The notes under the pieces: model-generated | What the model was told of the DNA's origin: nothing | The model's database searches: none | The model's input: only the letters and a program-made list of their open reading frames with translations | From: Candidatus Bathyarchaeota archaeon | Lineage (GTDB): Archaea; Thermoproteota; Bathyarchaeia; 40CM-2-53-6 | Assembly (NCBI GenBank): GCA_963726255.1 | Contig: CAVSBL010000002.1 | Location: forward strand, 608,001 to 672,000 | Direction: 5' to 3' | Length of the DNA: 64,000 nucleotides | Shown here: positions 1-64,000 of the stretch, piece by piece | Numbering within the stretch: position 1 is the first letter of the stretch | Layout of the letters: each line of letters begins with the position of its first letter | Program-made: the position numbers and the translations under genes

Positions 1-8
1 AATCGAAA

Positions 9-1772
9 TTGCCCAGGCCGGGATTAATCGGGATTCTCGCTATGTGGGCGGCTGCGGTAACACTCACGGTTCTTGGCATAAATTATGCGGTCGTGATTCT
101 CTACGCGACCGTTGCCTTCGGCGTCATTTTGAGCGTTTCAAAGTCTGAGGTGCGCGGAGTTGCAATCGGTGATGTGTTGGCTCCTACGCTGAGCATTTTC
201 GTTCTCATAGAGGCGTCGCCCCTGTACTATTGGGCTGGTGCCGCGCTCAACCCACACGGACAAGTGGGGTTGTTATCTCAGGAGCTTGAACTCAACCTGA
301 CCTTTTCGCTTTTTCCAATAGCTATTGGGCTGATGCTTCTGCTGCTCTTATCCTGGATACCCCTAACAATACGTTTTCCGCGCAAACCACTTGTTATTCG
401 CTATGAACCAACCGCTAAGCCCACTAACATCAGACTGCTGGCTGCTTCGCTGGACCTATTCGCAATTCTAGCCATAATCATATTCTTCTACCCGTACCTG
501 GCGGGGCAGGCATGGATTGTTGGAGTCGATTCCTACTGGAGGTACCTGAACCCGCTGAACGCCCTGGCCGGCCTCACAATGTACCAGGCGTTCGCTACGT
601 CGTACACACACGGATTGTACGTTGCATTCCTTTACCTCATAGAACTCGCAACGCGCATGAGTATTTTCTCAGTCGTGAAATATGCTCCACTAATTCTCGC
701 CTTTGCAACAGCCTCAACAGTCTTCCTGGCGATCCTTAAGGGAGGGTGGAATCAAGAACTTGCAATCCTTTCAGCAATATGCACCTTGCTTTGGTTGCCA
801 ACGACGCTTGGGATCTACGCCGGCATTCAAGCCAACTGGGTTGCCTACTTGCTCTGGATGCTCTTTCTCTCACTTTACTTTCGAAGCGGGACTTGGAATG
901 TGATAACCTTCGTTGTCGAAGGATTCATCTCGTTCGCTATTTTCGTAATTCATCCTTGGACTTGGGGAGTCTTTTTCACAACGCTGCTGATAACCATCCT
1001 CGTTTCCTGGCGTACTGCATGGAAGGATCGGTCAGTACGGGGTGCGCTGGCAGCGGTCATCATTGCTCTCCCGGTGGGTGCAGGAGCTTACGAGGTTCTT
1101 CCGAACTTAAGGTATGATATGATGAATGCCCTCGGCCTGTACGCCTCGCCAGTTATCCAGCCGAGTAGCTTGCTAACGTTTGGGAGTGCAATGCAAGAAC
1201 TATTCGTGAATTGGACTCCTTTCATTTCGCCCCTCCTCCTTCTCCTCTGCCTAGTCGGCGTCTACAGCCTTTCTGGAAGGCAGGGAGGGGCAAGAAACTA
1301 TTTGGTGGCCTGGATCGTTACTTGGTTTATTGGATCAATCCTCGTTGCCCCATCCGGATACAACCCGACCAATCCCGGGGTGAGCGAAACGGGCCTATGG
1401 CGGATGCTTTACGTTTCACCGCTCCCAATCCTCCTTGCCTTAGGCTTGGAGAAATGCCTGGACATTTCGAAGCGGTGGCAAATCCCTAGCTTAGGAGAGA
1501 ATTGGCCTCGGAAATCACACCTCACCTCTTTGGCGTTGATTGCCGTGAGTGCGGGCCTGTTCCTCTTCGAGGACCCACTTGTTAGATTAGCAATCTTAGC
1601 GGGCGTCGTTGTTGGGGTCATAGTGGTTGAATTCAAGTTTCCGAGGTATCAGACGGCTCGAAGCTTTCTTGCGGTGATTCTGATCCTCCTCTTGGTGAAC
1701 GCCGCCTTCCGCAGCCTTTACCCCTTGCTACTCGACCCCCACAGCCTTTTCGGGCCAGTGGGAGCACAGTAG
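9..1772 (+). CDS. Polytopic membrane protein, possibly GT-C-like; may be truncated at the window edge
   Basis: 587-aa ORF with many hydrophobic segments; GVDSYWRY loop and HPWTW motif resemble GT-C-type membrane proteins. Confidence 0.6.
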   Translation: MPRPGLIGILAMWAAAVTLTVLGINYAVVILYATVAFGVILSVSKSEVRGVAIGDVLAPTLSIFVLIEASPLYYWAGAALNPHGQVGLLSQELELNLTFSLFPIAIGLMLLLLLSWIPLTIRFPRKPLVIRYEPTAKPTNIRLLAASLDLFAILAIIIFFYPYLAGQAWIVGVDSYWRYLNPLNALAGLTMYQAFATSYTHGLYVAFLYLIELATRMSIFSVVKYAPLILAFATASTVFLAILKGGWNQELAILSAICTLLWLPTTLGIYAGIQANWVAYLLWMLFLSLYFRSGTWNVITFVVEGFISFAIFVIHPWTWGVFFTTLLITILVSWRTAWKDRSVRGALAAVIIALPVGAGAYEVLPNLRYDMMNALGLYASPVIQPSSLLTFGSAMQELFVNWTPFISPLLLLLCLVGVYSLSGRQGGARNYLVAWIVTWFIGSILVAPSGYNPTNPGVSETGLWRMLYVSPLPILLALGLEKCLDISKRWQIPSLGENWPRKSHLTSLALIAVSAGLFLFEDPLVRLAILAGVVVGVIVVEFKFPRYQTARSFLAVILILLLVNAAFRSLYPLLLDPHSLFGPVGAQ

Positions 1773-1802
1773 GTCCCTGTTCTGTATCGAGCAACCATAT
1801 GC

Positions 1803-1810
1803 TATATATA
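1803..1810 (+). promoter_or_regulatory. TATA box for 1831..2481 (probably leaderless)
   Basis: TATATATA about 21 nt upstream of the ATG. Confidence 0.5.
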
Positions 1811-1830
1811 CCGAAGGTAAGGTTTATTTC

Positions 1831-2481
1831 ATGATGCCAATGCAGGCTTTGAAGCTAACCGCCATAGTTGCACTCGTACTTTTCGCACTGCCGATGGTCT
1901 CGGTATTCGGCGCGGGCTATGCGATATCCACACCAATCCTTGGAACCACAGGCGCTCCCGCTCTGGCGTCCCCAAGTCTCTACTCCGGTGTCTTGAGCGT
2001 CCTTTACGCGGATGGAGCACCAGTCGTGCTAGCCTCCAATCATATAACGCTGAACGTGTGTGGAACTACGGGTTGCGTGACGGTTGCCTCGACATTGAAG
2101 CAGACGGCTCCTGGAACGTACACTTACACGTTCACACCACCATCTCTCACCGGAACAATCACCATATACATTCAGTCGGGTAGCCTAGCCGATGACAATG
2201 GAAGAATCTTCCCGAGCGTCGATACTTCCATAGGTACTTACGCCTCTGCAGCTTCAAGCACGTCGAGTTCAGGTCAGTCGTCAAATCCTGTTCCAACTCA
2301 AACCCCAACTCAGACTCCCGCAGCACAACCACAATCCCCTGAGTCAACCCAGTTAACCAAGCAAGCTGTTTCCAGCACGGAACCTAACCAGCAATCACCC
2401 GTCTCAGAAGTCGTTTTGGCCTTGACTCTTCTCGCAGTTGCAGCCGTCGGCCTAGTCTTGTATCCATCGCGGCTCCTATGA
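1831..2481 (+). CDS. Secreted Ig-like protein with S/T/P/Q-rich linker and C-terminal membrane anchor
   Basis: Signal peptide, beta-rich core, TPTQTPTQ linker, C-terminal TM helix. Confidence 0.7.
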   Translation: MMPMQALKLTAIVALVLFALPMVSVFGAGYAISTPILGTTGAPALASPSLYSGVLSVLYADGAPVVLASNHITLNVCGTTGCVTVASTLKQTAPGTYTYTFTPPSLTGTITIYIQSGSLADDNGRIFPSVDTSIGTYASAASSTSSSGQSSNPVPTQTPTQTPAAQPQSPESTQLTKQAVSSTEPNQQSPVSEVVLALTLLAVAAVGLVLYPSRLL

Positions 2482-2606
2482 CTCGGTTGCCAGCGCCGTC
2501 CTCAGATTAACCAGAGTCTTTCTGCTCTGCACTATTCAGGGTGTGGGCTTCTAACCCCGCAAGTTAGTATCGAAAATACCTCAGAACCAGAGGAATTGCA
2601 GATAGT

Positions 2607-3908
2607 TCAACGTGCAACCTGAGGCACAACAGATAGCAGAAGGATGATTCCGTATACAGTTGCTGCTAGAAATATGCCAGCTAGGAATACGGCGGCGATA
2701 CGCAATCTCCGCCGGTTGATCAGCACACCGGTCCTACCATAGGCAGGCGCCAGGAGCTCTGAGCCTGTCAACAGGAAGATGGACATAACTGCCGCCCATA
2801 AACTCAGGCTGCCCAACGTCAACGGCAGAAATGGAACCGACTGCGCCAAAATCAAATTCAGTCCTCCCACCGGGTTAGTGGAAGTCTCAGAGTTCGGATG
2901 TGAATTATCATAGGTAGAATCGCGATAAATCATGGTCCACCCAAAGCGTTGACCCGCTAAGAGAGTTGTCCTAAACCCGACTCCAGGTCTCGAGCCCCCC
3001 ATAATACTAGGGTCGAGTGTCATCGCGCTGATACCGGCAATATCCAAGAACGTTGCCCCGGCTGGCAACGTAATATTAAATGAACCCGGCACAGAATGGT
3101 ATCCATCGCTGAAGGTTCCCCACGCCGATTCCTGCCAATTGAACACGAAAACTCCTCCATTCAATCCCCACAAACCATACACAAGGTCGAAACTCAACGC
3201 GAATCTATACCCGTCTGAGCGCGCAGCACCCAGATTAACCACAACTCGGCCGGTTTTATTGGACGCCACTACATCAAGCGCACGTTTCGAGGGGAATTCG
3301 TAGGCGGTAATGTTCGTTGCAAAAGGCAGATACACCAGGTAGGAGCTCCAAGTGCCATTGCTAGGGTGAATTGTAACCATCAAATCCCCATGGACACGAG
3401 GTGGCTCGGACTGTGTAACCTCGAACTTCCAATAGTCATCCTGCGTGATAATCGAGATGACTGAAAAATAGTCCGAGTAAAGATTGATACCGCCAGCCTG
3501 CAAAGTCAGTGTCCAAAGTCCGAACTTGGTTGCGGCGTCAGTGTACCTGACTGGGAAATAGTAGGTGAAAGTACAAGGTGAAACATCACAGTGGAGTTGT
3601 TGGGTCTGATTAAGAAACACTTGCCCACCTGGATCGATCCAGAGCCAAGTTACATTCGCATCAGCTAAAGCCGCAGTGAAATATGCTAAGACCGCAGAGT
3701 CATCCTGGGTGAAAGCTGAGGTTTTGTTGACTGCACCAAAGTGCCCCTTCTGAGTGTAAGTGATTTGCTTGGTTAAACCGTGATCATACACTACTATGGC
3801 TACAGCGGGAGTCGCGCCGGCGCGACTATCCACTGGTAACGCAACAGCCAACAGCGAAAGCAAAATTGCCAAAAGGCATTTTGTTGGGAGGACTAGGCGC
3901 GAGGCCAT
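2607..3908 (-). CDS. Secreted/membrane-anchored surface protein
   Basis: 433 aa; signal peptide, beta-rich domains, two C-terminal TM helices. Confidence 0.7.
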   Translation of the reverse strand: MASRLVLPTKCLLAILLSLLAVALPVDSRAGATPAVAIVVYDHGLTKQITYTQKGHFGAVNKTSAFTQDDSAVLAYFTAALADANVTWLWIDPGGQVFLNQTQQLHCDVSPCTFTYYFPVRYTDAATKFGLWTLTLQAGGINLYSDYFSVISIITQDDYWKFEVTQSEPPRVHGDLMVTIHPSNGTWSSYLVYLPFATNITAYEFPSKRALDVVASNKTGRVVVNLGAARSDGYRFALSFDLVYGLWGLNGGVFVFNWQESAWGTFSDGYHSVPGSFNITLPAGATFLDIAGISAMTLDPSIMGGSRPGVGFRTTLLAGQRFGWTMIYRDSTYDNSHPNSETSTNPVGGLNLILAQSVPFLPLTLGSLSLWAAVMSIFLLTGSELLAPAYGRTGVLINRRRLRIAAVFLAGIFLAATVYGIILLLSVVPQVAR

Positions 3909-3919
3909 GGCGAACGTGC

Positions 3920-4957
3920 CTATAGCCTTGGTCGGTTCAGCAACTCATAAGTGGAATAGGTCGTCCTCTTGTCCGAGGACAATACGTCCTCCTCGAAAAG
4001 CACGGCCTTCCCTGAAGCAATCGCGAGAATGCATGCCAACGCGCTACACATAGGGCACCCAAGCCCGCACCGCCTGCTCGTTTCCCGTATTTCTCTACAG
4101 AAATCGGTATAAATTGAATCTACGAGTTTCAAGTCTACTCGGTCGCCTTTTACTTTAGCCTCGACATCGCGTACAATCTCAAGGTCCTCAACTAAGACCT
4201 TCGGCAGAGCTCGAAGAACCGTCTCCACTCCACAGTTTTTCAAGGTGAAACCCAGTTTCTTCTCAATCAAGCTGGCTAGCGCGAGACCAGGCGGCACTAC
4301 TAACATGCCTCGAGGGTCGTCGAGGAAGGTTTTGCCTTCAACCGCACTGCTCTCGGGTAGCCTTGAAAATGGCTCGAAAGGAACGAAGACAACAGCCTTC
4401 TCCTTTCCAGCCGGGATATATACCCCCTTCTCACGATAGCCCATTCCCATCATCATTTTATCAATGGTCTTCAATGATGAAACTGCAGTTGCATTCATCA
4501 AATCCGACTTCACGTATTTTTGCGGTTGAACGAAGAATGCAAGCATTCCCCAGAGTACTAATCCGAGGCCGATGAAGGTTAGGATTGTCGAGGTAATCAA
4601 GACTGAAGCTGTCAAAGTCACAAAACCAATTCCTAAGAGAAGATACCCTGCCAACCGAGAGACATTTTGCGATTTTCTAATCGCAGCTCCTATTGATGGT
4701 TCATGATCAAGTTGGGGGAGAGCTTCAGCTGTAGGGAGTTCGAGCACTGATTCATTTTGACCAACATCGCGATTCTCTACAGAAATTGCGCTGGGATCAG
4801 CCAATCCACTCAAACGTCGATCCATGTCGCTTGTCCTAGTTCTGGCAACTCGTAGAAGTGAAGAATATCTTTCGGAGCATTCTTCGCACAGAATATCTCC
4901 ACTCATCGACGGCCGTGTTCCGCAAACCTCACACTTAAGCTTCCGCAATCTTAACAA
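3920..4957 (-). CDS. Hypothetical membrane protein with N-terminal Zn-ribbon and C-terminal V4R-like Cys motif
   Basis: CEVC...CEEC at the N-terminus, two TM helices, C-terminal CGLGCPMCSALAC. Confidence 0.65.
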   Translation of the reverse strand: MLRLRKLKCEVCGTRPSMSGDILCEECSERYSSLLRVARTRTSDMDRRLSGLADPSAISVENRDVGQNESVLELPTAEALPQLDHEPSIGAAIRKSQNVSRLAGYLLLGIGFVTLTASVLITSTILTFIGLGLVLWGMLAFFVQPQKYVKSDLMNATAVSSLKTIDKMMMGMGYREKGVYIPAGKEKAVVFVPFEPFSRLPESSAVEGKTFLDDPRGMLVVPPGLALASLIEKKLGFTLKNCGVETVLRALPKVLVEDLEIVRDVEAKVKGDRVDLKLVDSIYTDFCREIRETSRRCGLGCPMCSALACILAIASGKAVLFEEDVLSSDKRTTYSTYELLNRPRL

Positions 4958-5320
4958 CTATCCCCAATGAGCTGCGAACGTCTTAACCAAGTACTGCTCG
5001 CTTTAAGAATTGATGTGGCGCGAACAGCAACGCGTGCTGCCGCTACATCGCGTCCCTGGCTGAGAACCGCTGTTGCGTCGTTCTTCGACACATGCAAGCT
5101 AAAGTAACCTCCGTATCACCAATTTTCGTATCAATGCTGGTTGTGGGAGTAGCTTAGCCAAATTCAAACGACAGCGATGCGTAATGCCAACGCACTCTAA
5201 TAGGTAGAATGCTGGAGGTAACTAGAAATCAGTCGCGTTTGTTCTATGATGAACAACTAGTCATGTGATTCATAAAACTACTTAAACAATCACTCCAATT
5301 GTGAGAACGTTGACTAAGAA

Positions 5321-5755
5321 ATGCTGCCTGGACCTACCACAAAAGAATTCGAGATTTCATTAGGCTCATGGAAGTCATCGCGCGAACTGTTTTCGCGAAA
5401 GAAGCCATTTTTGACATTTGACATGTTATCCACATTGCGGCTCAGCAGTATTAGAAAGGGCAGCTGGGCGAAGTTAAGCTCTACTGAGAAAGCGCTGTTT
5501 CGATGCGCCCTCTGGGTCGCTCAAGTAAGGAAGCGCATAGTCAATGAGACGTTGGTGGCGCAAGTCTTGGACATAGCATGGCATCTCCTTGAAAGCATCC
5601 AGAACCGCATCACAGTCGTCGGTGAAAATAGAGCTAGGATTATGCTAGAGAAATACAGCAAGCCCGATGGAGTCTTCGATTGGGCTCCCCAAGTGAAAAA
5701 ATGGCTGTATGATATGACGTACGTTTTCTATCTGGGGGTAAACTCGCAACCATGA
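5321..5755 (+). CDS. Hypothetical protein
   Basis: 144-aa ORF; stop overlaps the next start (ATGA). Confidence 0.55.
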   Translation: MLPGPTTKEFEISLGSWKSSRELFSRKKPFLTFDMLSTLRLSSIRKGSWAKLSSTEKALFRCALWVAQVRKRIVNETLVAQVLDIAWHLLESIQNRITVVGENRARIMLEKYSKPDGVFDWAPQVKKWLYDMTYVFYLGVNSQP

Positions 5756-6744
5756 TGATGGAAAGTTCAGAGAAGAACATCGAACGCCTAGAGGCCCCCC
5801 AAAGCAACGACACACTCATGTTCCATCTGTCAAGAATGGGTCTCATCAGAAACGTCACGCTGAGCGACGGAACGATAGAATATCAAGTGACCGCCCGAGG
5901 TCTCCAATATATAGCAGACTATGAAGCTATTCAACACGAATCAGAGTCGTCGAGTTACACAATCCCTCATTTGAACACGGTTCCATTTCCGCCAGAAAAT
6001 GGAATTGCTTTTTTGCGTGCCTGCAACAAATCTGAATTCAGCTTACAACTCGAATATACCAATATGACGCGGGTATCCTTACTGATTCCCACGCTACATG
6101 AAAAGAAGAACATTGGGAATCTCTTGAATAGCTTAGCAGAAAACGTCCCAGGGCTCAAAGAGATAATCGTTGTTGACGGAGGCGGAGATGGGACCGCCGA
6201 AGTCGCGGCTGCACTAGGCGTGCGGGTCATTCTCCAAGAAGCAGTTGGAAAGGGTGATGCCTTGCGGCAGGCATTTGCAAGCAATTTTAGCGGAGACGTC
6301 GTTGTAACCATTGATGCTGATGGGTCGAACCGACCTGAAGAAATTCCGCGACTTGTCAAAGCCGTGCAGAACGGAGCAAGCATTGCGAAAGGGTCTCGCT
6401 TCTTAAAGGGTGGCGGATCAACTGACCTAAGCCGAATTCGGAAAATCGGCAACTACCTGTTCGTCCACCTCGTGAATCTAATCTGGCCAGGAGATTACAC
6501 GGACCTTTGCTATGGGTTCGTTGCTTTTAGGAGAGATGCGTTGATGAAGCTCGCGCCATTATTGGAATCGAAGCACTTCGAGATAGAAACAGAAATCTGC
6601 ATCAAGGCACGGAAACTTAGACTGAAAGTAGTAGAGGTACCCAGTATCGAACTAAAGCGACGGCATGGGACCTCCAAGTTGCGAGGGGTTCATGACAGCG
6701 TGCGCATAATGAAGACCGTAATACGCGAACTATTTTCCACTTGA
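5752..6744 (+). CDS. GT2 glycosyltransferase (DPM1-like) with N-terminal wHTH-like extension
   Basis: LLIPTLHE, VVDGG, IDADGS (DxD), GSRF, FEIETE motifs; GT2 core starts near Met at 6064. Confidence 0.85.
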   Translation: MMMESSEKNIERLEAPQSNDTLMFHLSRMGLIRNVTLSDGTIEYQVTARGLQYIADYEAIQHESESSSYTIPHLNTVPFPPENGIAFLRACNKSEFSLQLEYTNMTRVSLLIPTLHEKKNIGNLLNSLAENVPGLKEIIVVDGGGDGTAEVAAALGVRVILQEAVGKGDALRQAFASNFSGDVVVTIDADGSNRPEEIPRLVKAVQNGASIAKGSRFLKGGGSTDLSRIRKIGNYLFVHLVNLIWPGDYTDLCYGFVAFRRDALMKLAPLLESKHFEIETEICIKARKLRLKVVEVPSIELKRRHGTSKLRGVHDSVRIMKTVIRELFST

Positions 6745-6934
6745 CTTATTGGGTATAGTGCCTAGAGAACTTAATGGTTCCTATGAACGGGCTATCGTTG
6801 CACTCAAATAGTGCATCAGTGTAGTCGGTTTCGGTTATGACGAACGCGAAAAGTAACCGAAGGCTTGCAATACCAAACCCATTCACACTGGGCGGATTCG
6901 TTGTGCTTATAGCCCTGGTGGAAAGTCATTCAGC

Positions 6935-7552
6935 TTGAATAGCGGAGAAACCGAGAATTCTGGCGCTGAGACCCAGAGCCTAGATGCCCAAGCGCTAGGC
7001 TATCTAAAGAAGAAGGGCACCCTAAGCGTCCCGGAACTATACGAGGAGCTCAGAACTGGAAACCCCTCCCTAACCAGATCTGAGACCACGGACTTGGTTT
7101 GGCATCTGGTTGAACAGGAACAGGTTGATGTTAAAGACCAGCCACCCCCAGCCAAATCGCTTTGGGAATATCTGCGATTTTGGGAGCGGAACATTTCCTT
7201 CTACGTGCCATTGGCGATCTCACTAGCGACTGTACTCGTGATCTACATGGTGCCGCCTGAGTTTCCTTGGGTGGTCTCACGTTGGGTGGTTGGCTCAGTG
7301 TTTGTGCTCTTCCTTCCAGGATATGTGACGGTAGAGGCACTCTTCCCGAAGGCGCGTGACTTGGATGGAATCGAGCGTTTCGCGCTGAGTGTTGGGCTTA
7401 GTTTGGCTCTGGTTCCGCTGGTTGGTCTGCTATTGAACTATACTCCATGGGGGATCAGACTGACCCCGATCGTGATCTCGCTGAGCATCCTCACGCTAGG
7501 AATCGCCATGGTCGGATTGGTAAGACAATATAGAATGAAAAGTGATCACTGA
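6935..7552 (+). CDS. DUF1616-type membrane protein with N-terminal wHTH-like region
   Basis: LFLPGY...LFP...IERFALSVGLSLALVPLVGLLLNYTPWGI signature. Confidence 0.8.
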   Translation: MNSGETENSGAETQSLDAQALGYLKKKGTLSVPELYEELRTGNPSLTRSETTDLVWHLVEQEQVDVKDQPPPAKSLWEYLRFWERNISFYVPLAISLATVLVIYMVPPEFPWVVSRWVVGSVFVLFLPGYVTVEALFPKARDLDGIERFALSVGLSLALVPLVGLLLNYTPWGIRLTPIVISLSILTLGIAMVGLVRQYRMKSDH

Positions 7553-8605
7553 TTGCAAGATCTTGCACAGGAAAGCGTGGGCGTCCAAGTGAAGGTCAGT
7601 ATAGTTGGTCTGGGAAAGATGGGCTTGCTTCATGCAGGGATTGTCAATTCGCTGTCAGGCGCGACTGTGACCTCCGTATGCGAGAAGGATCTGTTCTTGT
7701 CGGCGGCTGCCAGAGCGATCTTACCGAAGAATGTAGTCGTGTACAGAGATGTCAGAAAGATGATTTCCGAGGAAGATTCAGACGCGGTTTTCGTGACCAC
7801 TCCCATTGACACTCATGTTTCCATAATACATGATTTACTCAAGGCAAAGACGGATCTCAGCGTGTTTGTGGAAAAACCCCTGGCGGTTTCTGACGAGCAA
7901 GCAAGGATTGCATGCGAAGTCACAAAGGGTTCACGAGGAGTGCACATGGTTGGATTCCAGAAGAGGTTCTCGCCAGTCTTTCAGAAAGCGCGGGAACTCC
8001 TGAAAGACACGGTTGAGGCGCCCATATTTTTCAGAGCATACTGTCTTTCTTCCGATGTGCTCCGCGAGGGAAGTGCGTGGCGATCAAAGAAGGGTTCTGG
8101 TGGGGTTCTGCTCGATTCGGCGCCTCACTTGTTGGATATTCTAATATGGTTTTTTGGAGAACCAACCTCCGTCATGGCGGTCAAAAAGCATGTGTACTCG
8201 CGTGCGGTTGAAGACTACGTTCACGCAATCTTTTCATTCGAATCGGGTTTGCAGGGGCACATAGATGCCTGTTGGAGCGTGAGCAATTATCGCCTTCCCG
8301 AATTCCTTCTTGAGATTCATGGAAGAAACGGGATGTTGACTGTAACCGATGATTTCGTCAAGTTTGCCACCGGAAAACAGGCAGGTGAGAAGGGAGGCGG
8401 GCGGGTGTATTACAGACAGTCCTTTCATACGAGAGTGCCTTTTCTCCTAACCGACGCAGAATACACGCTGGAGGACGTTGCTTTTCTAGACGCCATTCGA
8501 ACTCGAACCAAACCAGAAATGAATTTCGTTCAAGCTGCGAAAGTCAACGCCCTAATTGACAGAATTCTTCAGCACAGTGAACAAGGAGGGAGCAGATCAC
8601 GCTGA
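7553..8605 (+). CDS. Gfo/Idh/MocA family oxidoreductase
   Basis: IVGLGKMG, VFVEKP, GFQKRF, GGVLLDSAPHLLD. Confidence 0.9.
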   Translation: MQDLAQESVGVQVKVSIVGLGKMGLLHAGIVNSLSGATVTSVCEKDLFLSAAARAILPKNVVVYRDVRKMISEEDSDAVFVTTPIDTHVSIIHDLLKAKTDLSVFVEKPLAVSDEQARIACEVTKGSRGVHMVGFQKRFSPVFQKARELLKDTVEAPIFFRAYCLSSDVLREGSAWRSKKGSGGVLLDSAPHLLDILIWFFGEPTSVMAVKKHVYSRAVEDYVHAIFSFESGLQGHIDACWSVSNYRLPEFLLEIHGRNGMLTVTDDFVKFATGKQAGEKGGGRVYYRQSFHTRVPFLLTDAEYTLEDVAFLDAIRTRTKPEMNFVQAAKVNALIDRILQHSEQGGSRSR

Positions 8606-9498
8606 AAACTCTGCTAATTGGAGACAATAGTTTCATCGGAGTAAGCCACCTGTCGCAGGAAAGAGCAAGAGAAAGAGCAGAAAAGCTCGATGTGAAATCA
8701 CTCGTCGAAATAGTTGAGACCGCTGTCTCATGCGGAGCGACAGGGTACACGTTCTCCACACATCCAGTAAATCTACGGATTTTGAAGGCATTGCAAAATT
8801 CATCGAAAATCAGGGATGAATTTGGCCTGTACCCAGTACTTCCATATGCTCAAGCCTATGTGAGACTTGCAAATGAGAAGGGAATGAGAGGCCTAATCGA
8901 CGACATCCTGTCTAGGCTATCGTTGCCCGACAAAGCGAAAGCCCTCTTCAAAAGTAGTTTCTCTGCGCTTCGACTAGACCCGCTCGGGCTCTTGAAGGCG
9001 TATGTAGACATGGAACTCGCGGGTTACCTCAGTGAGAAACCGGAAAATGCCACGCTTCGGAGTGTGCTGCTCCATGAAGTGGTTACGGATCTCTGCTTGG
9101 GGTTACGAGATGTTCAATTGTTGGATGCTTTTGCTCAGCACATACGAGAAAAGTATCATGCTAGCCCAGGGTTTGTGACCTACAATCTCGTGGGGCTAGT
9201 CGAGCTGCTGCGAAAAGCAGGACTTACCTTAGAAGACATGGTCATCATGACTCCTTTCAATAGTGCCGGATACCAAATGAGTCCCTCGAGGCAATTATGC
9301 GAAACATGTCTGTCAACCTTAGACGAAGCAGATGTCATCGCCATGAGCATCATAGCAGGAGGCTACCTGAAATTTGACGAAGCCTTTGACTACATTCGAA
9401 CATTGCCAAACCTTTCAGGAATAGCTGTTGGGGTTTCATCCAAAGAACATGCAAAAGAAACATTCACGAAGCTCGACGAACTCTTACCTAGAGACTGA
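8602..9498 (+). CDS. Conserved hypothetical protein, possibly aldo/keto-reductase-like fold; probable CTG start
   Basis: Frame is open upstream of GTG 8692 and encodes LLIGDNSFIGVSHLSQERAR; CTG at 8602 overlaps the upstream TGA; GGAGGG upstream. Confidence 0.7.
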   Translation: MKTLLIGDNSFIGVSHLSQERARERAEKLDVKSLVEIVETAVSCGATGYTFSTHPVNLRILKALQNSSKIRDEFGLYPVLPYAQAYVRLANEKGMRGLIDDILSRLSLPDKAKALFKSSFSALRLDPLGLLKAYVDMELAGYLSEKPENATLRSVLLHEVVTDLCLGLRDVQLLDAFAQHIREKYHASPGFVTYNLVGLVELLRKAGLTLEDMVIMTPFNSAGYQMSPSRQLCETCLSTLDEADVIAMSIIAGGYLKFDEAFDYIRTLPNLSGIAVGVSSKEHAKETFTKLDELLPRD

Positions 9499-9602
9499 AC
9501 CTAACTTGTCGTGTTATCTTTCGGTCGACCTTGCTTAGCAAGATTCTAGGACTATTAATCAACGTAAGCACGCACTAATATTATGGTAGCCCTGAGAATG
9601 TC

Positions 9603-10008
9603 ATGGCGGCAGATTTGGCATATTCATTCGACGCATCATTCTTTCGTATGCTACTTGACCAAAAGAGCATTCAACCTAAACTTATTTTTGTTATTGGGTG
9701 CGGCAGCGCCGCGGACGAAGCATATCACGTTCAGCATGCAACCAACACGTTTGTAATTGGTGTTGATCTTGAGGGTCGTCAAGAGCGTCACAATTCTGAT
9801 GACTTGCAACTATTACGATGCAACGCTGAACAACTACTCTTCCGCAACTCTACCTTCAACGCAATCTACTCTTATCACACGCTTGAACGTGTCAAGGACG
9901 ATCAGACAATGCTCAAAGAGATGCAACGTGTGTTAGCCATAGGAGGTATCGCATATGTTGGGACTCCGAATAAACTGCGGCTAATAGGATACATAGCAGG
10001 AAGAGAAC
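9603..10008 (+). pseudogene. Class I SAM methyltransferase, N-terminal remnant
   Basis: IGCGS, LFRNSTFNAIYSYHTLE, EMQRVLAIGG motifs; continues into unrelated sequence. Confidence 0.6.
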
Positions 10009-10239
10009 TTGGAGACGATCAGGGATGCCGGAACATTCTTCAGAAACAAGAACATGGAGGACTTGCGCAAGAAGATTCGTCTGCTTTTTTCGAAGGGAGA
10101 CATAGTGGAAGATCACAGAAAGAAGACTGTGGATCGAGTCACGGAGTTGTATTCGTGGGACACGATTGCAGATCATATGGAAAGCGTTTACTTGTCAGTG
10201 TTAAAAGAAGAATCCAGAAGGCTGGATCAGCAAGCCTGA
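10009..10239 (+). pseudogene. GT4 glycosyltransferase, C-terminal remnant
   Basis: ETIRDAG...EDLRKKI...YSWDTIADHMESVY, a typical GT-B C-terminus without its N-terminal part. Confidence 0.65.
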
Positions 10240-10391
10240 GCGTTGGTCCTCTCAATAGAGAGCCCCTCACCCAGTCATATTCATAATACACCGGCTAAGC
10301 TGGTTCTTCAGATCAGCCTCGTTTTCCTTGACGCTTGTGCTTATATTGTCATTATCAAGAATCCAAAGGACGCTACAAAATGTGGTGATAC

Positions 10392-11348
10392 GTGATGCTA
10401 TTTGAGTCATTTGACGCCAAATCAGTGTTCATAACTGGAGGCACAGGGAGCTTCGGTCATCATATCGTAAGAGAGTTGCTCAAGACAAAAGTGGCGACAA
10501 TTACTATATTCAGCAGAGATGAGGAAAAACAATTGGAAATGAGCAGAGAATTTCCGGATGATCGCATCAAGTTTGTCATAGGTGATGTCAGAGACCGCGA
10601 AAGAGTGTTTGAGGTATTGAATGCAGATTACGTGTACCATGCAGCAGCGCTGAAGATCATTCCGACCTGCGAGGCAAATCCAACTGAGGCGTACAAGACC
10701 AACCTGGTAGGGACGCTGAACGTGCGTGATGCAGCCATCGCCAACAGGGTAAAAAGAGCGATTTTGATCAGCACCGATAAAGCAGTGAAGCCCGTTAATA
10801 CATATGGAATGTCAAAGGCGCTTGGTGAAAAACTCTGGTTGATACACGCTCCGCTGACAGTGTTGACAGTCGTACGGTATGGAAACGTACTCGGATCGAG
10901 AGGGTCGGTGGTCCCCTATTTCACGGAGTTGATCAAGCAAGGAAAGCCTATCCCGGTAACACATCCTTCCATGAGTAGGTTCTTTCTCACCTTACAGGAG
11001 GCCATAGAACTAGTATTCTATGCAACGACGACAGGTTCAGGTGGAGAGGTGTTCGTTAAGAGGAGTCCCGCCTGCAAGATCACCGACCTAGCGATAGCAA
11101 TGGTCGGTTCCGATTACCCGATTACCAACATTGGCATTCGACCTGGAGAGAAAATCGCTGAAGTTCTGATTTCAGAGGAAGAAATCAGAAGAACAGAGGA
11201 GCAGAACGAGTACTACGTTGTCCATCCCTATGATTCGTACCATTCTTCTATGAAAGAGGAATTTACGAGCGATATAGCAAGACAGCTCGACGTAAGTGAA
11301 ATCATTTCCTTGCTAAAGCAAGCTAACCTATTAACACCGCCTAGCTGA
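10392..11348 (+). CDS. UDP-GlcNAc 4,6-dehydratase/epimerase family (CapD/PseB/FnlA-like)
   Basis: TGGTGSFG, SRDEEKQ, HAAALK, STDKAVKPVNTYG, RYGNVLGSRGSV, GIRPGEK. Confidence 0.9.
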   Translation: MMLFESFDAKSVFITGGTGSFGHHIVRELLKTKVATITIFSRDEEKQLEMSREFPDDRIKFVIGDVRDRERVFEVLNADYVYHAAALKIIPTCEANPTEAYKTNLVGTLNVRDAAIANRVKRAILISTDKAVKPVNTYGMSKALGEKLWLIHAPLTVLTVVRYGNVLGSRGSVVPYFTELIKQGKPIPVTHPSMSRFFLTLQEAIELVFYATTTGSGGEVFVKRSPACKITDLAIAMVGSDYPITNIGIRPGEKIAEVLISEEEIRRTEEQNEYYVVHPYDSYHSSMKEEFTSDIARQLDVSEIISLLKQANLLTPPS

Positions 11349-11470
11349 CTTCAGAATCATATATTATCAACCAATAGCAGCGCAGATAACAGATCGTATG
11401 CGAAATTCTCGGTACTCCATTCTCAAATGAACGCACCACAGATTGGACGCATAGCCAAACATACATACAG

Positions 11471-12220
11471 ATGTCCGTCATGACTGTTCTGATAACAGGA
11501 GGTAACGGCAACCTCGGCCGAGAGCTAATGAAGATCTACCCTACAAGTCTCCATCCTCTTCACAAGCAACTCGACATAACGAGTGAAAAATCGGTATTAG
11601 AATATACGAGCAAGCTGGCTGTAGATAGAGTGATCCACTGCGCAGCGCTTACCAGTATTAGACAATGCGAAGAGAACAGAGAGTGCGCGTATCGAACTAA
11701 CGTTGAAGGAACAAGAAATCTGATTAAAGGGGTTTCCAGATTTAATCCGGACTGCCTATTCGTGTACGTTTCCACTGCTTCAGTATTCTACGGAGATAAA
11801 GAACTCTACACTGAGTTAGATATTCCATACCCCAGAAATTTCTATAACTTGACTAAGCTCTTAGGAGAAATGGCCGTCTCTGAATCGGGTATAGCCAATT
11901 ATCTAGTAATCAGATCGAATTTTGCATCACGTAAGGAATGGCCTTATCCCAAGGCATTCACTGATAGATTTGGAACCTATCTATTTGCAGATGATTTAGC
12001 TCTGGCCATAAGAAAGGTTATCGATGAAGACCTTCGCGGCATCGTTCACGTCTGCGGGAAAGAGAAACTTTCGATGTTCGAATTCGCCAAAATCACCACG
12101 CCTGAGGTGTTGCCCATGACCATGAAGGAATATGTCGGACCTCCGTTACCTATAGACATGAGCCTGAGATCGGTAAGAATCCCGAGTTTCCCACTAACCA
12201 GAAAAATATCGAGGTCATGA
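11471..12220 (+). CDS. RmlD-like NDP-sugar reductase (SDR)
   Basis: ITGGNGNLG, IHCAA, YNLTK (YxxxK). Confidence 0.85.
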   Translation: MSVMTVLITGGNGNLGRELMKIYPTSLHPLHKQLDITSEKSVLEYTSKLAVDRVIHCAALTSIRQCEENRECAYRTNVEGTRNLIKGVSRFNPDCLFVYVSTASVFYGDKELYTELDIPYPRNFYNLTKLLGEMAVSESGIANYLVIRSNFASRKEWPYPKAFTDRFGTYLFADDLALAIRKVIDEDLRGIVHVCGKEKLSMFEFAKITTPEVLPMTMKEYVGPPLPIDMSLRSVRIPSFPLTRKISRS

Positions 12221-12503
12221 AAAAGTGGAAAAACGAAAGTTCGTTTTCACGAATTCATTCAATCCCCCATATCCCTTAGCAGGCGACGCCAATCATGTTC
12301 GATCGGATCTTGCTGAAGAAAAGATTATGTGATTATGATTGGTGGCAACGGCTCTAATCAAATATGTGAGCTTTTTTAGCCGATTCTTACGCTTAAGGTT
12401 CAGGATGCAGACATGGTCTAAGCAAGTCGGATGCTTCAGGCAAATGGCGAATAGAACAATGTGCATTGCGCGAAGCAATCGCGAAGACAGCCTAGAGATG
12501 TGA

Positions 12504-12740
<237 letters not shown>

Positions 12741-12891
12741 ATTGGGGGGGCGTGGTCTCGGAAATGGAAATTGGAGGCACTTGGACTTGGCAGAAAGCAC
12801 TTTTTCGATGTGCTCTGTGTGGGATAATCTTCAAACTCCATCTTGAACAATTCATCGCGCAATCACTCTATTACATAGCGATGCTCTAATC

Positions 12892-13107
12892 ATGCGAGAC
12901 ATGTCTATCCGACATGGATGGGGAAGATTTGATTGCGATGAGCATCTCGCGGGAAACTACTTGCGCTTCGATCAAGCCTTTGACTACATTCGATCATTAC
13001 CAGAGGTTTCAGGTGTGGCAGTCGGTGTTTCTTCCATAGCTCACGCCACGGGCATATTCACGAAACTCAATGTACTCTTAGTTGAACAACATGCAGAGGC
13101 CGGATAA
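12892..13107 (+). pseudogene. C-terminal remnant paralogous to 8602..9498
   Basis: AGNYLRFDQAFDYIRSLPEVSGVAVGVSS aligns with AGGYLKFDEAFDYIRTLPNLSGIAVGVSS. Confidence 0.75.
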
Positions 13108-14288
13108 TGGACGCGCTCTTAGTATTGATGCTTCTCCTCGTAGGCTTCCCCTTCGTGATCTTCGGTTTCTACGCAATGGTCCTGCTGTATTATGGCAAGA
13201 TTAACCCTGGAAAGAGGGCCAAAGACCATCATGCTAACCCGGTTCATTATACGACTTATGAGCCGACGGTGTCTGTCGTGATTCCAACTCATAATGAACA
13301 AGATGTCATTGCGAAACGCATCGACAACCTCCTTGCGTCCAACTACCCCAAGAGTAAGTTGGGGATTATTCTAGTGGATGACTCCACCGACTCCACGCCC
13401 AAGATTATAGAAGAATACACAAAGAAGTATCCTCAGATTGACTTAGTTCGATTCAATGAGCGCATGGGTTACAGTCCATGCCTTATTGCTGGCTGTAAAG
13501 CAGCGCGTGGAGAGATCGTGGTCTTGGCAGAAGCCAGTTCCCTCATGGATGCAGACGCGATAAGGTACTTGGTCAGCAATTTCGTGGACCCCAGCATTGG
13601 AGTAGTAACCGGGAAAGACATCATCCTCAACGCAAACGAGAAAGCAGGACGATCAGAAGGCTTCTACCTGAAACTGCTTGACTTCGTAAGAAAGGCAGAA
13701 AGTAATATGGATTCGACAATCTATATGAAAGGTGAGGCTGCGGCCGTTAAGCGAGATGTACTCCGCGATCTGAAAGAACTCGAAACATGTCCAGGAACTG
13801 CTGACACTGGAATAGCTATACTAGCAAGAAAAAGGGGATTCAGAGCGATCTACGATCCGCGCGTTCAATTCTTCGAGTACGCTCCATCCACTCACCGTGA
13901 ACGAATTCGCCAAAAAGTCACTCGGGGAGCGAACCTTATGAAAGTATTGTGGGAGTTCAGAAGCATGTTTCTCAACCCTACCTACGGGAAATTTGGCACT
14001 ATCACGTTGCCAATAAGCTTCATGATGCTTGCCATTGTTCCTCTCATGTTGCTTGCAGGAGTCACTGTGCTCGCTCTATTAACAGTCGCTAGCCCTGCCG
14101 TCTACCTTCCCATATGGACTCTTGGAATCTTCCTACTGGTGCCTGCTTTGATATTTTGGAGACCCGCCGTCTACGCAATCTTAGAATCCGAATATAGCCT
14201 TCTCAAAGGCCTGTATGACATCCTCATTTTAGGGAAGAGCCATGATAAGATAGACAAAGTCATGTCGACGCGGAGATTAGGTTCGTAG
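13107..14288 (+). CDS. Membrane GT2 glycosyltransferase (CesA/IcaA-like)
   Basis: VSVVIPTHNE, LVDDSTD, RQKVTR (QxxRW-like), flanking TM helices. Confidence 0.85.
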   Translation: MDALLVLMLLLVGFPFVIFGFYAMVLLYYGKINPGKRAKDHHANPVHYTTYEPTVSVVIPTHNEQDVIAKRIDNLLASNYPKSKLGIILVDDSTDSTPKIIEEYTKKYPQIDLVRFNERMGYSPCLIAGCKAARGEIVVLAEASSLMDADAIRYLVSNFVDPSIGVVTGKDIILNANEKAGRSEGFYLKLLDFVRKAESNMDSTIYMKGEAAAVKRDVLRDLKELETCPGTADTGIAILARKRGFRAIYDPRVQFFEYAPSTHRERIRQKVTRGANLMKVLWEFRSMFLNPTYGKFGTITLPISFMMLAIVPLMLLAGVTVLALLTVASPAVYLPIWTLGIFLLVPALIFWRPAVYAILESEYSLLKGLYDILILGKSHDKIDKVMSTRRLGS

Positions 14289-14289
14289 A

Positions 14290-14454
14290 ATGTGGAAAAG
14301 CAGGCCTGTACTGGTCACAGGGAGAGCGTTCTTCATCGGCTGTCATTTACTCGATTCTCTAATTAGGAAAGGGGCGACTGCAAGGATACCCACGCCCATT
14401 GTTCGCAGTTCCAAAACTCGACTTGGGCTGGAAAGGCAACAACGCAAGTGTTAA
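14290..14454 (+). pseudogene. Internally deleted NAD-dependent epimerase remnant
   Basis: MWKSRPVLVTGRAFFIGCHLLDSL (N-terminus) joined to KLDLGWK (C-terminus, other frame). Confidence 0.55.
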
Positions 14455-14497
14455 TTGTCGCACGAAGGCATAAGAAAAATCCGGCTGAGTGTTCTGA

Positions 14498-15454
14498 ATG
14501 AAAATATTCGTTACTGGAGTCACGGGTTTTCTGGCCTACGCCTTGGCATCTGATCTCGCATTAGCTGGACACGACGTGGCCGGTTTGCTGAGAAGGGACT
14601 CGAAGCGCGAGACACAGATATTGGACGAACTGCCGATCTCGTTTTATTTCGGAGACATAAACGATCGGTCCGCCATAGGTTCTGCGCTTGGATCGTTCCG
14701 TCCCGACGTAATTTGTCATCTTGCAGCAAAGACGCGAGTTGCAGAGAGCTTTCATCGCCCATTGGAATATCTCCACGTTAACTTCGACGGAACAGTAAAC
14801 ATTGCAGAGATCGCCAGACAACAATGCCCGGAGTTGAAGAAGTTCATTTTTGCGGGCAGCGTTGAAGAGTATGGCAACCAGCCTGAAAGCAAGTATCCAC
14901 TAGGCGAGGAGTGCGAACTCATGCCAGACGCGCCATATGCCGTGGCCAAAGTCGGGGCTGAGAAGTACTTGGGCTTTCTTTCGAGATCGTACTCTTTCCC
15001 TGCAGTTCTTTTCCGTCAGACCAACTGCTACGGCCGGACCCGAGACACCTTCTTCGTGACCGAGGCTATTGCATCTCAGATGCTAAATTCGGACTCGATC
15101 AAGCTTGGTGATCCCACACCTGTTCGTGATTTTCTGCATGTAAATGATCTTATCGAAGCATACTCGAAGGTCATTGAAAGGGCGGAAGATCCGGCACTCA
15201 ATGGGCAAGTCTTCAACATATCGACTGGTATCGCCACGTCGATTTCTGAACTCGCAGAGCTTTTGGCATCGAAAATCGGCTGGCACGGAAAGATAGTCTG
15301 GAATACAAAAGTTATCCGCCCGGGTGAGGTCAAAAAGATTGTGTGCGACAGCTCGAAGTTCAGGCGTACACTGGGTTGGAAGCCGAAACACGATCTCTCA
15401 TCAGGGCTCGACCTAGTGATCGCGGGCCTGAGAAAAAAGCCTCCAAAAGCATGA
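14498..15454 (+). CDS. NAD-dependent NDP-sugar dehydratase/epimerase (GDP-mannose dehydratase-like)
   Basis: FVTGVTGF, HLAA, YAVAK, RDFLHVND, RPGEV. Confidence 0.9.
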   Translation: MKIFVTGVTGFLAYALASDLALAGHDVAGLLRRDSKRETQILDELPISFYFGDINDRSAIGSALGSFRPDVICHLAAKTRVAESFHRPLEYLHVNFDGTVNIAEIARQQCPELKKFIFAGSVEEYGNQPESKYPLGEECELMPDAPYAVAKVGAEKYLGFLSRSYSFPAVLFRQTNCYGRTRDTFFVTEAIASQMLNSDSIKLGDPTPVRDFLHVNDLIEAYSKVIERAEDPALNGQVFNISTGIATSISELAELLASKIGWHGKIVWNTKVIRPGEVKKIVCDSSKFRRTLGWKPKHDLSSGLDLVIAGLRKKPPKA

Positions 15455-15536
15455 AATATCGGAACGAGCCAGGAGCCGGTTTCGGGAAATGTGTACTCGT
15501 CAGCGACATCTCAGAGAAGCTCAAGACAACCGGAGA

Positions 15537-15614
15537 CGCTTTGACACAACCAAGCCTGGGGGGCAGCCGCTAAAGTTCGCAAACATCTCAAAGGCTAAAG
15601 AAAAAATCGGTTAG
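15537..15614 (+). pseudogene. Epimerase/GDP-fucose synthase C-terminal remnant
   Basis: Translates as FDTTKPGGQPLKFANISKAKEKIG. Confidence 0.5.
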
Positions 15615-16072
15615 AGAAGGCAGTATCGCACTAGGCCTTCTAGGTCTGATAGGTGTTCTCATGTTTCACGCGAAGACCAGGCACATGCTCTTCTCGTTCG
15701 GCCTCTCCCAAATTGTGCTGGTGATCGCATCTGTTCGTTTGCTCGTCGCGAAGTATACCTTCATCAATACAGCGGCATCGACACGCAGACAGTTCTGATC
15801 GGGGGTCTGCAATGCAATAGCCATATTGCTATGGCGATCTACCCAGATCGAGATGAAGGTTCAGCAAACGCATGAGACCGCTCCTGTTTTGTGATTTCGA
15901 TCCTGCTTTTATTAGCGCATCCTTTAAACTTCTGGACAATATAGAAGAACGTGTCTTGATACCAAAGCAGAACTACAGACTCGGGAAATTTCCTTGAGCT
16001 GGCAACGAGATTTCACTCGGTCAGGTAGACGTTTCGCCGAAGGAAATTCTCTGAGCTACACTTATCCATCCG

Positions 16073-17248
16073 ATGACAGCCAAAAGAGTGTCGTCGCGAA
16101 GCGGAATGGAAATGAGAACTAACCGAAACCGTTCGGTGAAATTCCTAGTCGTCTGCGATTATCCACCCTCGTTGCTGGACCAACTGTTTCAGACGCTAGA
16201 ACAGAGCAGACTGGGTGAATACATCTTACTGAGAAAGTTGGTGAAGAGCAGAGTGCATTATCCTTTCACCGAGGTAGTCAACTTACCGCTGATCATGGCT
16301 TCGACATTAAATGAGGGAGACCCTCTCAAGCTCAGTACATGTTTATGGATTATCGCCTACTTAGTAACGGGGATAATTCTTGGAGTAATCTTGGTGCTGA
16401 GGCGTAGAGTGGATGGCATTCTGGGTGTGTTCGCAATTCCTCAGGGTTTAGTTGCTGCAATAGTGGCATGTCTGACTGGTCGCAAATTTGTCATTCTGAC
16501 AGATGGTGCAGATGTAGATGTGATTATGCATAACCCCGTTGTCAGATGTCTCGCTTTATGGCAGCTAGAAAACGCATTCGCAGTTACCGCTGAGAACAAT
16601 CTAAAGTCAGCTCAGCTGCACTCCATGGGAGTGAAGCGCCGCATAATCCGTGTAAGGCCCTACAGCGTCGATACATCACGTTTCGCTCCGGTCGCGCGAA
16701 AGGAAAAGCGAACGATTCTGTTTGTTGGACGGTTGGTACCTGAAAAATGTCCTCTAGTTTTGATTGAAACGCTCAGAATACTTTGTGAGCGAGGCATATC
16801 TGTGAAGCTTGTCATGGTCGGTGACGGACCGCTAAGGACACAGATTGAGATGACAGCGGCTTCTTTAGGGCTAAATGAACTGCTTACTCTGAAGGGTTAC
16901 GTACCTAATACTGAGGTACAAAAATTATACAAGGAAAGTGCGATCTTTGTCCTCCCGTCGCGGCGTGAAGGCATCTCATCTTCACTCTTAGAGGCAATGG
17001 CGAGTGGATGCGTCTGCATAGCATCTGATGTTGGAGGTAACTTGGAATTGATTCGCCCTATGTTCAACGGGTTGATTTTTCATTTAGGTGATGCGAAGGA
17101 CTTGGCCGACCGAATCTGCACTGCTCTCACTCTTCCCGACTCTGAAGTGGCTAAACTTACGTCCAACGCCAGACAGACTGTAGAGAGAACCTATTCAGTG
17201 CAGGTTGTGAGCAAAGTGTTGCGAGAAATACTATCTCAGTTAGCATAG
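16073..17248 (+). CDS. GT4 glycosyltransferase
   Basis: FVGRLVPEK, VGDGP, PSRREG...LEAMASG, SDVGG. Confidence 0.9.
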   Translation: MTAKRVSSRSGMEMRTNRNRSVKFLVVCDYPPSLLDQLFQTLEQSRLGEYILLRKLVKSRVHYPFTEVVNLPLIMASTLNEGDPLKLSTCLWIIAYLVTGIILGVILVLRRRVDGILGVFAIPQGLVAAIVACLTGRKFVILTDGADVDVIMHNPVVRCLALWQLENAFAVTAENNLKSAQLHSMGVKRRIIRVRPYSVDTSRFAPVARKEKRTILFVGRLVPEKCPLVLIETLRILCERGISVKLVMVGDGPLRTQIEMTAASLGLNELLTLKGYVPNTEVQKLYKESAIFVLPSRREGISSSLLEAMASGCVCIASDVGGNLELIRPMFNGLIFHLGDAKDLADRICTALTLPDSEVAKLTSNARQTVERTYSVQVVSKVLREILSQLA

Positions 17249-17338
17249 ACCTCTGAACCGCTTATAAGACAGGATTATCCTCTCGATATTGACTGACGAT
17301 CGGAACTGATATACAGACATGTTTTTCGCCAACCGAAC

Positions 17339-19210
17339 ATGACGCTGGATCGAATGCTCTTGTTTCTAGACCTACTGAAGGCAATAGCTTGGTCGCTTGG
17401 GACAGCACTTATTGTCCTAAACTATTATGGCGTCACAATTCTTGGAGGACCGTTATCGTTTCTGGCGTTTGGTTTGATTGCAGGGCCGGTGGTCCTCTCG
17501 ATAACCCAAGGGTTGGTCCGAGTAGAGAAAACGGGCAGAGCGTTCTATTGGATAGTCTTGATGAGCATTTCTCTCAGATTGATCGTCCCATTAAGCGAGG
17601 GACGCAATGCCTTCATGATTGGAGAAGATCCTATGTTTAACTTCCAAGTGGCGGGTATAATTGCGGAACGCGGACGTATAATTCTCGAACTGGCAACCGG
17701 TCGAGCCATTCAATACATCTTATTCCCCGGTTTACAAATCTTAACCGTGCAGATATCGACAGTGGGCAGTTTTTCACTTTATGACGTCGCACGTTTTCTT
17801 CCAGTAATCCTAACCATTGTGACTATCATGATGGTATTCAAAACCTATTCAAGGATGATGACTCCTCAAATGGCCCTTGCTGCGTGTTTCCTGTTTTCTG
17901 TTTGCTACAAATATAATTGGTTCGATGGATACTACCTTCCAGAGTCGCTTGGACTCATCTTCTTCGTCATGGCATTTTACGCCATGATGCAGAGGGCAAG
18001 AGGAACGGGAATATCAGTTTTCGTGATTTCTGTCTTGAGCATTTTGGTGATTATGGTGACACACTTCTTTTCGTCTCTCATGCTAAGCACTGCCTTAGGG
18101 CTCTGTTACGTTTTCTTTCGTCTGATGAAGCGCAATAATTGGGGCTGTCTCAGAATAGGATTGACTGACATTTTTGTTGCTCTAGTGCCCTTAACTGCCT
18201 GGCTGACCATCGGCGCGGCAGGGTACATGAACCAACTCACTTCGTACATCGCCTTCTACCAACAAACTCTGCTAGAATTCCTTTCGAACCCGTTTCATCA
18301 GCGGGGCTTTGTGTCAACGCAAGGTATCGAGGCGACAGGGATACATTTGACAGGCCTAACGGCGTCCATAGTGATTCTTGGAGTCCTATTTAGTGTAGGA
18401 GTAGGGCTCATAGGAATGGCACGGGCGATTCAGGATCTTAGAGGAACGGCAAGTCCCCACCTAAAAACAACCAGGGCACGTGTGATAATTTTCTGTGCAA
18501 TTGCCTTTGCATTTGGTGTGTTCACTGTCATGGGCGTTCTGACCCAAGCTAATTCTGTCGAATTGGCGGACATCGTGCCCCGCCTAATCCCTTTTATTTA
18601 TTTCTTCTTGTCTCCGGCATTTAGTGTCGGCATTCTTTTTGTTGGAAAGAAAATGCGCGGATTACGATTTGGAGTGGGCCACACCTTACTTCAGCGGAGA
18701 ACCGCCATGGCGTATCTGTGCGTTGGGATAGTATTGATCATGGCTGCCGCTTCTTGCTGGCTACTAATGCCATCTACAATCCAAGGTCGAGCCACATTAG
18801 ATGATGGCGAAGTAACGTCGCTGTCGTTTTGGCTGCGAACGAACGGAGACAAGAAAATAATCATGATAGGCGACGTAGTTATGCCACTATCAGTCGGAGC
18901 TCTTGCTAGGCAACCAATTTATGAGCAACCATTTAACGAATTCATGATGAACGACCCACTTTACTACGGGAGCAACATGTCGTTAAAGCTGTTACCTCAT
19001 TTGAGCCGTTCGAGCCCGCCCGTATACCTTCTGATCAATGAAGCTTACCTCCGCCATAAGTACTACCTAGTAACGCATATCTATGAGAGCAAACCGCCCC
19101 CCTCTGAGAAAGACATGGCAGCATCCCTCACTGAGTTCAATGCGTTCCCCATGTTAGATAGAGTATATTCCAGTTCGTCGCTGACTCTGTACGTTTCTGC
19201 TCACTCATGA
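17339..19210 (+). CDS. Polytopic membrane protein (GT-C or polymerase-like)
   Basis: 623 aa, more than 12 TM helices, GEDP loop, THFFS motif, within the glycosylation cluster. Confidence 0.7.
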   Translation: MTLDRMLLFLDLLKAIAWSLGTALIVLNYYGVTILGGPLSFLAFGLIAGPVVLSITQGLVRVEKTGRAFYWIVLMSISLRLIVPLSEGRNAFMIGEDPMFNFQVAGIIAERGRIILELATGRAIQYILFPGLQILTVQISTVGSFSLYDVARFLPVILTIVTIMMVFKTYSRMMTPQMALAACFLFSVCYKYNWFDGYYLPESLGLIFFVMAFYAMMQRARGTGISVFVISVLSILVIMVTHFFSSLMLSTALGLCYVFFRLMKRNNWGCLRIGLTDIFVALVPLTAWLTIGAAGYMNQLTSYIAFYQQTLLEFLSNPFHQRGFVSTQGIEATGIHLTGLTASIVILGVLFSVGVGLIGMARAIQDLRGTASPHLKTTRARVIIFCAIAFAFGVFTVMGVLTQANSVELADIVPRLIPFIYFFLSPAFSVGILFVGKKMRGLRFGVGHTLLQRRTAMAYLCVGIVLIMAAASCWLLMPSTIQGRATLDDGEVTSLSFWLRTNGDKKIIMIGDVVMPLSVGALARQPIYEQPFNEFMMNDPLYYGSNMSLKLLPHLSRSSPPVYLLINEAYLRHKYYLVTHIYESKPPPSEKDMAASLTEFNAFPMLDRVYSSSSLTLYVSAHS

Positions 19211-19334
19211 GACGTGAATATGGTCACAAGTAGTGATTCTTGATAGGTCTAAGTAATCTAATAGAGAATGTTTGGCTACGAACAAGCTATCTTAATTCTT
19301 ATGATAAAGTAATTCCAAGACCCATCACATAGTA

Positions 19335-20129
19335 TTGGACTCGATTTGCTTGACGATGCTGATCACAGGAGGCACAGGCAACCTTGGACGCGAACTGATC
19401 AAGGTTTTCCCGACCAGTCTGCACCCGACGCACAACGAACTCGACATCACCGATGAGAAGCATGTGCTAGAGTACATTCGTAAGGTTCGTCCAGACGCGC
19501 TAATTCACTCAGCTGCCCTAACGGGTATCAGACAATGTGACAACGACAGAAAGAAAGCCTATCTAACGAATGTTCAAGGAACTAGAAATCTGGTGAAAGC
19601 GACTGTCGAGTACAGCCCTACTTGTCTATTTGTGTATATGTCTACTGCCTCCATGTTTTCTGGCGACCAAGGAGGCTACACTGAGGGGGATGTCCCGAAT
19701 CCGAAGAATTTCTACAGCGTAACGAAACTTCTAGGCGAATATGTAGTCAGCGAGTCCCCTCTAGCCAAGCACCTTGTACTAAGAGTTAATTTTGCTCCCC
19801 GTCAGAAGTATCCGTATCCCAATGCATTCATTGATAGGTATGCCGCGTACCTGTTTTCAGATGACCTCGCAGCCGCAATCAAACGTGTTATTGATGATGG
19901 AATTCGAGGCACTGTACACATATGTGGCGAAGAGAGACTCTCTATGTTCGATTTCGCGAAGATAACTAACCCGGACACATTTGGAGTCACGTTCTCGCAC
20001 ACTGTCGAGAATTCCATACAAGATATTTCCGACCTCCCAAAATTGCTCGATTGGAGGAATCCCCGGTACAGCAATGAAAAGTGGTTGAGGCCGCGCCTCA
20101 CCACCATAGTGAAGTCAGTCCACGCATAA
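19335..20129 (+). CDS. Second RmlD-like reductase, with a chimeric C-terminus
   Basis: Close paralog of 11471..12220 up to ITNPD, then unrelated sequence (FGVTFSHTVE). Confidence 0.7.
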   Translation: MDSICLTMLITGGTGNLGRELIKVFPTSLHPTHNELDITDEKHVLEYIRKVRPDALIHSAALTGIRQCDNDRKKAYLTNVQGTRNLVKATVEYSPTCLFVYMSTASMFSGDQGGYTEGDVPNPKNFYSVTKLLGEYVVSESPLAKHLVLRVNFAPRQKYPYPNAFIDRYAAYLFSDDLAAAIKRVIDDGIRGTVHICGEERLSMFDFAKITNPDTFGVTFSHTVENSIQDISDLPKLLDWRNPRYSNEKWLRPRLTTIVKSVHA

Positions 20130-20358
20130 CCATGGTGTTTATGTGACACACATCTATACCACGGAGGGTATTCAGCAGCTCATTCTCTACTCGTTCTGAA
20201 GCAAACATGTTTGACTACAAGGTTATTCAGCAGATAGACGACTCGAAAGTGTTTTCCAGCAACAGTTCGCACAGAGATGCTCCATGATCCTTGACTCATC
20301 TGATGGCTCGTGAAATGTAGGTCGATAGTGAGACTTGTCAGGTCTCTGCCGTATAATT

Positions 20359-21003
20359 TTATGGTGGGGAAAGTGGGAGTGTCGGGTTTGTCATGTTGAA
20401 CCAGACCTGCAACCATGCAACTTGATGTTCGCTATTGGTGTTCCAGCCGAATTCGAATCCGTACCCGTCGGTTTGCCATGTCCAAAGTTCAAAAATAAGT
20501 CGGAAATTGTACCCGTTACTTGCCGACCAGTCCGAGACCTGATAGGTTTCATTGTTTATCTGCACCGTGAGAACACGGGTAGATCCGTCTATTGATGTTG
20601 CATTCGATATATTCCAAACGAATGCGAATTCCCAAGTCTCATTGTCCTGTAGAAATCTCGCGAAATCAGTGACAGCTGGAGCAGGTGACTCTAACGCTTG
20701 CTGGTCATTAGGAGGTTTGATTGTGGAGTTGCTAACCTTGACGCGGATCGAGACAAGTTGCACGGTACCCATGTTATTGCCGACTCCAAGATACCATTTC
20801 AGGGGTTCTCCAACTCGAATATCTGTATCGTTAGCTGGGTAGTAATTTGCAGCCAGGTGATTGCCGCCAAGCAGATAGAGCTGGAAGAACTGTTCGCTTG
20901 CCCTCGGCATACTGGCCGCATAAACTATCAGTTCGCAGACGATAAGCAGAGTAATGAAAACTGCGATGGCCGTTCTCGTATTTTGAGAAAAACCGAACCT
21001 CAT
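20359..21003 (-). CDS. DUF1616 C-terminal-domain-like membrane-anchored protein
   Basis: TM helix then EQFFQLYLLG...AANYYP...LGVGNNMG. Confidence 0.7.
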   Translation of the reverse strand: MRFGFSQNTRTAIAVFITLLIVCELIVYAASMPRASEQFFQLYLLGGNHLAANYYPANDTDIRVGEPLKWYLGVGNNMGTVQLVSIRVKVSNSTIKPPNDQQALESPAPAVTDFARFLQDNETWEFAFVWNISNATSIDGSTRVLTVQINNETYQVSDWSASNGYNFRLIFELWTWQTDGYGFEFGWNTNSEHQVAWLQVWFNMTNPTLPLSPP

Positions 21004-21476
21004 TTGCGGGTGACCCTCATTTGAAAGGTGCGTCGAATTCGATACTCCCGATAGATACGAACCGTAAATACGTAGAGTAGGGTTCCCAACATGGCGGCGA
21101 TCGCTCCCTCTACATATGCTAGGATTAGGTTGTTATACGACCTTTGAGAGGAGACGATCGTTAATTCCGCTGCCTGGGATTCAACCATCGCGAGTGTTTG
21201 ATCGACCTGAGAAGATAGCGCTGTTCTTTTTTGTGATTCGTCTGTCGTATTTAATTTGAGGGCTTCTCGGTTGAGATCGAGTGCCTTGTTAAGAAGCACT
21301 ATCAATCCGGCAACTTCGCTTGGTGTGGCGCCAGCTGACTGCGCATTTCGCACTGCTATGATTGCCTGGCTGAAGGCGGGCTCTAAGGGTCCGTTTGTCT
21401 GAGGCGTGACCAATGGTTGAAATGCAATGACAACCACAACTGCTAACATCAAAGGTGCTAGTAAGCTACGTGCCAT
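21000..21476 (-). CDS. Hypothetical helical membrane protein
   Basis: Signal peptide, helical core, C-terminal TM; 4-nt overlap with the next gene. Confidence 0.7.
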   Translation of the reverse strand: MARSLLAPLMLAVVVVIAFQPLVTPQTNGPLEPAFSQAIIAVRNAQSAGATPSEVAGLIVLLNKALDLNREALKLNTTDESQKRTALSSQVDQTLAMVESQAAELTIVSSQRSYNNLILAYVEGAIAAMLGTLLYVFTVRIYREYRIRRTFQMRVTRK

Positions 21477-21680
21477 CTTGAAACCGTTTTAGTGGGACGC
21501 TTACATAAGATATAGCCATAGCGGATGCGGGCGTGCTAGTTGATTGAACATAAGAAACCTTGGTCGCCAATTTTCGACATGCCTGTAGTACCCCGATTCG
21601 GGACGCTGCATGGCGTACGTGGGGGTAGTGAAGAAATATTACGTTCCAGATGACTTCTTACACTTGCGGCGATTCCGAGC

Positions 21681-23459
21681 TTGTTCACTGTATGTGGGCG
21701 ACTATTACGAGAGTCCTTTATGGTGTTCATGATTGTTCTCATTATGACTGTACAAGGAGTTCAGATTGCTTCATCGAAGCCGACAGCGTCTCAGGTTGCA
21801 GCTTCTCTCACTGAGTGGACTGTGCCGACATCTGCAAGTGGCCCATGGGGATTGGCTCTGGATCAGTCAGGTACTTGCTGTTGGTTTGTGGAATATTACG
21901 GAAATAAGATCGCCCATTTTGATTCACGGGCGAGTTCTTTCGAGGAATGGGAGATTCCCACCTCCGACTCGAATCCTTACAGTATCGCGGTTACATCGGT
22001 CGGCGGCAATCCGATGGTGTGGGGAACGGAATTTTCCTCGGACAAGATTTTCGCCTTCTCGCCATCTTCAGGGAAATTCAGCGAATATTCACTTCCAGGC
22101 GGCTCAGAACCCGGGTACGTTTCTATTGAACCTCAAGCTGGGACGACGGCCAGAGTTTGGTTCACTGAAACGATTAGAAACGCTAACGGTGAATTCATTT
22201 ATGATTCAGCGTCCGGGAATGTTACGTTTTACGAGGACACATTTCCAGCGTCAGTAGGAGGGGGAGCTTATGGTGTGCAAGCAGGTTCAGGGTTCGTTTG
22301 GTTTGCGGGTTTCTCTGCACTGGTGAGGTGGGATCGGGCGTCAGCGCAGTATACGATCTGGCCATTGCCAAACCATGACTCGGCTGTGGCGCGTTCTATC
22401 ACCTTCGACTCTCGTGGGCAACCGTGGTACACTCAGGGTGTGGCTTATGGGACTAGTGACGACAACTTTGTTGGAGTCCTACGCGGAAATATGATTCAAC
22501 AATGGCGTATTCCTGGTGCGGGTTCAAACCCAAGAGGGATCAGCATTAATCCAATTACCCAGCAACCTTGGATTGCGGAGCAATCATCGCTGCAAGGCAA
22601 CGGAACTGTCGCTAATCTGAACGATTTTGGGAACGGTACACTCTCTTCATCGCCCCCTGTCACTGCGCCATCAGCGGGAACGGCGACTGTTCTTTCGCCA
22701 ACAATAAGTCACGTCTCGGAGTTTGTTCATACAGTGATCCCGACAACCCGCTCCATCGCGCCTTCGGAAGAAGGGCCGTTTGCTCAATACGTGTTGGGTC
22801 CCACATTGCCCAGTGATGTGATTGTCGATTCCTCTGGCAACGTATGGGTAAGTGAGCCTGGAGCGAATAAGATCGCCAGACTTTCCATTGTGAATTCGGA
22901 TTATGCTCTTAGCGTCTCTTCCCCATACCTCTCTTCAGCACAAGGAACGTCAGTCCCTCTCGCGGTAACTGGCAGTTCAGTTTCAGGGTATACGGGGAAG
23001 GTAACGTTCACTCCTGCTGACCTGCCTCCCGGGGTGATGTTATCAGGCTTCGACCCGAACCCAGTCCACATTCCAGCCGGAGGAAACGCTTCATCAAATT
23101 TCGCAATCAACATTGCTTCTAGTGCAACGCCGGGAACTGACTTGGTCGTCATCCGTGGCAGCGATGGTACAATTACCCATACCATCAGCATCATTATTAC
23201 GATTGCAAACAGCACGAGCCCCAATGGTGGCCCTCAGTGTCCCATTCCCGTCCCAACATACTTGTTGGATTTAGCTTTGCTCTCAAGTCTATTGGCAGAC
23301 GTGTTAATTGGAGGGTTCTACATTGGGCTACCAGTGGACGCGGTCAGTCGAAGAATTCACTTGCTAAGAGGTTTGAGTAGGAGAACCTGGTTGGTTATTT
23401 CTCTCGTGGGCCCAAGCGCACTTTTCGTAGCCAGCTTCCTAGCTCTGCTCTTCTGCTGA
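21681..23459 (+). CDS. Extracellular Vgb (streptogramin lyase)-like beta-propeller with Ig-like domain and TM anchor
   Basis: Repeated EWxxPT..SxPxxI..D..G..WFxE...NKI blades. Confidence 0.75.
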   Translation: MFTVCGRLLRESFMVFMIVLIMTVQGVQIASSKPTASQVAASLTEWTVPTSASGPWGLALDQSGTCCWFVEYYGNKIAHFDSRASSFEEWEIPTSDSNPYSIAVTSVGGNPMVWGTEFSSDKIFAFSPSSGKFSEYSLPGGSEPGYVSIEPQAGTTARVWFTETIRNANGEFIYDSASGNVTFYEDTFPASVGGGAYGVQAGSGFVWFAGFSALVRWDRASAQYTIWPLPNHDSAVARSITFDSRGQPWYTQGVAYGTSDDNFVGVLRGNMIQQWRIPGAGSNPRGISINPITQQPWIAEQSSLQGNGTVANLNDFGNGTLSSSPPVTAPSAGTATVLSPTISHVSEFVHTVIPTTRSIAPSEEGPFAQYVLGPTLPSDVIVDSSGNVWVSEPGANKIARLSIVNSDYALSVSSPYLSSAQGTSVPLAVTGSSVSGYTGKVTFTPADLPPGVMLSGFDPNPVHIPAGGNASSNFAINIASSATPGTDLVVIRGSDGTITHTISIIITIANSTSPNGGPQCPIPVPTYLLDLALLSSLLADVLIGGFYIGLPVDAVSRRIHLLRGLSRRTWLVISLVGPSALFVASFLALLFC

Positions 23460-23709
23460 AACTTAGTTTCAAATCAACGCAAGAAAATCAATCAGCTCAC
23501 TGCCCACTCGCACGCGTGCGCCTGCGACGCTCAGGTGGCAGTTTTCGTTCCCAATCAAGCTTTCAGAGCGGCTCTGGCTCCGATTTCGGTTTAGGCGAAA
23601 GTTTCGACTCGGATATCTTGAATGTCCATGCAACGCAGACGACTAAGGTTCGCTAGGTAATGTGGGGGTATTCGTTCATCTTAATGAAAAGTGGGGATGG
23701 ACGCGGCGT

Positions 23710-26700
23710 TTAGTCGCGTCTGTTTCTGCGTCGCAGGAGGTATAGTGAGGCTGCCAGTGCGGAGAAAGCTACGATTCCGATTGCGCTGAATTCTGGGACT
23801 GGAATGTTACTTTGCTCCAAGTACATGTTCTGGCCTGTTCCAACCTCGCCGGCAGTGACCGAGATTGAGTACGTTTGGGACGCGTAGCCTGGGCCGCTTA
23901 TCGTGAACGTATAGGTGCCCGGTGTTAGGTATGCTTCGTAGATGCCGTCGTATGTGTACTGGTGGAAGGTCCATTTACCGTCTGCGCTAGCTATCGTCAC
24001 GCTACCCCAGCTCAGCGGTCGGAACTCGTTACTCCACGTGAACGCGAGAGCGTTGCCGGTTACGAGGCCGTTCAAATCAACTTCGAAGGCTCCGCTTGCT
24101 TCACCGCTTAGGTGGGCGTTCGAGATCTGCCAGGCGCCTTCCTGTGAGTATGGGCCCAGGTGGTTCATGGCGAGTGTGTGTCCGATCAATTCGGGCTTGA
24201 GTGCATTATCCTCTGTGAAGCTTATTCCAGATGTGGCGGTTGTGGCGGGGATTATGTGGTAGGATTCACCCATCAATAAGCCACCTACGGGTGGGTAATA
24301 CTGAGGTAGACCGATAGGGAAGCATAGGAGTTGCTGTGGGTTAATGTCAAGGGCAATCACGGGTTGAATAGTTCCTATGCACGCACTGCCAGCTGTGTCG
24401 TTACTGTACCAGTTGACGAAATCCACTTCCGCCGTCCAACTTCCCGTGTAATCTGGGGCTCCTGAGATGCCTGTGTTCGGGAAGTAGCCCGGGACGCCAA
24501 CGCCCAAGCCGCTTCCTGGGCTCGTGTAACAGTCTACTTCGAAGCCGCATGTTGTTGTTGCAAATAGCGGGTCATTCAAGTAGACTCCTAGAGGGACGTG
24601 GCTTGCGATTGTTCCATCGTCAACTCCTGATGCGGGAACCTGCGGCAGGCCGGCCATGAGTACGTGTAGGAGGGTTATCCCTCCGGGAAGGTAATTGTAG
24701 CCGTTTAGCGGGTTGGGTACTGGTACAGCTGGGTGAAGTGGGCCGAACGGGTACTGGTCTGTTCCGTCGGCGGCCCTTGCAAAACCGTTCGCAGTCGTAT
24801 AGGTTCCTTCGCTTGACATCCATTCAGCAGCTAGGTTGCCCGAGTCGTCGAATAATCTGACTCGGGCGGACATGTTCGCGGAGGTTGGTGTTATGACATG
24901 TTCCTTTTTGAAGAGTATATCCAACGTCACGTTGACGCCTACTAGGAGGTTGATCTTAATGTCGGCGACTTCCGTTGTCAAGGCAGATACTGTGAAGCTC
25001 TTGTCCTGAACGTATCCGTACGTGAAACCTCTGAGGTCGTATTGGCCTGAGGGTATCGCTGACGGGTAAAGTGGTGTGTATCCTGTAACGGCTTGTTCAT
25101 ACGTTCCTCCGTCTGAGAGCGTTGTGGGGCTGAAGTGGGCGGGCGCAAACAACACCGACCGTGTCGAGAAGTATGATATGCCCCCCGTGTAACCTCCAAC
25201 AAAACCCAAGTCTCCAAGTTCCTGTCCGAAATATGCGTCCTGTGCGTTCCCCTGGTAGGGCATTAATGGCCCGTAGAGTGGACGGGCGAGCGGTTGCCAG
25301 CCGCCTCCACACATCTGGACGGATGAGTTGCTCTGGTTCTGGAAGAGGCAGCTCGTCAGTACGGTGTCCTGAAGGTTCGATGGGACATCGCCGATGAAAT
25401 CGATCAACGTGCCATTCGCGTAAACGCCGAGGTCGATCTCTTCTCCGACCATGTATATGCCGCCGACGTTGCGTGGATCCCCTGGGAAGCTAGGGTCGCT
25501 TCCTACGAAGGTTGGCATGCCAGTTGCTGTGTAGCCGACGGGGTTGCCCCACACCCAGTTTCTGTTAACGCGTGGTCGCTCCCAGTCAATGCTGTAGACG
25601 GTGATGTTGAATCCTACGCCGCGGTACATGTGGTCGCTTATGCTGATGGAGTTACCGCTGAGCGTCACACTCACTTGGTCCAGTGGGCCATGTTCAACGT
25701 AACCGAGAACGTAGACATGTGGGCTGTAGGTTCCACTCGGGATGCCATAATTCTCTCCTCCCCATGTGTCGTTCCATCCCCAGAACTGAATAGTTGCCAC
25801 TCCAGTCTCGATGGCGTTGGCGTTCAGCTTTGCCTTGTCAAGATCGTTGCGGTGCTGGAAAGTTGATGTGGACGAGAACGCGCCAGCGCCCCATCCTGAC
25901 TTAGCTCCGGATGAGTATAGGCCTTGGTAGCCAAGCAATGTTTGGTTGTAACTCCAAACCTGGCCGTTTGCGTCAACCAATACGCCGGACATTACTCCTG
26001 CACCGGTGTCAATTGGGTCGGTGCTTATCGTATTGGGAGTGTTGTGGAAGTGCACGGTCTTGTTGACCCAACTGCTCAACCGTAAGTCGATGGGTAAGGC
26101 CACGTCTCCAGCCCACTCCTGCGGAGTAATATCAAACGGGTATTCCTGGAATGTTGATCCGTCAAGCGCTGACTGGACGTAGCGGAATACCCAAGCGCGG
26201 GCGTAATATCTTCCAGGTGTAAGGCCGTTAACCCAAGTGGCGTAGACTTGCGGGACCATGCCGTCGAGGTCACGGGGTGCACCGTACTCTCCCTTAACGC
26301 CGAACTCGAAATGGAATGGTTGAGTGGTGCCGCCTTGAACGAACCAGTTTTGCGGTGGGCCTATCCCCATGGGATCCTGCGTTAGCTTCGCCGACTGACT
26401 TCCATCAGAGGCGCCGGTGGACACTTGGTAGAAGTCGAAAGCGGACGGGCTTGCGCCAGCAAAGTATCCGGTGCTTGGCACATATTCATGCCACGGGAAT
26501 GCGATTTCGCCGCCAAGCCGAGGATCATTACAATTACTCGCCGTATACTTGCCAGTGTAGTCCTGCTGTCCTCCTGCAACGCAAGGGAGCGGGGACCATG
26601 ACACTAGGTTAGCGCTTGAATCAGGTACGTGATTTAACGTTGGAGCGTCGTAGAGTTCAATCTTAACGTATGTGTTCTGCGGCCACGGCTCGTCACCAAA

Positions 26701-27903
26701 CTGGTGCTTACTGTAAACGTTTCCATGAATAACGGCCCCAGGCTGCAAGTAGCCGTCGTGGTGTAGTGATTGGCCTTTCAACACAGTGACGCCAGAAGCA
26801 ATAACGACCTCCGGGTAACCAGCGGCTGACGCGTAAATGTCGTAGACGCCTGGTGCTACGCCTTCGACCTCATAGTGGCCTTGGGCTGTGGCGTTGAAAT
26901 ATCCCACGGCATCAACTGTCGGCAAATTAGTCGTTTGCCCAGTGTAGGGGTCGAGGCGCGTTGTCATCTTCGCATAGACACGGCCAGCTTCCTGAATAGG
27001 TTGGCCGTATAGTGTCGTGTTGAAACCGGCGTACCGAATCGTTCCAGTTATAATGGCAGGGTCAACCTCGCCTTTCACAAGTAGGACTGGCCAATTCTCT
27101 GTGGGAATAAATTGGGAACAATTTTCGGGGCCTGGAAGGGGGCCTGCTCCAGTTCCAGTGCCTTCTTCTCCGCAAATTGAAGGTGTTCCACCTTCAAGGA
27201 GGACTTTGAAAAAGTATCGTCCAGCGACCGAGGGGGCAAGGACTCCATTGATTCGAATGTAATACCATTCGCTTAATGTAGTGAAATCAATGGCCTGGTG
27301 GTCATAGTAAGGAGTATTCCCGGGTGCGGTTGCATCCATGCCCGCGTCCGCTGCAACTTGAACAAGAGTCCAACCGGGTGCATACCGATCGTATGCGCTT
27401 ATTCGCGCTACTGCAATTGCTGAGTAATCATTCGTAATGGTTGAGACGACTTGCGCTTGGCTCGGCACACTAAATCCAGGTGGGATGAGAATGTCAACGG
27501 CTTGCCATCTTCCAAAGAACCCTACGGTCGCGTTGAGCGCAAAAATCAAGTCGCCCGTCGAACCGGTCAATACCGCTCCGAAGGGGGCGTATGCGTCGCC
27601 TTCAAGCTGGTACCAAGACTGGCTCGGGGCCCCAGGTGGGTTGCCGCCTGGGTAAGGTGATTGATAGCCGGGACCCAAATTCGCGGTCGCGACGTTCGGG
27701 AAACCGCTATAGGTGTTGAGGCCTCCGCCTGGCCACACGTACCCGATTACTCCGGGAACATGAGGGTCAAAATCATTTGTGTGGTAGCGATACGTGGCCG
27801 TTAGGTCTCCAAGGGTGAAATGAGCTTGAACAGGATTTGCTATCGCGACAATCCCAAACAGAAAAGTCAGAATCAGAACTATGGAAACAATCCTCTTTTC
27901 CAA
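23710..27903 (-). CDS. Large surface (S-layer-like) glycoprotein with PEF-CTERM sorting signal
   Basis: About 1400 aa; signal peptide from TTG 27903; many N-x-S/T sequons; ends VPEF-TM-RRRNRRD. Confidence 0.85.
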   Translation of the reverse strand: MEKRIVSIVLILTFLFGIVAIANPVQAHFTLGDLTATYRYHTNDFDPHVPGVIGYVWPGGGLNTYSGFPNVATANLGPGYQSPYPGGNPPGAPSQSWYQLEGDAYAPFGAVLTGSTGDLIFALNATVGFFGRWQAVDILIPPGFSVPSQAQVVSTITNDYSAIAVARISAYDRYAPGWTLVQVAADAGMDATAPGNTPYYDHQAIDFTTLSEWYYIRINGVLAPSVAGRYFFKVLLEGGTPSICGEEGTGTGAGPLPGPENCSQFIPTENWPVLLVKGEVDPAIITGTIRYAGFNTTLYGQPIQEAGRVYAKMTTRLDPYTGQTTNLPTVDAVGYFNATAQGHYEVEGVAPGVYDIYASAAGYPEVVIASGVTVLKGQSLHHDGYLQPGAVIHGNVYSKHQFGDEPWPQNTYVKIELYDAPTLNHVPDSSANLVSWSPLPCVAGGQQDYTGKYTASNCNDPRLGGEIAFPWHEYVPSTGYFAGASPSAFDFYQVSTGASDGSQSAKLTQDPMGIGPPQNWFVQGGTTQPFHFEFGVKGEYGAPRDLDGMVPQVYATWVNGLTPGRYYARAWVFRYVQSALDGSTFQEYPFDITPQEWAGDVALPIDLRLSSWVNKTVHFHNTPNTISTDPIDTGAGVMSGVLVDANGQVWSYNQTLLGYQGLYSSGAKSGWGAGAFSSTSTFQHRNDLDKAKLNANAIETGVATIQFWGWNDTWGGENYGIPSGTYSPHVYVLGYVEHGPLDQVSVTLSGNSISISDHMYRGVGFNITVYSIDWERPRVNRNWVWGNPVGYTATGMPTFVGSDPSFPGDPRNVGGIYMVGEEIDLGVYANGTLIDFIGDVPSNLQDTVLTSCLFQNQSNSSVQMCGGGWQPLARPLYGPLMPYQGNAQDAYFGQELGDLGFVGGYTGGISYFSTRSVLFAPAHFSPTTLSDGGTYEQAVTGYTPLYPSAIPSGQYDLRGFTYGYVQDKSFTVSALTTEVADIKINLLVGVNVTLDILFKKEHVITPTSANMSARVRLFDDSGNLAAEWMSSEGTYTTANGFARAADGTDQYPFGPLHPAVPVPNPLNGYNYLPGGITLLHVLMAGLPQVPASGVDDGTIASHVPLGVYLNDPLFATTTCGFEVDCYTSPGSGLGVGVPGYFPNTGISGAPDYTGSWTAEVDFVNWYSNDTAGSACIGTIQPVIALDINPQQLLCFPIGLPQYYPPVGGLLMGESYHIIPATTATSGISFTEDNALKPELIGHTLAMNHLGPYSQEGAWQISNAHLSGEASGAFEVDLNGLVTGNALAFTWSNEFRPLSWGSVTIASADGKWTFHQYTYDGIYEAYLTPGTYTFTISGPGYASQTYSISVTAGEVGTGQNMYLEQSNIPVPEFSAIGIVAFSALAASLYLLRRRNRRD

Positions 27904-28097
27904 TGGACCTTCCTCAACCAGCCTCAGCAGACCTAAGCTCAAACGTCCATGCGTGGCCTATTAGTATATAAGACGAATGCTTCAACCCGGAGTATTCGTT
28001 GTTCTTAGGGGAATCGGCCTGTTAGGAGCCTCAACTGCGCCTCAAGCGGTGTAAACCCTCTATTTTCTTCTCTCTATTTCAACGTACGCAACATTTT

Positions 28098-29726
28098 ATG
28101 CTTCTCGCGCCATTTGGGGGCGAACACATCTTTCGAGTCAGTGTACCAGAAATGTATTCTTCTCATCACCAATCTCCACAGACAGCCAGTCCTACGAACA
28201 ATTCACCCACGCCGAAGCTAGACTCTGCAGTTGAAGTTTCGCGGGGAGCCTCCTACCTGACCATCCAATTGCTGATCACCAGCGCTGCTCAAGTGTTGGC
28301 TTTCGCGGTTCTGGCGCGAATCGTAACCCCAAGAGAGATTGGCATTCTTGCCGTCGTGTCACTCGTGGCAGCACTGTGCGCAGCCGTTAACGGTGGGGCA
28401 TTCCAACAAGCAACTACGAAATTCATTGGAGAACTAGGAGAGGGACGAAAGGAAATTGCGCTCGGAGTATTTTACCAGGCCTTTCTGATCTCGCTTATGC
28501 TTTCGGTTCCGCTTGCCGCCTTCATCTTCTTTGGAGCACCGATTCTCGCTTCCGCACTGCTCGGTGAGGTGGCGCAAGCACAGCTCTTCAGAATTCTTGC
28601 AATCGATATGCTCTTCTATTCGGGTGCGTTGCCCGTGGCTCTGGGAGCTCTTCTGGGGTTCAAGAGATTCAAGGCGGCTGCTATCATTGGGTCTGCGGGT
28701 TCCATCCTGCGGCAGTGCTTAATCATTCTTCTAATACTCGCCTTGACGAATTTCATCGGTCTTGTGATTGCTTGGGCCGTTTCAGACCTCGTTTTAGTGG
28801 CAGCTTACACGGGGTATATCGTCTGGGTATTTGGTCGGTCGAAGGTTTGGTTTCCGTTTCGAAGAATGCTAAGATACTCGTGGCCTCTTAGTGTCGGGAA
28901 CATTGTGACCTTCGGTTATACCTGGTTCGATCGGGCACTATTGGTTGCGTTTGTTCCGCTCGCTGCTCTCGGCGTTTACAACGCAGCTCTGACGGCTTTC
29001 GGAGTGCTCGCCAGCGTTTCGGGTGCTGTGAATAACGCGATCCTCCCCACTTTCTCTAACATAGCCGGGCGGGGTGAACTTGAGAGTTGCAGGAGGGCTA
29101 CCTGGCTCGTTTCCCGATATACGAGTTTGATCATGATTCCTTTGAGCTTCGGGTTGCTGGCCACCGCTAAGCCAGCGATCTCTCTTTTTGTCGGCCAAGC
29201 TTACATAGAGGGTGTTGTGCCGCTCGCGATATTGTGCGGCGTCTTCGCATTGGTAGCATTTGGGTCAAGTCTGGGCCCAATGCTGTTGGCCCTGTCCCAC
29301 ACACGGGCAGTGATGCTGATTACTGCAGCATCCATCCTGATCGGCCTTGCGTCGGCCTTTTTCCTACTGCCGATTGCTGGAATTGTAGGAGCATCAATCG
29401 CCCGCGGCTTCGCGTTGGTTGGTTCTACCGCTTTGACAATTGTCGTTTTGTACCGAAGAAAGGCTGTGCGAATTGATTTCGAAGCGGCATGGAAAAGTGC
29501 CGTCGCCGGAGGGTCGATGGTTGCGGTCCTCGTACTTGCGCAAATGGGCGTCTACAATAAGTCCCTGCTTCCGGCTTACGTGGCGCTCGGGATAGCGGTC
29601 TACCTTATTGCGCTCCGCCAGTTGAAAGCGATACGTGAAGATGATGTGAATCTCATCCGCAGATATCTTGGGCCAAAATTTGGTTTCGCGGCAACAGTGC
29701 TGAACACGCTTCTGCTTCCAAAATGA
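28098..29726 (+). CDS. Wzx/MOP-family oligosaccharide flippase
   Basis: About 14 TM helices; DR..L...LGVYNAA motif. Confidence 0.85.
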   Translation: MLLAPFGGEHIFRVSVPEMYSSHHQSPQTASPTNNSPTPKLDSAVEVSRGASYLTIQLLITSAAQVLAFAVLARIVTPREIGILAVVSLVAALCAAVNGGAFQQATTKFIGELGEGRKEIALGVFYQAFLISLMLSVPLAAFIFFGAPILASALLGEVAQAQLFRILAIDMLFYSGALPVALGALLGFKRFKAAAIIGSAGSILRQCLIILLILALTNFIGLVIAWAVSDLVLVAAYTGYIVWVFGRSKVWFPFRRMLRYSWPLSVGNIVTFGYTWFDRALLVAFVPLAALGVYNAALTAFGVLASVSGAVNNAILPTFSNIAGRGELESCRRATWLVSRYTSLIMIPLSFGLLATAKPAISLFVGQAYIEGVVPLAILCGVFALVAFGSSLGPMLLALSHTRAVMLITAASILIGLASAFFLLPIAGIVGASIARGFALVGSTALTIVVLYRRKAVRIDFEAAWKSAVAGGSMVAVLVLAQMGVYNKSLLPAYVALGIAVYLIALRQLKAIREDDVNLIRRYLGPKFGFAATVLNTLLLPK

Positions 29727-29751
29727 ACATTGAGCGTTAGGCCCGGCGTAC

Positions 29752-30507
29752 TCATTTTCTTCCCGCTGAATGACGACGCCTGGTCCTAGCCACGTACGCA
29801 ATAACGGCGATAGCTATCAGAAGTACTGCGATCAAAATGACAACAGTGTTGGAAGGCGAAGCATTAGCAGTCTGCTCGGTCTGCATAGAGGTCCGAAGCA
29901 CCTCTTGAGTTAGGGTCGAATAGGATGTGATTGTGGCCACGGCGGTAGTTGGTATGGTGAGGGTGGCGGTAAGTTGCGCGTTGACTGTTGAGTGGGATAG
30001 GTTGTTCACGACGAGCTCGTAAACTCCGGTGGTTGGAACGGGCGAGCTGAAGGTGTATTCTGTTTTACCCTGCTGAAGGATTAGCGGGCTCGGTGGGGCG
30101 CATATTCCACCTGCAACCACTTGGTGGCTCCAGGCCTGATAAGCAGTGTCGGTCATGACGTAGAGGTCGGCCTGATTATCCATTGTAAGGGTTCCAGAAA
30201 GTACCTCTCCGCTAGTTGCGTTGAATGCGTGAAAGAAGTAGATTCCGCAGACCCCATGAGTGGGCGGTAGAGTAAAGGGTCCGGAGAAAACTGTTAGCGC
30301 AGATCCGGTTGTTGTTGTGAGGGTCTGAGTCCCGATCCCCACTGTGGTGGTCTGGAGGCTTGTCGCGGTGTTCGTCATGGTGGTGTACTGTTGCCCGTTC
30401 ACCAGCTGAGTGCCAACCGCGAGCACAGAAAGAAGGAGGAGAAGAGTTGCGAATTCGCGTGGGGCCATCATAATCAGCTGAAATGATGGAAATCTGCTTA
30501 TTAGCAT
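29752..30507 (-). CDS. Thr-rich secreted protein with C-terminal TM anchor
   Basis: Signal peptide, Thr-rich linkers, TM plus basic tail. Confidence 0.7.
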   Translation of the reverse strand: MLISRFPSFQLIMMAPREFATLLLLLSVLAVGTQLVNGQQYTTMTNTATSLQTTTVGIGTQTLTTTTGSALTVFSGPFTLPPTHGVCGIYFFHAFNATSGEVLSGTLTMDNQADLYVMTDTAYQAWSHQVVAGGICAPPSPLILQQGKTEYTFSSPVPTTGVYELVVNNLSHSTVNAQLTATLTIPTTAVATITSYSTLTQEVLRTSMQTEQTANASPSNTVVILIAVLLIAIAVIAYVARTRRRHSAGRK

Positions 30508-30968
30508 TAACTCGGCTTCCCCGTAAACTCAAGGGTTACCGTGCGAGGTCAATGAGTCTCCATCCTCGTTCTGGACGTTTGCAGCGACTTTGCGCAACGG
30601 TAATTCGTATGGCATGGCACTGCACGCGCGAATCAGGCGTAAGAGGTGCACGTCTAGCTGCCGATCGTAGCCGTAGTGTGGTGTGGCATTGGCATCGAAT
30701 GTGTCGATGCTCCGAAGGCCGAGGCCGATTTCACGGTTTAAACGGGTTTCGCTGCAACTTGGTCTTCAAGCACGAGTTCCACAACCAGCAGAAGGCAGTT
30801 CACCTAGGCATTACTGGTTCCGGTGTTCGAGCTGTCACAGAATAGTCTCGAATTATAGTCACGGTTTCGAAGGTTTTCTTCCTTACCCGTTCTGCGAGTT
30901 CTTTTGGCAACTCAGGCAGCTAGAACACACTGTGCCGATCATAAACGGTGTTCGAGCCTAAGCTAGTT

Positions 30969-31280
30969 TCACGTATCCGGCTTTCGCTTGCCAACTTCGT
31001 CTAGCAGCTTCAATACGCTGGAGGTCCTTTCCCTCGCCTGTCGAAGCCCGTCGTCCGCTTGAGGGTTCTCACGGTCGAGGTTTGCCTTCAATGTTTTCAG
31101 GTTTTCCTGCGCGGCCTGTAGCTCTTGGCGAAGTTCGTGGTTAGCCTTTTCCAATGCCTCTATGGTTTGAATCATTTTCTCGGAACGTTCGAGCAGTGTT
31201 TGGTTCTCCTCGATGAAGGCTTCGAATTCCTTCCGGTCCAAAGTTATTCGTTCCGGCAACCAGGGGCGCCCAGCCATCAT
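30969..31280 (-). CDS. Small coiled-coil protein
   Basis: Heptad-rich 103-aa ORF; start overlaps the upstream stop (ATGA). Confidence 0.55.
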   Translation of the reverse strand: MMAGRPWLPERITLDRKEFEAFIEENQTLLERSEKMIQTIEALEKANHELRQELQAAQENLKTLKANLDRENPQADDGLRQARERTSSVLKLLDEVGKRKPDT

Positions 31281-31307
31281 GCTGGGCTGGCCGTCTTATC
31301 TTCTTCT
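31266..31307. repeat. 42-bp direct repeat, copy A, with hairpin
   Basis: GCGCCCAGC-CATCAT-GCTGGGCTGGCCGTCTTATCTTCTTCT; 39/42 identical to 33144..33185. Confidence 0.85.
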
Positions 31308-31444
31308 GAACCAGTTTCCCTACTCGGGCATTCGCTTGCCCGCATCGTTTGGCAAGTGCGGCACGCTCGACGCTCGTCGCGGCAAGATTCCTGCTGTTTG
31401 AGGGCCTCTCGGAAAAGGCGGATTTGCTTCTTCAGAAGTTCCAC
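31277..31444 (-). CDS. Small Cys-rich ORF (55 aa)
   Basis: VELLKKQIRLFREALKQQESCRDERRACRTCQTMRASECPSRETGSEEDKTASPA; coupled to 30969..31280. Confidence 0.35.
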   Translation of the reverse strand: MELLKKQIRLFREALKQQESCRDERRACRTCQTMRASECPSRETGSEEDKTASPA

Positions 31445-31618
31445 GAGGATGCCATCGAGCTGAAGGCACCTGGGCTTGAATTACCATATCGGGGCGAGAA
31501 AGCTCCCGAGTTTAGTCATGGAGATGAGTCGCTCTCCAACAGTGCTCCAGTAGAGATCGTGAATCGACGTCTAAGGATAAATGAGCAAGCCCTGTGAACG
31601 AACAGGATATATAGCGGA

Positions 31619-31636
31619 AGTAAGATATATCTTACT
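31619..31636. promoter_or_regulatory. Perfect 18-bp palindromic operator of the AbrB-PIN operon
   Basis: AGTAAGATATATCTTACT between a TATA-like ATATATA and the antitoxin start. Confidence 0.75.
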
Positions 31637-31638
31637 AA

Positions 31639-31915
31639 GTGAATCAGATGGCTCTTGAACTAACCAGGCTTTCACAAAAGGGGCAGGTTGTGATCCCGAC
31701 CCAAGTCAGGAGAAAGATGGGACTGAAAGAAGGGACCAAGTTTCTCGTTGTCGGGTTAGAAGACATTATCGTCCTGAGAAAGCTTCAATTCTCCGAAGAG
31801 AAATTGAAACTCAAGAAGCTTCTCGCTGAGGCCAGAATCTTCTGCCAAGACGCACGGCCTCTCAGAGAAGGAAATCGAGAGGCTCATCCACGCTGTTAGA
31901 AAGTCGCGTGAATGA
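31639..31915 (+). CDS. AbrB/MazE/SpoVT antitoxin (frameshift near 31837)
   Basis: LSQKGQVVIPTQVRRKMGLKEG; the +1 frame gives SSAKTHGLSEKEIERLIHAVRKSRE, whose TGA overlaps the toxin ATG. Confidence 0.8.
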
Positions 31916-32385
31916 GAATAATACTTGACACAAACGTATTGGTCTCCGCCTTCATTTCAAGGACAGGGAATTCAGCAAGAGTGTTGGACGTCGCCCTGAC
32001 TCTTGAAGACGTGCAACTTGTTCTCTCTGAAGAAATAATCCGAGAATTTGTGCGAGTGATGTCAAGAGATGAACTGCTCGTCAGGTTTGACTATACTCTC
32101 GCCAACGTTGAAGAGCTGGCGAGACTCCTCAGGAAGACGTCTCAGATGATTGAGGTAAAATCTGAGTTCAAGGCCGTGAAAGAGGATCCTGCAGACAACA
32201 CGATTCTGAACGCAGCCTACGATGGAAAATGCGAATTCGTGGTCAGCGGAGACCATCACCTGCTGAACATCAAGAAATTCAAACGAATTAGGATCCTTTC
32301 ACCTAGGCAGATGCTCGACTTGCTGTCCAGAAGATACGGCAGGTTCGTCTCAAGCAAAGCGATCAGTGAGTCGACTTCGGATTGA
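31912..32385 (+). CDS. PIN-domain toxin (VapC/PIN_3-like)
   Basis: ILDTNVLVSA, DPADN, VSGDHHLL. Confidence 0.9.
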   Translation: MRIILDTNVLVSAFISRTGNSARVLDVALTLEDVQLVLSEEIIREFVRVMSRDELLVRFDYTLANVEELARLLRKTSQMIEVKSEFKAVKEDPADNTILNAAYDGKCEFVVSGDHHLLNIKKFKRIRILSPRQMLDLLSRRYGRFVSSKAISESTSD

Positions 32386-32389
32386 GGAG

Positions 32390-32543
32390 GCTGAGCCTCT
32401 AGGTATGGAACCGTACGCCATGAGCTGGCCGTCGCGTCTGCAAGTGAAGCGATGGTATGGGACTCCGAGAGTGACGGTAATCGCTTAGTCAATGCAGATG
32501 AGTTACCAAACGACAAGGTAACAGAACTAACAAGGTCAGGCAT
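32390..32543 (-). pseudogene. Possible degraded VapC partner of 32536..32766
   Basis: Start overlaps the antitoxin end; only a SLADATA-like PIN motif remains. Confidence 0.3.
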
Positions 32544-32766
32544 CCTCTTCCCTCATCCTGTCTAAGAGGCGTTTCATCTGTTCAGGGCTCGAGTGTTCGG
32601 ATCCACTGCCAGCTAAGTCGGCTGTATTTGGCTTAGGTTTGAGGAGTATGCCGGAACCCGAGTCGATTACTTCCAGTCGCGTGCCCTCCTTGATTTGATA
32701 CTTTTTCCTCAGCCTGACAGGGATGGTTGTTTGCCCATTTCTGGTAACGAGTACTTCTTCCGTCAT
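32536..32766 (-). CDS. AbrB/MazE/SpoVT antitoxin
   Basis: VTRNGQTTIPVRLRKKYQIKEG. Confidence 0.85.
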   Translation of the reverse strand: MTEEVLVTRNGQTTIPVRLRKKYQIKEGTRLEVIDSGSGILLKPKPNTADLAGSGSEHSSPEQMKRLLDRMREEDA

Positions 32767-32923
32767 GGTTCATCGAGGCACTTCCATCAGACATGTACTA
32801 CATTAGAGCTTGTCTTACAAGTTGAAGCTTCTCAATACTCAAGGCAACGTGAAAAAAGCGACTTCGAGAAACCCCGTGAAATCGAAGACCTGTCGAGTCC
32901 TTGTTTCCACGTCCATCTGGAAG

Positions 32924-32966
32924 CGGGTGGATCCACCCGTCTAGGGGTGGTGCCAAACGGTGCCAA
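32924..32966 (+). repeat. Bipartite palindrome/direct-repeat motif, copy 1
   Basis: C-GGGTGGATCCACCC-GTCTAGGGG-TGGTGCCAAACGGTGCCAA. Confidence 0.9.
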
Positions 32967-33143
32967 GAGTTCGGCGTTGCAGATCAGGAAGCTTGGCATG
33001 TTGAGTTGCTCGCCCTCGGATGGAGGGTTGTCACCCGCAGAGCCAAAACATCTACCATGCGGACGTTCAAGCATGGGGAAGCAGCGGCATTGAAGCGAGA
33101 AGCCCACAGCCCATAGGCGTGTGAGGACATCACTTTCTTCTTC

Positions 33144-33185
33144 GCGCCCAGCTATCCTGCTGGGCTGGCCGTCTTATTTTCTTCT
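33144..33185. repeat. 42-bp direct repeat, copy B
   Basis: GCGCCCAGC-TATCCT-GCTGGGCTGGCCGTCTTATTTTCTTCT. Confidence 0.85.
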
Positions 33186-33922
33186 TCGCCCGGTAAGGGG
33201 AAGTGCGACGGAGCAAACACCTGCGAAGATTCGGGGGGTGTGGTGAGGGGTTGTCCGCGGCCGAGGAAGTTTCGGGCGTCCACTCTTTGGTTCAGGACGC
33301 TGGCTGGAAGCGTGATGAAGGCCGGGGCGCTTCCCGAAGCGAGCACGTGCACCGCGTACAAGTCAAGGGTCGAGAGCATGGGCGGTTGCGAGGCTCGGGT
33401 CGGCGTGGCCATCGGGTCCATTACATCTGAGCTGTCGAGAATGCTTCCTAACCCTAGGACTCGTCCCAGCTCGTGCAGAGCCAGCCAAAATGGGTACTGT
33501 CCTGCCGTTAAGTTATCTGCCACGTTGAAGGTCGCGGGGTCGAGGTATGTCTGGGTTGATTTTATCAACGTCCTTGAGCCGGGCTCAAACTTGTAGTTTG
33601 TCCACCCAACCGCAATCCCTGCATAGGCCTTCGGCATATCGAAGCTAACCTTAGCGTTAGCGGATCCATCGTTCACTTCAACGAACGTGTAAACTGGGCT
33701 GGCAGCGCCCTGCCAGAGCTGAGCCTGGTTCCACGCAACCATCGCGTTCACCACAACATCATGCGCCCACGCCGGGAACTGCGGAACAGAGATGCTGATT
33801 ACAAGCGACGAATAACGGCCGATGATCGGAATCGACGGCTGAGCCGACGCGTGCACTGGAACCGCCAGGGTCAGCAGTAGTAAACCTAGGGTAATGGCGT
33901 ACGCTGAGCTACTTCGTCGCAA
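33152..33922 (-). CDS. Secreted matrixin/M10-like protein with degenerate Zn site
   Basis: Signal peptide, AWNQA, ALHELGRVLGLGS, DVMDP Met-turn. Confidence 0.75.
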   Translation of the reverse strand: MRRSSSAYAITLGLLLLTLAVPVHASAQPSIPIIGRYSSLVISISVPQFPAWAHDVVVNAMVAWNQAQLWQGAASPVYTFVEVNDGSANAKVSFDMPKAYAGIAVGWTNYKFEPGSRTLIKSTQTYLDPATFNVADNLTAGQYPFWLALHELGRVLGLGSILDSSDVMDPMATPTRASQPPMLSTLDLYAVHVLASGSAPAFITLPASVLNQRVDARNFLGRGQPLTTPPESSQVFAPSHFPLPGEEENKTASPAG

Positions 33923-34042
33923 CTATTGTCTAGATGAATAAGTCTAGTATTCTAGAAATGATGACCGTAACCACACATGGAACACTATGGTGACATTTCT
34001 ACAACAACATACGCTGTAAGCTGCCCGCCCTGGCTTAGGGAA

Positions 34043-34525
34043 TCAAAAGTACCGAAGCGGCGCAGGCTGGGGAATTCCTAGCCGAACAGACATTCGTTTC
34101 CAGATGCTAAGGCGAATGGGAGTATGCACTTCCGAAAGTTTATTGGTCGTTCTATCGAGAGCGAACCATTGCTTCTCATGGCAGGTTTCGCATTCAACCT
34201 CGTTCTCGCCGGTTGCCTTGAGGTTTCGGCATCCGCAGACGCGGCAGGCGACGCGTGTAGCTATGCGCACACTGTCGCTCCGTTCGCGAGATTTTGGGTC
34301 GTCAATTGACCGCAACAGGCTTACGGTTTGAACTGGGGAGATGGCGCCTGGTTTCCGTCGGATCTGCACGTCGGGATATTGTCTGATTTCTATAAACTCC
34401 CATCGGGCCAGGAATTCAACGGTTTGCTTCAGCGTGCTTTCGTCTAGGCCTGAGGTCTGTTTCAGCGTCTCCTGGCTTTCCCATTCCAGTTCGGGTATCG
34501 CTGACCAGACAGATTCGAGGAACAT
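34043..34525 (-). CDS. wHTH plus Zn-ribbon protein
   Basis: N-terminal HTH-like helices; CRVCGC...CETC. Confidence 0.65.
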   Translation of the reverse strand: MFLESVWSAIPELEWESQETLKQTSGLDESTLKQTVEFLARWEFIEIRQYPDVQIRRKPGAISPVQTVSLLRSIDDPKSRERSDSVRIATRVACRVCGCRNLKATGENEVECETCHEKQWFALDRTTNKLSEVHTPIRLSIWKRMSVRLGIPQPAPLRYF

Positions 34526-34722
34526 TATCCCGCAGTCTCAAATACGGGTTAACCCGTGACGGAAGGTAAGTCCACTGTCACTGAAGTTCGTCAACGTCAG
34601 TGTCATAGAACAATCTAGAACACTCGCAACAATCTTCTATATGCGAGTCAACCCCAACTTTGCGCTACCCCGGACGCAAACGCCTAATGGTGCGCCCAAT
34701 TTTCTAGTGGCCCAGATGGTTC

Positions 34723-34968
34723 TTGGCGCGCAGGAACATGCTCCTCCGTCCCGTGGCCTTGACGATGTTCGTTTTCGGCCTGCTAGTGTGGTTCTATGTC
34801 ATCCTAATTCAGGTTACGCATCCTGAATGGCTTCCCGCGCAATTCTCGCACGTGGGCTTTCCACCTTTCAATTGGCGGCTCGACGAGGTCGGTATGCTTG
34901 CATTCGCCGTTGCGATTGCCGGGTTCTTCTTGTGGCAACTCAACGAAACCAAGCCTCGCGCCGGGTAA
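34723..34968 (+). CDS. Small two-TM membrane protein
   Basis: Two hydrophobic helices flanking QVTHPEWL. Confidence 0.6.
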   Translation: MARRNMLLRPVALTMFVFGLLVWFYVILIQVTHPEWLPAQFSHVGFPPFNWRLDEVGMLAFAVAIAGFFLWQLNETKPRAG

Positions 34969-34985
34969 TCACGGATTTCGCAGCG

Positions 34986-35028
34986 TGGGTGGATCCACCC
35001 ATAGACGGCTGGCGCCAAATGGTGCCAC
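34986..35028 (+). repeat. Bipartite palindrome/direct-repeat motif, copy 2
   Basis: T-GGGTGGATCCACCC-ATAGACGGC-TGGCGCCAAATGGTGCCAC. Confidence 0.9.
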
Positions 35029-35295
35029 CCATTTCTCCACCGAACAGCGATGACTAGCCCGTTATCCCGAGAAACTTGCTTTGGACGCTGAAACTTTCCC
35101 ACCCTCCCTCAAACGCCCCGTCCGCACGCTCAATCACAAACATAGCAAAGTAACATAGTTGGCTCCAAAAATAGCGCCACCCCCCTACCCCCTCCTCCAC
35201 GCGCAGGCGCACAGCAACCCCTCTCGCCTACGCGAACAAGGTAGCTCAAAACGCGGGGCGCAACGTACCCCAAGAAACTGAGGTGCGAACGTGGC

Positions 35296-35586
35296 CTACT
35301 TCTTTCTTCGGCTGGACGTTCTGCGAGGCGTTTTCGCGGCGGGCTCAGCGCTTACGGGTTCTGTTTCCAGCGGCGCCGGCGGCGGTGTCGTAAGCATCGT
35401 CCAACCAATCCACGCAGATATCACGAGCACGAGCAAGACGAACAGGAGGACGGGTATCCCAATCGCCCACCACTGCCAAGCCGTCGGCAGCCCAAGGAAC
35501 GGGGCGAAGAACGCAACCAGGTAACCAATCGCAACAATAATCGATATGAAGAAGATCACGAAGCCGTAGCCCTGATCCTTACTCAT
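35296..35586 (-). CDS. Small two-TM archaeal protein, DPM2/PIG-P-like
   Basis: KDQ..G..TM1, WAIGIP..TM2..WIGWTMLTTPPP. Confidence 0.7.
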   Translation of the reverse strand: MSKDQGYGFVIFFISIIVAIGYLVAFFAPFLGLPTAWQWWAIGIPVLLFVLLVLVISAWIGWTMLTTPPPAPLETEPVSAEPAAKTPRRTSSRRKK

Positions 35587-35652
35587 CGAAACTCACAAGC
35601 TACCCGCGCAACTAGCCGTCGAACCCAATATAAGCTTTAGCAAACCCGCGGC

Positions 35653-37500
35653 TCAATTTAGTTGCTTGTACCCCGGTCTCTGACTGAGTTTAACGGGGAG
35701 CTTCAGCGGGATTGTCGGGTAACCTGTGATGGAAGTGGTTATTTCCTTTTCAAGCTCAGAAACATTCGCATTGTACTGTTTTCCGTCCAGCCGGCGGCGA
35801 ACCGCAACCATGTTCGCGTCGGCTTCCCTTTTTCCTACGACGGCAACGTACGGTATCCAGTTTAGTTCAGCTTCGCGCACACGCTTATCGAGGCTCTCAT
35901 CTCTATCGTCGACATCAGCCCTGACATGCGACGCAGTAAGCTGATCAACCATCTTCTGCGCATAGCCCAAGAACTCAGGCCTAACAGGAACAACTCGGAC
36001 CTGCGTTGGCGACAACCACAACGGCAGGCTCGGCTTGCCACCTCGCTTCTCCGTTCTCGCACACTCATCTAGCACCGTGAAGAGGTAACGTTCAATCGAG
36101 CCAATGATAGCGGTGTGGATTATGGGCGGAAATTCTTTTGCACCTTTCTCATCGACGTACGAGATGGCGAAACGTTTCGCGTTCCCCGTATCGATTTGGA
36201 AAGTCGCAATCTCCCTCGGGCGCTCAAGCTCATCGATTATGTGGTATTCTATGTTGAGAACCCAATAGTAGATACCCTCAGGCACAAAGTTCAGCAGTGC
36301 CGGTTTCCCCTCCCGCTTCACAAGCTTCATCACGTAATCCTTGTGTGACTCAAGGAAGCTCTGGGTAATGTTGTAGACCGAGACATAATCCCTGCCAAGT
36401 TTCCCAATTTCCTCGTAGATTTTATCATGCAACTTCAGCGTCACCTCTTTCGCCTCTTCCAGGTTCTTGCAGTAGATGTGGCAGTCAGGCATGTGCAATT
36501 TCCTCAGCCTAAACGAGAGGAGAAGCTCACCGCTTTGCTCCAAACGGTATGAGTCAGCCACTTCGAAGGTGCCGAACGGTAAGTGCCTGTAGCTCAACGT
36601 CCAATTCCTCACCGCCGCAAACTGCTGGTGGCAGGCAGCATACCGCATGACGAAGCTCTTGTTCTCCACCTCAAGCCTATACAGCCTAGAACCGAACAGG
36701 TCTGCATGCTCCTTCACGGCGGGGACGGCTAGGTCGAACATGTTCGTGCCCTTCACCTGAAGAATTGGTAACCCAACAGAGTTCACCGTACTCCACGAGT
36801 ATTCGCTGATCAGGTCGAAGATCATTACGCCCTCAGGGCTGTAACGCATGTGGCCTACGTCGGAGAAGTTTTCCCATTCGATGCCGAACTTCTTGCAGTA
36901 TTCCAGGTATCGCGGTTCCCCGCCGGGCAACCCTTTCTTGAGCGCCTCCTTCTCCACAAGTGTTCGGAACTCCTCCTCGCCCGCTTTGAACACGTACTCA
37001 TCAGGCTCGTAGAGCTCGCCATCCAACGCGAGAACCTTGTAGAACGTCTTCACCGGCGCAGCCTCCGCCTTAGCCTGCTCAGGCCTAATTGTCCGGGATA
37101 GTTCGGAGAGGGGGTGGCCCAGGCAGTGGAGGCTGAAACTCTTGTAATACCCAAATGGGCTACGGTGAACCTCATAGCTCATCTCGTTAAGGGTCATGCT
37201 CATTTGTTGCAGAATCGAAATCGCGGTGCCCGCGGAGGCTAGGCTGCTTGAAAGGTGGGCGTAGGGGTAGACCAAGATGCGGTTCGTTCTTACGGACTTT
37301 GCTACTTCCGCGATGGATTCCGTAGCTTTCCCGACAACTTCAGCGGGATTCTGCTCGTCCTCCTTCTCAATGGTCGAGAAGGCCACGAGCACGTTCTCAA
37401 ATTTACCAGCACGGTTGTTCTCTAGGGGCTCAGGGTTCTTGACCGCGGTCTGGCGGACTTCGTACTCGAACGATTCGCAATGAAGCAAAAGAAGCCTCAT
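35653..37500 (-). CDS. thrS: Threonyl-tRNA synthetase, archaeal type with N-terminal editing domain
   Basis: MRLLLLHC start, YPYAHLSS, PFGYYKSF, RYAAC, HTAIIGSIER. Confidence 0.95.
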   Translation of the reverse strand: MRLLLLHCESFEYEVRQTAVKNPEPLENNRAGKFENVLVAFSTIEKEDEQNPAEVVGKATESIAEVAKSVRTNRILVYPYAHLSSSLASAGTAISILQQMSMTLNEMSYEVHRSPFGYYKSFSLHCLGHPLSELSRTIRPEQAKAEAAPVKTFYKVLALDGELYEPDEYVFKAGEEEFRTLVEKEALKKGLPGGEPRYLEYCKKFGIEWENFSDVGHMRYSPEGVMIFDLISEYSWSTVNSVGLPILQVKGTNMFDLAVPAVKEHADLFGSRLYRLEVENKSFVMRYAACHQQFAAVRNWTLSYRHLPFGTFEVADSYRLEQSGELLLSFRLRKLHMPDCHIYCKNLEEAKEVTLKLHDKIYEEIGKLGRDYVSVYNITQSFLESHKDYVMKLVKREGKPALLNFVPEGIYYWVLNIEYHIIDELERPREIATFQIDTGNAKRFAISYVDEKGAKEFPPIIHTAIIGSIERYLFTVLDECARTEKRGGKPSLPLWLSPTQVRVVPVRPEFLGYAQKMVDQLTASHVRADVDDRDESLDKRVREAELNWIPYVAVVGKREADANMVAVRRRLDGKQYNANVSELEKEITTSITGYPTIPLKLPVKLSQRPGYKQLN

Positions 37501-37703
37501 GCTGAGAATCTCCACTTGTCCAGTTGCCGGTCCTTGCACGTAAGCTTCTTGAATTCCCGGTAGTGCGTCTTGCACAAGTAAGCTCTGCGAGCGTTGCCTA
37601 TGTTTAGGCCACTATGTGCGACTTTCTCAGTTGAAATAGACCGCGTAGCAGCGTTACTGCAGCCCACGACGCTGCATTGTTGCCCCTTGCCCACCTTGCC
37701 CAT
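37497..37703 (-). CDS. Small basic Zn-finger protein
   Basis: MGKVGKGQQCSVVGC...YLCKTHY; overlaps the thrS start (ATGA). Confidence 0.75.
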   Translation of the reverse strand: MGKVGKGQQCSVVGCSNAATRSISTEKVAHSGLNIGNARRAYLCKTHYREFKKLTCKDRQLDKWRFSA

Positions 37704-37769
37704 CGAAATCACGCCCAGAAGGCCAAGGGTGCTTGAAAAACTTGGTTTTTCACGAAACGCCCTTAAGCT

Positions 37770-38396
37770 GTGATTCCCATTTGGCGCACGCTGATTCACT
37801 TGTTAGGCAAGTTCAGGGCGAAGTATGAAGCTGCGATGAAGCCCATCGGCAGCCGGCTCGGGAAATCCGGGTTGAAGCCCAACACAATAACCACTCTGAG
37901 CCTCCTAGTTTCAATTTTGGCTGGTGGCGCTTACGTCCTCAAATCACCCATTCTAGGGGCTCTTGGCCTTGTGGCGGCCGGCTTTATCGATATGCTCGAT
38001 GGGGCAGTCGCTCGCGCAACAGGGACGAGTAGCAAATTTGGGGCTGTATACGATCACGTACTCGATAGGTATGCAGAGTTCGCAGTTCTCCTTGGTATCG
38101 GGCTCGGAGGGTTCGTGGGCTGGCCGTGGATAGTCTTCGCACTTTTCGGAATGGTGATGGCCAGTTACACGAGGGCGAAAGCCGAGTCGGTTGGGGGCCT
38201 CTCAAGCTGTACCGTAGGCATCGCGGAGCGCCAGGAAAAGATAATTCTACTGCTAATAGGTTCAGTGCTTCAGCCATACGTTAACGTGGCGCTCACCTTC
38301 AGCACGATTGCGGTGGGTTTATTGTCGCACGTGACCGTGGTCCAGAGACTTCACTACACACTCAAACAAACTCGAGGCCAAAACGTTGCACTATGA
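37770..38396 (+). CDS. CDP-alcohol phosphatidyltransferase (archaetidylinositol-phosphate synthase-like)
   Basis: PNTIT, DMLDGAVAR...G..YDHVLDR, SYTRAKAE. Confidence 0.9.
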   Translation: MIPIWRTLIHLLGKFRAKYEAAMKPIGSRLGKSGLKPNTITTLSLLVSILAGGAYVLKSPILGALGLVAAGFIDMLDGAVARATGTSSKFGAVYDHVLDRYAEFAVLLGIGLGGFVGWPWIVFALFGMVMASYTRAKAESVGGLSSCTVGIAERQEKIILLLIGSVLQPYVNVALTFSTIAVGLLSHVTVVQRLHYTLKQTRGQNVAL

Positions 38397-39315
38397 TCTG
38401 GTAGGCATCGGCAATCCCGTGTATGACATCATCGTCACCCCCTGGACCAAAACAAACGGCCGAGTTCTTTCAGGATGCAGTACCAACGCTTGCCTTGCGG
38501 CGAAACGGCTTGGCATGGAGAAAGTGGGCTTAGTCGGATGCATTGGCCCAGACTTTGCGCGAAGATTTGCGGATGACATGAAGAACTTTCACTTAGACTC
38601 CAGAATGGAGGTCGGCGGGACGGAGACGGGTGGGTTCCACCTCATCTACGATGAAAACGGCAATAGGACCCTGGACGTTCTGGGCGTGGCCGGAAAAATA
38701 ACGCCAGAGAACTTTCCGAAGGAGTTCTTGGATGCGGAATACCTATTGATCGGCCCAATCCTCGGCGAAGTAAACGTTGAGCTTCTCCAGTTCATACGCT
38801 CGTCCAGTTCCGCAAGAATATTCCTGGACCCGCAGGGCTTGATCAGAGTAGTCGGAAAGGACAGGCGCATCGACCATCAATGCAACAAAGACGAATTTCA
38901 CAAAATTAGCAAGTTAGTTGACTTTGTCAAACCGAACGAGCACGAGAGTGAAACCATAACCGGAGAAAGGGACCCTGTACTCGCCCTCCGCAAACTAGGG
39001 GATATGGCGAAGGGCGTGCCCATGGTTACGCTTGCGGAAAAAGGGTCTCTACTAATGAATGCTGATAGGCTGTATCGAATCCCACCCTATCCCACACATG
39101 CTACCGACCCCACAGGCGCGGGAGATGTTTACGCCGGCTCCTTCATCACTGAATACAAGAAAAGTGGCAGTCTCCCAGAGGCCGCCCTCTTCGCCTCGGC
39201 CGCAGCATCAATAATGGTCGAACAAACTGGGCCTGATTTCAAGATGCCCCTGGATGAGGTGCTGGAAAGAAAGGAAGCGATCCGCGGTCGTCTGACCGTG
39301 GAGCGGCTGGCTTAG
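38386..39315 (+). CDS. PfkB family carbohydrate kinase
   Basis: KPNEHE, DPTGAGDVY. Confidence 0.9.
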   Translation: MHYDLVGIGNPVYDIIVTPWTKTNGRVLSGCSTNACLAAKRLGMEKVGLVGCIGPDFARRFADDMKNFHLDSRMEVGGTETGGFHLIYDENGNRTLDVLGVAGKITPENFPKEFLDAEYLLIGPILGEVNVELLQFIRSSSSARIFLDPQGLIRVVGKDRRIDHQCNKDEFHKISKLVDFVKPNEHESETITGERDPVLALRKLGDMAKGVPMVTLAEKGSLLMNADRLYRIPPYPTHATDPTGAGDVYAGSFITEYKKSGSLPEAALFASAAASIMVEQTGPDFKMPLDEVLERKEAIRGRLTVERLA

Positions 39316-39587
39316 TAGAAGTGCCTTTCGTCTCTCGATCTTACCTTCGTAAGCCCGAAGTGTACAGCGCAGGAGACGCAGTAGAACTTGACGACTCGCT
39401 GCCGTGCGATGTACGTCCCGTGGGAACGCAGTTCACGTGCAAGGGACGGTTCCACCAACGAAATCCATTGCGTGTCGCGCTTAGCCTTGTCCCTAGGAAC
39501 TGGCCTACCACAGTTAGTGCACTGAATCATCTCGCTCCGCCCCTTACCTCCCTTACTTCGGCCGCGAGATTTTCTCTTCTTCGTCAA
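39312..39587 (-). CDS. rps26e: Ribosomal protein eS26
   Basis: MTKKRKSRGRSKG, CTNCGRPVPRDKA, YCVSCAVH. Confidence 0.95.
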   Translation of the reverse strand: MTKKRKSRGRSKGGKGRSEMIQCTNCGRPVPRDKAKRDTQWISLVEPSLARELRSHGTYIARQRVVKFYCVSCAVHFGLTKVRSRDERHFY

Positions 39588-39662
39588 ACCTTATCCTCCA
39601 CCGTAAACTCGCGTCTGCCGTGCTTAAACGTTGTTGTGGGTGCTAGGCGTGGGTTGGAGCGA

Positions 39663-41113
39663 CTAGTAAGATTTCGCGAAGTATGCAACCTTCGCAGTAG
39701 GATTTTCGCAATAGATGCAGCTTGAGAATGGCTTCTCCTCGACGAGAGGAATAGTGCGTATAGTAGCCCCTGTCTCAGTCTTTATCGCCTCTTCGCACTC
39801 GCCTCGCCCGCACCAGCATGCCCTCACGAATCCCCGCGGACATTCAACGTTTTCTTGAATTGCGCATAGTCACTTGCTTGGGTTATTGAATCGGTGAGTG
39901 CTGACTTAGCCTTAGAGAAGAGAGCCTTCTGAATCTCGTCGAGGCATCTCTGAACTTCACCAACGATGGCGTCATCTTTGACCGTGAGCTTCTGCAGGTT
40001 GTCGCGCCGGACCAATGTCACTTGTTTCTTCTCAACGTCCTTCGGCCCGATTTCCATCCTAAGCGGGACCCCCTTGAGCTCCCATTCGTTGAACTTCCAC
40101 CCAGGCGTGTACTGTTCACGGGAGTCCACATGCACCGCCAGGCCAGCCTTCCTTAACTGGTCAGCAGTTGATCGAACCTTTTCCGAAACCGTTTCAGCCC
40201 GCTCAGTCTTGTAGTATATGGGAACGATGACAACTTGAATCGGAGCAATTCGAGGCGGCACGACCAATCCCTTGTCGTCGCTGTGAAGCATGATCATCGC
40301 GCTGATCAGCCGCCACGAGACACCCCAAGAGGTTGTCCAAGCATAGTGGGTCTGCTCGTCTTGCCCTAGGTATTTGATCTCGAAGGGCTTCGAAAAGTTC
40401 TGCCCGAGGTTGTGTGACGTACCCATCTGCATTGCTCTGCCATCCGGCATGATTGCTTCAAGGGTTGTCGTGTAGAGGGCTCCAACGAACTTCTCTTTCT
40501 CGCTTTTATACCCGAGCAGAACTGGGGCCGCCATCTGCTCCTCGACCAGCTCCCGGTAGAATTCCAGTATCATCATGACCTCCTTGTCCGCATCTTCTTT
40601 AGTAGCGTGCACAGTGTGGCCTTCCTGCCAAAGGAACTCAGAGGTTCTGATGAAGGGTCGAGTAGCAGTAATCTCAGACCGCAGTACCGAGTTCCAGAGG
40701 TTAATCAACAGCGGTAGGTCTCGCCAGCTTCGAACCCATTTCGAATACGCGTCGTTGACTATGGTTTCAGATGTGGGACGAACCGCGAGCCGTTCGGAGA
40801 GCTTATTCTCTCCTGCCTCCGTTACCCAGAACACTTCCGGGGTGAAACCTTTGAAGTGCTCAGCTTCCTTCTTGAGGTAACTTTCCGGAATGAAAAGCGG
40901 GAAGTAAGCGTTCGAGTGCCCGGACTCCTTCAGCCTCCCGTCCAACCACTCCTTAATTTTCTCCCATATCGAATACCCATAGGGCCGAAGAACCATGAAA
41001 CCCTTCATCGGAGCGTAGTCAGCAAGTTCTGCCTTAGTCACTACCTGTGTGTACCATTCCGAAAGGTCCTCAGCCTTCTTCACAGTAATGCCAATTTCCT
41101 TACTCAACACCAA
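39663..41113 (-). CDS. proS: Prolyl-tRNA synthetase, archaeal/eukaryal type; frameshift at the 39832-39835 homopolymer
   Basis: VRPTSET, FIRTSEFLWQEGHT, GTSHNLGQNF; the C-terminal Zn domain (ACWCG...CIYC...FAKSY) continues in another frame to TAG at 39663. Confidence 0.93.
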
Positions 41114-41425
41114 ACCACTCCCGAGAACAATGCCGCATAGGGACTAGTGAAAGAGTTCGTTTAGGCTTCTGGAACGAAAACACCGGAACTTTCCAAGCGT
41201 ACCATTGCCTCAACAATCTAGCAAGAGTGCTGTATTACCATATTTAGTGTTTGCTCGTATTTGCGATGCGTTGTTGGGAGTACCCACATAGAATCAGTCT
41301 TGAACTCGGTTCTGAGCATTGTGAGTGTTTCCGCACGAGTCCTAAATCGTAGGTTCGCCACATTCCAAATGTTGGGCCTAAGGCCTTTATTGTCGCCGCA
41401 CTAGAATCCACTCGGCGTCCGTTTC

Positions 41426-42847
41426 ATGTCGAAAAATAGCGATGTAAGGGTTGAGAGAGACTCGCTTGGGCCTGTGCGCGTGCCGGCGCAGGCATACTAC
41501 GGCCCTGAAACTGCTAGGGCTGTAGATAACTTTCCAATCAGCGGAATTAGGCCGTTGCCGGAATTCCTCAAGGCAACGGTACTAGTCAAGAAGGCTGCCG
41601 CGGAGGCGAATCTCTCACTAGGCTTATTGGCTGAGAAAGTGGGGCGGGCGATTGCTTCTGCAGCTGATGAGATTCTTAACGGTGCCTTGCACGACCAATT
41701 TGTCGTTGATGTTTTCCAGGCTGGGGCAGGGACTTCCCACAACATGAACGCGAACGAAGTTCTAGCGAACCGAGCCATTGAAATTCTGGGCGGCCGAAAA
41801 GGCGACTACAAACTGGTGAGCCCTCATGACCACGTCAACATGGGTCAATCCACGAATGACACCTATCCAACTTTCATTCGTGTAGTCGCCGTATTGATGG
41901 CTAAGCCACTCATTGGAGCCGTTGCCTCGCTCAAACAAAGCTTTGATGAGAAGGCGAAGGAATTCGATCGCTTAGTGAAGTCTGGTCGCACGCATTTACA
42001 GGATGCAGGCGCAATTCGGCTAGGCCAGGAATTCGCAGCTTGGGCGCGGAATCTGGAGGACGACCTCCAAACAATTCAAAACGCCGTCGACAAGTTGCTG
42101 GAACTCAATTTGGGGGGCACAGCCGTAGGCACTGGCTTGAACGCCGACCCGACGTATGTGAAACTTGCAGTGGAGAACCTCTCCAAGTACACGGGTTACA
42201 AGTTCAGAGTCGCCCGCAATTATGCGGCATTGATGCAATCCATGGCCGACTTCGTAACATTCTCCGCTGCACTGCGCACACTGAGCGTGGACCTAACAAA
42301 GATCGCTAATGATCTGCGGCTCATGAGTTCTGGGCCTGTTACGGGGATTGGGGAAATAACCCTGCCTGCCGTCCAGCCTGGATCCTCGATTATGCCAGGT
42401 AAGGTGAACCCGAGCATTGCTGAAATGCTAAACATGGTTTGCTTCGAAGTCATTGGGAACGACGTAACAATTATGATGGCCGCGCAAGCGAGCCAGTTGG
42501 AACTGGATGTGATGATGCCTGTAATAGCATACGACCTAACCCAGTCACTCCTGATCCTAACAAATGGCATACGGGTATTCAATGAGCGTCTCGTGAAGGG
42601 CATTAAGGCAAATGAAGAAAGGTGCACTGCTTTGCTTGAAAAAAGCGCAGGCATAGCATTGGCCCTCAATCCCTTTATTGGTTATGAGAAGGCGGCCGAA
42701 GTTGCGAAGGAAGCGCTGGCACGTGAGGTCCCCTTGCGCCAGGTGGTGTTGGAGAAGGGCTTACTCTCCGCTCATCAACTCGATGAAATATTGGACCCGT
42801 TCGCTATGACGACGCCCGGCGTCCACGGAAAAGAGAAGAAAAAGTGA
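41426..42847 (+). CDS. Aspartate ammonia-lyase / class II fumarase
   Basis: QAGAGTSHNMNANEV, GRTHLQDA, GSSIMPGKVNP. Confidence 0.9.
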   Translation: MSKNSDVRVERDSLGPVRVPAQAYYGPETARAVDNFPISGIRPLPEFLKATVLVKKAAAEANLSLGLLAEKVGRAIASAADEILNGALHDQFVVDVFQAGAGTSHNMNANEVLANRAIEILGGRKGDYKLVSPHDHVNMGQSTNDTYPTFIRVVAVLMAKPLIGAVASLKQSFDEKAKEFDRLVKSGRTHLQDAGAIRLGQEFAAWARNLEDDLQTIQNAVDKLLELNLGGTAVGTGLNADPTYVKLAVENLSKYTGYKFRVARNYAALMQSMADFVTFSAALRTLSVDLTKIANDLRLMSSGPVTGIGEITLPAVQPGSSIMPGKVNPSIAEMLNMVCFEVIGNDVTIMMAAQASQLELDVMMPVIAYDLTQSLLILTNGIRVFNERLVKGIKANEERCTALLEKSAGIALALNPFIGYEKAAEVAKEALAREVPLRQVVLEKGLLSAHQLDEILDPFAMTTPGVHGKEKKK

Positions 42848-42855
42848 GGGTTGTT

Positions 42856-45663
<2,808 letters not shown>

Positions 45664-45757
45664 CGCTATTAGGCTTTACGAGCCCTAAAACTTCACCCTC
45701 ATGTATTCGGACGGTTCGTTTGAGACCGGGACGACATACAAGCGTTCCATGCGCTGA

Positions 45758-46147
45758 TTAGCTTTCGCCTATGATTTGCAGCCATACTTCCCGCCTGGAG
45801 CGCGGGCCGTCAAGTTCAACCACGAAAATGTTCTGCCAGGTGCCTCTAACCAGTCGGCCATCTACGATCGGGAACGTTCGAGAGTGTCCAAGAAATGCCG
45901 CGGCTAAGTGGGCGTCCGCGTTATCGTCGATGGCGTTGTGGCGGTAGCTCCGAGATACCGGGAAAACATCCTCGATCTTCGCGAGCACGTCTTGCATTAG
46001 ACCGCTTTCATGTTCATTTGCGATTACTGCCGCAGTTGCGTGGGGTACGCTGATGATGCAGATTCCGTTCTTTATTCCGGCGTTTTCAACGAGGCCCATA
46101 ACTTGAGGCGTAATATCCATGAGTTGCCTTCTATCTGACGACCTCAA
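45758..46147 (-). CDS. YjbQ/UPF0047 family protein
   Basis: PHATAA, NADAH, GTWQNIFVVELDGPR; true start probably near 46178. Confidence 0.9.
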   Translation of the reverse strand: MRSSDRRQLMDITPQVMGLVENAGIKNGICIISVPHATAAVIANEHESGLMQDVLAKIEDVFPVSRSYRHNAIDDNADAHLAAAFLGHSRTFPIVDGRLVRGTWQNIFVVELDGPRSRREVWLQIIGES

Positions 46148-46240
46148 CGTCAGAAGCTTGCTAATGACAGTCGTTCAACTGCACCTCTATCGGGTGCAGG
46201 TAAAAGTAGAGGGGATTGAAAAAGGGATGGGGAAGCTCGG

Positions 46241-46858
46241 TTACATCCGAGCTTCGCTAGTCGGAATGGGTGGCAACTCTGGGAAGCGCTCCTTCATCTT
46301 TTGCTCAGCCACTAAGTTGGCTTCCTGAAGTATCTTCTGCGACTCGCCGCTGGATGATGAGATGTCGAAGGTGTTTTCAGTAGTTTCTCCAACTTCCACG
46401 CTCAGTTCTTCAAGTGTTTCGTTTACACTGGAGAGTTCTAATGAGACCTCGGGCATCACGCCCTCCAACTGCGATTTTAGTGTTCTTACCACGCCGGCGA
46501 CCGGCAGCATCGTGTAGGCTAGCTGACCGAACTCGTTCACAGCTTCTAATCGCAACGTAACTTGTTCGAGGGCTAGTTCGCTGTGTAAGACGACCTTCGC
46601 TATCTTTCTGAGTTCAGCGCATTCGTTGGCATAGATTGATGCGAGTTCAGTGTTCTTTCCTTGAACCGCTAGGACGCATTTTCCATATAGTGCTTGGTCG
46701 CGTTCCTGCATATGGTATGACGTCCTCTCGAGTTTTCGTTGTTGAACCTTTAGCTTGAATAGGCATTGACTTACGCGCTGTTTCATTGGGGTGGGGTGTA
46801 TTGCTTCCTTGAGCTTTTTACTCCACGGATTTCTCTCTTTGAACATGCTATCTATCAC
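46241..46858 (-). CDS. cdvB: ESCRT-III/Snf7 paralog (CdvB1/2-like)
   Basis: ASIYANECAELRK, LALEQVTLRLE; C-terminal FPELPPIP MIM2-like motif. Confidence 0.9.
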   Translation of the reverse strand: MIDSMFKERNPWSKKLKEAIHPTPMKQRVSQCLFKLKVQQRKLERTSYHMQERDQALYGKCVLAVQGKNTELASIYANECAELRKIAKVVLHSELALEQVTLRLEAVNEFGQLAYTMLPVAGVVRTLKSQLEGVMPEVSLELSSVNETLEELSVEVGETTENTFDISSSSGESQKILQEANLVAEQKMKERFPELPPIPTSEARM

Positions 46859-47370
46859 CCCTTTGTGAGTGTTCCATTCCCGCCGCTTTCGTTCGTTGCT
46901 TTTTCGTGTTCGTTGGCCAAGATCTTCAGGAAATTGCCGAGCCTGCCTTCTTCGAAAATTCGTATTATTGATCCGGTGTATTCGATCTTGACATTGAGGG
47001 ACCGTAGTTTCGTCATCAACTTCTCGATTTCCGACTTGTTCTTTCCCACCAGGAAGACAAGCCCTTCGGGTTCGCCCAGCGAGCTTACTACTTTCACTGT
47101 TTGTGGGATTGCCGCAATTTTCTCAATGATGGCATCTCTTTCTGTGTCTCTCGGGAAGCTGGCGCCAACTAGAATTTGTTCGGCGACTCCAAGTTTCTCC
47201 AGGTCCAGGTCGGCTGTATAGTCCTTGATTACACCGTTCTTCTCTAGCTTGTTCACGCGGTAGGCGACAACATTTGGGTGAAGGCTCAGCTTTCGTCCGA
47301 TTTCCGCAAAGGAGTACTTGGCGTTTTCAACAAGTTCCGCTAGGATCTTGTAGTCTACTGAATCTATCAT
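46855..47370 (-). CDS. Lrp/AsnC family transcriptional regulator
   Basis: DSVDYKILAELVENAKYSFAEIGRKL...RVNKLEKNGVIKDY...LDLEKLG plus RAM-like domain. Confidence 0.9.
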   Translation of the reverse strand: MIDSVDYKILAELVENAKYSFAEIGRKLSLHPNVVAYRVNKLEKNGVIKDYTADLDLEKLGVAEQILVGASFPRDTERDAIIEKIAAIPQTVKVVSSLGEPEGLVFLVGKNKSEIEKLMTKLRSLNVKIEYTGSIIRIFEEGRLGNFLKILANEHEKATNESGGNGTLTKG

Positions 47371-47382
47371 TTCATTCTTACC

Positions 47383-48519
47383 TCAAAGTGCTTTGTATGT
47401 TTCAAACCACTTATCGTAAAGGCCCAGCATTTGGAGCGAAACGCTTGGTTTGCGTCTTCTCAAGATCTCTCTGAAATCGTCCATAGTAATCGGTCGTGCT
47501 TGACCTTGAGCCTTCGGAGTGCTGGCTTCGAATAATTCACGCACGACTCTTGTTTGGGCTCCTTGGAATATGTCACGAAAGTCGCTCCCTGAGTATCCTT
47601 CCGTCTTCTGAATTAGCGTCTCCTGATCTATGTCATGGTCGAGCCGGAGCTCCTTCGCGTAAATGCTAAACAGTTCTCTCCTAGCTTCAGAGTTGGGGAG
47701 TGGGACGTAGATTCGTTTCTGGAATCTGCGTATGAATGGCTCATCCAAGGCCCAGGGCTTGTTCGTTGCTCCAATCACGTATACGTGGCTCTGGCGTTTC
47801 TTGTCCAAGATGTTGTCCATTTCCTTGAGAAATTGGTTGCGGGTTCTAACCTCGCCACCTACTTCGTCTCCTCGAATTCCAACCAGCGAGTCTACTTCAT
47901 CAATGAAAATTATGACGGGGTGTCCTTCCTTCGATGCTTTATGTGCTGAACCAAAGAGTTCAGCGACATTTTTCTCAGACTCACCTAGCCACTTTGACAT
48001 TATGGAAGCAGCGTCAACGCTGTAGAATACTGCATCAATCTCAGTGGCAATTGCAGCGGCTAGAAGGGTTTTGCCGCAGCCCGGTGGGCCGAAGAATAAT
48101 ATTCCTCTCGGCCACCCTAATGGGAAAAGGTCTGGGCGCTTTACTGGAAAGACTATAGATTCCTCGATGGCCTTCTTGGCGTCGTGGAGATTGGCTATCT
48201 CACCCCACTTGATGTTCGGTTTCTCTGCCAACACGAGGTGTTCAAGTTTTGTGGATTGCCCTAGGCTTGGGCGTTCATCCAAGTGCCCATTCTCATCCTT
48301 AAGCTCCTTGATCCTACGCTTGCAATTTTCGACCTGTTGCATGTACAGTCGGGTTTGGGGGGCTTCCGGGTAGAACGTGCAGAGTTTCAGCAGTATCTCA
48401 GCTGTCCGTTCGTACCTTGAAATCGCATTCGATTTTGCGCCTTGCTTATCAAACTGTACTGCTTCGTTTGCGAATCTTGCAGCCATTTGCTCGAGTTCTT
48501 CAGAGGCCGAAAGTTGCAT
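47383..48519 (-). CDS. cdvC: CdvC/Vps4 AAA+ ATPase with MIT domain
   Basis: N-terminal MIT helices, GPPGCGKT, SKWLGESEK, IIFIDE, IRRFQKR. Confidence 0.93.
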   Translation of the reverse strand: MQLSASEELEQMAARFANEAVQFDKQGAKSNAISRYERTAEILLKLCTFYPEAPQTRLYMQQVENCKRRIKELKDENGHLDERPSLGQSTKLEHLVLAEKPNIKWGEIANLHDAKKAIEESIVFPVKRPDLFPLGWPRGILFFGPPGCGKTLLAAAIATEIDAVFYSVDAASIMSKWLGESEKNVAELFGSAHKASKEGHPVIIFIDEVDSLVGIRGDEVGGEVRTRNQFLKEMDNILDKKRQSHVYVIGATNKPWALDEPFIRRFQKRIYVPLPNSEARRELFSIYAKELRLDHDIDQETLIQKTEGYSGSDFRDIFQGAQTRVVRELFEASTPKAQGQARPITMDDFREILRRRKPSVSLQMLGLYDKWFETYKAL

Positions 48520-48536
48520 GAATAAGCACTCGCTGA

Positions 48537-49316
48537 TTATTCGATTACGACCTTTCCGTTTTCCCGTAGTCTCTGTATGGCAGTTTTCACTTCAACCGGG
48601 GAGGCATGCAGCTCTTCCGCGCATGACTCAACACTCATCTCACCGTCATGCTTTCTGGCGTAATTGTAAACTTGGTCGTCGATGCCCGATTCCATATCAG
48701 GGATCGCAGGTTCGGGAACTGCCACTTTTTGAGTTGCCTCTATGGTCGGAAGATCTGGGAAATGTTCATGCAACTTCTGTTCTGCGATCAGACCAGTCTC
48801 TTCGAGGACTTTTCGCGCTTCTGCGTCGGACGTTTCCACGGATAGCGTGCTTGTCGTTACTTCGCCGGTTTCGTAGGTTAGGTCACCCAGCAAGTTGTTG
48901 ACTTCTTCGAGCTCATCGGCTACTTGCGGAACAATTCCGGCGATTTTTGATTTCGTTTCCTTAACTATGCCCATGACGGGGGCTATGTCGGAGATGATTG
49001 TGCCGAATTCTCCGACCGTTTCGAGTCTGAGGATTACTTTTTCCAAGGCTAGCTGACTGCCCAAGACAACTTGGGCGATTTTTCTTATTTCGGCGCATTC
49101 ATTGGCGTAGATTCTGGCGTGTCCTAAGTCGTTTGAGAGCTGAGCACCCACACAGCGTTGGAAAAGGTCAGTGTCACGTTGGTGGAGGCGCGCATACATG
49201 TGTTCCAGTTTGTCAAGTTGCGCGTTGAGCCTGAATGAGGCGTGCTCTATTCGTTCCTTTAGTGGTACGGGGTGAACCTTGTCTTCGAATTTTCTAAAGA
49301 TGGAGAAGGTAACCAC
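48537..49316 (-). CDS. cdvB: CdvB (ESCRT-III core plus C-terminal winged helix)
   Basis: Snf7 core, FPDLP motif, C-terminal wH (VYNYARKHDG...AIQRLRENGKV); lies between cdvA and cdvC. Confidence 0.92.
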   Translation of the reverse strand: MVTFSIFRKFEDKVHPVPLKERIEHASFRLNAQLDKLEHMYARLHQRDTDLFQRCVGAQLSNDLGHARIYANECAEIRKIAQVVLGSQLALEKVILRLETVGEFGTIISDIAPVMGIVKETKSKIAGIVPQVADELEEVNNLLGDLTYETGEVTTSTLSVETSDAEARKVLEETGLIAEQKLHEHFPDLPTIEATQKVAVPEPAIPDMESGIDDQVYNYARKHDGEMSVESCAEELHASPVEVKTAIQRLRENGKVVIE

Positions 49317-49328
49317 ATCCTACCGTGG

Positions 49329-50012
49329 TTAGGCTGATTCTCGCATCTTGATTACTACAACATCAGGGATTTTTGGCGGGGCCGAGGTTTCAGTGGTCGT
49401 TATTGAGGCGTCTAGGTTATCGATTGTTTGCAGTGATTCCTTGGTGTTGTCAATGTCCTTTCGCTCTTTTCGAGCGATTTCGAGTCCCGCTCGAATGGAT
49501 CCGGTAACAGAGTGGTATGTGTTCTCGTCGATTTCAGCAGCTGTGTAGAGCATCTTATTGTTCGTTAGGGCTGTTTGAAGGTCTTTGATTTGTTGTTCGA
49601 GCTTTGCTACCTGTTCCTTTAGCGTTTCAACTACTTTTTCGCGTTTTGCAATGATCTCTTTGTTTATGTCCTCGTAACTGTTTCGGAGTTGGTTGTACTC
49701 GGGTTGGTCTATGTCTCCGTCTCTTAGAAGCAGGTCGAGCGCTTGCCTTCTTCTCTTGACGATGTCGTGTTCCCTTTTGAGATCCTCGGCCTCGACGCGC
49801 CACGCCTCTAGTATAATTGGATGTCCGTCGATGACTCTGACGCAACTTATCGGATATTCTGCAACCCCGCCGTCCCCCAGGGCTACTTGGACGGCCTGTA
49901 CCTCATCTTTGATATCCGCTGTAAGCCCCACTAGCTTACCTGTGGGCCGTCCCATCGGATCCTCAAGCGACTGCCCTAGGTACTTTCCAATCTGTTCTAT
50001 GGTCAGGTTCAA
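49329..50012 (-). CDS. cdvA: CdvA cell division protein
   Basis: PRC-barrel-like N-terminus (YLGQSLEDPMGR), long coiled coil, C-terminal PDVVVIK beta-peptide. Confidence 0.88.
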   Translation of the reverse strand: MNLTIEQIGKYLGQSLEDPMGRPTGKLVGLTADIKDEVQAVQVALGDGGVAEYPISCVRVIDGHPIILEAWRVEAEDLKREHDIVKRRRQALDLLLRDGDIDQPEYNQLRNSYEDINKEIIAKREKVVETLKEQVAKLEQQIKDLQTALTNNKMLYTAAEIDENTYHSVTGSIRAGLEIARKERKDIDNTKESLQTIDNLDASITTTETSAPPKIPDVVVIKMRESA

Positions 50013-50026
50013 GACGAATTGATCCT

Positions 50027-50686
50027 CTAGTGAGAAATTCCGGCTTCGCCAACTTTCGGGCGAGATGCGATCCCGTTGCTCGGGAGGTCTGGGAAGATGT
50101 TCTTCATGTGCTGCTCTGCAATGGTGTTTGCCTCGCCGAGGATTCTTTGAGCCTCTTCCCCAGATGCGTTCACATCATAATTTGACCCGGTGACTTCGCC
50201 TGCTTCGTCAACGACACCGCTTAGAACTTCTCCTATCTGTCCGAGTTCGAAGCCTACTTCTGGCATTACACCCGATATCTGGCTCTTGATTGAGTGGACA
50301 ACGCTCGCTACAGGCGCCATCATTTTGGCTACGTCGCCAAATTCCTCAATTGTCTGAAGGCGTAGGTAGACTTGTTCCAGGGCCATCTGGCATTGAACCG
50401 TTACCTTGGCCATCTTGCGCACTTCTGCGCACTCGTTCGCATACATCATCGCTCGCGCATTGTCATGAGCCATCTGTGAACTCACGCACTTCGCGAAAAT
50501 CTCCTTGTCGTGCTGTTGCATGCGATTAGCGGCTGTTTCAAGCTTGTTTTTCTGAACGTTTAGTCTGTAGAGCGCCGAAGAGATCTGTTCCTTTACAGCC
50601 GGTTTGTGATGGAATCGGTCACCGACTCGTGTGAAAACAGGTTCTCTTTGGTCGTTATCCCAGTCCTTTAGGAATCCTTGGTTCAT
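50027..50686 (-). CDS. cdvB: ESCRT-III/Snf7 paralog (CdvB1/2-like)
   Basis: RAMMYANECAEVRK, ALEQVYLRLQT, FPDLP; ATG 50686 follows a GGTGA SD. Confidence 0.9.
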   Translation of the reverse strand: MNQGFLKDWDNDQREPVFTRVGDRFHHKPAVKEQISSALYRLNVQKNKLETAANRMQQHDKEIFAKCVSSQMAHDNARAMMYANECAEVRKMAKVTVQCQMALEQVYLRLQTIEEFGDVAKMMAPVASVVHSIKSQISGVMPEVGFELGQIGEVLSGVVDEAGEVTGSNYDVNASGEEAQRILGEANTIAEQHMKNIFPDLPSNGIASRPKVGEAGISH

Positions 50687-50729
50687 TATCACTTTCACCA
50701 GTTTGTGTTTGCAACAATTCTTCGTGTTT

Positions 50730-50763
50730 GTTCTGCGTACGCGAACGAATGCTATTCAAATTT
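50730..50763 (-). promoter_or_regulatory. Putative cdv promoter: TATA-like box followed by a near-palindrome
   Basis: Minus strand GAAATTTGAATA, then GTTCGCGTACGCAGAAC. Confidence 0.45.
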
Positions 50764-51040
50764 CATGCAAGAAAACTGTCAAGATTTAGTGAGTCACCGA
50801 AAGGGGTTTCTCATAATCATCGTTCAGGAACTAGAAGTGCATCATATTCTGATGTAACACAGAAACGAGCTCCGGCCTAGTGTGCGTGAAAGGCAACCAT
50901 CCCGAGCCGGATCTTGTTGATTCCACTAATCTGGCCTAGGATTCAACAAACAACGCTGCGAACCCTACTGTAAACCGAAAAACAGCGAAAGAAACTTGGA
51001 TTTTCACGTCAGACCGTGCGTTCCGGTGTGGCCACCCATG

Positions 51041-51373
51041 TCATATCTTCTTCAGTTTGATTTCGATTGATGAAACGTTTCTCGTGTCGCCACCTTCTCC
51101 GAGCACTTCCGTTCCGATGCTTATTTCCTGGACCGCGAGTTTCCCTGCAAAGAATCTGCGGCGTACAACCTCGACAACGTCCACGGCTGTGCTGATCGCC
51201 CGCCCTCTAGCCTTGACGCTTAAAGTTTGAGCACCTGCCTGGAAATGCATCATTACGGCGGTCGCGTAGGCCATTATAGGCTTCTTTCCAATCAGAATTG
51301 TGTCCGGTGGAATAGGCTGTCGAACCCTCGCTTCCTGCCTTGGTGGGGATGGAGCTGCCTTCTCCTGTGCCAT
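51041..51373 (-). CDS. albA: DNA/RNA-binding protein Alba
   Basis: ILIGKKPIMAY, VKARGRAISTAVDVVE, RNVSSIEI. Confidence 0.93.
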   Translation of the reverse strand: MAQEKAAPSPPRQEARVRQPIPPDTILIGKKPIMAYATAVMMHFQAGAQTLSVKARGRAISTAVDVVEVVRRRFFAGKLAVQEISIGTEVLGEGGDTRNVSSIEIKLKKI

Positions 51374-51514
51374 GCCTTCGTCACCTCCTAGTATTGCAAA
51401 GTCCTCTGATGCGGTATGCTTCGCTGGAATGCTTGAGCGAAGATGCGTAAGCTTCAAGCTTCGTATTTGTCAATTTCGGTTAGGTTGCTGTTGAGTTGAG
51501 TAAAGCCTTGAATT

Positions 51515-52831
51515 CTATGTCGGTATGACCTTAAAGGGGAACATTGAGAAGAAGCTAGCCAAAACCACAGCGAGATAGAACAGTAGAACCAGCTTCGGTG
51601 GGTTTTGGTCGGCAATCATTTGGGCGATGGCTACGCATATGGCCGGAACCGCGGCCAAGAAGTAGAAGAGGTATGTAACTCGCTGCCCGAATATCACTGC
51701 AGGGTAAAACGGCAGGTATGTGACCGCGAACCACACCAATGCAACCAAGCTTAGGTCGCTCTTCTTCTGATAGTAGCTGTATGCCATGTAAATCATTGCA
51801 GGGATGGTCAAGTATAGAATGGCGGGATTCATTGCTCCGAGGAATTTGATTGATGTGTAGCTATTCGAAGTGGTACCAGAGCCGACTTGAACGTTTACCG
51901 CTAGGTATGGAATCTGAACTTGGTTAAGGAGCCACTGCCAAGGGCAGCTTATGATTCCGTTCGGGCATTGGGACACTAGTCCTGCGGAGTAGCTCAGTAT
52001 GTACTTGATATGGTCGAAGGGGTTGGAATAACCCACCCACAAACGGTCCATGATTGTGAGCAACAATAGAAAGCAGGCCAGCCAAACAGCAACATATTTC
52101 TCAAACCAGGAAAAGAATTCACTCCAATTCCTCCGTGATGAACGGCCTGTGGTGAACCTTACCAGATGCACGATTACTATGATGAGGATACCTGCTATTC
52201 CGGTAATTTTGGTCAAGGCGCTGAGCGCCATGCCAATCGCGCTCAAGTGGGGATGGCCTGAGAAATACCAGTAGAGCCCAAGCAGAATGAAGGTTAGCGC
52301 GAAGATGTCGAGGATTGCGATTCGACTCTGAATAAAGACAAGATTGTCGAAGGAAAATAGGAAAGTGGAGACCAGAGGGACCATCTTGTATGTTGCAAGC
52401 CGCTTCATTAGCAGGTAGAAGACGAGGATTGCGATTGAACCGAAGATCACGCTGGGAATGCGCCAGCCGTAACCATTGTCTCCCAACAGGTACATTGAGA
52501 ATGCGATCAGCAGTTTTGCTAAAGGGGGATGTTCATGGTTCGGGTCTAAGCCTGGTGGGACATTGACGTAGGGTGGCTGCGAATTGGAGCCTAGGCTTTG
52601 TTTGAGTCCGAGTATGACGCGTGCAACATTAACGTAATACCATTCATCGAAGATTAGCGAACCCGCGGGTTTGTCGAGCCAGATGGCCCGCAGAAAAATG
52701 TCGACGACAAATAGCAAAAGGAAAAGCTTGTCATATAGGCTCCGTAGGCTCAAATCAAGCGTGAGATTATTCTTTATCGCTCGCCAACCGAGGTTCGCTG
52801 AGTTCCTGCTCAAACTGTTACATCCTTTCAC
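51515..52831 (-). CDS. Dol-P-Man:protein O-mannosyltransferase-like (PMT/GT39, GT-C)
   Basis: IFDEWYY, EHPPLAKLLIA, GWRIPS, QSRIAILD. Confidence 0.85.
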   Translation of the reverse strand: MKGCNSLSRNSANLGWRAIKNNLTLDLSLRSLYDKLFLLLFVVDIFLRAIWLDKPAGSLIFDEWYYVNVARVILGLKQSLGSNSQPPYVNVPPGLDPNHEHPPLAKLLIAFSMYLLGDNGYGWRIPSVIFGSIAILVFYLLMKRLATYKMVPLVSTFLFSFDNLVFIQSRIAILDIFALTFILLGLYWYFSGHPHLSAIGMALSALTKITGIAGILIIVIVHLVRFTTGRSSRRNWSEFFSWFEKYVAVWLACFLLLLTIMDRLWVGYSNPFDHIKYILSYSAGLVSQCPNGIISCPWQWLLNQVQIPYLAVNVQVGSGTTSNSYTSIKFLGAMNPAILYLTIPAMIYMAYSYYQKKSDLSLVALVWFAVTYLPFYPAVIFGQRVTYLFYFLAAVPAICVAIAQMIADQNPPKLVLLFYLAVVLASFFSMFPFKVIPT

Positions 52832-54767
52832 TTACGTTGATTCCCAGTAACTCCATCGAGTTGCGGAGTACAACCTGAATCCCTCTAACTAGCCATGCCC
52901 TTGCGTTCTTAACACCTGTGTCTGCGTGTATGACGTCCACCTTCTCGTAGTATTCGTGGAATTTTTCGGCTATGGAATTCGCGTACCCGGCCAGTTCTTC
53001 CGGTTTGAGTTGGTCCGCGGCTTCGCAGAACACATCGGTCATTTGCGCGATTTTGAACACGAGTAAGAGTTCAAGGGGATGCGTGAGAAGAGAGCAATCG
53101 GCATTTTCGGGGAATTCGCCAAGTTTACGAAGAATGCTCCCCGCCCTTGTGTAGGCATAATTGATGAAGGGGACACTGTTGCGCTCCAAGCTAAGTACCC
53201 GGTCCCAGGTGAATGTCATGTTTTTCGTACTGTTGATGTTGAGCAAGGTGAATCTGATTGCGCCGAGCGCTATGTTCTGAACCGTTTTATTGGCTTCGCT
53301 CGGCCCAAGTTCTTCTTTTCTTTGTGCCATTGTTTGTTCGACTCGGGCTTTTGCTTGTTGAATTACGTCGTCAAGGGCTACGTAATGCGCTCGGCGTTTC
53401 GAAGCCTTGATCCCGCCCGGTAGCTCGACAAGGCCGTACGCATAGTGAACCTGATTACGTGCCGCCCTTTGTTCGCCGAGCGCAAAGAGTGCGAGCCGGA
53501 TTTGGAGTTGAGGTAAAGTCTGCTCGGTTGCGATTACATTTATCACTTTCTCGGCATCGGTGGACTTTACGATTGAATACGCGATATCCCTTGTTGGGTA
53601 AAGGGTTGTCCCGTCACTACGAGCAAGAGTCACTGGAGGGACCTCATAACTCTCGGATAGGCCGAATTCCTTTCGTAGTGAATAGGTGTCGAGGATCGCG
53701 TTAACGTCCAATGCCACGGATGCCTCCTCCTTTTTGGCGAAAGGCAGCTTGGCTAGTTTGGCGAGCGCTTTCTCAACATGACCATTCCAAAGTAATTCGC
53801 TTTCCCAATCCCAGGTGTCAAATGTGATGTCCATCTCGGTCAAGGTGGCCTTCATGCCACTTAGGCATAGTTCAGCAACTTTCCTAACCAGAGCAACGGT
53901 TTCCTTCTCATTTTGCTCGTATTTGCGGCCAATGTCCTGGATGGCCTTCTCAGGGTCAGAGTCTGCACTTACGACCTTCACAACTCTTGCCAGGAGCTCC
54001 CCATCAGTTGCCTCGAGTTCCGTAGCTATCCCTACCCATTCGTCGAGGTTCCGCTGAAGCTCGGCTTTTTGTTCGTTGTTTAGATCCTCTGCAATCTGTT
54101 TCAGTTTCATTTTCGTGGCTTCAATCTGGACTGCACAGTTCGTGCAGGCGTAGAGGCGGCCGAACCAGTGGTCTACCTTGCCTTGGGGTTCAGGTTCCTT
54201 GAGGAGTCTGTAGCCGTATGCGAGAATGGACACTTGCCGTCCCATGTCGTCAATGTAGAACCTTCTGTTGACTGAATGGCCTCTTCCCTTCAGCAAGCGT
54301 GCTAGCACGTCGCCAAGAATGGCGTTCCGTGCGTGGCCCATAGTTAGGGGGCCGCTTGGGTTAGCGCTCGTGTGCTCGACTGTAACCCTCATCGGATGCT
54401 CTGACTTCTCAATCCCGAATGTCGTGTCCTCTCTGAGGACCTGCGCGAGGATAAGAGGGGCAGCAATCCTGTAATCCATTTTGAAATTCACGTATCCTGA
54501 AATGCTCTCGACCTTCGTCAGGAGCGACTCTTTTTTCAGGCGCAGGGAGGCGCAAATTGTTTGGGCGACTTGTTGTGGCTGAAGCCGCTTCTGACGTGCA
54601 ATTTCATGAGCAATTGATGATGTCAATTCGCCGAATTCGAGGGACGGTGGCACGGTGATGCGGGGGATCTTTGTTGCCCAGTCCGGAAACGATTTCTCCA
54701 GCGCACCGCGAAGGGCGCTGACACATTCGTCCCTAAATTGCTGGAGAATATTCGCCAAGTTGACCAA
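52818..54767 (-). CDS. argS: Arginyl-tRNA synthetase
   Basis: EHTSANPSGPLTMGHARN, DDMGRQ, RSDGTTLYPTRDIAY, C-terminal ERM. Confidence 0.95.
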   Translation of the reverse strand: MVNLANILQQFRDECVSALRGALEKSFPDWATKIPRITVPPSLEFGELTSSIAHEIARQKRLQPQQVAQTICASLRLKKESLLTKVESISGYVNFKMDYRIAAPLILAQVLREDTTFGIEKSEHPMRVTVEHTSANPSGPLTMGHARNAILGDVLARLLKGRGHSVNRRFYIDDMGRQVSILAYGYRLLKEPEPQGKVDHWFGRLYACTNCAVQIEATKMKLKQIAEDLNNEQKAELQRNLDEWVGIATELEATDGELLARVVKVVSADSDPEKAIQDIGRKYEQNEKETVALVRKVAELCLSGMKATLTEMDITFDTWDWESELLWNGHVEKALAKLAKLPFAKKEEASVALDVNAILDTYSLRKEFGLSESYEVPPVTLARSDGTTLYPTRDIAYSIVKSTDAEKVINVIATEQTLPQLQIRLALFALGEQRAARNQVHYAYGLVELPGGIKASKRRAHYVALDDVIQQAKARVEQTMAQRKEELGPSEANKTVQNIALGAIRFTLLNINSTKNMTFTWDRVLSLERNSVPFINYAYTRAGSILRKLGEFPENADCSLLTHPLELLLVFKIAQMTDVFCEAADQLKPEELAGYANSIAEKFHEYYEKVDVIHADTGVKNARAWLVRGIQVVLRNSMELLGINVSERM

Positions 54768-54892
54768 TTTTCCGGTTTTTGGCAGTTCTTCAGTTAGATG
54801 GCTAAGGGGTTGTTCGCCTTAAAATTGGTTCTCTGCTCTTGGAATCTTATCGCGTCCACGCTTATACATGAAAACCTACTCTGTCTCTCGTA

Positions 54893-54970
54893 GGGCGGGT
54901 AGCCTAGCCTGGATAGGGCACAGGCCTCCGGAGCCTGAGGTCGGGGGTTCGAATCCCTCCCCGCCCGCCA
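54893..54970 (+). tRNA. tRNA-Arg(CCG), CCA encoded, intronless
   Basis: GGGCGGG/CCCGCCC acceptor, CAGGC-CTCCGGA-GCCTG anticodon arm, GGTTCGAATCC. Confidence 0.95.
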
Positions 54971-55036
54971 ACACATTCCCCGGTGCGGGAGCCAACAGTT
55001 TAACTATCCAGGTTACTCGTTGCGCTCGGATGACTC

Positions 55037-56062
55037 TTGGCGAAAAGCGTCGCTTTGATCAAAGGGGACGGAACTGGCCCTGAACTTATCGATGCGACCC
55101 TGAAAGTCTTGAAGGCCGTTGGCACGAACGTGGAAATTCTTGCGTGCAACGCAGGCTTTGAATGGTGGCAGGCCCACGGTGGGGCAACACTGGTGCCGGA
55201 TGAGAGTTGGAAGATAATCGAAGCCGCGGACGCGTGCTTGAAAGGCCCAACAACGACACCTGCTGGCCCGAACACTCCGCGGAGTGTGGCAGTTAGTATT
55301 CGTCAGCGTATGAATCTCTACGCGAACATTCGGCCTGTGAAGACGTTTGAGGGAACGAAACGGCCGCTCGGCGATGTGGAGCTCGTTTGCGTTCGTGAGG
55401 GTACTGAAGGCCTCTATTCAGGAATCGAACATCGCCTATCGAATGATGTCGCCATCGCCTTCCGCAAGATCACTCGTGAGCCAAGTCAGAAGCTCGCTAA
55501 GCGGGCTTTTGAGGAAGCGAAACGGCGAGGGTGGAAACGCTGCATCGCCATCACGAAACAGAATATACTGAAGGAAACGGACGGGCTCTTCATGGATGCA
55601 ACGAGGACCGTGCACAAGGATTACTCTGGGATCAGTTTGGAGGAGTATTTCATAGACAACTTTGCGCAGCAACTTATCAAGAACCCGCAGCGTTTCAATG
55701 AGAGCATCATATTCGGAACGAACCTTTTCATGGACATAATCTCCGAAGAGGTCTCAGCGCTGGTTGCGAGCATCGGGTGCATATACTCCGCGAACTTCGG
55801 GGATAATTACGCAATGTTTGAGCCGGCACATGGAAGCGCTCCGGCTTACAAAGGCCAGGACAAGGTAAACCCCACGGCAACGGTGCTAGCAGGCGCCTGG
55901 ATGCTGGAACACCTAGGCGAGAAGAAGAAATCTGAAGCCATATTCAGAGCAACCCGCGATGTCATCGCGGAAGGAAAGAAAGTAACGTACGACCTCGGTG
56001 GCACTGCCCGCCTCTCAGAAATGGCCGACGCCATAGCTGAACGCGCACAAAGATACCTGTGA
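55037..56062 (+). CDS. Isocitrate/isopropylmalate dehydrogenase family protein
   Basis: GDGTGPE, LYANIRP, FEPAHGSAP. Confidence 0.9.
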   Translation: MAKSVALIKGDGTGPELIDATLKVLKAVGTNVEILACNAGFEWWQAHGGATLVPDESWKIIEAADACLKGPTTTPAGPNTPRSVAVSIRQRMNLYANIRPVKTFEGTKRPLGDVELVCVREGTEGLYSGIEHRLSNDVAIAFRKITREPSQKLAKRAFEEAKRRGWKRCIAITKQNILKETDGLFMDATRTVHKDYSGISLEEYFIDNFAQQLIKNPQRFNESIIFGTNLFMDIISEEVSALVASIGCIYSANFGDNYAMFEPAHGSAPAYKGQDKVNPTATVLAGAWMLEHLGEKKKSEAIFRATRDVIAEGKKVTYDLGGTARLSEMADAIAERAQRYL

Positions 56063-56133
56063 ATACTCAACCGTTTTGACGACTAGATGCTCCCCCAATA
56101 AAGTTAGGCAAGCCAAGCAGTTGACAACAAGGA

Positions 56134-56622
56134 CTAAGGTCCGCCGCTCTTCGTCGAACGTTCAAAGGCCTCAAACCAAGTCTTGTTCTTCCCGGCAAAT
56201 TCGACGAATTTAGCGATGCGGTCGATGGTTGCTTCGTGGACGTGGTGTTCAATCCCTTCGGCATCTGAATTCGCAATGTTCTCGCTTACACCAAGAATCC
56301 GAAGAAACTGAGTGATGACAAGGTGGCGTTGTTCCACTGAACACGCCAAGCGTTTGCCTCTTTCGGTTAGCGTAGTTCCCCGATAGCGCTCGTAGACTAC
56401 TAGCCCCATCCCGTGGAGCCTTTGCAGCATGTTTGTAACGCTTGGCGACTTGACGCCTAGGTACTCAGAAATGTCAACCGACCGAGCGTATCCCTTCTCT
56501 TTCATCAATTCGTAGATGACTTCTAGGTAGTCTTCCACGCTCGACGTAAGATCTGAAGACGGCTTTCTAGCCTCCCGGAGTCGTGACAGAATATAGCTAG
56601 TCTGCCTTTTCTCAATCGGCAT
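56134..56622 (-). CDS. DtxR/MntR metal-dependent regulator
   Basis: EDYLEVIYEL, SPSVTNML, DAEGIEHH. Confidence 0.9.
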   Translation of the reverse strand: MPIEKRQTSYILSRLREARKPSSDLTSSVEDYLEVIYELMKEKGYARSVDISEYLGVKSPSVTNMLQRLHGMGLVVYERYRGTTLTERGKRLACSVEQRHLVITQFLRILGVSENIANSDAEGIEHHVHEATIDRIAKFVEFAGKNKTWFEAFERSTKSGGP

Positions 56623-56750
56623 CGTGCGCGCCTCAACATACCTGTCCAAGGCTCCTGCTTTATAGCTCCGCCATCTCAAAGCTGCTTGCAGGCATGACGC
56701 GGCACGCAAATACCTATTTGCCTGCACCTTCGTTAGCAGAATGGACACAC

Positions 56751-56951
56751 ATGTCGAAGCCGGCACAAAAAAAGACTGACTTCCCCGACGAGGAAATTGA
56801 AGACATATTGGACATGCATGCGCCTATCGACCTGTTGCGAGAGTTCCGCAAAGCAGCTCAAGAAAGCCCGCTGCTGGTGACAGGATTGGCCTTTGCGTTC
56901 GGCTTGCTTATCGGCGCCTCGTTATCTAATGGGAACAAGAAATCCCGTTGA
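56751..56951 (+). CDS. ElaB/YqjD (DUF883)-like tail-anchored protein
   Basis: Charged N-terminus then ESPLLVTGLAFAFGLLIG TM and basic tail. Confidence 0.6.
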   Translation: MSKPAQKKTDFPDEEIEDILDMHAPIDLLREFRKAAQESPLLVTGLAFAFGLLIGASLSNGNKKSR

Positions 56952-56977
56952 CGTTCATATCATGAGGCAGCAGTAAT

Positions 56978-57199
56978 TTGTCGAAAAGGGAAAAAGACCT
57001 GGAGCCCGAGAAGACCGAGCAATACCTAAAGGAACTCCGAAAAGACATGGACAAACGGTTAGGCGAACTCAAGGTGCAGATGGACGATCTTCAACAAAGA
57101 GCCGCACAGAAAGTTACGGAACAGCCCCTGATAGCCCTTGGCGTCGCTTTCGTGGCCGGCATGGCACTAGGAGTTGCGTTATCGAGGGCCGGCGACTAG
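56978..57199 (+). CDS. ElaB/YqjD (DUF883)-like tail-anchored protein
   Basis: Coiled coil then EQPLIALGVAFVAGMALGVALSR. Confidence 0.7.
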   Translation: MSKREKDLEPEKTEQYLKELRKDMDKRLGELKVQMDDLQQRAAQKVTEQPLIALGVAFVAGMALGVALSRAGD

Positions 57200-57210
57200 G
57201 AGACCAGACA

Positions 57211-57510
57211 TTGCCAGAAAAGGAAGGTTCCACATTGTTGGAGAGGCTCGCGCGATTGGTTCTGCGAGAAGCCTTGGGCGGCATCGTCAAACCTGCGGAA
57301 AGATTGGCAAAACGGGTTGCTCGGGCCGTCGGACTGATTCTTGCCGGAGTCGTCATCTCTGTTCTTGGAATCGCGTTTCTGGCCGTAGGTGCTGTCAAGT
57401 GGTTGGCGATATTGATGCCTGTTTGGCTGGCCTGGTTCTTGGTCGGAATAATCCTCTTCTTAGCGGGTGTTGCAGTCACAGCAATAACGTTCTCGACCGG
57501 GCGTGGCTAA
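57211..57510 (+). CDS. YqjE/holin-superfamily-like two-TM protein
   Basis: Amphipathic N-terminal helix plus two TMs, directly after the DUF883-like genes. Confidence 0.6.
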   Translation: MPEKEGSTLLERLARLVLREALGGIVKPAERLAKRVARAVGLILAGVVISVLGIAFLAVGAVKWLAILMPVWLAWFLVGIILFLAGVAVTAITFSTGRG

Positions 57511-57531
57511 GACGGCGTCGAAGCTTCTTGC

Positions 57532-57912
57532 CTAGCTAACATGGCCGGTCTTACTCTCGTAGAATTCATCCACAAACCGAGAAAAATCGCTGAAGTTGCT
57601 CAAAACGACGCCAAACGAGGAGCCTTTATCGATAGAGACGACCTTTTCGAGATACGCCTTTGCTGAAGTTGGGTCGCCTTCGTAAAGCGCAAGTTTGGCC
57701 GCGCTGGCAAATCGATTCATTGCCACGACTGAATTCCCGTTTTTCAGTAGATTTTCAGCTGCAGACGCAATTGCCTTGCTGTTCGGATACTGCGCCACGA
57801 GCAAGTCTGGATTAAGCAGGACTAACGTAGCGGCGGCGCGTTTCTTATCTTCACTCAGTTTCAGCTTTTCGGCGATGCTTTCGAAGGAATCGTAGCTCAC
57901 CTGTGGCACCAT
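57532..57912 (-). CDS. Hypothetical helical (TPR-like) protein
   Basis: 126-aa ORF with AKLALYEGDPTSAKAYLEK. Confidence 0.55.
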   Translation of the reverse strand: MVPQVSYDSFESIAEKLKLSEDKKRAAATLVLLNPDLLVAQYPNSKAIASAAENLLKNGNSVVAMNRFASAAKLALYEGDPTSAKAYLEKVVSIDKGSSFGVVLSNFSDFSRFVDEFYESKTGHVS

Positions 57913-57952
57913 TCCTATACTTTGCAGGGCTGTTGTGATACTGAGAAACTAC

Positions 57953-58834
57953 TTAATTGTTCTTGCCGAACTGTGTTATGCCAACGCCCAACATTGTTAA
58001 GCCGGAGAAGGCAATATCGAGGGTTGTGAAACTTTCCTTTAAGACGATGACAGATATCAAAACGGCCAGAACGGGCATCGTGAAGAGAAGAACGTAGAGC
58101 CGAAACACTTCAGTACGCTGAAGGACATCATACCAACATACAAGCCCCAGACAGTACATGAAGGAAAGAAGCAATAGTGCCACTATGACCTCGTTCGACA
58201 ATGCCGCCGGCCACTGGTTCCTCTCGAAGACAAACGCGGAAAACGTGAACAATGCGGCACCGAAAACAAATGTTAGTGTTACTACGAACATCGGTTGGTA
58301 TTTCTTCAGTAAGACCTTCCCAACGATTCCAGACAGAGCGTAAGATGCTGCAACTCCCACTTGAAGCACGTTTCCGACAAATACCGACCCAGCAAGATTC
58401 GCGAGATTGCCTCCGGTCGAAAGAAGGATTACGCCAAGCATCGCAACCATCACACCTGCTACTTCTCTCCGCCCGACCTTCTCCTTTAGGAGGGTGAAAG
58501 AGAGCAGCAACGTGAAGACTGGGGTAATCGATTGGAGGACGCCACTCATGGAGGCGGTGGTGTACTCGAGCCCAATGTTCTGCAGCAGGTTGGGCATGAA
58601 TATCTGAGCAATTGACAAACCAAACACGATCGATAGGTCGTGCTTCGTCACGCCCGATGTGCTTCCGCGGTAGTGAAAGAGAGTCAGTGGCACGATTAGA
58701 GATGACGCCAAATCGAATCGGAGCGCCGCCACCGTAAGCGGTGGCAATTCTGTAAGGGCAATTCGTATCAAAGCATATGCGGAGGCAAAAACAAACAGGG
58801 CTATTACGCTTTCAACAAAGTTGCGGAAGCTCAA
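57953..58834 (-). CDS. EamA/DMT transporter
   Basis: Ten TMs; PPLTVAALRF, GLEYTTAS, LLKEKV. Confidence 0.9.
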   Translation of the reverse strand: MSFRNFVESVIALFVFASAYALIRIALTELPPLTVAALRFDLASSLIVPLTLFHYRGSTSGVTKHDLSIVFGLSIAQIFMPNLLQNIGLEYTTASMSGVLQSITPVFTLLLSFTLLKEKVGRREVAGVMVAMLGVILLSTGGNLANLAGSVFVGNVLQVGVAASYALSGIVGKVLLKKYQPMFVVTLTFVFGAALFTFSAFVFERNQWPAALSNEVIVALLLLSFMYCLGLVCWYDVLQRTEVFRLYVLLFTMPVLAVLISVIVLKESFTTLDIAFSGLTMLGVGITQFGKNN

Positions 58835-58912
58835 GTTAGGACATCAATTCTGCCCGGTGCACGCACGCGATAGCATTAGCCCGAACGGGAAATCTAATCA
58901 TCAAAAGCTGTG

Positions 58913-59230
58913 TCAGGGAGGCGAACTGGGCTCATTTGACAGAAACCTGATAACCTTTCCCGGGCCGAGCTTCTCGACCACGACTTTCCTCTCGTCTTCA
59001 TTCAACGGTTTGTATTTGAGGTGAGTATCGGTGGAGCTTGCATAGCGCCCTGCGACCAAGCACGCGTTGGCATTCTTCTCCTTGTAGATGGTTATGGGTT
59101 TGTGAACGGCTTCCGGGTCGGTCCCCGCATACATGTAGGCGATTGCATCTTCATACTTCGCTTTGTCCTCGATCCTAAGTAATACGAGCTGTGAATCGTC
59201 GGGTTTCATGTTTTGCTCAGTATCGGCCAA
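58913..59230 (-). CDS. Hypothetical protein
   Basis: 105-aa ORF just downstream of tRNA-Cys. Confidence 0.5.
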   Translation of the reverse strand: MADTEQNMKPDDSQLVLLRIEDKAKYEDAIAYMYAGTDPEAVHKPITIYKEKNANACLVAGRYASSTDTHLKYKPLNEDERKVVVEKLGPGKVIRFLSNEPSSPP

Positions 59231-59335
59231 ACGTAAAAACCCTTCCAGAGGAAATTGCCCGCATGAGAGAGAGGGCCAGAGGCGCCACTGATCACTTCAG
59301 AGCCGTTTTTGCCGCAAACGTCAAACCGCAAGTTG

Positions 59336-59483
59336 TGGAGCCGGGGATGGGAATTGAACCCACCTCAGCGATTCTCGCTTTCTATACTGCGGGTTGCGGC
59401 AAGCTTTAGTCTACTGCAGCCCGCCGCCTGGACCGTTCGGCCTTCGGTGGCCATAGGCATCAAACCCAAAGACCAACCCCGGC
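59336..59483 (-). tRNA. tRNA-Cys(GCA) with three introns (8/9, 37/38, 48/49)
   Basis: Exons 59483-59476, 59442-59414, 59394-59384 and 59363-59336 join to a 76-nt cloverleaf with GCA anticodon, U73 and CCA. Confidence 0.9.
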
Positions 59484-59561
59484 ATTTTCCCCGGCGAATG
59501 AACCGTTCACGCACATAGCTCTAATAAACCTGCACGTAAAGCTGTAATTCGCCGATGGTTC

Positions 59562-59891
59562 TTGAGTCATGTGATGTCGATGGTTGATTCGCAAGAAGAC
59601 CAGGTGCCGCTGTTCTTCAAGTTATGTTCGGATCACCTTTCAATTGAAGCCATCCCAAGAAAAGCTCTTACTATCAACATCGAAGGCATGAAGGATAAGT
59701 CGATCCGCGAGCACGAAGTGATGATGTGGACTCCCCATTTTGTTGTGCTGAAGAATTCGAGCGGACAGGAGATTACTCTTAGGCGAGATGGGCGAATGGT
59801 AGTAAGAAAAGCGGATACAGAACAGGTTGCGCGAGAGGCCGCCACGAACGTTATGCATTTAGCCTTGAAAGAGTTCGGAAGCCGAGCCTAG
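59562..59891 (+). CDS. Stand-alone homolog of the MoeB/E1 C-terminal domain
   Basis: KLC...P.K.L.I...HEV...TP..VV....GQEITL.RDGRM aligns with the C-terminus of 60584..61618. Confidence 0.75.
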   Translation: MSHVMSMVDSQEDQVPLFFKLCSDHLSIEAIPRKALTINIEGMKDKSIREHEVMMWTPHFVVLKNSSGQEITLRRDGRMVVRKADTEQVAREAATNVMHLALKEFGSRA

Positions 59892-60577
59892 ACGGTCAGA
59901 ACACGAGCGGACTGAACGGCCCTTGCAACCATGCCGTCAATGTCCAATGCCGTTTCGACCTCGGCTAGTCGGTTCCTCCTGGCTGAGGTGCTTGGGTTGT
60001 CTGTTGGAACTCCGCAGCTAGCGACCCCTGGGCGGATTGAAACTTCATAAGTACCAATTTCAATTGCGAACTTCACGATTTGCTGCTTGTTCATTCCGAC
60101 AAGTGGCCTAAGCACCTGAACCTTATTCAGCACACAGTCTGCCGCTACGATGTTTTGGAGCGTTTGGCTGGCCTTCTGCCCGACAGCGTCACCTGTGACA
60201 ATTGCGTTACACCCCTCCCGGTCGGCTATTCCTTCGGCAACTCTAAACATGATCCGCCTGGAAAGCATGCACGCGAACTTCGCCGGACACTTGGACAAAA
60301 TAACTTGGAGGTCAGGCGCGTGAGAGACAACGTATACGCGTGCCCCCTGAAGTTTTGCTCGCTCGCACAGCCTGCGAACAGTTTCTATGGCAAGGCTTTC
60401 GGCTGCTTGGTCGCAGAGTGGGTAATTATCGAAATAAACGAAAACCGGTTCTACGCCTTTCCTCATCAATAACCATGCTGCGACTGGGGAATCGATACCG
60501 CCGGAAATGAGGCACACGGCTCTCCCGGAAAGTCTGAGTTCCGGGGATTCTATTGTTTGTGGAGACTGTAGCGACAG
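59888..60577 (-). CDS. thiI: ThiI-family PP-loop sulfurtransferase domain without THUMP; probable CTG start
   Basis: SGRAVCLISGGIDSPVA, GDAVGQKASQT, RPLVGMNK, IGTYEVS. Confidence 0.82.
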   Translation of the reverse strand: MSLQSPQTIESPELRLSGRAVCLISGGIDSPVAAWLLMRKGVEPVFVYFDNYPLCDQAAESLAIETVRRLCERAKLQGARVYVVSHAPDLQVILSKCPAKFACMLSRRIMFRVAEGIADREGCNAIVTGDAVGQKASQTLQNIVAADCVLNKVQVLRPLVGMNKQQIVKFAIEIGTYEVSIRPGVASCGVPTDNPSTSARRNRLAEVETALDIDGMVARAVQSARVLTV

Positions 60578-60583
60578 TTTCTT

Positions 60584-61618
60584 TCACCCTTCACCGACCA
60601 GCTTGGCGACCTCGGCTGAAATTGCGAGTGCCTCTATCTCGTTTCGTACGTTCTTGATCAGCATCCGCCCTTTCCTAAATAGACTTACTTCATGCCCACT
60701 GAAGTCGAAGACGATAACCATTGGCGTCGTCAATAATACCCTGTGGTTTCGCCCGATAGTTCTAGCCAGTTGGTCCAGGTCAACGGATAATGGCTTCTCC
60801 GGGTTGACATTCGCAGTCTCTGATCCGCACAACCAGGCCAACTTACGAGAATAGTTTGGTGTAGTAGTCAGCTTTGCCTGGCAGACTCCACAGTCAGCAC
60901 GGATGCTCAACCTCACTGTTCGATATTCAGACTGCGCGAAATCGAATATCAGCAGTCTTCCCATCGATTGGGGGTCGATTCCCGCAAGCGCCTTCACTGC
61001 CTCCATCGCCTGAATAGCTCCAACAATTCCAGTGGTAGCACCCAGCACACCGCGAGTATCGCAAGTTGGCAGGTCCACGTCGTTCAGACCCGGCAAGATA
61101 CACTCTAAACATGGGGTTTCAGGGCTCTTGAATACTGCTACGTTCCCTTCCATCCCGATTGCCCCCCCAAAGACGAACGGTGTCTTCCTCGTCACGCAAA
61201 AACGGTTGATAATGTACCGCGTTTCCATGTTGTCAAGCCCATCCACAACGCAATCTGCTCCATCTAAGATCGCCGGGACGTTCTCGGCATTCAAGTTCTC
61301 TGGGACGGGATTGACTTCAACCTCAGGATTGATCATACCAATTCTGCGTGCAGCAGCTTCTACCTTCGGATACCTGATATCGCCTAGCGAATAGAGAACC
61401 TGCCTGTGCAAATTGTTTACTTCTACAGTATCTTGATCTATGAGCGTTAGTTTTCCGACACCTGCGAGCGCAAGGTAGAGCGCTGAAACACTTCCCAAGC
61501 CACCTAATCCCACAACGGCAACTTTCGAGTCATGCAGTTTCTTTTGGCCGCTCGAACCGAGTTCCTTCAGAACCAATTGCCGACTGAAGAACTCATCTCT
61601 GTCGAAATCTGCGTGCAT
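60584..61618 (-). CDS. MoeB/ThiF/UbaA E1-like adenylyltransferase with extra C-terminal domain
   Basis: FSRQ, VGLGGLG, NNLHRQ, DGLDN, CLEC, catalytic TC, CGVC. Confidence 0.92.
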   Translation of the reverse strand: MHADFDRDEFFSRQLVLKELGSSGQKKLHDSKVAVVGLGGLGSVSALYLALAGVGKLTLIDQDTVEVNNLHRQVLYSLGDIRYPKVEAAARRIGMINPEVEVNPVPENLNAENVPAILDGADCVVDGLDNMETRYIINRFCVTRKTPFVFGGAIGMEGNVAVFKSPETPCLECILPGLNDVDLPTCDTRGVLGATTGIVGAIQAMEAVKALAGIDPQSMGRLLIFDFAQSEYRTVRLSIRADCGVCQAKLTTTPNYSRKLAWLCGSETANVNPEKPLSVDLDQLARTIGRNHRVLLTTPMVIVFDFSGHEVSLFRKGRMLIKNVRNEIEALAISAEVAKLVGEG

Positions 61619-61671
61619 CTGTTGCTCACGCCAAAATATGGCAACGCGGGCTTTCAGTGTATAGGCGCGTT

Positions 61672-62892
61672 TCAAGAATAGAAGGGTAGTCCTAGCTTGG
61701 CAAGCCTGTATTTGAAGTACGGCCACGCCAATTTGGCTCGCACGTCCCGATACCGTAACGACCCATCCATCAATCCCACCATGCACTCCTGCACTTTCCG
61801 TTCTGAGAAGAAGAATTTGGCAACTCGTTCCATGTCATATTGCTCCAAGTAGCTGAAACAGGCAACACGGCATGCAACATCGAAATCGATCCCGAAGGCC
61901 TTTCGGCAACGTCGACCGTAACGGCCGAGAAAGCCCTTATCAAACCGACCCTTTTGGCATGCTTCTTCGGCTGTTTGTGCCGCGATCTGTCCACCCAATA
62001 TCGCGAAATAAATGCCCTCCCCGAGAAGGGGCTCGGCAAATCCGCCTGAATCGCCAGCGAGCAGAATCCTATTAGTAGCCAAAGGCACTTTGGCAATGCC
62101 GCCAAGCGGAATCAAATGAGCTTGTGGCCTCGGAACTTTTCGCCCACGCAGCTGAGGGATTTGCTTCACAAACCCATCGAACAGAGCGTGCGCATCACGA
62201 AGCCTGCTCAGGCGGCAACCCACCCCGACCGTCAGATGGTTGTCCTTTGGGAAAACCCAGCCGTACCCGGCAGCGGAGACGCCGAAGTATATGTCAAAAT
62301 AAGATTCGGGGCCAACGAAATCCTGTACACCTGTCTCTCCAACAGGAACTTCGCTTTCGATAGCGTAGGCGACTTCGTGGGGTTTCCACCGATCATAGAG
62401 CTGCCCATAACCTGCGGTTGGGCCACCCATCCCATCAGCACCGATAATCAGCCTTCCTTCAAATGAGCCATGGGAAGTTTTCACTTGAATATGAGAGTCG
62501 TTTGTTTCAATTCGCTGTGCAGGAGTTCCATCTTTGAGTTCTGCGCCAGCCTCCACAGCCTTGTCGGCTAAGAATGAGTCCAACCTGGTGCGAGAAGTCA
62601 TATAGACAAGCGTGCGGTCCGATTCGAAGTTGAAGCAATCTTCGTCGACATGAATTCGTGTCGACCTGGCAGTATATTCGATGAGTTCGTCAGGTAGGCT
62701 GAAGCCGAGTAATTTGATGACCTTAGGAGTAACGCCCCCGCCGCACAATTTGCTTCGCGGCAGCTTATCTTTCTCGAGTAGGAGAGTTTTCAGTCCGAGT
62801 TGGGCAGCGGTCCTCGCGGCTGAAGCACCTGCAGGCCCTGCTCCGACAACGATCAGGTCGTACAAGCGAATCTTTGCTCGACGCTGTAACAT
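61672..62892 (-). CDS. Geranylgeranyl reductase family flavoprotein
   Basis: VVGAGPAG, KLCGGG, IGADG, GYGWVFPK, LAGDSGG...GEGIYFA; start uncertain (62892 or TTG 62865). Confidence 0.9.
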   Translation of the reverse strand: MLQRRAKIRLYDLIVVGAGPAGASAARTAAQLGLKTLLLEKDKLPRSKLCGGGVTPKVIKLLGFSLPDELIEYTARSTRIHVDEDCFNFESDRTLVYMTSRTRLDSFLADKAVEAGAELKDGTPAQRIETNDSHIQVKTSHGSFEGRLIIGADGMGGPTAGYGQLYDRWKPHEVAYAIESEVPVGETGVQDFVGPESYFDIYFGVSAAGYGWVFPKDNHLTVGVGCRLSRLRDAHALFDGFVKQIPQLRGRKVPRPQAHLIPLGGIAKVPLATNRILLAGDSGGFAEPLLGEGIYFAILGGQIAAQTAEEACQKGRFDKGFLGRYGRRCRKAFGIDFDVACRVACFSYLEQYDMERVAKFFFSERKVQECMVGLMDGSLRYRDVRAKLAWPYFKYRLAKLGLPFYS

Positions 62893-63080
62893 TCTGCATT
62901 GTAGAGTGAGCGACAAATTAAGAGATTTTCCTGGACCTGAGGGTGCAAGCCCAAGTTATTATCATGAGTAATTCGGAAAGGAACCATACTTTAGGAATCG
63001 AAGGATTCAATTTGCTCCCGGGTCTGTAGATCGCTTCGTATTAGGGGATCGGGGCGTAAAATGAAGCGAGAGTTACCTGA

Positions 63081-63124
63081 GTTTGGCACCGTTTGGCACC
63101 ACCCTTCGACGGGTGGATCCACCC
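63081..63124 (-). repeat. Bipartite palindrome/direct-repeat motif, copy 3
   Basis: Minus strand GGGTGGATCCACCC-GTCGAAGGG-TGGTGCCAAACGGTGCCAAAC. Confidence 0.9.
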
Positions 63125-63452
63125 TCCACTTTTTCCAGAGCGGTTACGTGTATTTAGATGGGTTCTTGTCGAACTCTGACTTACAGGCAGCTGAGCAGAA
63201 ATAGTATTTCTTGTCGTTCTGTGAACTAGTGTACTTCGCCTGGGATTCCTGAACGTTCATCCTACAAACTGGGTCGACTGCCATACAATCGTCAACGCGC
63301 TATCTTGTGGCAATTGAATATGTAAGCTTGTTGCCAACGCGCGGCTCCATGAATTACCGAAACCGTTACGCCTTTCGCTCGCATCGATTAGTCTTCGACG
63401 TTGGGCCATAAGCTTAACATTCCAAAGAACTTTTGTCGTCATCTGAGCGTCC

Positions 63453-63992
63453 ATGCCACCCAAAGTCGGCAAAACCAGGACAGTTCCGAAATCCTTCAGA
63501 GTCGACGAAGCGGCACTTCAAGCGATTGAAAAGGATGCGGAAACACAAAACGTTAGCGTTAACACTCTTGTAAATCAGATTTTCAAGCAGTACGCTGATT
63601 ACGACCGATTCGCTCGCAAGATAAGCACTGTAAAATTGAGCAGCTCCACATTCCGTGGCTTACTCTCGTCTCTTGACACGGAGAGGGTGATTGAAGTCGC
63701 CAAGGCGTCCGGCAGTGGAGTCCCGCAGGCGTTGGCTACGGCCAAGAGCGGGCGTGTTGACATGAAAGCCTTGCTTGACCATATGCGGTATCTCGCTACC
63801 TATGCTCACCTCTGCGAGATGAGCGAAACGGTCGACTCACAAGGACAAAACGTATCCCTAATCCATGATTTTGGCCTCAACTGGTCAATTTTCTTGGTAC
63901 ACTACGTGACCGCAATGTTCGGACTGATAGGAGTGACACCGAAAATAGAGATGAGCGACAGATCGGTGTCCGTGACGATCCCCAACGTGTAG
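63453..63992 (+). CDS. Ribbon-helix-helix regulator with C-terminal V4R-like domain
   Basis: KSFRVDE...IEKDAETQNVSVNTLVNQIF RHH pattern; IHDFGLNWSIF. Confidence 0.75.
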   Translation: MPPKVGKTRTVPKSFRVDEAALQAIEKDAETQNVSVNTLVNQIFKQYADYDRFARKISTVKLSSSTFRGLLSSLDTERVIEVAKASGSGVPQALATAKSGRVDMKALLDHMRYLATYAHLCEMSETVDSQGQNVSLIHDFGLNWSIFLVHYVTAMFGLIGVTPKIEMSDRSVSVTIPNV

Positions 63993-64000
63993 CTGCAATA

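Follow-up and report, generated by a model that had tools for sequence, protein, structure and literature searches.

A dispersed repeat family of one Candidatus Bathyarchaeia genus carries a near-invariant core that may derive from a viral DNA-packaging site

The pac sites of phages P22, SPP1, and P1 and the cos region of lambda are composite sites of headful and cos packaging, and the pac sites of headful-packaging phages usually lie inside the small-terminase gene. REP and BIME sequences are small intergenic repeats of bacteria. Such repeats have been reviewed (PMC3184786), and so has the IS6/IS26 family (PMC6807381). For archaeal viruses, packaging signals are almost entirely uncharted, and small terminases are not easily recognized. 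Small terminases (TerS) have been described as binding DNA through an N-terminal part, with a helical part at the C-terminus (PMC6854486), and phage P22 has been reported to use pseudo-pac sites in the Salmonella chromosome (PMC10996546). MITEs that reside within viral genomes and are shared with the hosts have also been described (bioRxiv 10.1101/2024.01.18.576219). Our search of the literature for a MITE or repeat with a pac site, or for an orphan or domesticated terminase, returned no description of an arrangement like the one reported here. In this study, a motif from a Candidatus Bathyarchaeota genome turned out not to be a private chromosomal site; it is the near-invariant core, 45 nt long, of a family of dispersed repeats.

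The window analyzed is a stretch of 64,000 nucleotides of this genome (G000; GCA_963726255.1 CAVSBL010000002.1:608001-672000). The 14-bp palindrome GGGTGGATCCACCC occurs in it exactly three times (32925-32938, 34987-35000, and 63111-63124), compared with 0.20 palindromes expected from shuffled windows; none of 100 shuffles reached three. In each window copy, the palindrome is followed by 9 nt and then by a GGTGCC direct repeat. The direct-repeat part reads TGGTGCCAAACGGTGCCA in copies 1 and 3 and TGGCGCCAAATGGTGCCA in copy 2, which has the most diverged core of the window. The three-copy palindrome, followed by a direct repeat at a fixed gap, was thus confirmed as described in the original prediction. 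Their location outside credible genes was also confirmed: they are overlapped only by short, implausible ORFs and lie between credible ones. The extent given for the element was too short, since copy 3 runs on for ~107 nt of repeat, copy 1 has a shared 5′ arm of 46 nt, and copy 2 is a 68-nt unit.

Copy 1 (32878..32971, plus strand; core 32925-32965) starts with this 46-nt 5′ arm, followed by the palindrome, a 6-nt variable spacer, GGGTGG..GCCA, and the 10-nt direct repeat. The arm is common to copies in two other genomes of the genus, G014 and G015, and the arm together with the core (query 1279-1371) matched G014:C13, G014:C7, and G015:C2. The 3′ module is absent from copy 1, which borders another dispersed repeat. 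Copy 2 (34970..35037, plus strand; core 34987-35027) is a 68-nt insertion immediately 3′ of the stop codon of a small ORF (34723..34968). Copy 3 (63015..63129, minus strand; core 63124-63084 on this strand) continues after the core with ~65 nt of "module a" and is flanked by a short upstream ORF and a 414-aa reductase-like ORF. It is kept at the orthologous site (L029) of the sister species G021.

The 45-nt core is at least 90% invariant over 33 distinct copies, with 18 variants of the 6-nt spacer. Its similar half-sites are arrayed along a single helical face: GGGTGG..CCACCC, the spacer, GGGTGG.GCCA, and a GGTGCCA that follows 10-11 nt further on. The strict search pattern permitted a gap of 6-10 nt, yet all 60 strict matches, from seven genomes, were 39 nt long. 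Hence, the constant spacing expected of further copies was observed. The reported co-variation of the base pair flanking the palindrome proved to be due to chance: 8 of 30 copies have complementary flanks, and base frequencies alone predict 5.5.

In G000, 10 exact palindromes were found vs 1 for a control pattern, and nhmmer detected 12 strong copies (E <= 1e-6). The whole-genome scan placed the copies across the 2.36-Mb contig, from 0.4 to 2.25 Mb, in both orientations. The family is restricted to one genus of Candidatus Bathyarchaeia. The strict pattern yielded 60 copies in 7 of the 23 genomes of this genus (1 to 23 copies per genome) and 0 copies in 18 other genomes of the order, while a relaxed pattern yielded 0 copies in 287 genomes of the class from outside the genus. 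Metagenome contigs contained 107 matching stretches, and the 80 of these that were examined hold 64 distinct copies.

The presence of individual copies varies between orthologous sites. For copy 2, the orthologous site of G021 lacks exactly 68 nt, and the triplet CAC stands at both junctions. The G000 copy at C2:885762, where no target duplication was seen, has no counterpart at the orthologous position of G004, G015, and G014, and the copy at 408569 is missing in G015 and G014. One copy has overwritten the end of a gene. The elements are multi-copy, non-coding, and present or absent at orthologous sites, as is characteristic of non-autonomous mobile repeats. The window copies are scattered copies of this family, and copy 2, at the least, was inserted recently. 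The possible internal inverted repeat CCTGTAG..CTACAGG of "type-1" copies was considered as the element boundary and rejected because the copies continue past it.

This distribution largely refutes a cis-element of the host chromosome, be it a parS/centromere, a nucleoid-organizing site, or a Xer/dif-like core with 11-6-11 layout (TGGATCCACCC-N6-GGGTGGTGCCA). Such an element would fit the fixed geometry, with half-sites on one helical face, and the two 11-nt arms, which are identical at 9 of 11 positions around the 6-nt variable spacer. However, it would hardly be confined to 7 of 23 genomes of one genus, scattered in mixed orientation, present or absent between sister species, or able to overwrite the end of a gene. 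The parS/centromere-like or nucleoid site proposed in the original prediction was not borne out by copies that are so scattered, patchy, and insertion-polymorphic. The recombinase core failed on number: the 11-6-11 geometry is present, but dif is expected once per replicon and 1 to 23 copies per genome were found. We consider a host cis-element very improbable.

The orientation of the copies relative to neighboring genes showed no bias (11 convergent, 9 divergent, and 7 and 6 co-directional). The G000 copies had at first seemed to follow co-directional genes, which did not hold in this wider count. Several G000 copies lie just past stop codons, and hairpins can form both from the palindrome and from the overlapping CCACCC-N6-GGGTGG, as would suit a small RNA, a 3′-UTR stabilizer, or a terminator. 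Nevertheless, a structured RNA is hardly credible, because compensatory changes and a strand bias relative to genes are both absent, pairing of the direct repeats as RNA is not seen, and the one pairing open to these repeats is lost in the frequent GGAGCC variant and in the subfamily-B variants. RNAalifold analysis of 22 long copies on both strands returned only the palindrome hairpins and no covariation. Rfam searches of the window at the gathering threshold and of 10 loci at E <= 0.1 detected only tRNA and one sub-threshold tmRNA match; the Rfam tRNA models find only 17 tRNAs in G000, and ARAGORN with introns was too noisy. The element is thus better described as a fixed-geometry DNA module that is probably bound by protein, in line with the original prediction.

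The longest version of the element forms the leader of a 2.1-kb cassette, which encodes a protein in the small-terminase position (terS-position protein) and a split large terminase. In G004, G013, and G015, the palindrome precedes the start codon (ATG) of a 165-aa ORF by 110 nt, and the Terminase_6N and Terminase_6C ORFs come after this ORF. This 2.06-kb unit is 90-91% identical between genomes with differing flanks. The dN/dS values of 0.10-0.17 in all three cassette ORFs indicate purifying selection. The cassette is therefore selectively maintained, without structural genes nearby: no portal or capsid gene was found beside the core, and none of the 64 metagenome copies is near a portal gene. 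The core is also present in G000, G021, and G011, where the cassette TerL is absent, and a terminase adjoins only 2 of the 64 metagenome copies. The arm of copy 1 is similar to positions -105..-82 of the cassette leader, and the first 8-120 nt of the 165-aa ORF are present in other copies. The dispersed copies include coding sequence of this ORF and hence descend from the cassette; the cassette did not arise from them. The 165-aa protein lacks the first ~27 residues of an RHH-like domain and therefore may not read the site itself.

In IMG/VR contigs, the gene order is methyltransferase, terS-position gene, split TerL, and portal. The viral terS-position protein is homologous to a 174-aa protein encoded at C2:1337684-1338208 in G000 (97.8%) and to the 165-aa ORF (97.2%). 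RHH matches in this family stayed below threshold: 9 of 27 members had a NikA-like match and 4 of 27 an RHH_1 match. The structure predicted by AlphaFold for the 174-aa protein (pLDDT 74.5) had no PDB matches at E <= 0.001. No link was found to the DNA-binding protein genes that had been pointed out near the window copies; the RHH-like 179-aa protein encoded at 63453..63992 is unrelated to the terS-position family (probability 2.9%).

A look-alike of the core, the tandem GGGTG-N4/5-CACCC, was found inside the homologous terS-position gene of related virus contigs and proviral remnants. In 7 of the 9 terS-position gene types examined, one or more GGGTG-N4/5-CACC(C) palindromes lie just past the RHH-like helices; genome-wide, this pattern occurs about once per 76 kb (31 matches in 2.36 Mb). 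The viruses and four host homologues have the in-gene site within coding sequence, and in G019 one 12-mer of the site is read in two frames. When 243 kb were searched with an HMM of the core, virus contig L111 gave the best match (E = 0.042), at its in-gene site and on the correct strand, and the in-gene site of G017 gave E = 1.5-3.9. The similarity between the core and the virus site is short and only marginally significant. The most complete proviral remnant (G014:C4) contains the in-gene site and lacks the core, and the exact core pattern had 0 matches in IMG/VR viral contigs. The possibility raised beforehand, that the copies are fragments of one degraded coding sequence, holds in part, as the core and the 5′ arm resemble a stretch within the viral terS-position gene.

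Because the cassette leader carries the core and the viral terS-position genes carry the in-gene look-alikes, we read the core as a putative pac-type site. Judged from these sequence comparisons, there is about an even chance that the core is a virus-derived terminase-recognition (pac-type) or RHH-binding module that was scattered as non-autonomous mobile DNA. The core would have begun as a site gripped by the DNA-packaging proteins of a virus, with an RHH-like protein of small-terminase type as its putative reader. Fragments with the core would then have been dispersed through host chromosomes, and in one species (G013) the core would have been amplified as cargo of an IS6-type MITE.

In G013, the core lies within a MITE of 186 nt that is bounded by inverted ends of IS6 type and by 8-bp target duplications. 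Both ends were recognized in 20 of the 25 G013 core copies examined (17 by regular expression and 3 by eye), and the 8-bp duplication of these 20 copies was perfect in 11, had one mismatch in 4 and two in 4, and was absent from 1. The ends of an IS with a cognate IS6-family transposase (PF13610) match the MITE ends over ~17-18 of 22 nt, and the core is absent from the IS copies themselves. The original prediction of a mobile-element end is correct with regard to mobile DNA and incorrect with regard to position, because in this MITE, the one clear transposon, the core sits mid-element. The three window copies have neither IS6-type ends nor the 8-bp duplication, copy 2 having only the 3-nt CAC. 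In G000, the MITE end sequence is not in excess (18 matches vs 20 for a control), and perfect inverted ends were not found around its two IS6-type genes. Outside G013, no shared inverted ends or duplications were found, and we infer from the insertion polymorphism that the non-MITE copies also spread as mobile DNA.

The G013 MITE also suits the explanation that the repeats are an ordinary dispersed repeat or MITE family, with the core kept through recent spread or through the mobility of the element itself (transposase or host-factor binding). The terminase link would then be accidental: one copy landed a single time upstream of a terS-like gene and was inherited or moved along with it. The unbiased gene orientation and the absence of a terminase near 62 of the 64 metagenome copies agree with this explanation. 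On the other hand, it does not predict IS copies without the core, the lack of common ends or duplications outside G013 (with the G000 MITE ends at control level), or coding sequence of the 165-aa ORF in dispersed copies, and the in-gene viral look-alikes are hard to call accidental. We regard it as a possible but not a probable account.

Since short repeats, in tandem or inverted, are the usual targets of RHH repressors, the core could alternatively be the operator of an RHH-type regulator that controls its own terminase operon, with the scattered copies as stray or co-opted operators. The core precedes the start codon of the first cassette gene by ~110 nt, and the gene family has sub-threshold RHH-type matches; both observations are consistent with this role. 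However, the site of the viruses and four host homologues is located inside coding sequence and not in a promoter, many copies lie between convergent genes, where promoters are absent, and half of the RHH-like domain is missing from the cassette protein. An operator is accordingly quite unlikely.

If the core is a virus-derived pac-type module, the scattered copies could still be working targets of the orphan TerS-like/TerL cassette. They might be starting points from which host DNA is packaged into the capsids of a helper virus, by GTA-like or lateral transduction, act as decoys for viral terminases, or let the cassette and its fragments move as a terminase-based mobile element. We consider such a present function unlikely. 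The user of the tens of chromosomal pac-type sites would in this case be the host or a minimal satellite.

These results provide a candidate site and a candidate reader family for head-tailed viruses of Bathyarchaeia, an abundant uncultured archaeal class, together with a maintained terminase cassette without structural genes. If the core is indeed a pac-type signal, its spread by a mobile repeat would represent a new joint route of viruses and transposons that shapes gene transfer or defense. If it is not, the family is still a well-delimited, genus-specific repeat that can serve as a marker for virus-host linkage and population genomics.

Compared with IS6-family MITEs, the G013 carrier is typical: it is non-coding, ~186 nt long, has inverted ends of 14-22 nt that start with GG and 8-bp duplications, and is accompanied by a PF13610 transposase gene with similar ends. 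It differs in that the motif is internal cargo and not an end, and both the ends and the 8-bp duplication are missing from the window copies. Like REP/BIME, the repeats are short GC-rich palindromic units between genes that form modular mosaics with other small repeats; unlike REP/BIME, the core has direct repeats besides the palindrome and a possible viral origin, and the Y1/RAYT transposase (PF01797) had 0 matches in G000 (98.5% complete), whereas control genomes were matched. The MITEs described as shared between viruses and hosts resemble this family as genus-restricted small repeats with viral counterparts, but in the cases described the MITE is inside the virus, whereas here the viral site is apparently the cargo, and IMG/VR contigs gave no exact core. 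The P22 pseudo-pac sites are likewise host-chromosome sequences that resemble a viral packaging site; they are chance look-alikes, whereas the copies of this family are near-identical, mobile, and insertion-polymorphic. From the pac sites of P22, SPP1, and P1 and from lambda cos (cosN and the cosB repeats), the core differs in its archaeal host, in a candidate reader that is RHH-like and not HTH, and in its tens of copies over host chromosomes, some of them carried by a MITE. It shares with them a short composite site with repeated sub-sites at fixed spacing and an adjacent protein that has a putative DNA-binding part at its N-terminus and a helical part at its C-terminus, and it may share their location in or just upstream of the gene that precedes the large terminase.

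The window (G000:C2:608001–672000) contains three copies of the 14-bp palindrome GGGTGGATCCACCC, at 32925 (+; copy 1), 34987 (+; copy 2), and 63111–63124 (minus strand; copy 3), against a shuffle expectation of 0.20, with three or more occurrences in none of 100 shuffles. All three copies lie between credible ORFs, and in each of them a GGTGCC-type direct repeat follows the palindrome after 9 nt. This three-copy observation is solid. The original prediction had also described covariation of the flanking base pair, which is not real: complementary flanks were present in 8 of 30 copies compared to 5.5 expected.

The motif is a repeat family and not a private site. The genome studied (G000), which the names of homologous proteins assign to Candidatus Bathyarchaeia, contains 10 exact palindromes compared to one for a control pattern, 12 sites that fit a loose bipartite pattern, and 12 nhmmer matches (E <= 1e-6) with a long-form model. 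Of the 23 genomes of the genus, 7 contain the strict pattern, in 60 copies altogether (G000, 8; its sister species G021, 7; G004, 3; G011, 1; G013, 23; G014, 7; G015, 11), and it is absent from 18 genomes of other genera of the order. A relaxed pattern had no match among 287 genomes of the class from outside the genus. Length was identical in all 60 strict copies, although a gap of 6–10 nt was permitted. Metagenome contigs yielded 107 matching stretches, and the 80 retrieved contained 64 distinct copies. The consensus of 33 distinct copies was ga-GGGTGGATCCACCC-nTcgaG-GGGTGGtGCCAAACGGTGCCAA; nearly all positions of the ~45-nt core were at least 90% invariant in these copies, whereas the 6-nt spacer occurred in 18 variants. 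A rarer second subfamily with an identical layout is present in G000 (e.g., at 196168, 1652781, 1694807, and 2116247).

Among G000 copies, the shared stretch begins sharply near the palindrome and extends for 45 to about 130 nt. The core is joined to varying 5′ arms and 3′ modules from copy to copy; module a, a 3′ sequence block, accompanied 40 of the 64 metagenome copies, and further partners are a hairpin module and other repeats. The hairpin module (CTGGTT..AACCAG) follows the core in several genomes (L039, L041, L035, and L036; G000 C2:1170242), with a 150-nt additional repeat inside it in some copies. Beyond it lies the 3′ end of a tRNA gene with an intron, or else an incomplete tRNA 3′ half on the opposite strand, and these remnants look like old integration scars. 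The Rfam tRNA model found only 17 tRNA genes in the whole G000 genome; most tRNAs of this genome seem to contain one or more introns. Near G000 C2:2247570, a 2.6-kb stretch close to a tRNA gene contains three core-related copies; the 2247570 copy itself is missing exactly one 10-nt unit, GGTGCCAAAC, as slippage between direct repeats would give. Orientation relative to neighboring ORFs was unbiased (11 convergent, 9 divergent, and 7 and 6 co-directional, from our own long-ORF calls, with 17 of 50 copies set aside, either because one flank had no ORF call or because a called ORF covered the copy). An RNA family was rejected on this lack of bias, on Rfam scans that gave only tRNA and one sub-threshold tmRNA match, and on RNAalifold, which showed the palindrome hairpins but no covariation. 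A REP/RAYT reading was also rejected, as G000 has no match to a Y1 transposase (PF01797).

Two other dispersed repeats occur in the window, one of about 77–100 nt at 32427–32527 and one of about 167 nt at 32967–33133, which begins 2 nt past copy 1. Both have matches in many genomes of the genus, some of them core-negative. The AbrB/PIN-type toxin-antitoxin pair at 31609–32426 is 96% identical to that of G015 and 92% to that of G011, far above the 70%–80% of its neighboring genes, which suggests that the pair was recently transferred.

Compared with G021 (flanks 91% identical), copy 2 is a clean insertion of 68 nt with CAC at both junctions; copy 3 is kept in G021. The G000 C2:885762 copy is absent from the orthologous site of G004, G015, and G014, and the 408569 copy is absent from that of G015 and G014. 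In both G000 (locus L005) and G021, the 885762 copy has replaced the stop codon of an upstream 713-aa gene, with a new stop within the spacer. The parS or dif readings were rejected on this distribution (7 of 23 genus genomes, with copies absent at orthologous sites).

In G013, a 185–187-nt element carries the core and module a in its middle; its inverted ends are 14–22 nt long (GGTAACGTCAAGTT...), and its target duplications measure 8 bp. Both ends were present in 20 of the 25 core copies examined (17 by pattern and 3 by eye); four others had the 3′ end only, and one was the terminase-cassette copy. The duplications of the 20 two-ended copies were perfect in 11, had one mismatch in 4 and two in 4, and were unrecognizable in 1; two pairs of copies appear to be one insertion each, assembled on two contigs. 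IS copies that encode a PF13610 (IS6-family) transposase have similar ends; 18 of the 23 genomes of the genus contain this transposase. Matches to the end sequence exceed those of the control in G013 (92 vs 20) but not in G000 (18 vs 20), and the core is absent from the IS copies themselves. This MITE therefore explains the G013 burst, but not the whole family. Both ends of non-MITE copies are variable, and the sole exact junction shows only a 3-nt microhomology; speculatively, these copies may have spread by capture of protein-protected DNA fragments in break repair. IS6-family elements also stand back-to-back with exactly 8 nt between them (L046:755–3830, L047:2383–2392, L045:1086–1095). This spacer is the palindrome TTACGTAA in two genomes, which also lies on both sides of the G013 IS, and the arrangement points to a preference for an 8-bp target or to insertion in tandem.

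In G004, G013, and G015, one copy has a 5′ arm of 55 nt and a palindrome 110 nt upstream of the ATG of a 165–169-aa ORF without a family match. A 315-aa ORF (Terminase_6N, 4.7e-8; phrog_2, 7.6e-26) and a 182-aa ORF (Terminase_6C, 1.3e-8) complete this cassette. Between −55 and about +2005, the three genomes share this unit at 90%–91% identity, whereas the flanks are dissimilar; dN/dS is 0.10–0.17 for all three ORFs, and no capsid or portal genes lie downstream. Many dispersed copies (L001, L005, L013, and L044; the G021 orthologue of 885762; four metagenome copies) include 8–120 nt from the start of the 165-aa ORF and thus look like the truncated left part of the cassette unit. Full cassette context was found in 2 of 64 metagenome copies. 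The cassette TerL (at least 78% identity) is present in 4 of 7 core-positive genomes vs 0 of 16 core-negative ones, and more distant TerL genes in both alike. At the corresponding locus of G000 and G021 (1338296), the element and a 174-aa homologue are kept without TerL. In the cassette neighborhood of G015 and G004, G000 has a second, unsplit large terminase of 443 aa (C2:1322405–1324224), alone amid host genes near a Suf/Nuo cluster, with its own small-terminase-like and RHH-like ORFs.

Relatives of the cassette TerL (57%–83% identity) occur in IMG/VR virus contigs (L109–L116), in the order methyltransferase, 169–193-aa protein without assignment, TerL-N, TerL-C, and portal. TerL is split into ATPase and nuclease ORFs in different frames (L111:1965–3420, L110:3989–5637, L104 of G004, and the L102/L103 cassettes). 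Because the split point is identical in virus contigs and host cassettes and both halves are under purifying selection, this is a natural split or programmed frameshift, not decay. The viral 169–193-aa protein shares homology with the 174-aa family of G000 (97.8%, E = 1.3e-12), and so does the 165-aa ORF (97.2%), which lacks the first ~27 residues. RHH-type matches of this terS-position family were sub-threshold only (NikA-like in 9 of 27 members, RHH_1 in 4 of 27).

Directly past the RHH-like helices, terS-position genes contain a tandem site. In L111, L112, and L114 it reads GGGTGGCTTCCACCC, 6 nt, GGGTGGCTGCCAA, and so matches the core in layout. There are two palindromes in G000, G014:C4, and G017, one in L110 and in a G000 paralogue, one 12-mer twice in two different reading frames in G019, and none in L109 or the 165-aa ORF. 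The palindrome was thus in 7 of 9 gene types vs about one per 76 kb genome-wide. The best match of the core HMM was the L111 site, on the right strand (E = 0.042; E = 1.5–3.9 at the G017 site; the search space was the two strands of 121.6 kb from these loci, 243 kb in all). This match is suggestive of a tie between the core and the viral site, but not proof.

The element combines a dispersed repeat or MITE with a candidate site of the packaging type; its probable viral origin is unusual and testable. The original prediction was right in spirit, in that it saw a probably protein-bound site linked to mobile DNA, whereas the functions it favored, such as a parS/centromere-like site, were wrong. 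Neither a pac-type site on MITEs nor such an orphan terminase cassette is described in the literature covered (bioRxiv supplements lay outside its scope). The half-site array would be read by the terS-position protein. We favor a pac-type function over an operator, since the site lies inside or just upstream of the gene preceding the large terminase, and phage pac sites occupy this same position, in or just before that gene. The layout of TerS proteins, which combine a DNA-binding N-terminal part with a helical oligomerization part (PMC6854486), likewise argues for a pac-type site.

Follow-up and report, generated by a model that had tools for sequence, protein, structure and literature searches.

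In Sulfolobales, cdvA, cdvB and cdvC reportedly form one locus and the paralogues cdvB1, cdvB2 and cdvB3 are dispersed, a layout said to go back to Lindas 2008 and Samson 2008. The same layout is summarised by Makarova et al. 2024 (PMC10936438). Transcription factors that act on archaeal division genes have also been described. In Sulfolobales, aCcr1 controls cdv genes by binding their promoters (PMC9976878), and in haloarchaea the small transcription factor of the CdrS-ftsZ2 unit (as well as CdrL) is encoded together with a core division gene and controls division genes (PMC7439475, PMC8406309). For Bathyarchaeota B24, Table S2 of Makarova et al. 2024 lists the order ESCRT-III, CdvA, ESCRT-III, Vps4, Lrp; the table does not mark the Lrp as a component, and "Lrp" occurs 0 times in the main text (PMC10936438). 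A cdv arrangement with an embedded Lrp thus appears to stand already, unflagged, in a published supplementary table, and the original prediction was nearly right in calling the arrangement undescribed: the order had been tabulated, the regulator had not been singled out.

In a large lineage of Bathyarchaeia, a seemingly dedicated Lrp/AsnC transcription factor has become fixed after cdvC, ahead of a second short ESCRT-III gene. The representative analysed here lies in a 64,000-nt stretch of DNA (the window), in which an ORF listing recovers, at 46241-50698 on the minus strand, the six co-oriented ORFs originally predicted as a cdv cluster, with identical coordinates. In gene order, these encode a CdvB1/B2-like ESCRT-III paralogue lacking a winged helix (E3a; 50027-50698, 223 aa), CdvA (49329-50012, 227 aa), CdvB, an ESCRT-III protein with a C-terminal winged helix (48537-49316, 259 aa), CdvC/Vps4 (47383-48519, 378 aa), the Lrp/AsnC-family regulator (46855-47370, 171 aa), and another CdvB1/B2-like ESCRT-III paralogue with a GTG start (E3c; 46241-46858, 205 aa). 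Adjacent genes are separated by 14, 12, 17 and 12 nt in turn, and the last two overlap by 4 nt, the Lrp stop and the E3c GTG start sharing GTGA. The predicted E3a span stands as an ORF and needs correction at its start: ATG 50686 is likelier than GTG 50698, because 17 of 18 aligned genus members have a start codon at that column, with GGTG/GGAG ahead of it.

A single transcript for all six genes is plausible given the tiny gaps, the Shine-Dalgarno-like sequences (GAGGT lies 9-10 nt before the Lrp ATG) and the stop/start overlap. Synonymous-site conservation peaks at gene junctions only. An internal promoter may lie within the cdvC or Lrp gene. The likely operon end, at 46177-46226 on the minus strand, consists of the T-rich tracts expected past the last gene (46199-46226) and then a short hairpin (46177-46200). 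RNA-library contigs from one study that cover the E3c 3' end terminate at 46202-46220, a weak hint that the operon ends there.

The source genome is a Bathyarchaeia MAG from a soil archaeon with an estimated completeness of 98.5%. A genome-wide profile search places all three of its ESCRT-III proteins, its sole CdvA and its sole CdvC in the six-gene cluster; no second CdvA was found anywhere in the genome, and no PF00091 (FtsZ/tubulin) match was found at that completeness. These searches bear out the prediction of a complete Cdv set at one locus and answer its question about ftsZ. The cluster is best explained as the one complete Cdv (ESCRT-III/Vps4) operon of a Bathyarchaeia archaeon without FtsZ, with a predicted role in cytokinesis.

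Gene identities derive from domain and family profiles, several of which score below their formal cut-offs. CdvA carries the CdvA-type coiled-coil domain (PF18822, 63.7 bits, 2.2e-17, exceeding the gathering cut-off of 30) and matches NF041007 over residues 4-204 (2e-22, under the equivalog cut-off). CdvC combines MIT, AAA+ and Vps4 C-terminal domains, with matches to AAA (6.7e-39), MIT (28.4 bits, 1.7e-6, just missing the cut-off of 30) and Vps4_C (19.3 bits, 1.1e-3, cut-off 21.3), and aligns with NF041006 over residues 4-377 (4.5e-154; 512.8 bits, not reaching the equivalog cut-off of 650). The CdvB1/B2 family NF041005 matches E3a (2.9e-63), CdvB (1.7e-52) and E3c (4.7e-57), all under its cut-off. 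Pfam Snf7 matches E3a weakly and gave nothing for CdvB at E<0.01. CdvB residues 11-259 align with positions 13-259 of the 260-position NF041008 model (4.5e-45), below a cut-off tuned to Sulfolobales, giving it an ESCRT-III core plus a C-terminal winged helix. As only this 259-aa protein aligns with NF041008 end to end, the winged helix is confined to the middle ESCRT-III, as anticipated. The translations also contain the FP[D/E]LP motif foreseen in all three ESCRT-III proteins: FPDLP near the C-terminus of E3a, FPDLP in CdvB and FPELP in E3c.

The embedded regulator is a regular feature of related loci. A synteny survey found the Lrp orthologue directly after CdvC in every relative's locus with enough flank, including 29/29 and 18/18 loci of relatives and all ten loci from three further families. 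Rather than being absent from orthologous loci, the regulator follows CdvC in 78 of the 80 loci found with an Lrp alignment, the other two lacking flank. The full ESCRT-III, CdvA, CdvB, CdvC, Lrp core is present in 65 of these 80 loci, and E3c is the gene next to the Lrp in 35, whereas in another 35 a two-gene insert separates them. Across families, the CdvC-Lrp gap is 8-226 nt (median 24). The Lrp is vertically co-inherited with cdvC: Lrp and CdvC identities rise and fall together (Spearman 0.93, n=73), and in a quick, midpoint-rooted CdvC tree, all 82 Lrp-bearing entries fall on one side of a branch with 99% support. Median identity is higher for the Lrp (58%) than for E3c (52%), CdvB (50%) or CdvA (36%). 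As a control, the 30 best CdvC loci of a phylum-wide sample (28 from outside the class) were inspected, and none has an Lrp-like neighbour within 1.5 kb.

The Lrp itself belongs to a narrow group of orthologues, all sharing one invariant recognition helix and carrying an additional helix in the C-terminal part. PF13404 (HTH_AsnC) matches with 44.2 bits (1.7e-11; cut-off 27), and the AlphaFold model (pLDDT 78.5) places the three helices of this N-terminal AsnC-type helix-turn-helix at residues 4-15, 21-27 and 32-44. The Pfam RAM-domain model gave no match at E<0.01; the C-terminal RAM-type domain is recognised from the model, where a beta-alpha-beta-beta-alpha-beta domain (strands 64-71, 91-96, 103-109 and 128-134; helices 78-86 and 112-124) precedes a helix at 144-165, and from full-length Foldseek and HMM matches to Lrp/AsnC structures. 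Among the top Foldseek matches in the PDB, listed down to E 1e-5, all are Lrp/AsnC regulators or the Lrp-like sirohaem decarboxylase AhbA/B. The HTH motif HPNV[VI][AG]YR is invariant across all ~93 orthologues. In 33 of 40 relatives, the best match to the Lrp reaches E <=1.6e-46; the remaining seven relatives and all paralogues reach 2.2e-17 at best, and no match falls between these two values. The nearest paralogue in its own genome is 31% identical. Only eight of 1.84 billion representative proteins reach 1e-30 with the Lrp profile, three of them full-length and single-domain.

Within the genus, about 200 nt upstream of the first cdv gene are conserved in blocks in an alignment of 18 upstream regions. 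Reading toward the genes on the minus strand, these comprise ATCAGAATA (50845-50853), near-invariant and beyond which the sequence cannot be aligned, GATTATGAGAAAC-N4-TTTCGG (50797-50818), and a core promoter block, TTGACAGYTTTCTT..GAAATTTGAATAG (50752-50782), which is almost invariant and occurs once in the window. The core block contains a predicted TATA-like box, TTTGAATAG (50752-50760), under a putative BRE/TATA assignment. A related T-rich/ACA/TTCTT/TATA-like block is also present in a family without the Lrp (f8), so the core promoter block is independent of the regulator. Closer to the genes is a candidate operator, ACAA-N10-TTGT-N7-ACAA (50703-50731, minus strand), with conserved arms and a variable spacer. 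Its 15-bp palindrome, TTGT-N7-ACAA (50703-50717), lies downstream of the TATA-like box and ahead of the first start codon, 17 nt before ATG 50686. Palindromic sites of 15 bp are of the usual size for the Lrp/AsnC family, as in the Ss-LrpB and FL11 sites. The arms are invariant, the spacer varies, and the leader RNA folds no better than shuffles (z -0.09), which favours a protein-DNA site over an RNA structure.

The candidate operator co-occurs with the regulator. Of 73 Lrp-bearing loci, 44 have the exact palindrome ahead of their first cdv gene, and none of 17 Lrp-lacking loci does (shuffles 0.8%). The loci are related, and on the quick CdvC tree the contrast amounts to about three to four independent Lrp losses plus one deep split. 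With up to one mismatch, the counts are 68/73 and 3/17; shuffles yield such sites at a rate of 15%, so some of the 68 are noise. The exact palindrome is missing from 29 of the 73 Lrp-bearing loci. On the promoter side, this co-occurrence agrees with the predicted dedicated cdv regulator and suggests that the Lrp probably regulates its own operon through the candidate operator, autoregulation being common in the Lrp/AsnC family.

The favoured reading, held at somewhat better than even confidence, is that of a complete Cdv operon whose lineage-fixed Lrp binds ACAA/TTGT/ACAA half-sites and sets expression of its own operon. One promoter would serve all six genes, with the predicted TATA-like box and transcription predicted to start near 50728-50730. 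In dimeric or higher oligomeric form, the Lrp would bind the alternating half-sites at 50703-50731, which cover the predicted start site and the stretch immediately downstream and in most families are spaced by about one helical turn. Its binding would govern how much, or when, the entire division operon is expressed, the Lrp included. Most likely this would be a feedback loop of the repressor type, since archaeal LrpA-type regulators that bind downstream of the TATA box usually block polymerase. A small-molecule ligand may modulate the loop; the amino-acid sensing and nutrient coupling of the original prediction are conjectures drawn from membership of the Lrp/AsnC family. A more ambitious version makes the Lrp the master switch of ESCRT-type cytokinesis in FtsZ-less Bathyarchaeia, reading a metabolite through its RAM domain, binding three helically phased half-sites at the transcription start of the genome's sole cdv operon, gating division by nutrients and linked directly to the Cdv machinery through its lineage-specific C-terminal helix. 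This version is improbable; if true, the regulator family and its logic would be ones not described for any ESCRT-based division system.

The alternative that survives best, though unlikely, is that the Lrp is co-expressed with the division genes and acts mainly in trans, regulating the cell cycle or growth at a dose that follows cdv expression, much as CdrS is co-transcribed with ftsZ2 in haloarchaea; the leader palindrome would be bound by something else or be one of many targets. Position inside the operon guarantees co-expression, and CdrS is an earlier example of a regulator that is linked to a division gene and has wider targets (PMC7439475, PMC8406309). Six loci of one family (f41) encode an identical recognition helix and show no palindrome, or a poor one-mismatch site, at the cdv promoter. 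The generic TTGT-N7-ACAA occurs at 27 sites in the genome, against about 37 expected and hence without enrichment (one in the window, against 1.1 expected). The genus consensus of the candidate operator, however, is unique in the 2.42-Mb genome, and the three-half-site composite occurs in a non-coding context only at the cdv promoter, its other match being a low-complexity coding repeat. Palindrome and Lrp are also lost together: the five scored lineages that lack the Lrp yet nest within its clade (f8 twice, f10, f14 and f27) all lack an exact palindrome, and among their Lrp-bearing kin, two loci (L150, L151) carry it and a third (L167) has one mismatch.

There is a slim chance that the Lrp is mainly architectural or acts at the protein level, as a DNA-wrapping oligomer tying the nucleoid or a chromosomal site to CdvA/ESCRT-III or through contacts of its C-terminal helix with Cdv proteins, with no classical promoter switch. 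PDB relatives cover residues 1-142 only, and the conserved, amphipathic helix at ~144-165 (G-x-F-L-K-x-L-A) has no counterpart in solved Lrp/AsnC structures. Lrp-family proteins wrap DNA as octamers, the GTGA overlap would couple translation to the downstream ESCRT-III gene, and the Lrp is as conserved as CdvC. Against this, no Lrp fused to a Cdv gene turned up (the single apparent case was an artefact), and several lineages lost the Lrp and kept the remaining operon, which implies that it is dispensable for the Cdv machine. The invariant recognition helix and matching palindrome instead point to sequence-specific DNA reading. Slimmer still is the prospect of an ordinary metabolic (feast/famine) regulator that landed beside cdvC once and stayed by genomic inertia, with its own internal promoter and no tie to division: such regulators are abundant (13290 representatives match the Lrp profile at E<=1e-3), the best curated family is the lysine-biosynthesis regulator LysM at only 2.1e-15, and internal promoters are possible, but the adjacency kept in all loci with flank across many families, the narrow subfamily confined to the cdv context, its co-divergence with CdvC, the lack of adjacent amino-acid biosynthesis or transport genes in the window, and a co-loss of the palindrome that inertia leaves unexplained all speak against it.

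Relative to known systems, the locus shares with Sulfolobales the CdvA coiled-coil domain, the ESCRT-III plus winged-helix CdvB and the MIT-AAA+ Vps4 CdvC, and its short ESCRT-III paralogues resemble CdvB1/B2 in lacking a winged helix and ending in proline-rich MIM2-like tails. Unlike the Sulfolobales system, all paralogues here sit in one operon, with a short ESCRT-III gene first and the Lrp/AsnC gene embedded after cdvC. An extended bathyarchaeal operon (ESCRT-III, CdvA, CdvB, CdvC, Lrp, small membrane protein, ABC ATPase, ESCRT-III, second CdvA) has the same five-gene core and Lrp subfamily plus the two-gene insert carried by 35 of the 80 related loci, whereas the genus represented here is compact, lacks the membrane/ABC pair and the second CdvA, and overlaps the Lrp stop with the ESCRT-III start. 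The two-domain fold is common to solved archaeal Lrp/AsnC (FFRP) members such as ST1022/Grp, FL11 (PH1519), LrpA, LrpC and AsnC; in contrast to these, the Lrp described here is at most about 31% identical, carries the extra helix, has an invariant G-x-P-E in the beta-strand loop where ST1022 has G-D-N-D, and is found among division genes rather than those of amino-acid metabolism. CdrS is a ribbon-helix-helix protein of an FtsZ-based system, and its likeness to this operon-encoded HTH and RAM-type regulator of an ESCRT-based system is one of analogy, not homology. aCcr1 is likewise ribbon-helix-helix and is encoded away from the cdv locus, whereas this Lrp is encoded inside the operon. The Lrp may work like the division regulators CdrS and aCcr1 without being a member of their family.

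The six genes of the cdv operon lie co-oriented on the minus strand, and searches against Pfam and NCBIfam profiles support the identities that had been read from the sequence, with matching open reading frame coordinates. In gene order, they encode E3a, a short ESCRT-III paralogue (50027-50698, 223 aa); CdvA (49329-50012, 227 aa; PF18822, 63.7 bits, above cut-off); CdvB (48537-49316, 259 aa); CdvC/Vps4 (47383-48519, 378 aa; AAA 6.7e-39 and NF041006 4.5e-154, with weak Pfam matches to MIT and Vps4_C); the Lrp/AsnC-family regulator Lrp (46855-47370, 171 aa; PF13404, 44.2 bits, above cut-off, plus an NCBIfam LysM match of 2.1e-15 over residues 1-130); and E3c, a second short ESCRT-III paralogue (46241-46858, 205 aa). 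The three ESCRT-III proteins match NF041005 (CdvB1/B2) at 2.9e-63 (E3a), 1.7e-52 (CdvB) and 4.7e-57 (E3c), all scoring below cut-offs that are tuned to Sulfolobales. Their translations contain FPDLP, FPDLP and FPELP, bearing out the proposed FP[D/E]LP motif. Only the 259-aa protein fits the CdvB model end to end (11-259 against 13-259 of 260), so only this middle protein carries the winged-helix tail, as the original prediction had it.

The genes are separated by 14, 12, 17 and 12 nt and then a 4-nt overlap, GTGA, that serves both as the end of the Lrp gene and as the beginning of E3c. Shine-Dalgarno-like sequences mark the gene junctions, including a GAGGT 9-10 nt before the Lrp ATG. A synonymous-site scan for an internal promoter returned modest peaks only, at the gene junctions and in the 5' part of E3c. 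Third-codon-position conservation within the genus averages 0.57 and is highest, at 0.69-0.78, in the E3c 5' part (46673-46778) and at the Lrp/E3c junction (46814-46891), where it may point to constraints on translation initiation or to an embedded signal. The packing, the Shine-Dalgarno-like sequences, the stop/start overlap and the restriction of synonymous-site peaks to junctions together suggest that the six genes would be transcribed as a single unit. T-rich tracts (46199-46226) followed by a short hairpin lie 3' of the E3c stop. For the first gene, ATG 50686 is the most likely start codon: its column has ATG, GTG or TTG, preceded by GGTG or GGAG, in 17 of the 18 aligned genus members. 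The column of GTG 50698 shows no conservation in the genus alignment. A scan with bacterial-type promoter and terminator models, which are not applicable to archaea, gave counts at shuffle level.

Only three metatranscriptomic RNA runs, all from one study, contained 7-8% of sampled words. Short contigs from the RNA runs, 95-99% alike, cover the E3c 3' end (46202-46452), parts of cdvC (48012-48199) and cdvA (49393-49802), and Alba, although DNA carry-over is possible and neither transcription nor operon structure follows from them. One further contig (46692-46884, 91% alike) spans the Lrp/E3c junction, but its Lrp side is shorter than 31 letters and it is not counted as bridging.

The locus holds the only ESCRT-III genes matched in its assembly (2.42 Mb in 5 contigs, with an estimated completeness of 98.5% and contamination of 9.3%), and the assembly has one CdvA and one CdvC-grade match. 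A tubulin/FtsZ search that was positive in 13 of 14 control genomes found no match in this assembly. The operon thus represents the whole recognisable division machinery, in keeping with the proposal of a complete Cdv machine in one locus. Near-identical and related contigs come from Bathyarchaeia MAGs of soils and peat. A few contigs with the bathyarchaeal operon (loci L058, L059, L066, L098, L105 and L125) are labelled as bacterial MAGs, namely Acidoferrum, Methylomirabilota, Acidiferrales, Dormiibacterota, 'bacterium' and Verrucomicrobia, and are probably mis-binned. In many families (L055-L134), a gene for the chromatin protein Alba lies just upstream of the operon (51041-51457, minus strand, in the window); it points the same way as the operon in the window's genus and is divergent in others. 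The operon is followed by a YjbQ/UPF0047 gene (45758-46147, minus strand) both in the window's genus and in g14, another genus. The sole Rfam match in the window is a tRNA gene (54893-54967, plus strand).

Membership of Lrp in the cdv operon is real, conserved and well supported. Among 40 relatives, 33 have a best Lrp match at E <= 1.6e-46 and every other match is at 2.2e-17 or weaker, leaving the gap between the classes empty; the closest paralogue in the same genome is 31% identical. CdvC lies immediately upstream of the orthologue in 29/29 loci, in 18/18 loci of a second set and in 78 of 80 loci found by searching genome contigs with an Lrp alignment, three sets that share genomes; the remaining two of the 80 begin at a contig end. 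The same holds for all 10 loci from three families filed outside the window's class. Lrp is therefore embedded, directly after CdvC, in every orthologous locus where a flank exists. The CdvC-Lrp gap in the 80 loci, measured by tblastn, has a median of 24 nt (range 8-226 nt), and the full core of E3a, CdvA, CdvB, CdvC and Lrp is present in 65. Lrp and CdvC diverge from their window copies in step (Spearman 0.93 between the two identities, n=73), and the median identity of Lrp (58%) exceeds that of E3c (52%), CdvB (50%) and CdvA (36%).

The downstream end of the operon varies. E3c follows Lrp directly in 35 of the 80 loci, follows an insert of ~1.2 kb in another 35 and is missing in one; the flank is too short in nine. 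Two genes make up the insert, found within the region 6482-8892 of locus L095 and in 34 other loci: one for a membrane protein of 154 aa that has no Pfam match and one for a 229-aa ABC ATPase (PF00005, 5.4e-28). Most insert-bearing loci also have a second CdvA-like gene after E3c (PF18822, 9.6e-5 in L095). The window's genus has the compact form, free of the membrane protein, the ABC ATPase and the second CdvA-like gene.

About 200 nt before the first cdv gene contain strongly conserved blocks within the genus, and the sequence farther upstream is unalignable. These minus-strand blocks are ATCAGAATA (50845-50853), GATTATGAGAAAC-N4-TTTCGG (50797-50818), TTGACAGYTTTCTT..GAAATTTGAATAG (50752-50782), the last part of which is read as a putative BRE/TATA element, and ACAA-N10-TTGT-N7-ACAA (50703-50731), followed by GGTG and the ATG. 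Other Lrp-bearing families have a TATA-like box, ~25-30 nt, ACAA-N6-TTGT-N7-ACAA and then a Shine-Dalgarno sequence, a layout that puts half-site starts ~10-11 nt apart; the first half-site would sit at the expected position of an archaeal start site. A block of T-run, [GTA]ACA, N3, TTCTT and a TATA-like box (50752-50782 in the window; also L146-L148 and many other loci) stands upstream of the operon in Lrp-bearing families. The same T-rich block occurs in the Lrp-lacking families f8 and f10; its presence in f8 makes it independent of Lrp. It may represent an extended promoter or be bound by an additional conserved factor.

The candidate operator, the palindrome TTGT-N7-ACAA, accompanies the Lrp gene. 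Within 260 nt before the first cdv gene, the exact palindrome occurs in 44 of 73 Lrp-bearing loci against 0 of 17 Lrp-lacking loci and 0.8% of shuffled sequences; allowing one mismatch, the counts are 68/73, 3/17 and 15%, among loci that are phylogenetically related. Lineages that lack Lrp but nest among Lrp bearers have no exact palindrome in the five scored, and their Lrp-bearing kin have it exactly (L150, L151) or with one mismatch (L167). The arms are invariant, the spacer is variable and the leader folds no better than its shuffles (MFE -6.8 kcal/mol, z -0.09), which favours a DNA site and led to the rejection of a conserved RNA structure. Four Lrp-lacking families, f17, f30, f32 and f33, have a different conserved palindrome of ACGTATATACGT type with a CATATTAACAATGTA block at the same promoter position (L136-L138, L144, L145, L152), which suggests that another regulator controls their cdv operon.

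These patterns are consistent with a model in which Lrp would bind half-sites at and just past the start site and thereby feed back on its own operon. Archaeal regulators bound downstream of the TATA box usually repress, and by analogy repression would be the likelier form of feedback. Autoregulation through the palindrome is moderately supported by comparative sequence evidence and, taken as a whole, stands slightly better than even. The leading rival is that Lrp acts in trans as a cell-cycle regulator, as CdrS does, and is merely co-expressed with the cdv genes. Autoregulation is weakened, and this rival favoured, by six loci of family f41 that have no good palindrome despite an identical recognition helix. 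Genome-wide, the generic palindrome shows no enrichment (27 sites, ~37 expected), and the sole match to its genus consensus is the one at the cdv promoter. The only other match to the three half-sites (C2:430263-430293) falls inside a low-complexity coding repeat and is taken as chance. The open reading frame with that repeat (C2:430071-430922 in genome G000; L166 1571-2422, minus strand) encodes 283 aa with a long Asn/Tyr/Gly/Cys-rich low-complexity region.

An AlphaFold model of Lrp built from 22 orthologues (mean pLDDT 78.5) has three HTH helices, a beta-alpha-beta-beta-alpha-beta domain and an additional helix at residues 144-165. Foldseek matches listed down to E 1e-5 are the Lrp/AsnC regulators ST1022, FL11/PH1519, LrpA, LrpC, AsnC and Lrp, together with the Lrp-like sirohaem decarboxylase AhbA/B. 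A profile search of PDB sequences finds LrpC at 1.4e-16 and no match past query position 142. The C-terminal helix keeps a G-x-F-L-K-x-L-A pattern and is shorter in f41. A second rival holds that Lrp has an architectural or protein-contact role through this extra helix; the recognition-helix motif HPNV[VI][AG]YR, for its part, is invariant in all ~93 orthologues. A complex prediction pairing the CdvC MIT domain (1-88) with whole Lrp scored 0.00, a 'no answer' that is evidence neither way. An apparent Lrp-ESCRT-III fusion in L013 is an artefact, with a stop codon between the two genes. For Lrp as a feedback regulator, a ligand input is possible and nutrient sensing is speculative.

Lrp has a narrower distribution than the division genes around it. 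True CdvC is found in most families of the class, and the E3a, CdvA, CdvB, CdvC core is general across 20 CdvC loci compared from families with and without Lrp; an Lrp orthologue occurs in 46 of 201 genomes sampled from the class. The operon ends at CdvC in f17, f20, f22, f27, f30, f32 and f33, with a convergent or unrelated gene next. In f8 and f10 (genus g17), two families of the taxonomic order to which the window belongs, E3c comes directly after CdvC, without Lrp, and in f16 and part of f14 CdvC is followed by Lrp. In a quick CdvC tree of 100 rows, rooted at the midpoint, a 99% branch sets 12 Lrp-lacking rows apart from 88 others. Among these 88 are all rows that bear Lrp, 82 in number, and 6 Lrp-lacking rows nested with them. 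Lrp presence requires a minimum of 5 label changes on this tree, at least 2 of them forced by well-supported branches, and the simplest reading is one gain, then a few losses. The weakest rival, a metabolic regulator retained by inertia, would not account for an exact palindrome that is missing from the nested loss lineages.

In a control sample of 401 genomes from the phylum, the 30 best CdvC loci, 28 from beyond the class and some of Sulfolobales type, have no Lrp-like neighbour within 1.5 kb. Searched against 1.84 billion representative proteins, the profile of Lrp has 13290 matches at 1e-3 and only 8 at 1e-30, namely 3 full-length single-domain proteins, 3 fragments and 2 tandem proteins (315 and 345 aa). 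Judged by these profile matches, Lrp is a narrow subfamily. The best matches after the true orthologues are tandem proteins of ~310-350 aa with two Lrp-like halves (P0007-P0150).

The claim that the arrangement had no prior description very nearly holds. No paper discussing an Lrp in a cdv locus was found in a search that covered literature outside subscription journals, yet the gene order itself is on record for Bathyarchaeota B24: Table S2 of Makarova et al. (2024; PMC10936438) gives same-strand genes for ESCRT-III, CdvA, ESCRT-III, Vps4 and Lrp (arCOG01580), and does not mark the last of them as a component. Text searches give no hit for 'Lrp' in the main text of that paper, for 'Lrp' or 'AsnC' in PMC11237479, or for 'Lrp' or 'Bathyarch' in 'The Archaeal Cell Cycle', a review of 2024 (PMC7617429). 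The table also provides an Aigarchaeota lead: in archaeon HR01, a thermophile MAG labelled 'unclassified', Vps4 has an Lrp-family gene immediately upstream in the same orientation, and HR02 has one in a Vps4 neighbourhood (PMC10936438). These genes are probably not orthologues of the window Lrp, since the Lrp profile matches no non-bathyarchaeal genome among the 401 sampled at E<=1e-25 and has only 3 full-length representatives at 1e-30; they may be an independent Lrp-Vps4 linkage.

New here are the phyletic pattern of Lrp, its status as a narrow subfamily, its extra C-terminal helix and a candidate operator whose occurrence follows that of the gene. The locus offers two handles, a vertically inherited, dedicated regulator inside the division operon and a short, precisely located candidate operator, and the hypothesis that joins them is testable culture-free with recombinant protein and 100-bp DNA. 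Lineages that have naturally lost Lrp, and are also without the site, supply built-in comparative controls. If Lrp senses a ligand, it would link metabolism directly to cytokinesis in an archaeon that divides by ESCRT.

Bathyarchaeia are a widespread group in soil and sediment, and the literature searched yielded no paper describing control of their ESCRT-based division. To our knowledge, control of archaeal ESCRT-based division is known from Sulfolobales only, where the RHH factors are encoded elsewhere in the genome. The known division regulators aCcr1 (PMC9976878) and CdrS (PMC7439475, PMC8406309) are both RHH proteins; the bathyarchaeal candidate is an Lrp/AsnC-family protein.

Follow-up and report, generated by a model that had tools for sequence, protein, structure and literature searches.

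Three introns within a single tRNA gene and an ordered formation of their BHB motifs have been established for Thermoproteales in the passages cited here (PMC8450103, PMC4390854, PMC3218864), with tRNA-Glu(UUC) of Pyrobaculum calidifontis and tRNA-Pro(UGG) of P. islandicum as examples (PMC4390854, PMC8450103, PMC3218864). Non-canonical and multiple introns have been linked to a two-subunit EndA in the relevant parts of PMC4090602 and PMC4033280, and a Crenarchaea-specific loop of EndA, together with residue K44, is described in the cited part of PMC3488258. Sequences outside the tRNA can also take part in building an endonuclease substrate, as in the split and permuted tRNA genes of Nanoarchaeum, Caldivirga and Staphylothermus, where, according to the passages cited, the leaders of two transcripts pair with each other beside the BHB (PMC3218864, PMC4390854).

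The tRNA-Cys(GCA) gene described here shares with the Thermoproteales genes, as these are portrayed in the cited passages, up to three BHB introns per gene, some of them canonical in position and others non-canonical, a two-subunit EndA, and BHBs some of which clash with the cloverleaf or with each other. It differs from them in its lineage, the Bathyarchaeia, and in a conserved leader copy of the acceptor strand which accompanies the intron at 8/9. This leader resembles those of split and permuted genes in being a conserved outside sequence that would pair to build the endonuclease substrate, but, unlike them, it repeats the strand of an exon, and its partner in the predicted fold is the 3′ acceptor strand, at a distance from the BHB. 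The nucleomorph gene for tRNA-Cys(GCA) of Guillardia theta is of the same isoacceptor and also has three introns; it is, however, eukaryotic and of an unrelated lineage, and in the cited part of PMC4090602 its introns are described as very short and their mechanism as unknown.

The original prediction, made from the DNA letters, had assigned multi-intron tRNAs mainly to Thermoproteales. Three-intron genes are indeed established there, but the present host belongs to the Bathyarchaeia, and our literature search found no description of tRNA introns in that group. Positions 8/9 and 48/49 had further been held not to be among the common sites, and neither is named in the cited list of non-canonical positions in a review, a list that is open-ended and closes with “etc.” (PMC4090602). 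The gene is a real and conserved three-intron tRNA-Cys gene; it extends a known kind of gene to another lineage and to positions that appear to be new. The leader copy is the most interesting feature of the locus.

A tRNA-Cys gene in four exons

The gene covers 148 nt (59483-59336) on the minus strand of the window, i.e., of the whole 64,000-nt stretch of DNA that was analysed, and consists of exons of 8, 29, 11 and 28 nt separated by introns of 33, 19 and 20 nt. Exon 1 (59476..59483) comprises tRNA positions 1-8 and is joined directly to exon 2 in nine distinct relatives without intron 1. Exon 2 (59414..59442) holds positions 9-37 with the D arm, the 5′ anticodon stem and the anticodon GCA, exon 3 (59384..59394) positions 38-48, and exon 4 (59336..59363) positions 49-76 with the T arm, the 3′ acceptor strand, U73 and an encoded CCA. 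Intron 1 (59475-59443) interrupts the gene at 8/9, and its BHB uses positions 1-6 and 10-11, while intron 2 (59413-59395) lies at the canonical 37/38 site and intron 3 (59383-59364) at 48/49, its BHB pairing 38-42 with 50-54; all of these features are on the minus strand. A splice register shifted by one, to 9/10, was rejected because of its poor BHB.

Joining the exons by these coordinates yields a 76-nt RNA with a 7-bp G+C-rich acceptor stem and the encoded CCA, which ARAGORN calls as tRNA-Cys(gca). Splicing in script and the ARAGORN call reproduced base for base the triple-intron gene that had been proposed, including U73 in the spliced product, where it is the T directly 3′ of the acceptor strand. 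The U73 discriminator is an identity element for CysRS, and it is kept in all distinct orthologs parsed. The unspliced gene obtained neither a call by ARAGORN nor a match to the Rfam tRNA model, and the suspicion that standard callers may miss it was thus borne out for both. When ARAGORN was run in intron mode on the whole genome it returned many spurious long-intron calls, including a false tRNA-Gly that borrowed the 3′ end of the tRNA-Cys gene; these were discarded.

A check for another tRNA-Cys had been suggested along with the prediction. Neither the 17 Rfam hits nor the 35 ARAGORN calls of the whole genome include one, and BLAST gave no second match beyond T-arm fragments. When a GCA anticodon arm, a T arm and a fitting acceptor strand were searched for together under relaxed criteria, 12 hits were obtained, only this locus being tRNA-like, with all these scans blind to split genes and to introns in the T loop or anticodon arm. 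The locus is very probably a functional tRNA-Cys(GCA) gene with three protein-spliced (BHB) introns, and the only recognisable one in the genome.

The three junctions can be read directly from relatives. A 221-nt region was searched by BLAST against 60 relatives, and in an alignment of the best 20 homologous loci the exons are almost invariant and every indel falls inside one of the three introns. Scanning the public genome collection for the pattern yielded 44 stretches, at least 35 of which hold a tRNA-Cys gene by parsing (one of the 44, on an actinobacterial contig, is a chance match), and 20 further loci from the same order were added to the junction comparison. The same three introns are present in the tRNA-Cys gene of 25 distinct sequences from relatives. 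Among the orthologs the intron sets {1}, {2}, {1,2}, {2,3} and {1,2,3} were seen, and wherever an intron is absent the junction is contiguous. Intron 1 alone is found in six distinct sequences of Bathyarchaeia and in four from Candidatus Terraquivivens; nine distinct relatives have no intron 1, six have neither intron 2 nor intron 3, and some lack intron 3 only. The contiguous DNA reads GCCGGGGT-GGCCGA at 8/9, CTGCAG-A at 37/38 and AGTAT-GTGGG at 48/49, just as expected for introns placed at these positions. The predicted A15-U48 pair, the Levitt pair that spans the 48/49 junction, covaries among the orthologs, being A15/U48 in most and U15/A48 in eight distinct sequences from another genus, which fits a tertiary 15-48 pair and the 48/49 junction given above.

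In L071, L074 and L076 (families f6 and f2) the 3′ acceptor strand of tRNA-Cys is ACCCGGC against GCCGGGG, giving a G7.A66 mismatch, and the leader copy of L071 reads GCCGGGA. L052 and L064 are on contigs in bacterial bins (Acidoferrum, Methylomirabilota), and their tRNA-Cys is identical to that of the Bathyarchaeia genomes G010 and G005; these contigs are probably mis-binned archaeal DNA.

BHB motifs and the splicing machinery of the host

All three introns fit the geometry of two 3-nt bulges on either side of a 4-bp helix, the predicted cuts following the second nucleotide of a bulge; introns 1 and 2 do so in a relaxed form. BHB1 has an outer helix of 2 bp (G1, C2 with G10, C11), a central helix with three of four pairs formed and an inner helix of 4 bp. 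BHB2 is the canonical anticodon-arm motif and likewise has three of four central pairs. In BHB3 an outer helix of 5-6 bp (A38-G42 with U50-U54) and an inner helix of 2 bp flank the central helix CAGU/GCUG, which is paired at all four positions, two of the pairs being G-U. A clean BHB at 48/49 and one central-helix mismatch in each of the other two motifs had been foreseen, and the mismatches are G6.A for intron 1 and U33.C for intron 2. The imperfect BHB1 and BHB2 are similar to the relaxed (hBH, HBh') introns cut by the crenarchaeal (alpha-beta)2 EndA, as described in the cited part of PMC3488258.

Base pairs of the motifs were counted in 35 distinct sequences anchored at their splice sites. 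The second inner pair of BHB1 is G-C in 23, A-U in nine and G-U in three of these, and the G6.A mismatch in the central helix is invariant (35/35). The first inner pair of BHB3 is G-C in 18 and C-G in seven sequences, and the base opposite U33 in BHB2 is C in 15, A in eight and G in two of 25 sequences. Double-sided changes affect two pairs of the BHB1 inner helix and two pairs in the central and inner helices of BHB3; BHB2 has them at inner pair 1 and at pair 27-43 of the anticodon stem, and its remaining changes are one-sided. The length of intron 1 ranges from 16 to 33 nt among relatives.

The 3′ part of intron 2 (59396..59405, minus strand) is complementary to positions 24-33, so that it mimics the anticodon stem's 3′ strand, and forms a 10-bp helix with them in the minimum free energy (MFE) fold. 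Pairs 27-31 of this helix are kept in 22-25 of 25 sequences, and six sequences show a double change from G27-C to A27-U. In an alignment of the 25 distinct three-intron sequences, which are kin, so that the following pairing and covariation figures overstate their independence, the pairing of a combined structure, which comprises BHB1, BHB3 and the helices of the leader and of intron 2, amounts to 95.7%, vs. 26-48% when the partners are slid, and that of BHB2 to 89.8%, vs. 22-62%. The combined structure has two-sided changes in five pairs (27 cells), and none of 500 shuffles reached its covariation score. The fit of the BHB pairing far exceeds chance.

The genome encodes two EndA paralogs, located in G000:C2 near 748279-748530 and 1451759-1451998, and the typing of EndA that had been called for points to a crenarchaeal-type enzyme. 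The alpha subunit (188 aa) has the catalytic Tyr, His and Lys (IYEH..DHAPF..VRK) and matches TIGR00324 with 90.9 bits; its best solved relatives are the crenarchaeal chains 3p1z_B, 3ajv_B, 2cv8_A and 2zyz_B (E 8e-41 to 4e-28), and the alignment with the Aeropyrum chain 3p1z_B spans the specificity loop and places a Lys opposite K44. The beta-like paralog (187 aa) lacks the catalytic His at the aligned site and has weak matches to beta subunits. Judged from sequence, EndA is of the two-subunit (alpha-beta)2 type. Like the crenarchaeal enzyme it would combine a catalytic and a structural subunit, with the alpha chain aligning to Aeropyrum, Sulfolobus and Pyrobaculum through the loop with its Lys kept; unlike it, the beta chain is only distantly similar to solved beta chains. 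RtcB (571 bits), RNase P RNA (173.6 bits) and CysRS (388 bits) were identified in the same genome.

A second match to the CysRS catalytic domain (334 bits; G000:C2:1783878-1784762, minus strand) adjoins the main one of 388 bits. Directly upstream of the tRNA-Cys gene and on the same strand, the window contains genes for a ThiI-domain PP-loop protein (PF02568, 175 bits; 59888-60517, minus strand) and a ThiF-family protein (256 bits; 60584-61786, minus strand). Enzymes of the ThiI type introduce 4-thiouridine at position 8 of tRNAs, and the junction of intron 1 lies at this very base; the vicinity of the ThiI gene may be a coincidence.

Interrupted genes seem to be the norm in this host. Only 17 tRNA genes score above the Rfam tRNA threshold in the 2.42 Mb genome (51% G+C), and the intron-free ARAGORN calls are just two, Arg-CCG (window 54893-54970) and Asp-GTC, so that nearly every tRNA gene appears to be interrupted, many of them more than once.

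A copy of the acceptor strand in the leader

A second GCCGGGG (59495-59489, minus strand), identical to the 5′ acceptor strand and probably a placeholder for pairing with the 3′ acceptor strand, begins 12 nt upstream of the mature 5′ end, from which it is separated by the spacer AAAAT (59484..59488, minus strand). A TATA-like box, TTTATTAG (59521..59528, minus strand), is found 33 nt upstream of the copy and is a putative promoter element, kept in relatives as TTTATTAGAG or a variant of it. The distance from the TATA-like hexamer to the leader copy is mostly 28-33 nt, and in genes without intron 1 the mature 5′ end follows the hexamer at 31-33 nt (three genes with a box in range); the spacing to the copy suggests that the transcript probably begins at or just before it.

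All 41 distinct tRNA-Cys genes that contain the 8/9 intron have the copy, vs. none of the nine that do not, counts which come from related genomes and are hence not independent. When 46 distinct tRNA-Cys loci were compared over a 30-nt leader and the gene (37 with intron 1 and nine without), all 37 intron-1 loci had the copy, 36 of them exactly, and again none of the nine. The four Terraquivivens sequences, from another class, have both the 8/9 intron and the leader copy. Over 43 distinct leaders the entropy is 0 bits at each of positions 1-6 of the copy and 0.16 at position 7, vs. 1.3-1.9 bits for the 12 bases upstream and mostly 1.1-1.8 bits, with a single conserved base at 0.43, for the spacer, which varies from 4 to 13 nt in length. 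L020 and L081, of genus g3, have a longer upstream copy of 10 nt, GCCGGGGTGG, which equals mature positions 1-10 across the 8/9 junction and is followed by a 10-nt spacer; it resembles an original, uninterrupted 5′ end left behind. Our literature search found no published description of a leader element that assists BHB formation, and the element appears to be undescribed in print.

Leader copies also occur at other tRNA genes of the source genome. A T-arm scan gave 29 tRNA genes, and brute-force BHB removal followed by ARAGORN recovered the tRNA-Cys solution and was noisy elsewhere, so that its output served only as leads to other 8/9 introns, which were then checked by eye. Four of the 29 genes have an 8/9 intron, three of these with a copy of their own acceptor strand in the leader (GCCGGGG, GCCGCCG and GCGGGG). 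Among the 25 genes without an 8/9 intron no exact 6-mer copy of the acceptor strand was found, the single look-alike being G-U-tolerant, overlapping and at -6. The gene for tRNA-Asn(GUU) (G000:C2:1127728-1127880, plus strand) has an 8/9 intron, further introns and the copy GCCGCCG 20 nt upstream; throughout the order the roughly 28 distinct loci all retain this copy, two of them with six of seven bases.

Two class II tRNA genes of the source genome, G000:C2:1670790-1670979 (minus strand) and G000:C2:2253994-2254130 (plus strand), have the same acceptor stem, and both have 8/9 introns. In the leader of the former, the copy GCGGGG precedes a small hairpin that is conserved; the latter has no copy, and its conserved leader CCTGG could pair with CCAGG of the D loop. 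In the class II group as a whole the copy is present in 13 of 16 genes with the 8/9 intron, vs. none of nine without it. The three exceptions are of a paralogous type, one of them in the source genome, and indicate that the element is common and not obligatory. In the class II ortholog L125 (G017:C1, near 989666-989794) the 8/9 intron has been precisely lost with the same leader kept, and the former copy, originally GCGGGGTA, is now GCGGGAAA, one case of a copy decaying once its intron was lost.

A survey of the tRNA-Cys 8/9 motif covered 400 evenly sampled genomes of the class and the source genome, and found it in 49. It is present in 46 of the 58 genomes from the family of the window, and in one of six and one of two genomes from two other families of the order. 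None of the other orders sampled had it, absence in incomplete MAGs being no proof. Together with its presence in Terraquivivens, which belongs to another class, this makes the distribution patchy.

The probable role of the leader copy and alternative explanations

The MFE fold of the precursor has an 8-bp helix between the leader copy and the 3′ acceptor strand; when the leader is removed, the true acceptor stem forms. The cost of forcing BHB1 in this precursor falls from 17.4 to 9.0 kcal/mol once the leader is included, and the median over 25 orthologs from 16.4 to 8.3 kcal/mol; the leader copy is thus predicted to halve the cost of BHB1 formation, and it probably helps the excision of intron 1. 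The acceptor stem is invariant within each tRNA family, and the helix between leader and 3′ strand therefore shows no covariation. In the nearest-neighbour model all forced BHBs are less stable than the MFE fold by 4-14 kcal/mol, so that the enzyme or other factors must select such conformers. The outer helix of BHB1, of just 2 bp, and its invariant central G.A also count against the pathway proposed below.

The sequence of events could be as follows. Transcription would start about 30 nt downstream of the TATA-like box, at or just before the leader copy GCCGGGG, which would occupy the 3′ acceptor strand of the precursor. The true 5′ strand (positions 1-6), thus free, could then give BHB1 with G10-C11 and the 3′ end of intron 1 as its partners, and BHB3 would be built from positions 38-46 with the end of intron 3 and positions 50-54. 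The two-subunit (alpha-beta)2-type EndA would cut each motif and RtcB would join the exons, after which the true acceptor stem could form and RNase P would remove the 12-nt leader. We infer from this arrangement that the leader copy acts as a placeholder while the real 5′ strand is presented to EndA.

Ordered splicing had also been deduced in the original prediction from BHBs that conflict with the cloverleaf. The conflicts themselves are real: BHB2 and BHB3 exclude each other, since both use nucleotides 39-43, and neither BHB1 nor BHB3 can form together with the cloverleaf. A firm order does not follow from the nearest-neighbour energies, however, since BHB3 costs about 4 and BHB2 about 11-13 kcal/mol in every splicing intermediate, and no order of removal can be derived from costs that stay the same. 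The intron-2 helix could serve to release nucleotides 39-43 for BHB3; this mimic lowers the cost of BHB3 by only about 1-1.6 kcal/mol and raises that of BHB2.

The co-occurrence of copy and intron might also have arisen if the leader copy were a functionless relic of the insertion of intron 1, the original exon 1 having stayed at the site set by the promoter and a second copy having arrived with the intron. We consider this unlikely, although several observations agree with it: the copy lies 28-33 nt from the TATA-like hexamer, close to the 31-33 nt that separate the hexamer from the mature 5′ end where intron 1 is absent; the upstream copy of L020 and L081 spans 10 nt and matches mature positions 1-10 across the splice junction; and copy and intron are always together in tRNA-Cys, as predicted by a single insertion event, so that one joint arrival would account for the co-occurrence without any function. 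A relic should decay neutrally, whereas positions 1-6 of the copy have zero entropy in 43 leaders between flanks of mostly 1.1-1.9 bits, and the copy is unchanged where the intron loops can no longer be aligned. It is also kept in two archaeal classes, and it began to decay in the sole class II ortholog that has lost the intron. An origin as a relic and a present function are in any case compatible. It is very improbable, in our view, that the upstream copy is itself the real exon 1, with GCCGGGG-N joined straight to exon 2 or with a 7/8 mini-intron that removes the spacer and the downstream copy. The upstream copy could make the same central and outer BHB1 pairs, it is located at the probable transcript start, and the palindrome CCGG allows a 4-bp helix between the two copies in tRNA-Cys, but such a 7/8 helix is impossible with the tRNA-Asn copy GCCGCCG. 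The base after the copy is moreover A in 21, G in 15, C in four and T in three of the 43 leaders, whereas the downstream copy is always followed by T, as the nearly universal U8 requires, and the covarying inner helix of BHB1 adjoins the downstream copy only.

That the locus is a decaying tRNA pseudogene, with cysteine decoded by a split, permuted or unassembled tRNA gene, seems extremely improbable to us. The failure of standard callers on this gene, the state of the assembly (five contigs, 98.5% completeness) and the blindness of our scans to a split gene or to one with a T-loop intron would be compatible with it; in 46 distinct sequences from several families, however, the introns diverge and the exons hardly vary, the identity elements GCA and U73 are retained, the BHB helices show compensatory changes, and the genome scans gave no other tRNA-Cys candidate. 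Returning to the leader copy as a placeholder in a functional gene, we tentatively suggest, as a possibility and not as a settled view, that copy and 8/9 intron form one heritable module, that the copy is the original exon 1 kept as a cis-acting placeholder, and that the intron-2 mimic is a second placeholder, for intron 3.

How the endonuclease motif forms against a very stable acceptor stem is, to our knowledge, unexplained. The locus offers a clean and testable answer in the form of a conserved spare strand that comes and goes with the intron from genome to genome, and it suits an in vitro test of RNA-assisted substrate presentation to EndA. The leader-copy module could also improve tRNA gene finders. 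Since the Rfam model recognises only 17 tRNA genes in this genome, tRNAs will be listed as missing in routine annotation, which may mislead on decoding capacity or genome completeness. Bathyarchaeia, which are abundant in soils and sediments, join the lineages with heavily interrupted tRNA genes. If the proposal of a heritable module with placeholders is true, strand-mimicking helpers would be a general and so far undescribed rule for archaeal introns whose BHB competes with the cloverleaf, and the patchy spread over one family, two stray genera and another class would point to a joint mobility of intron and helper.
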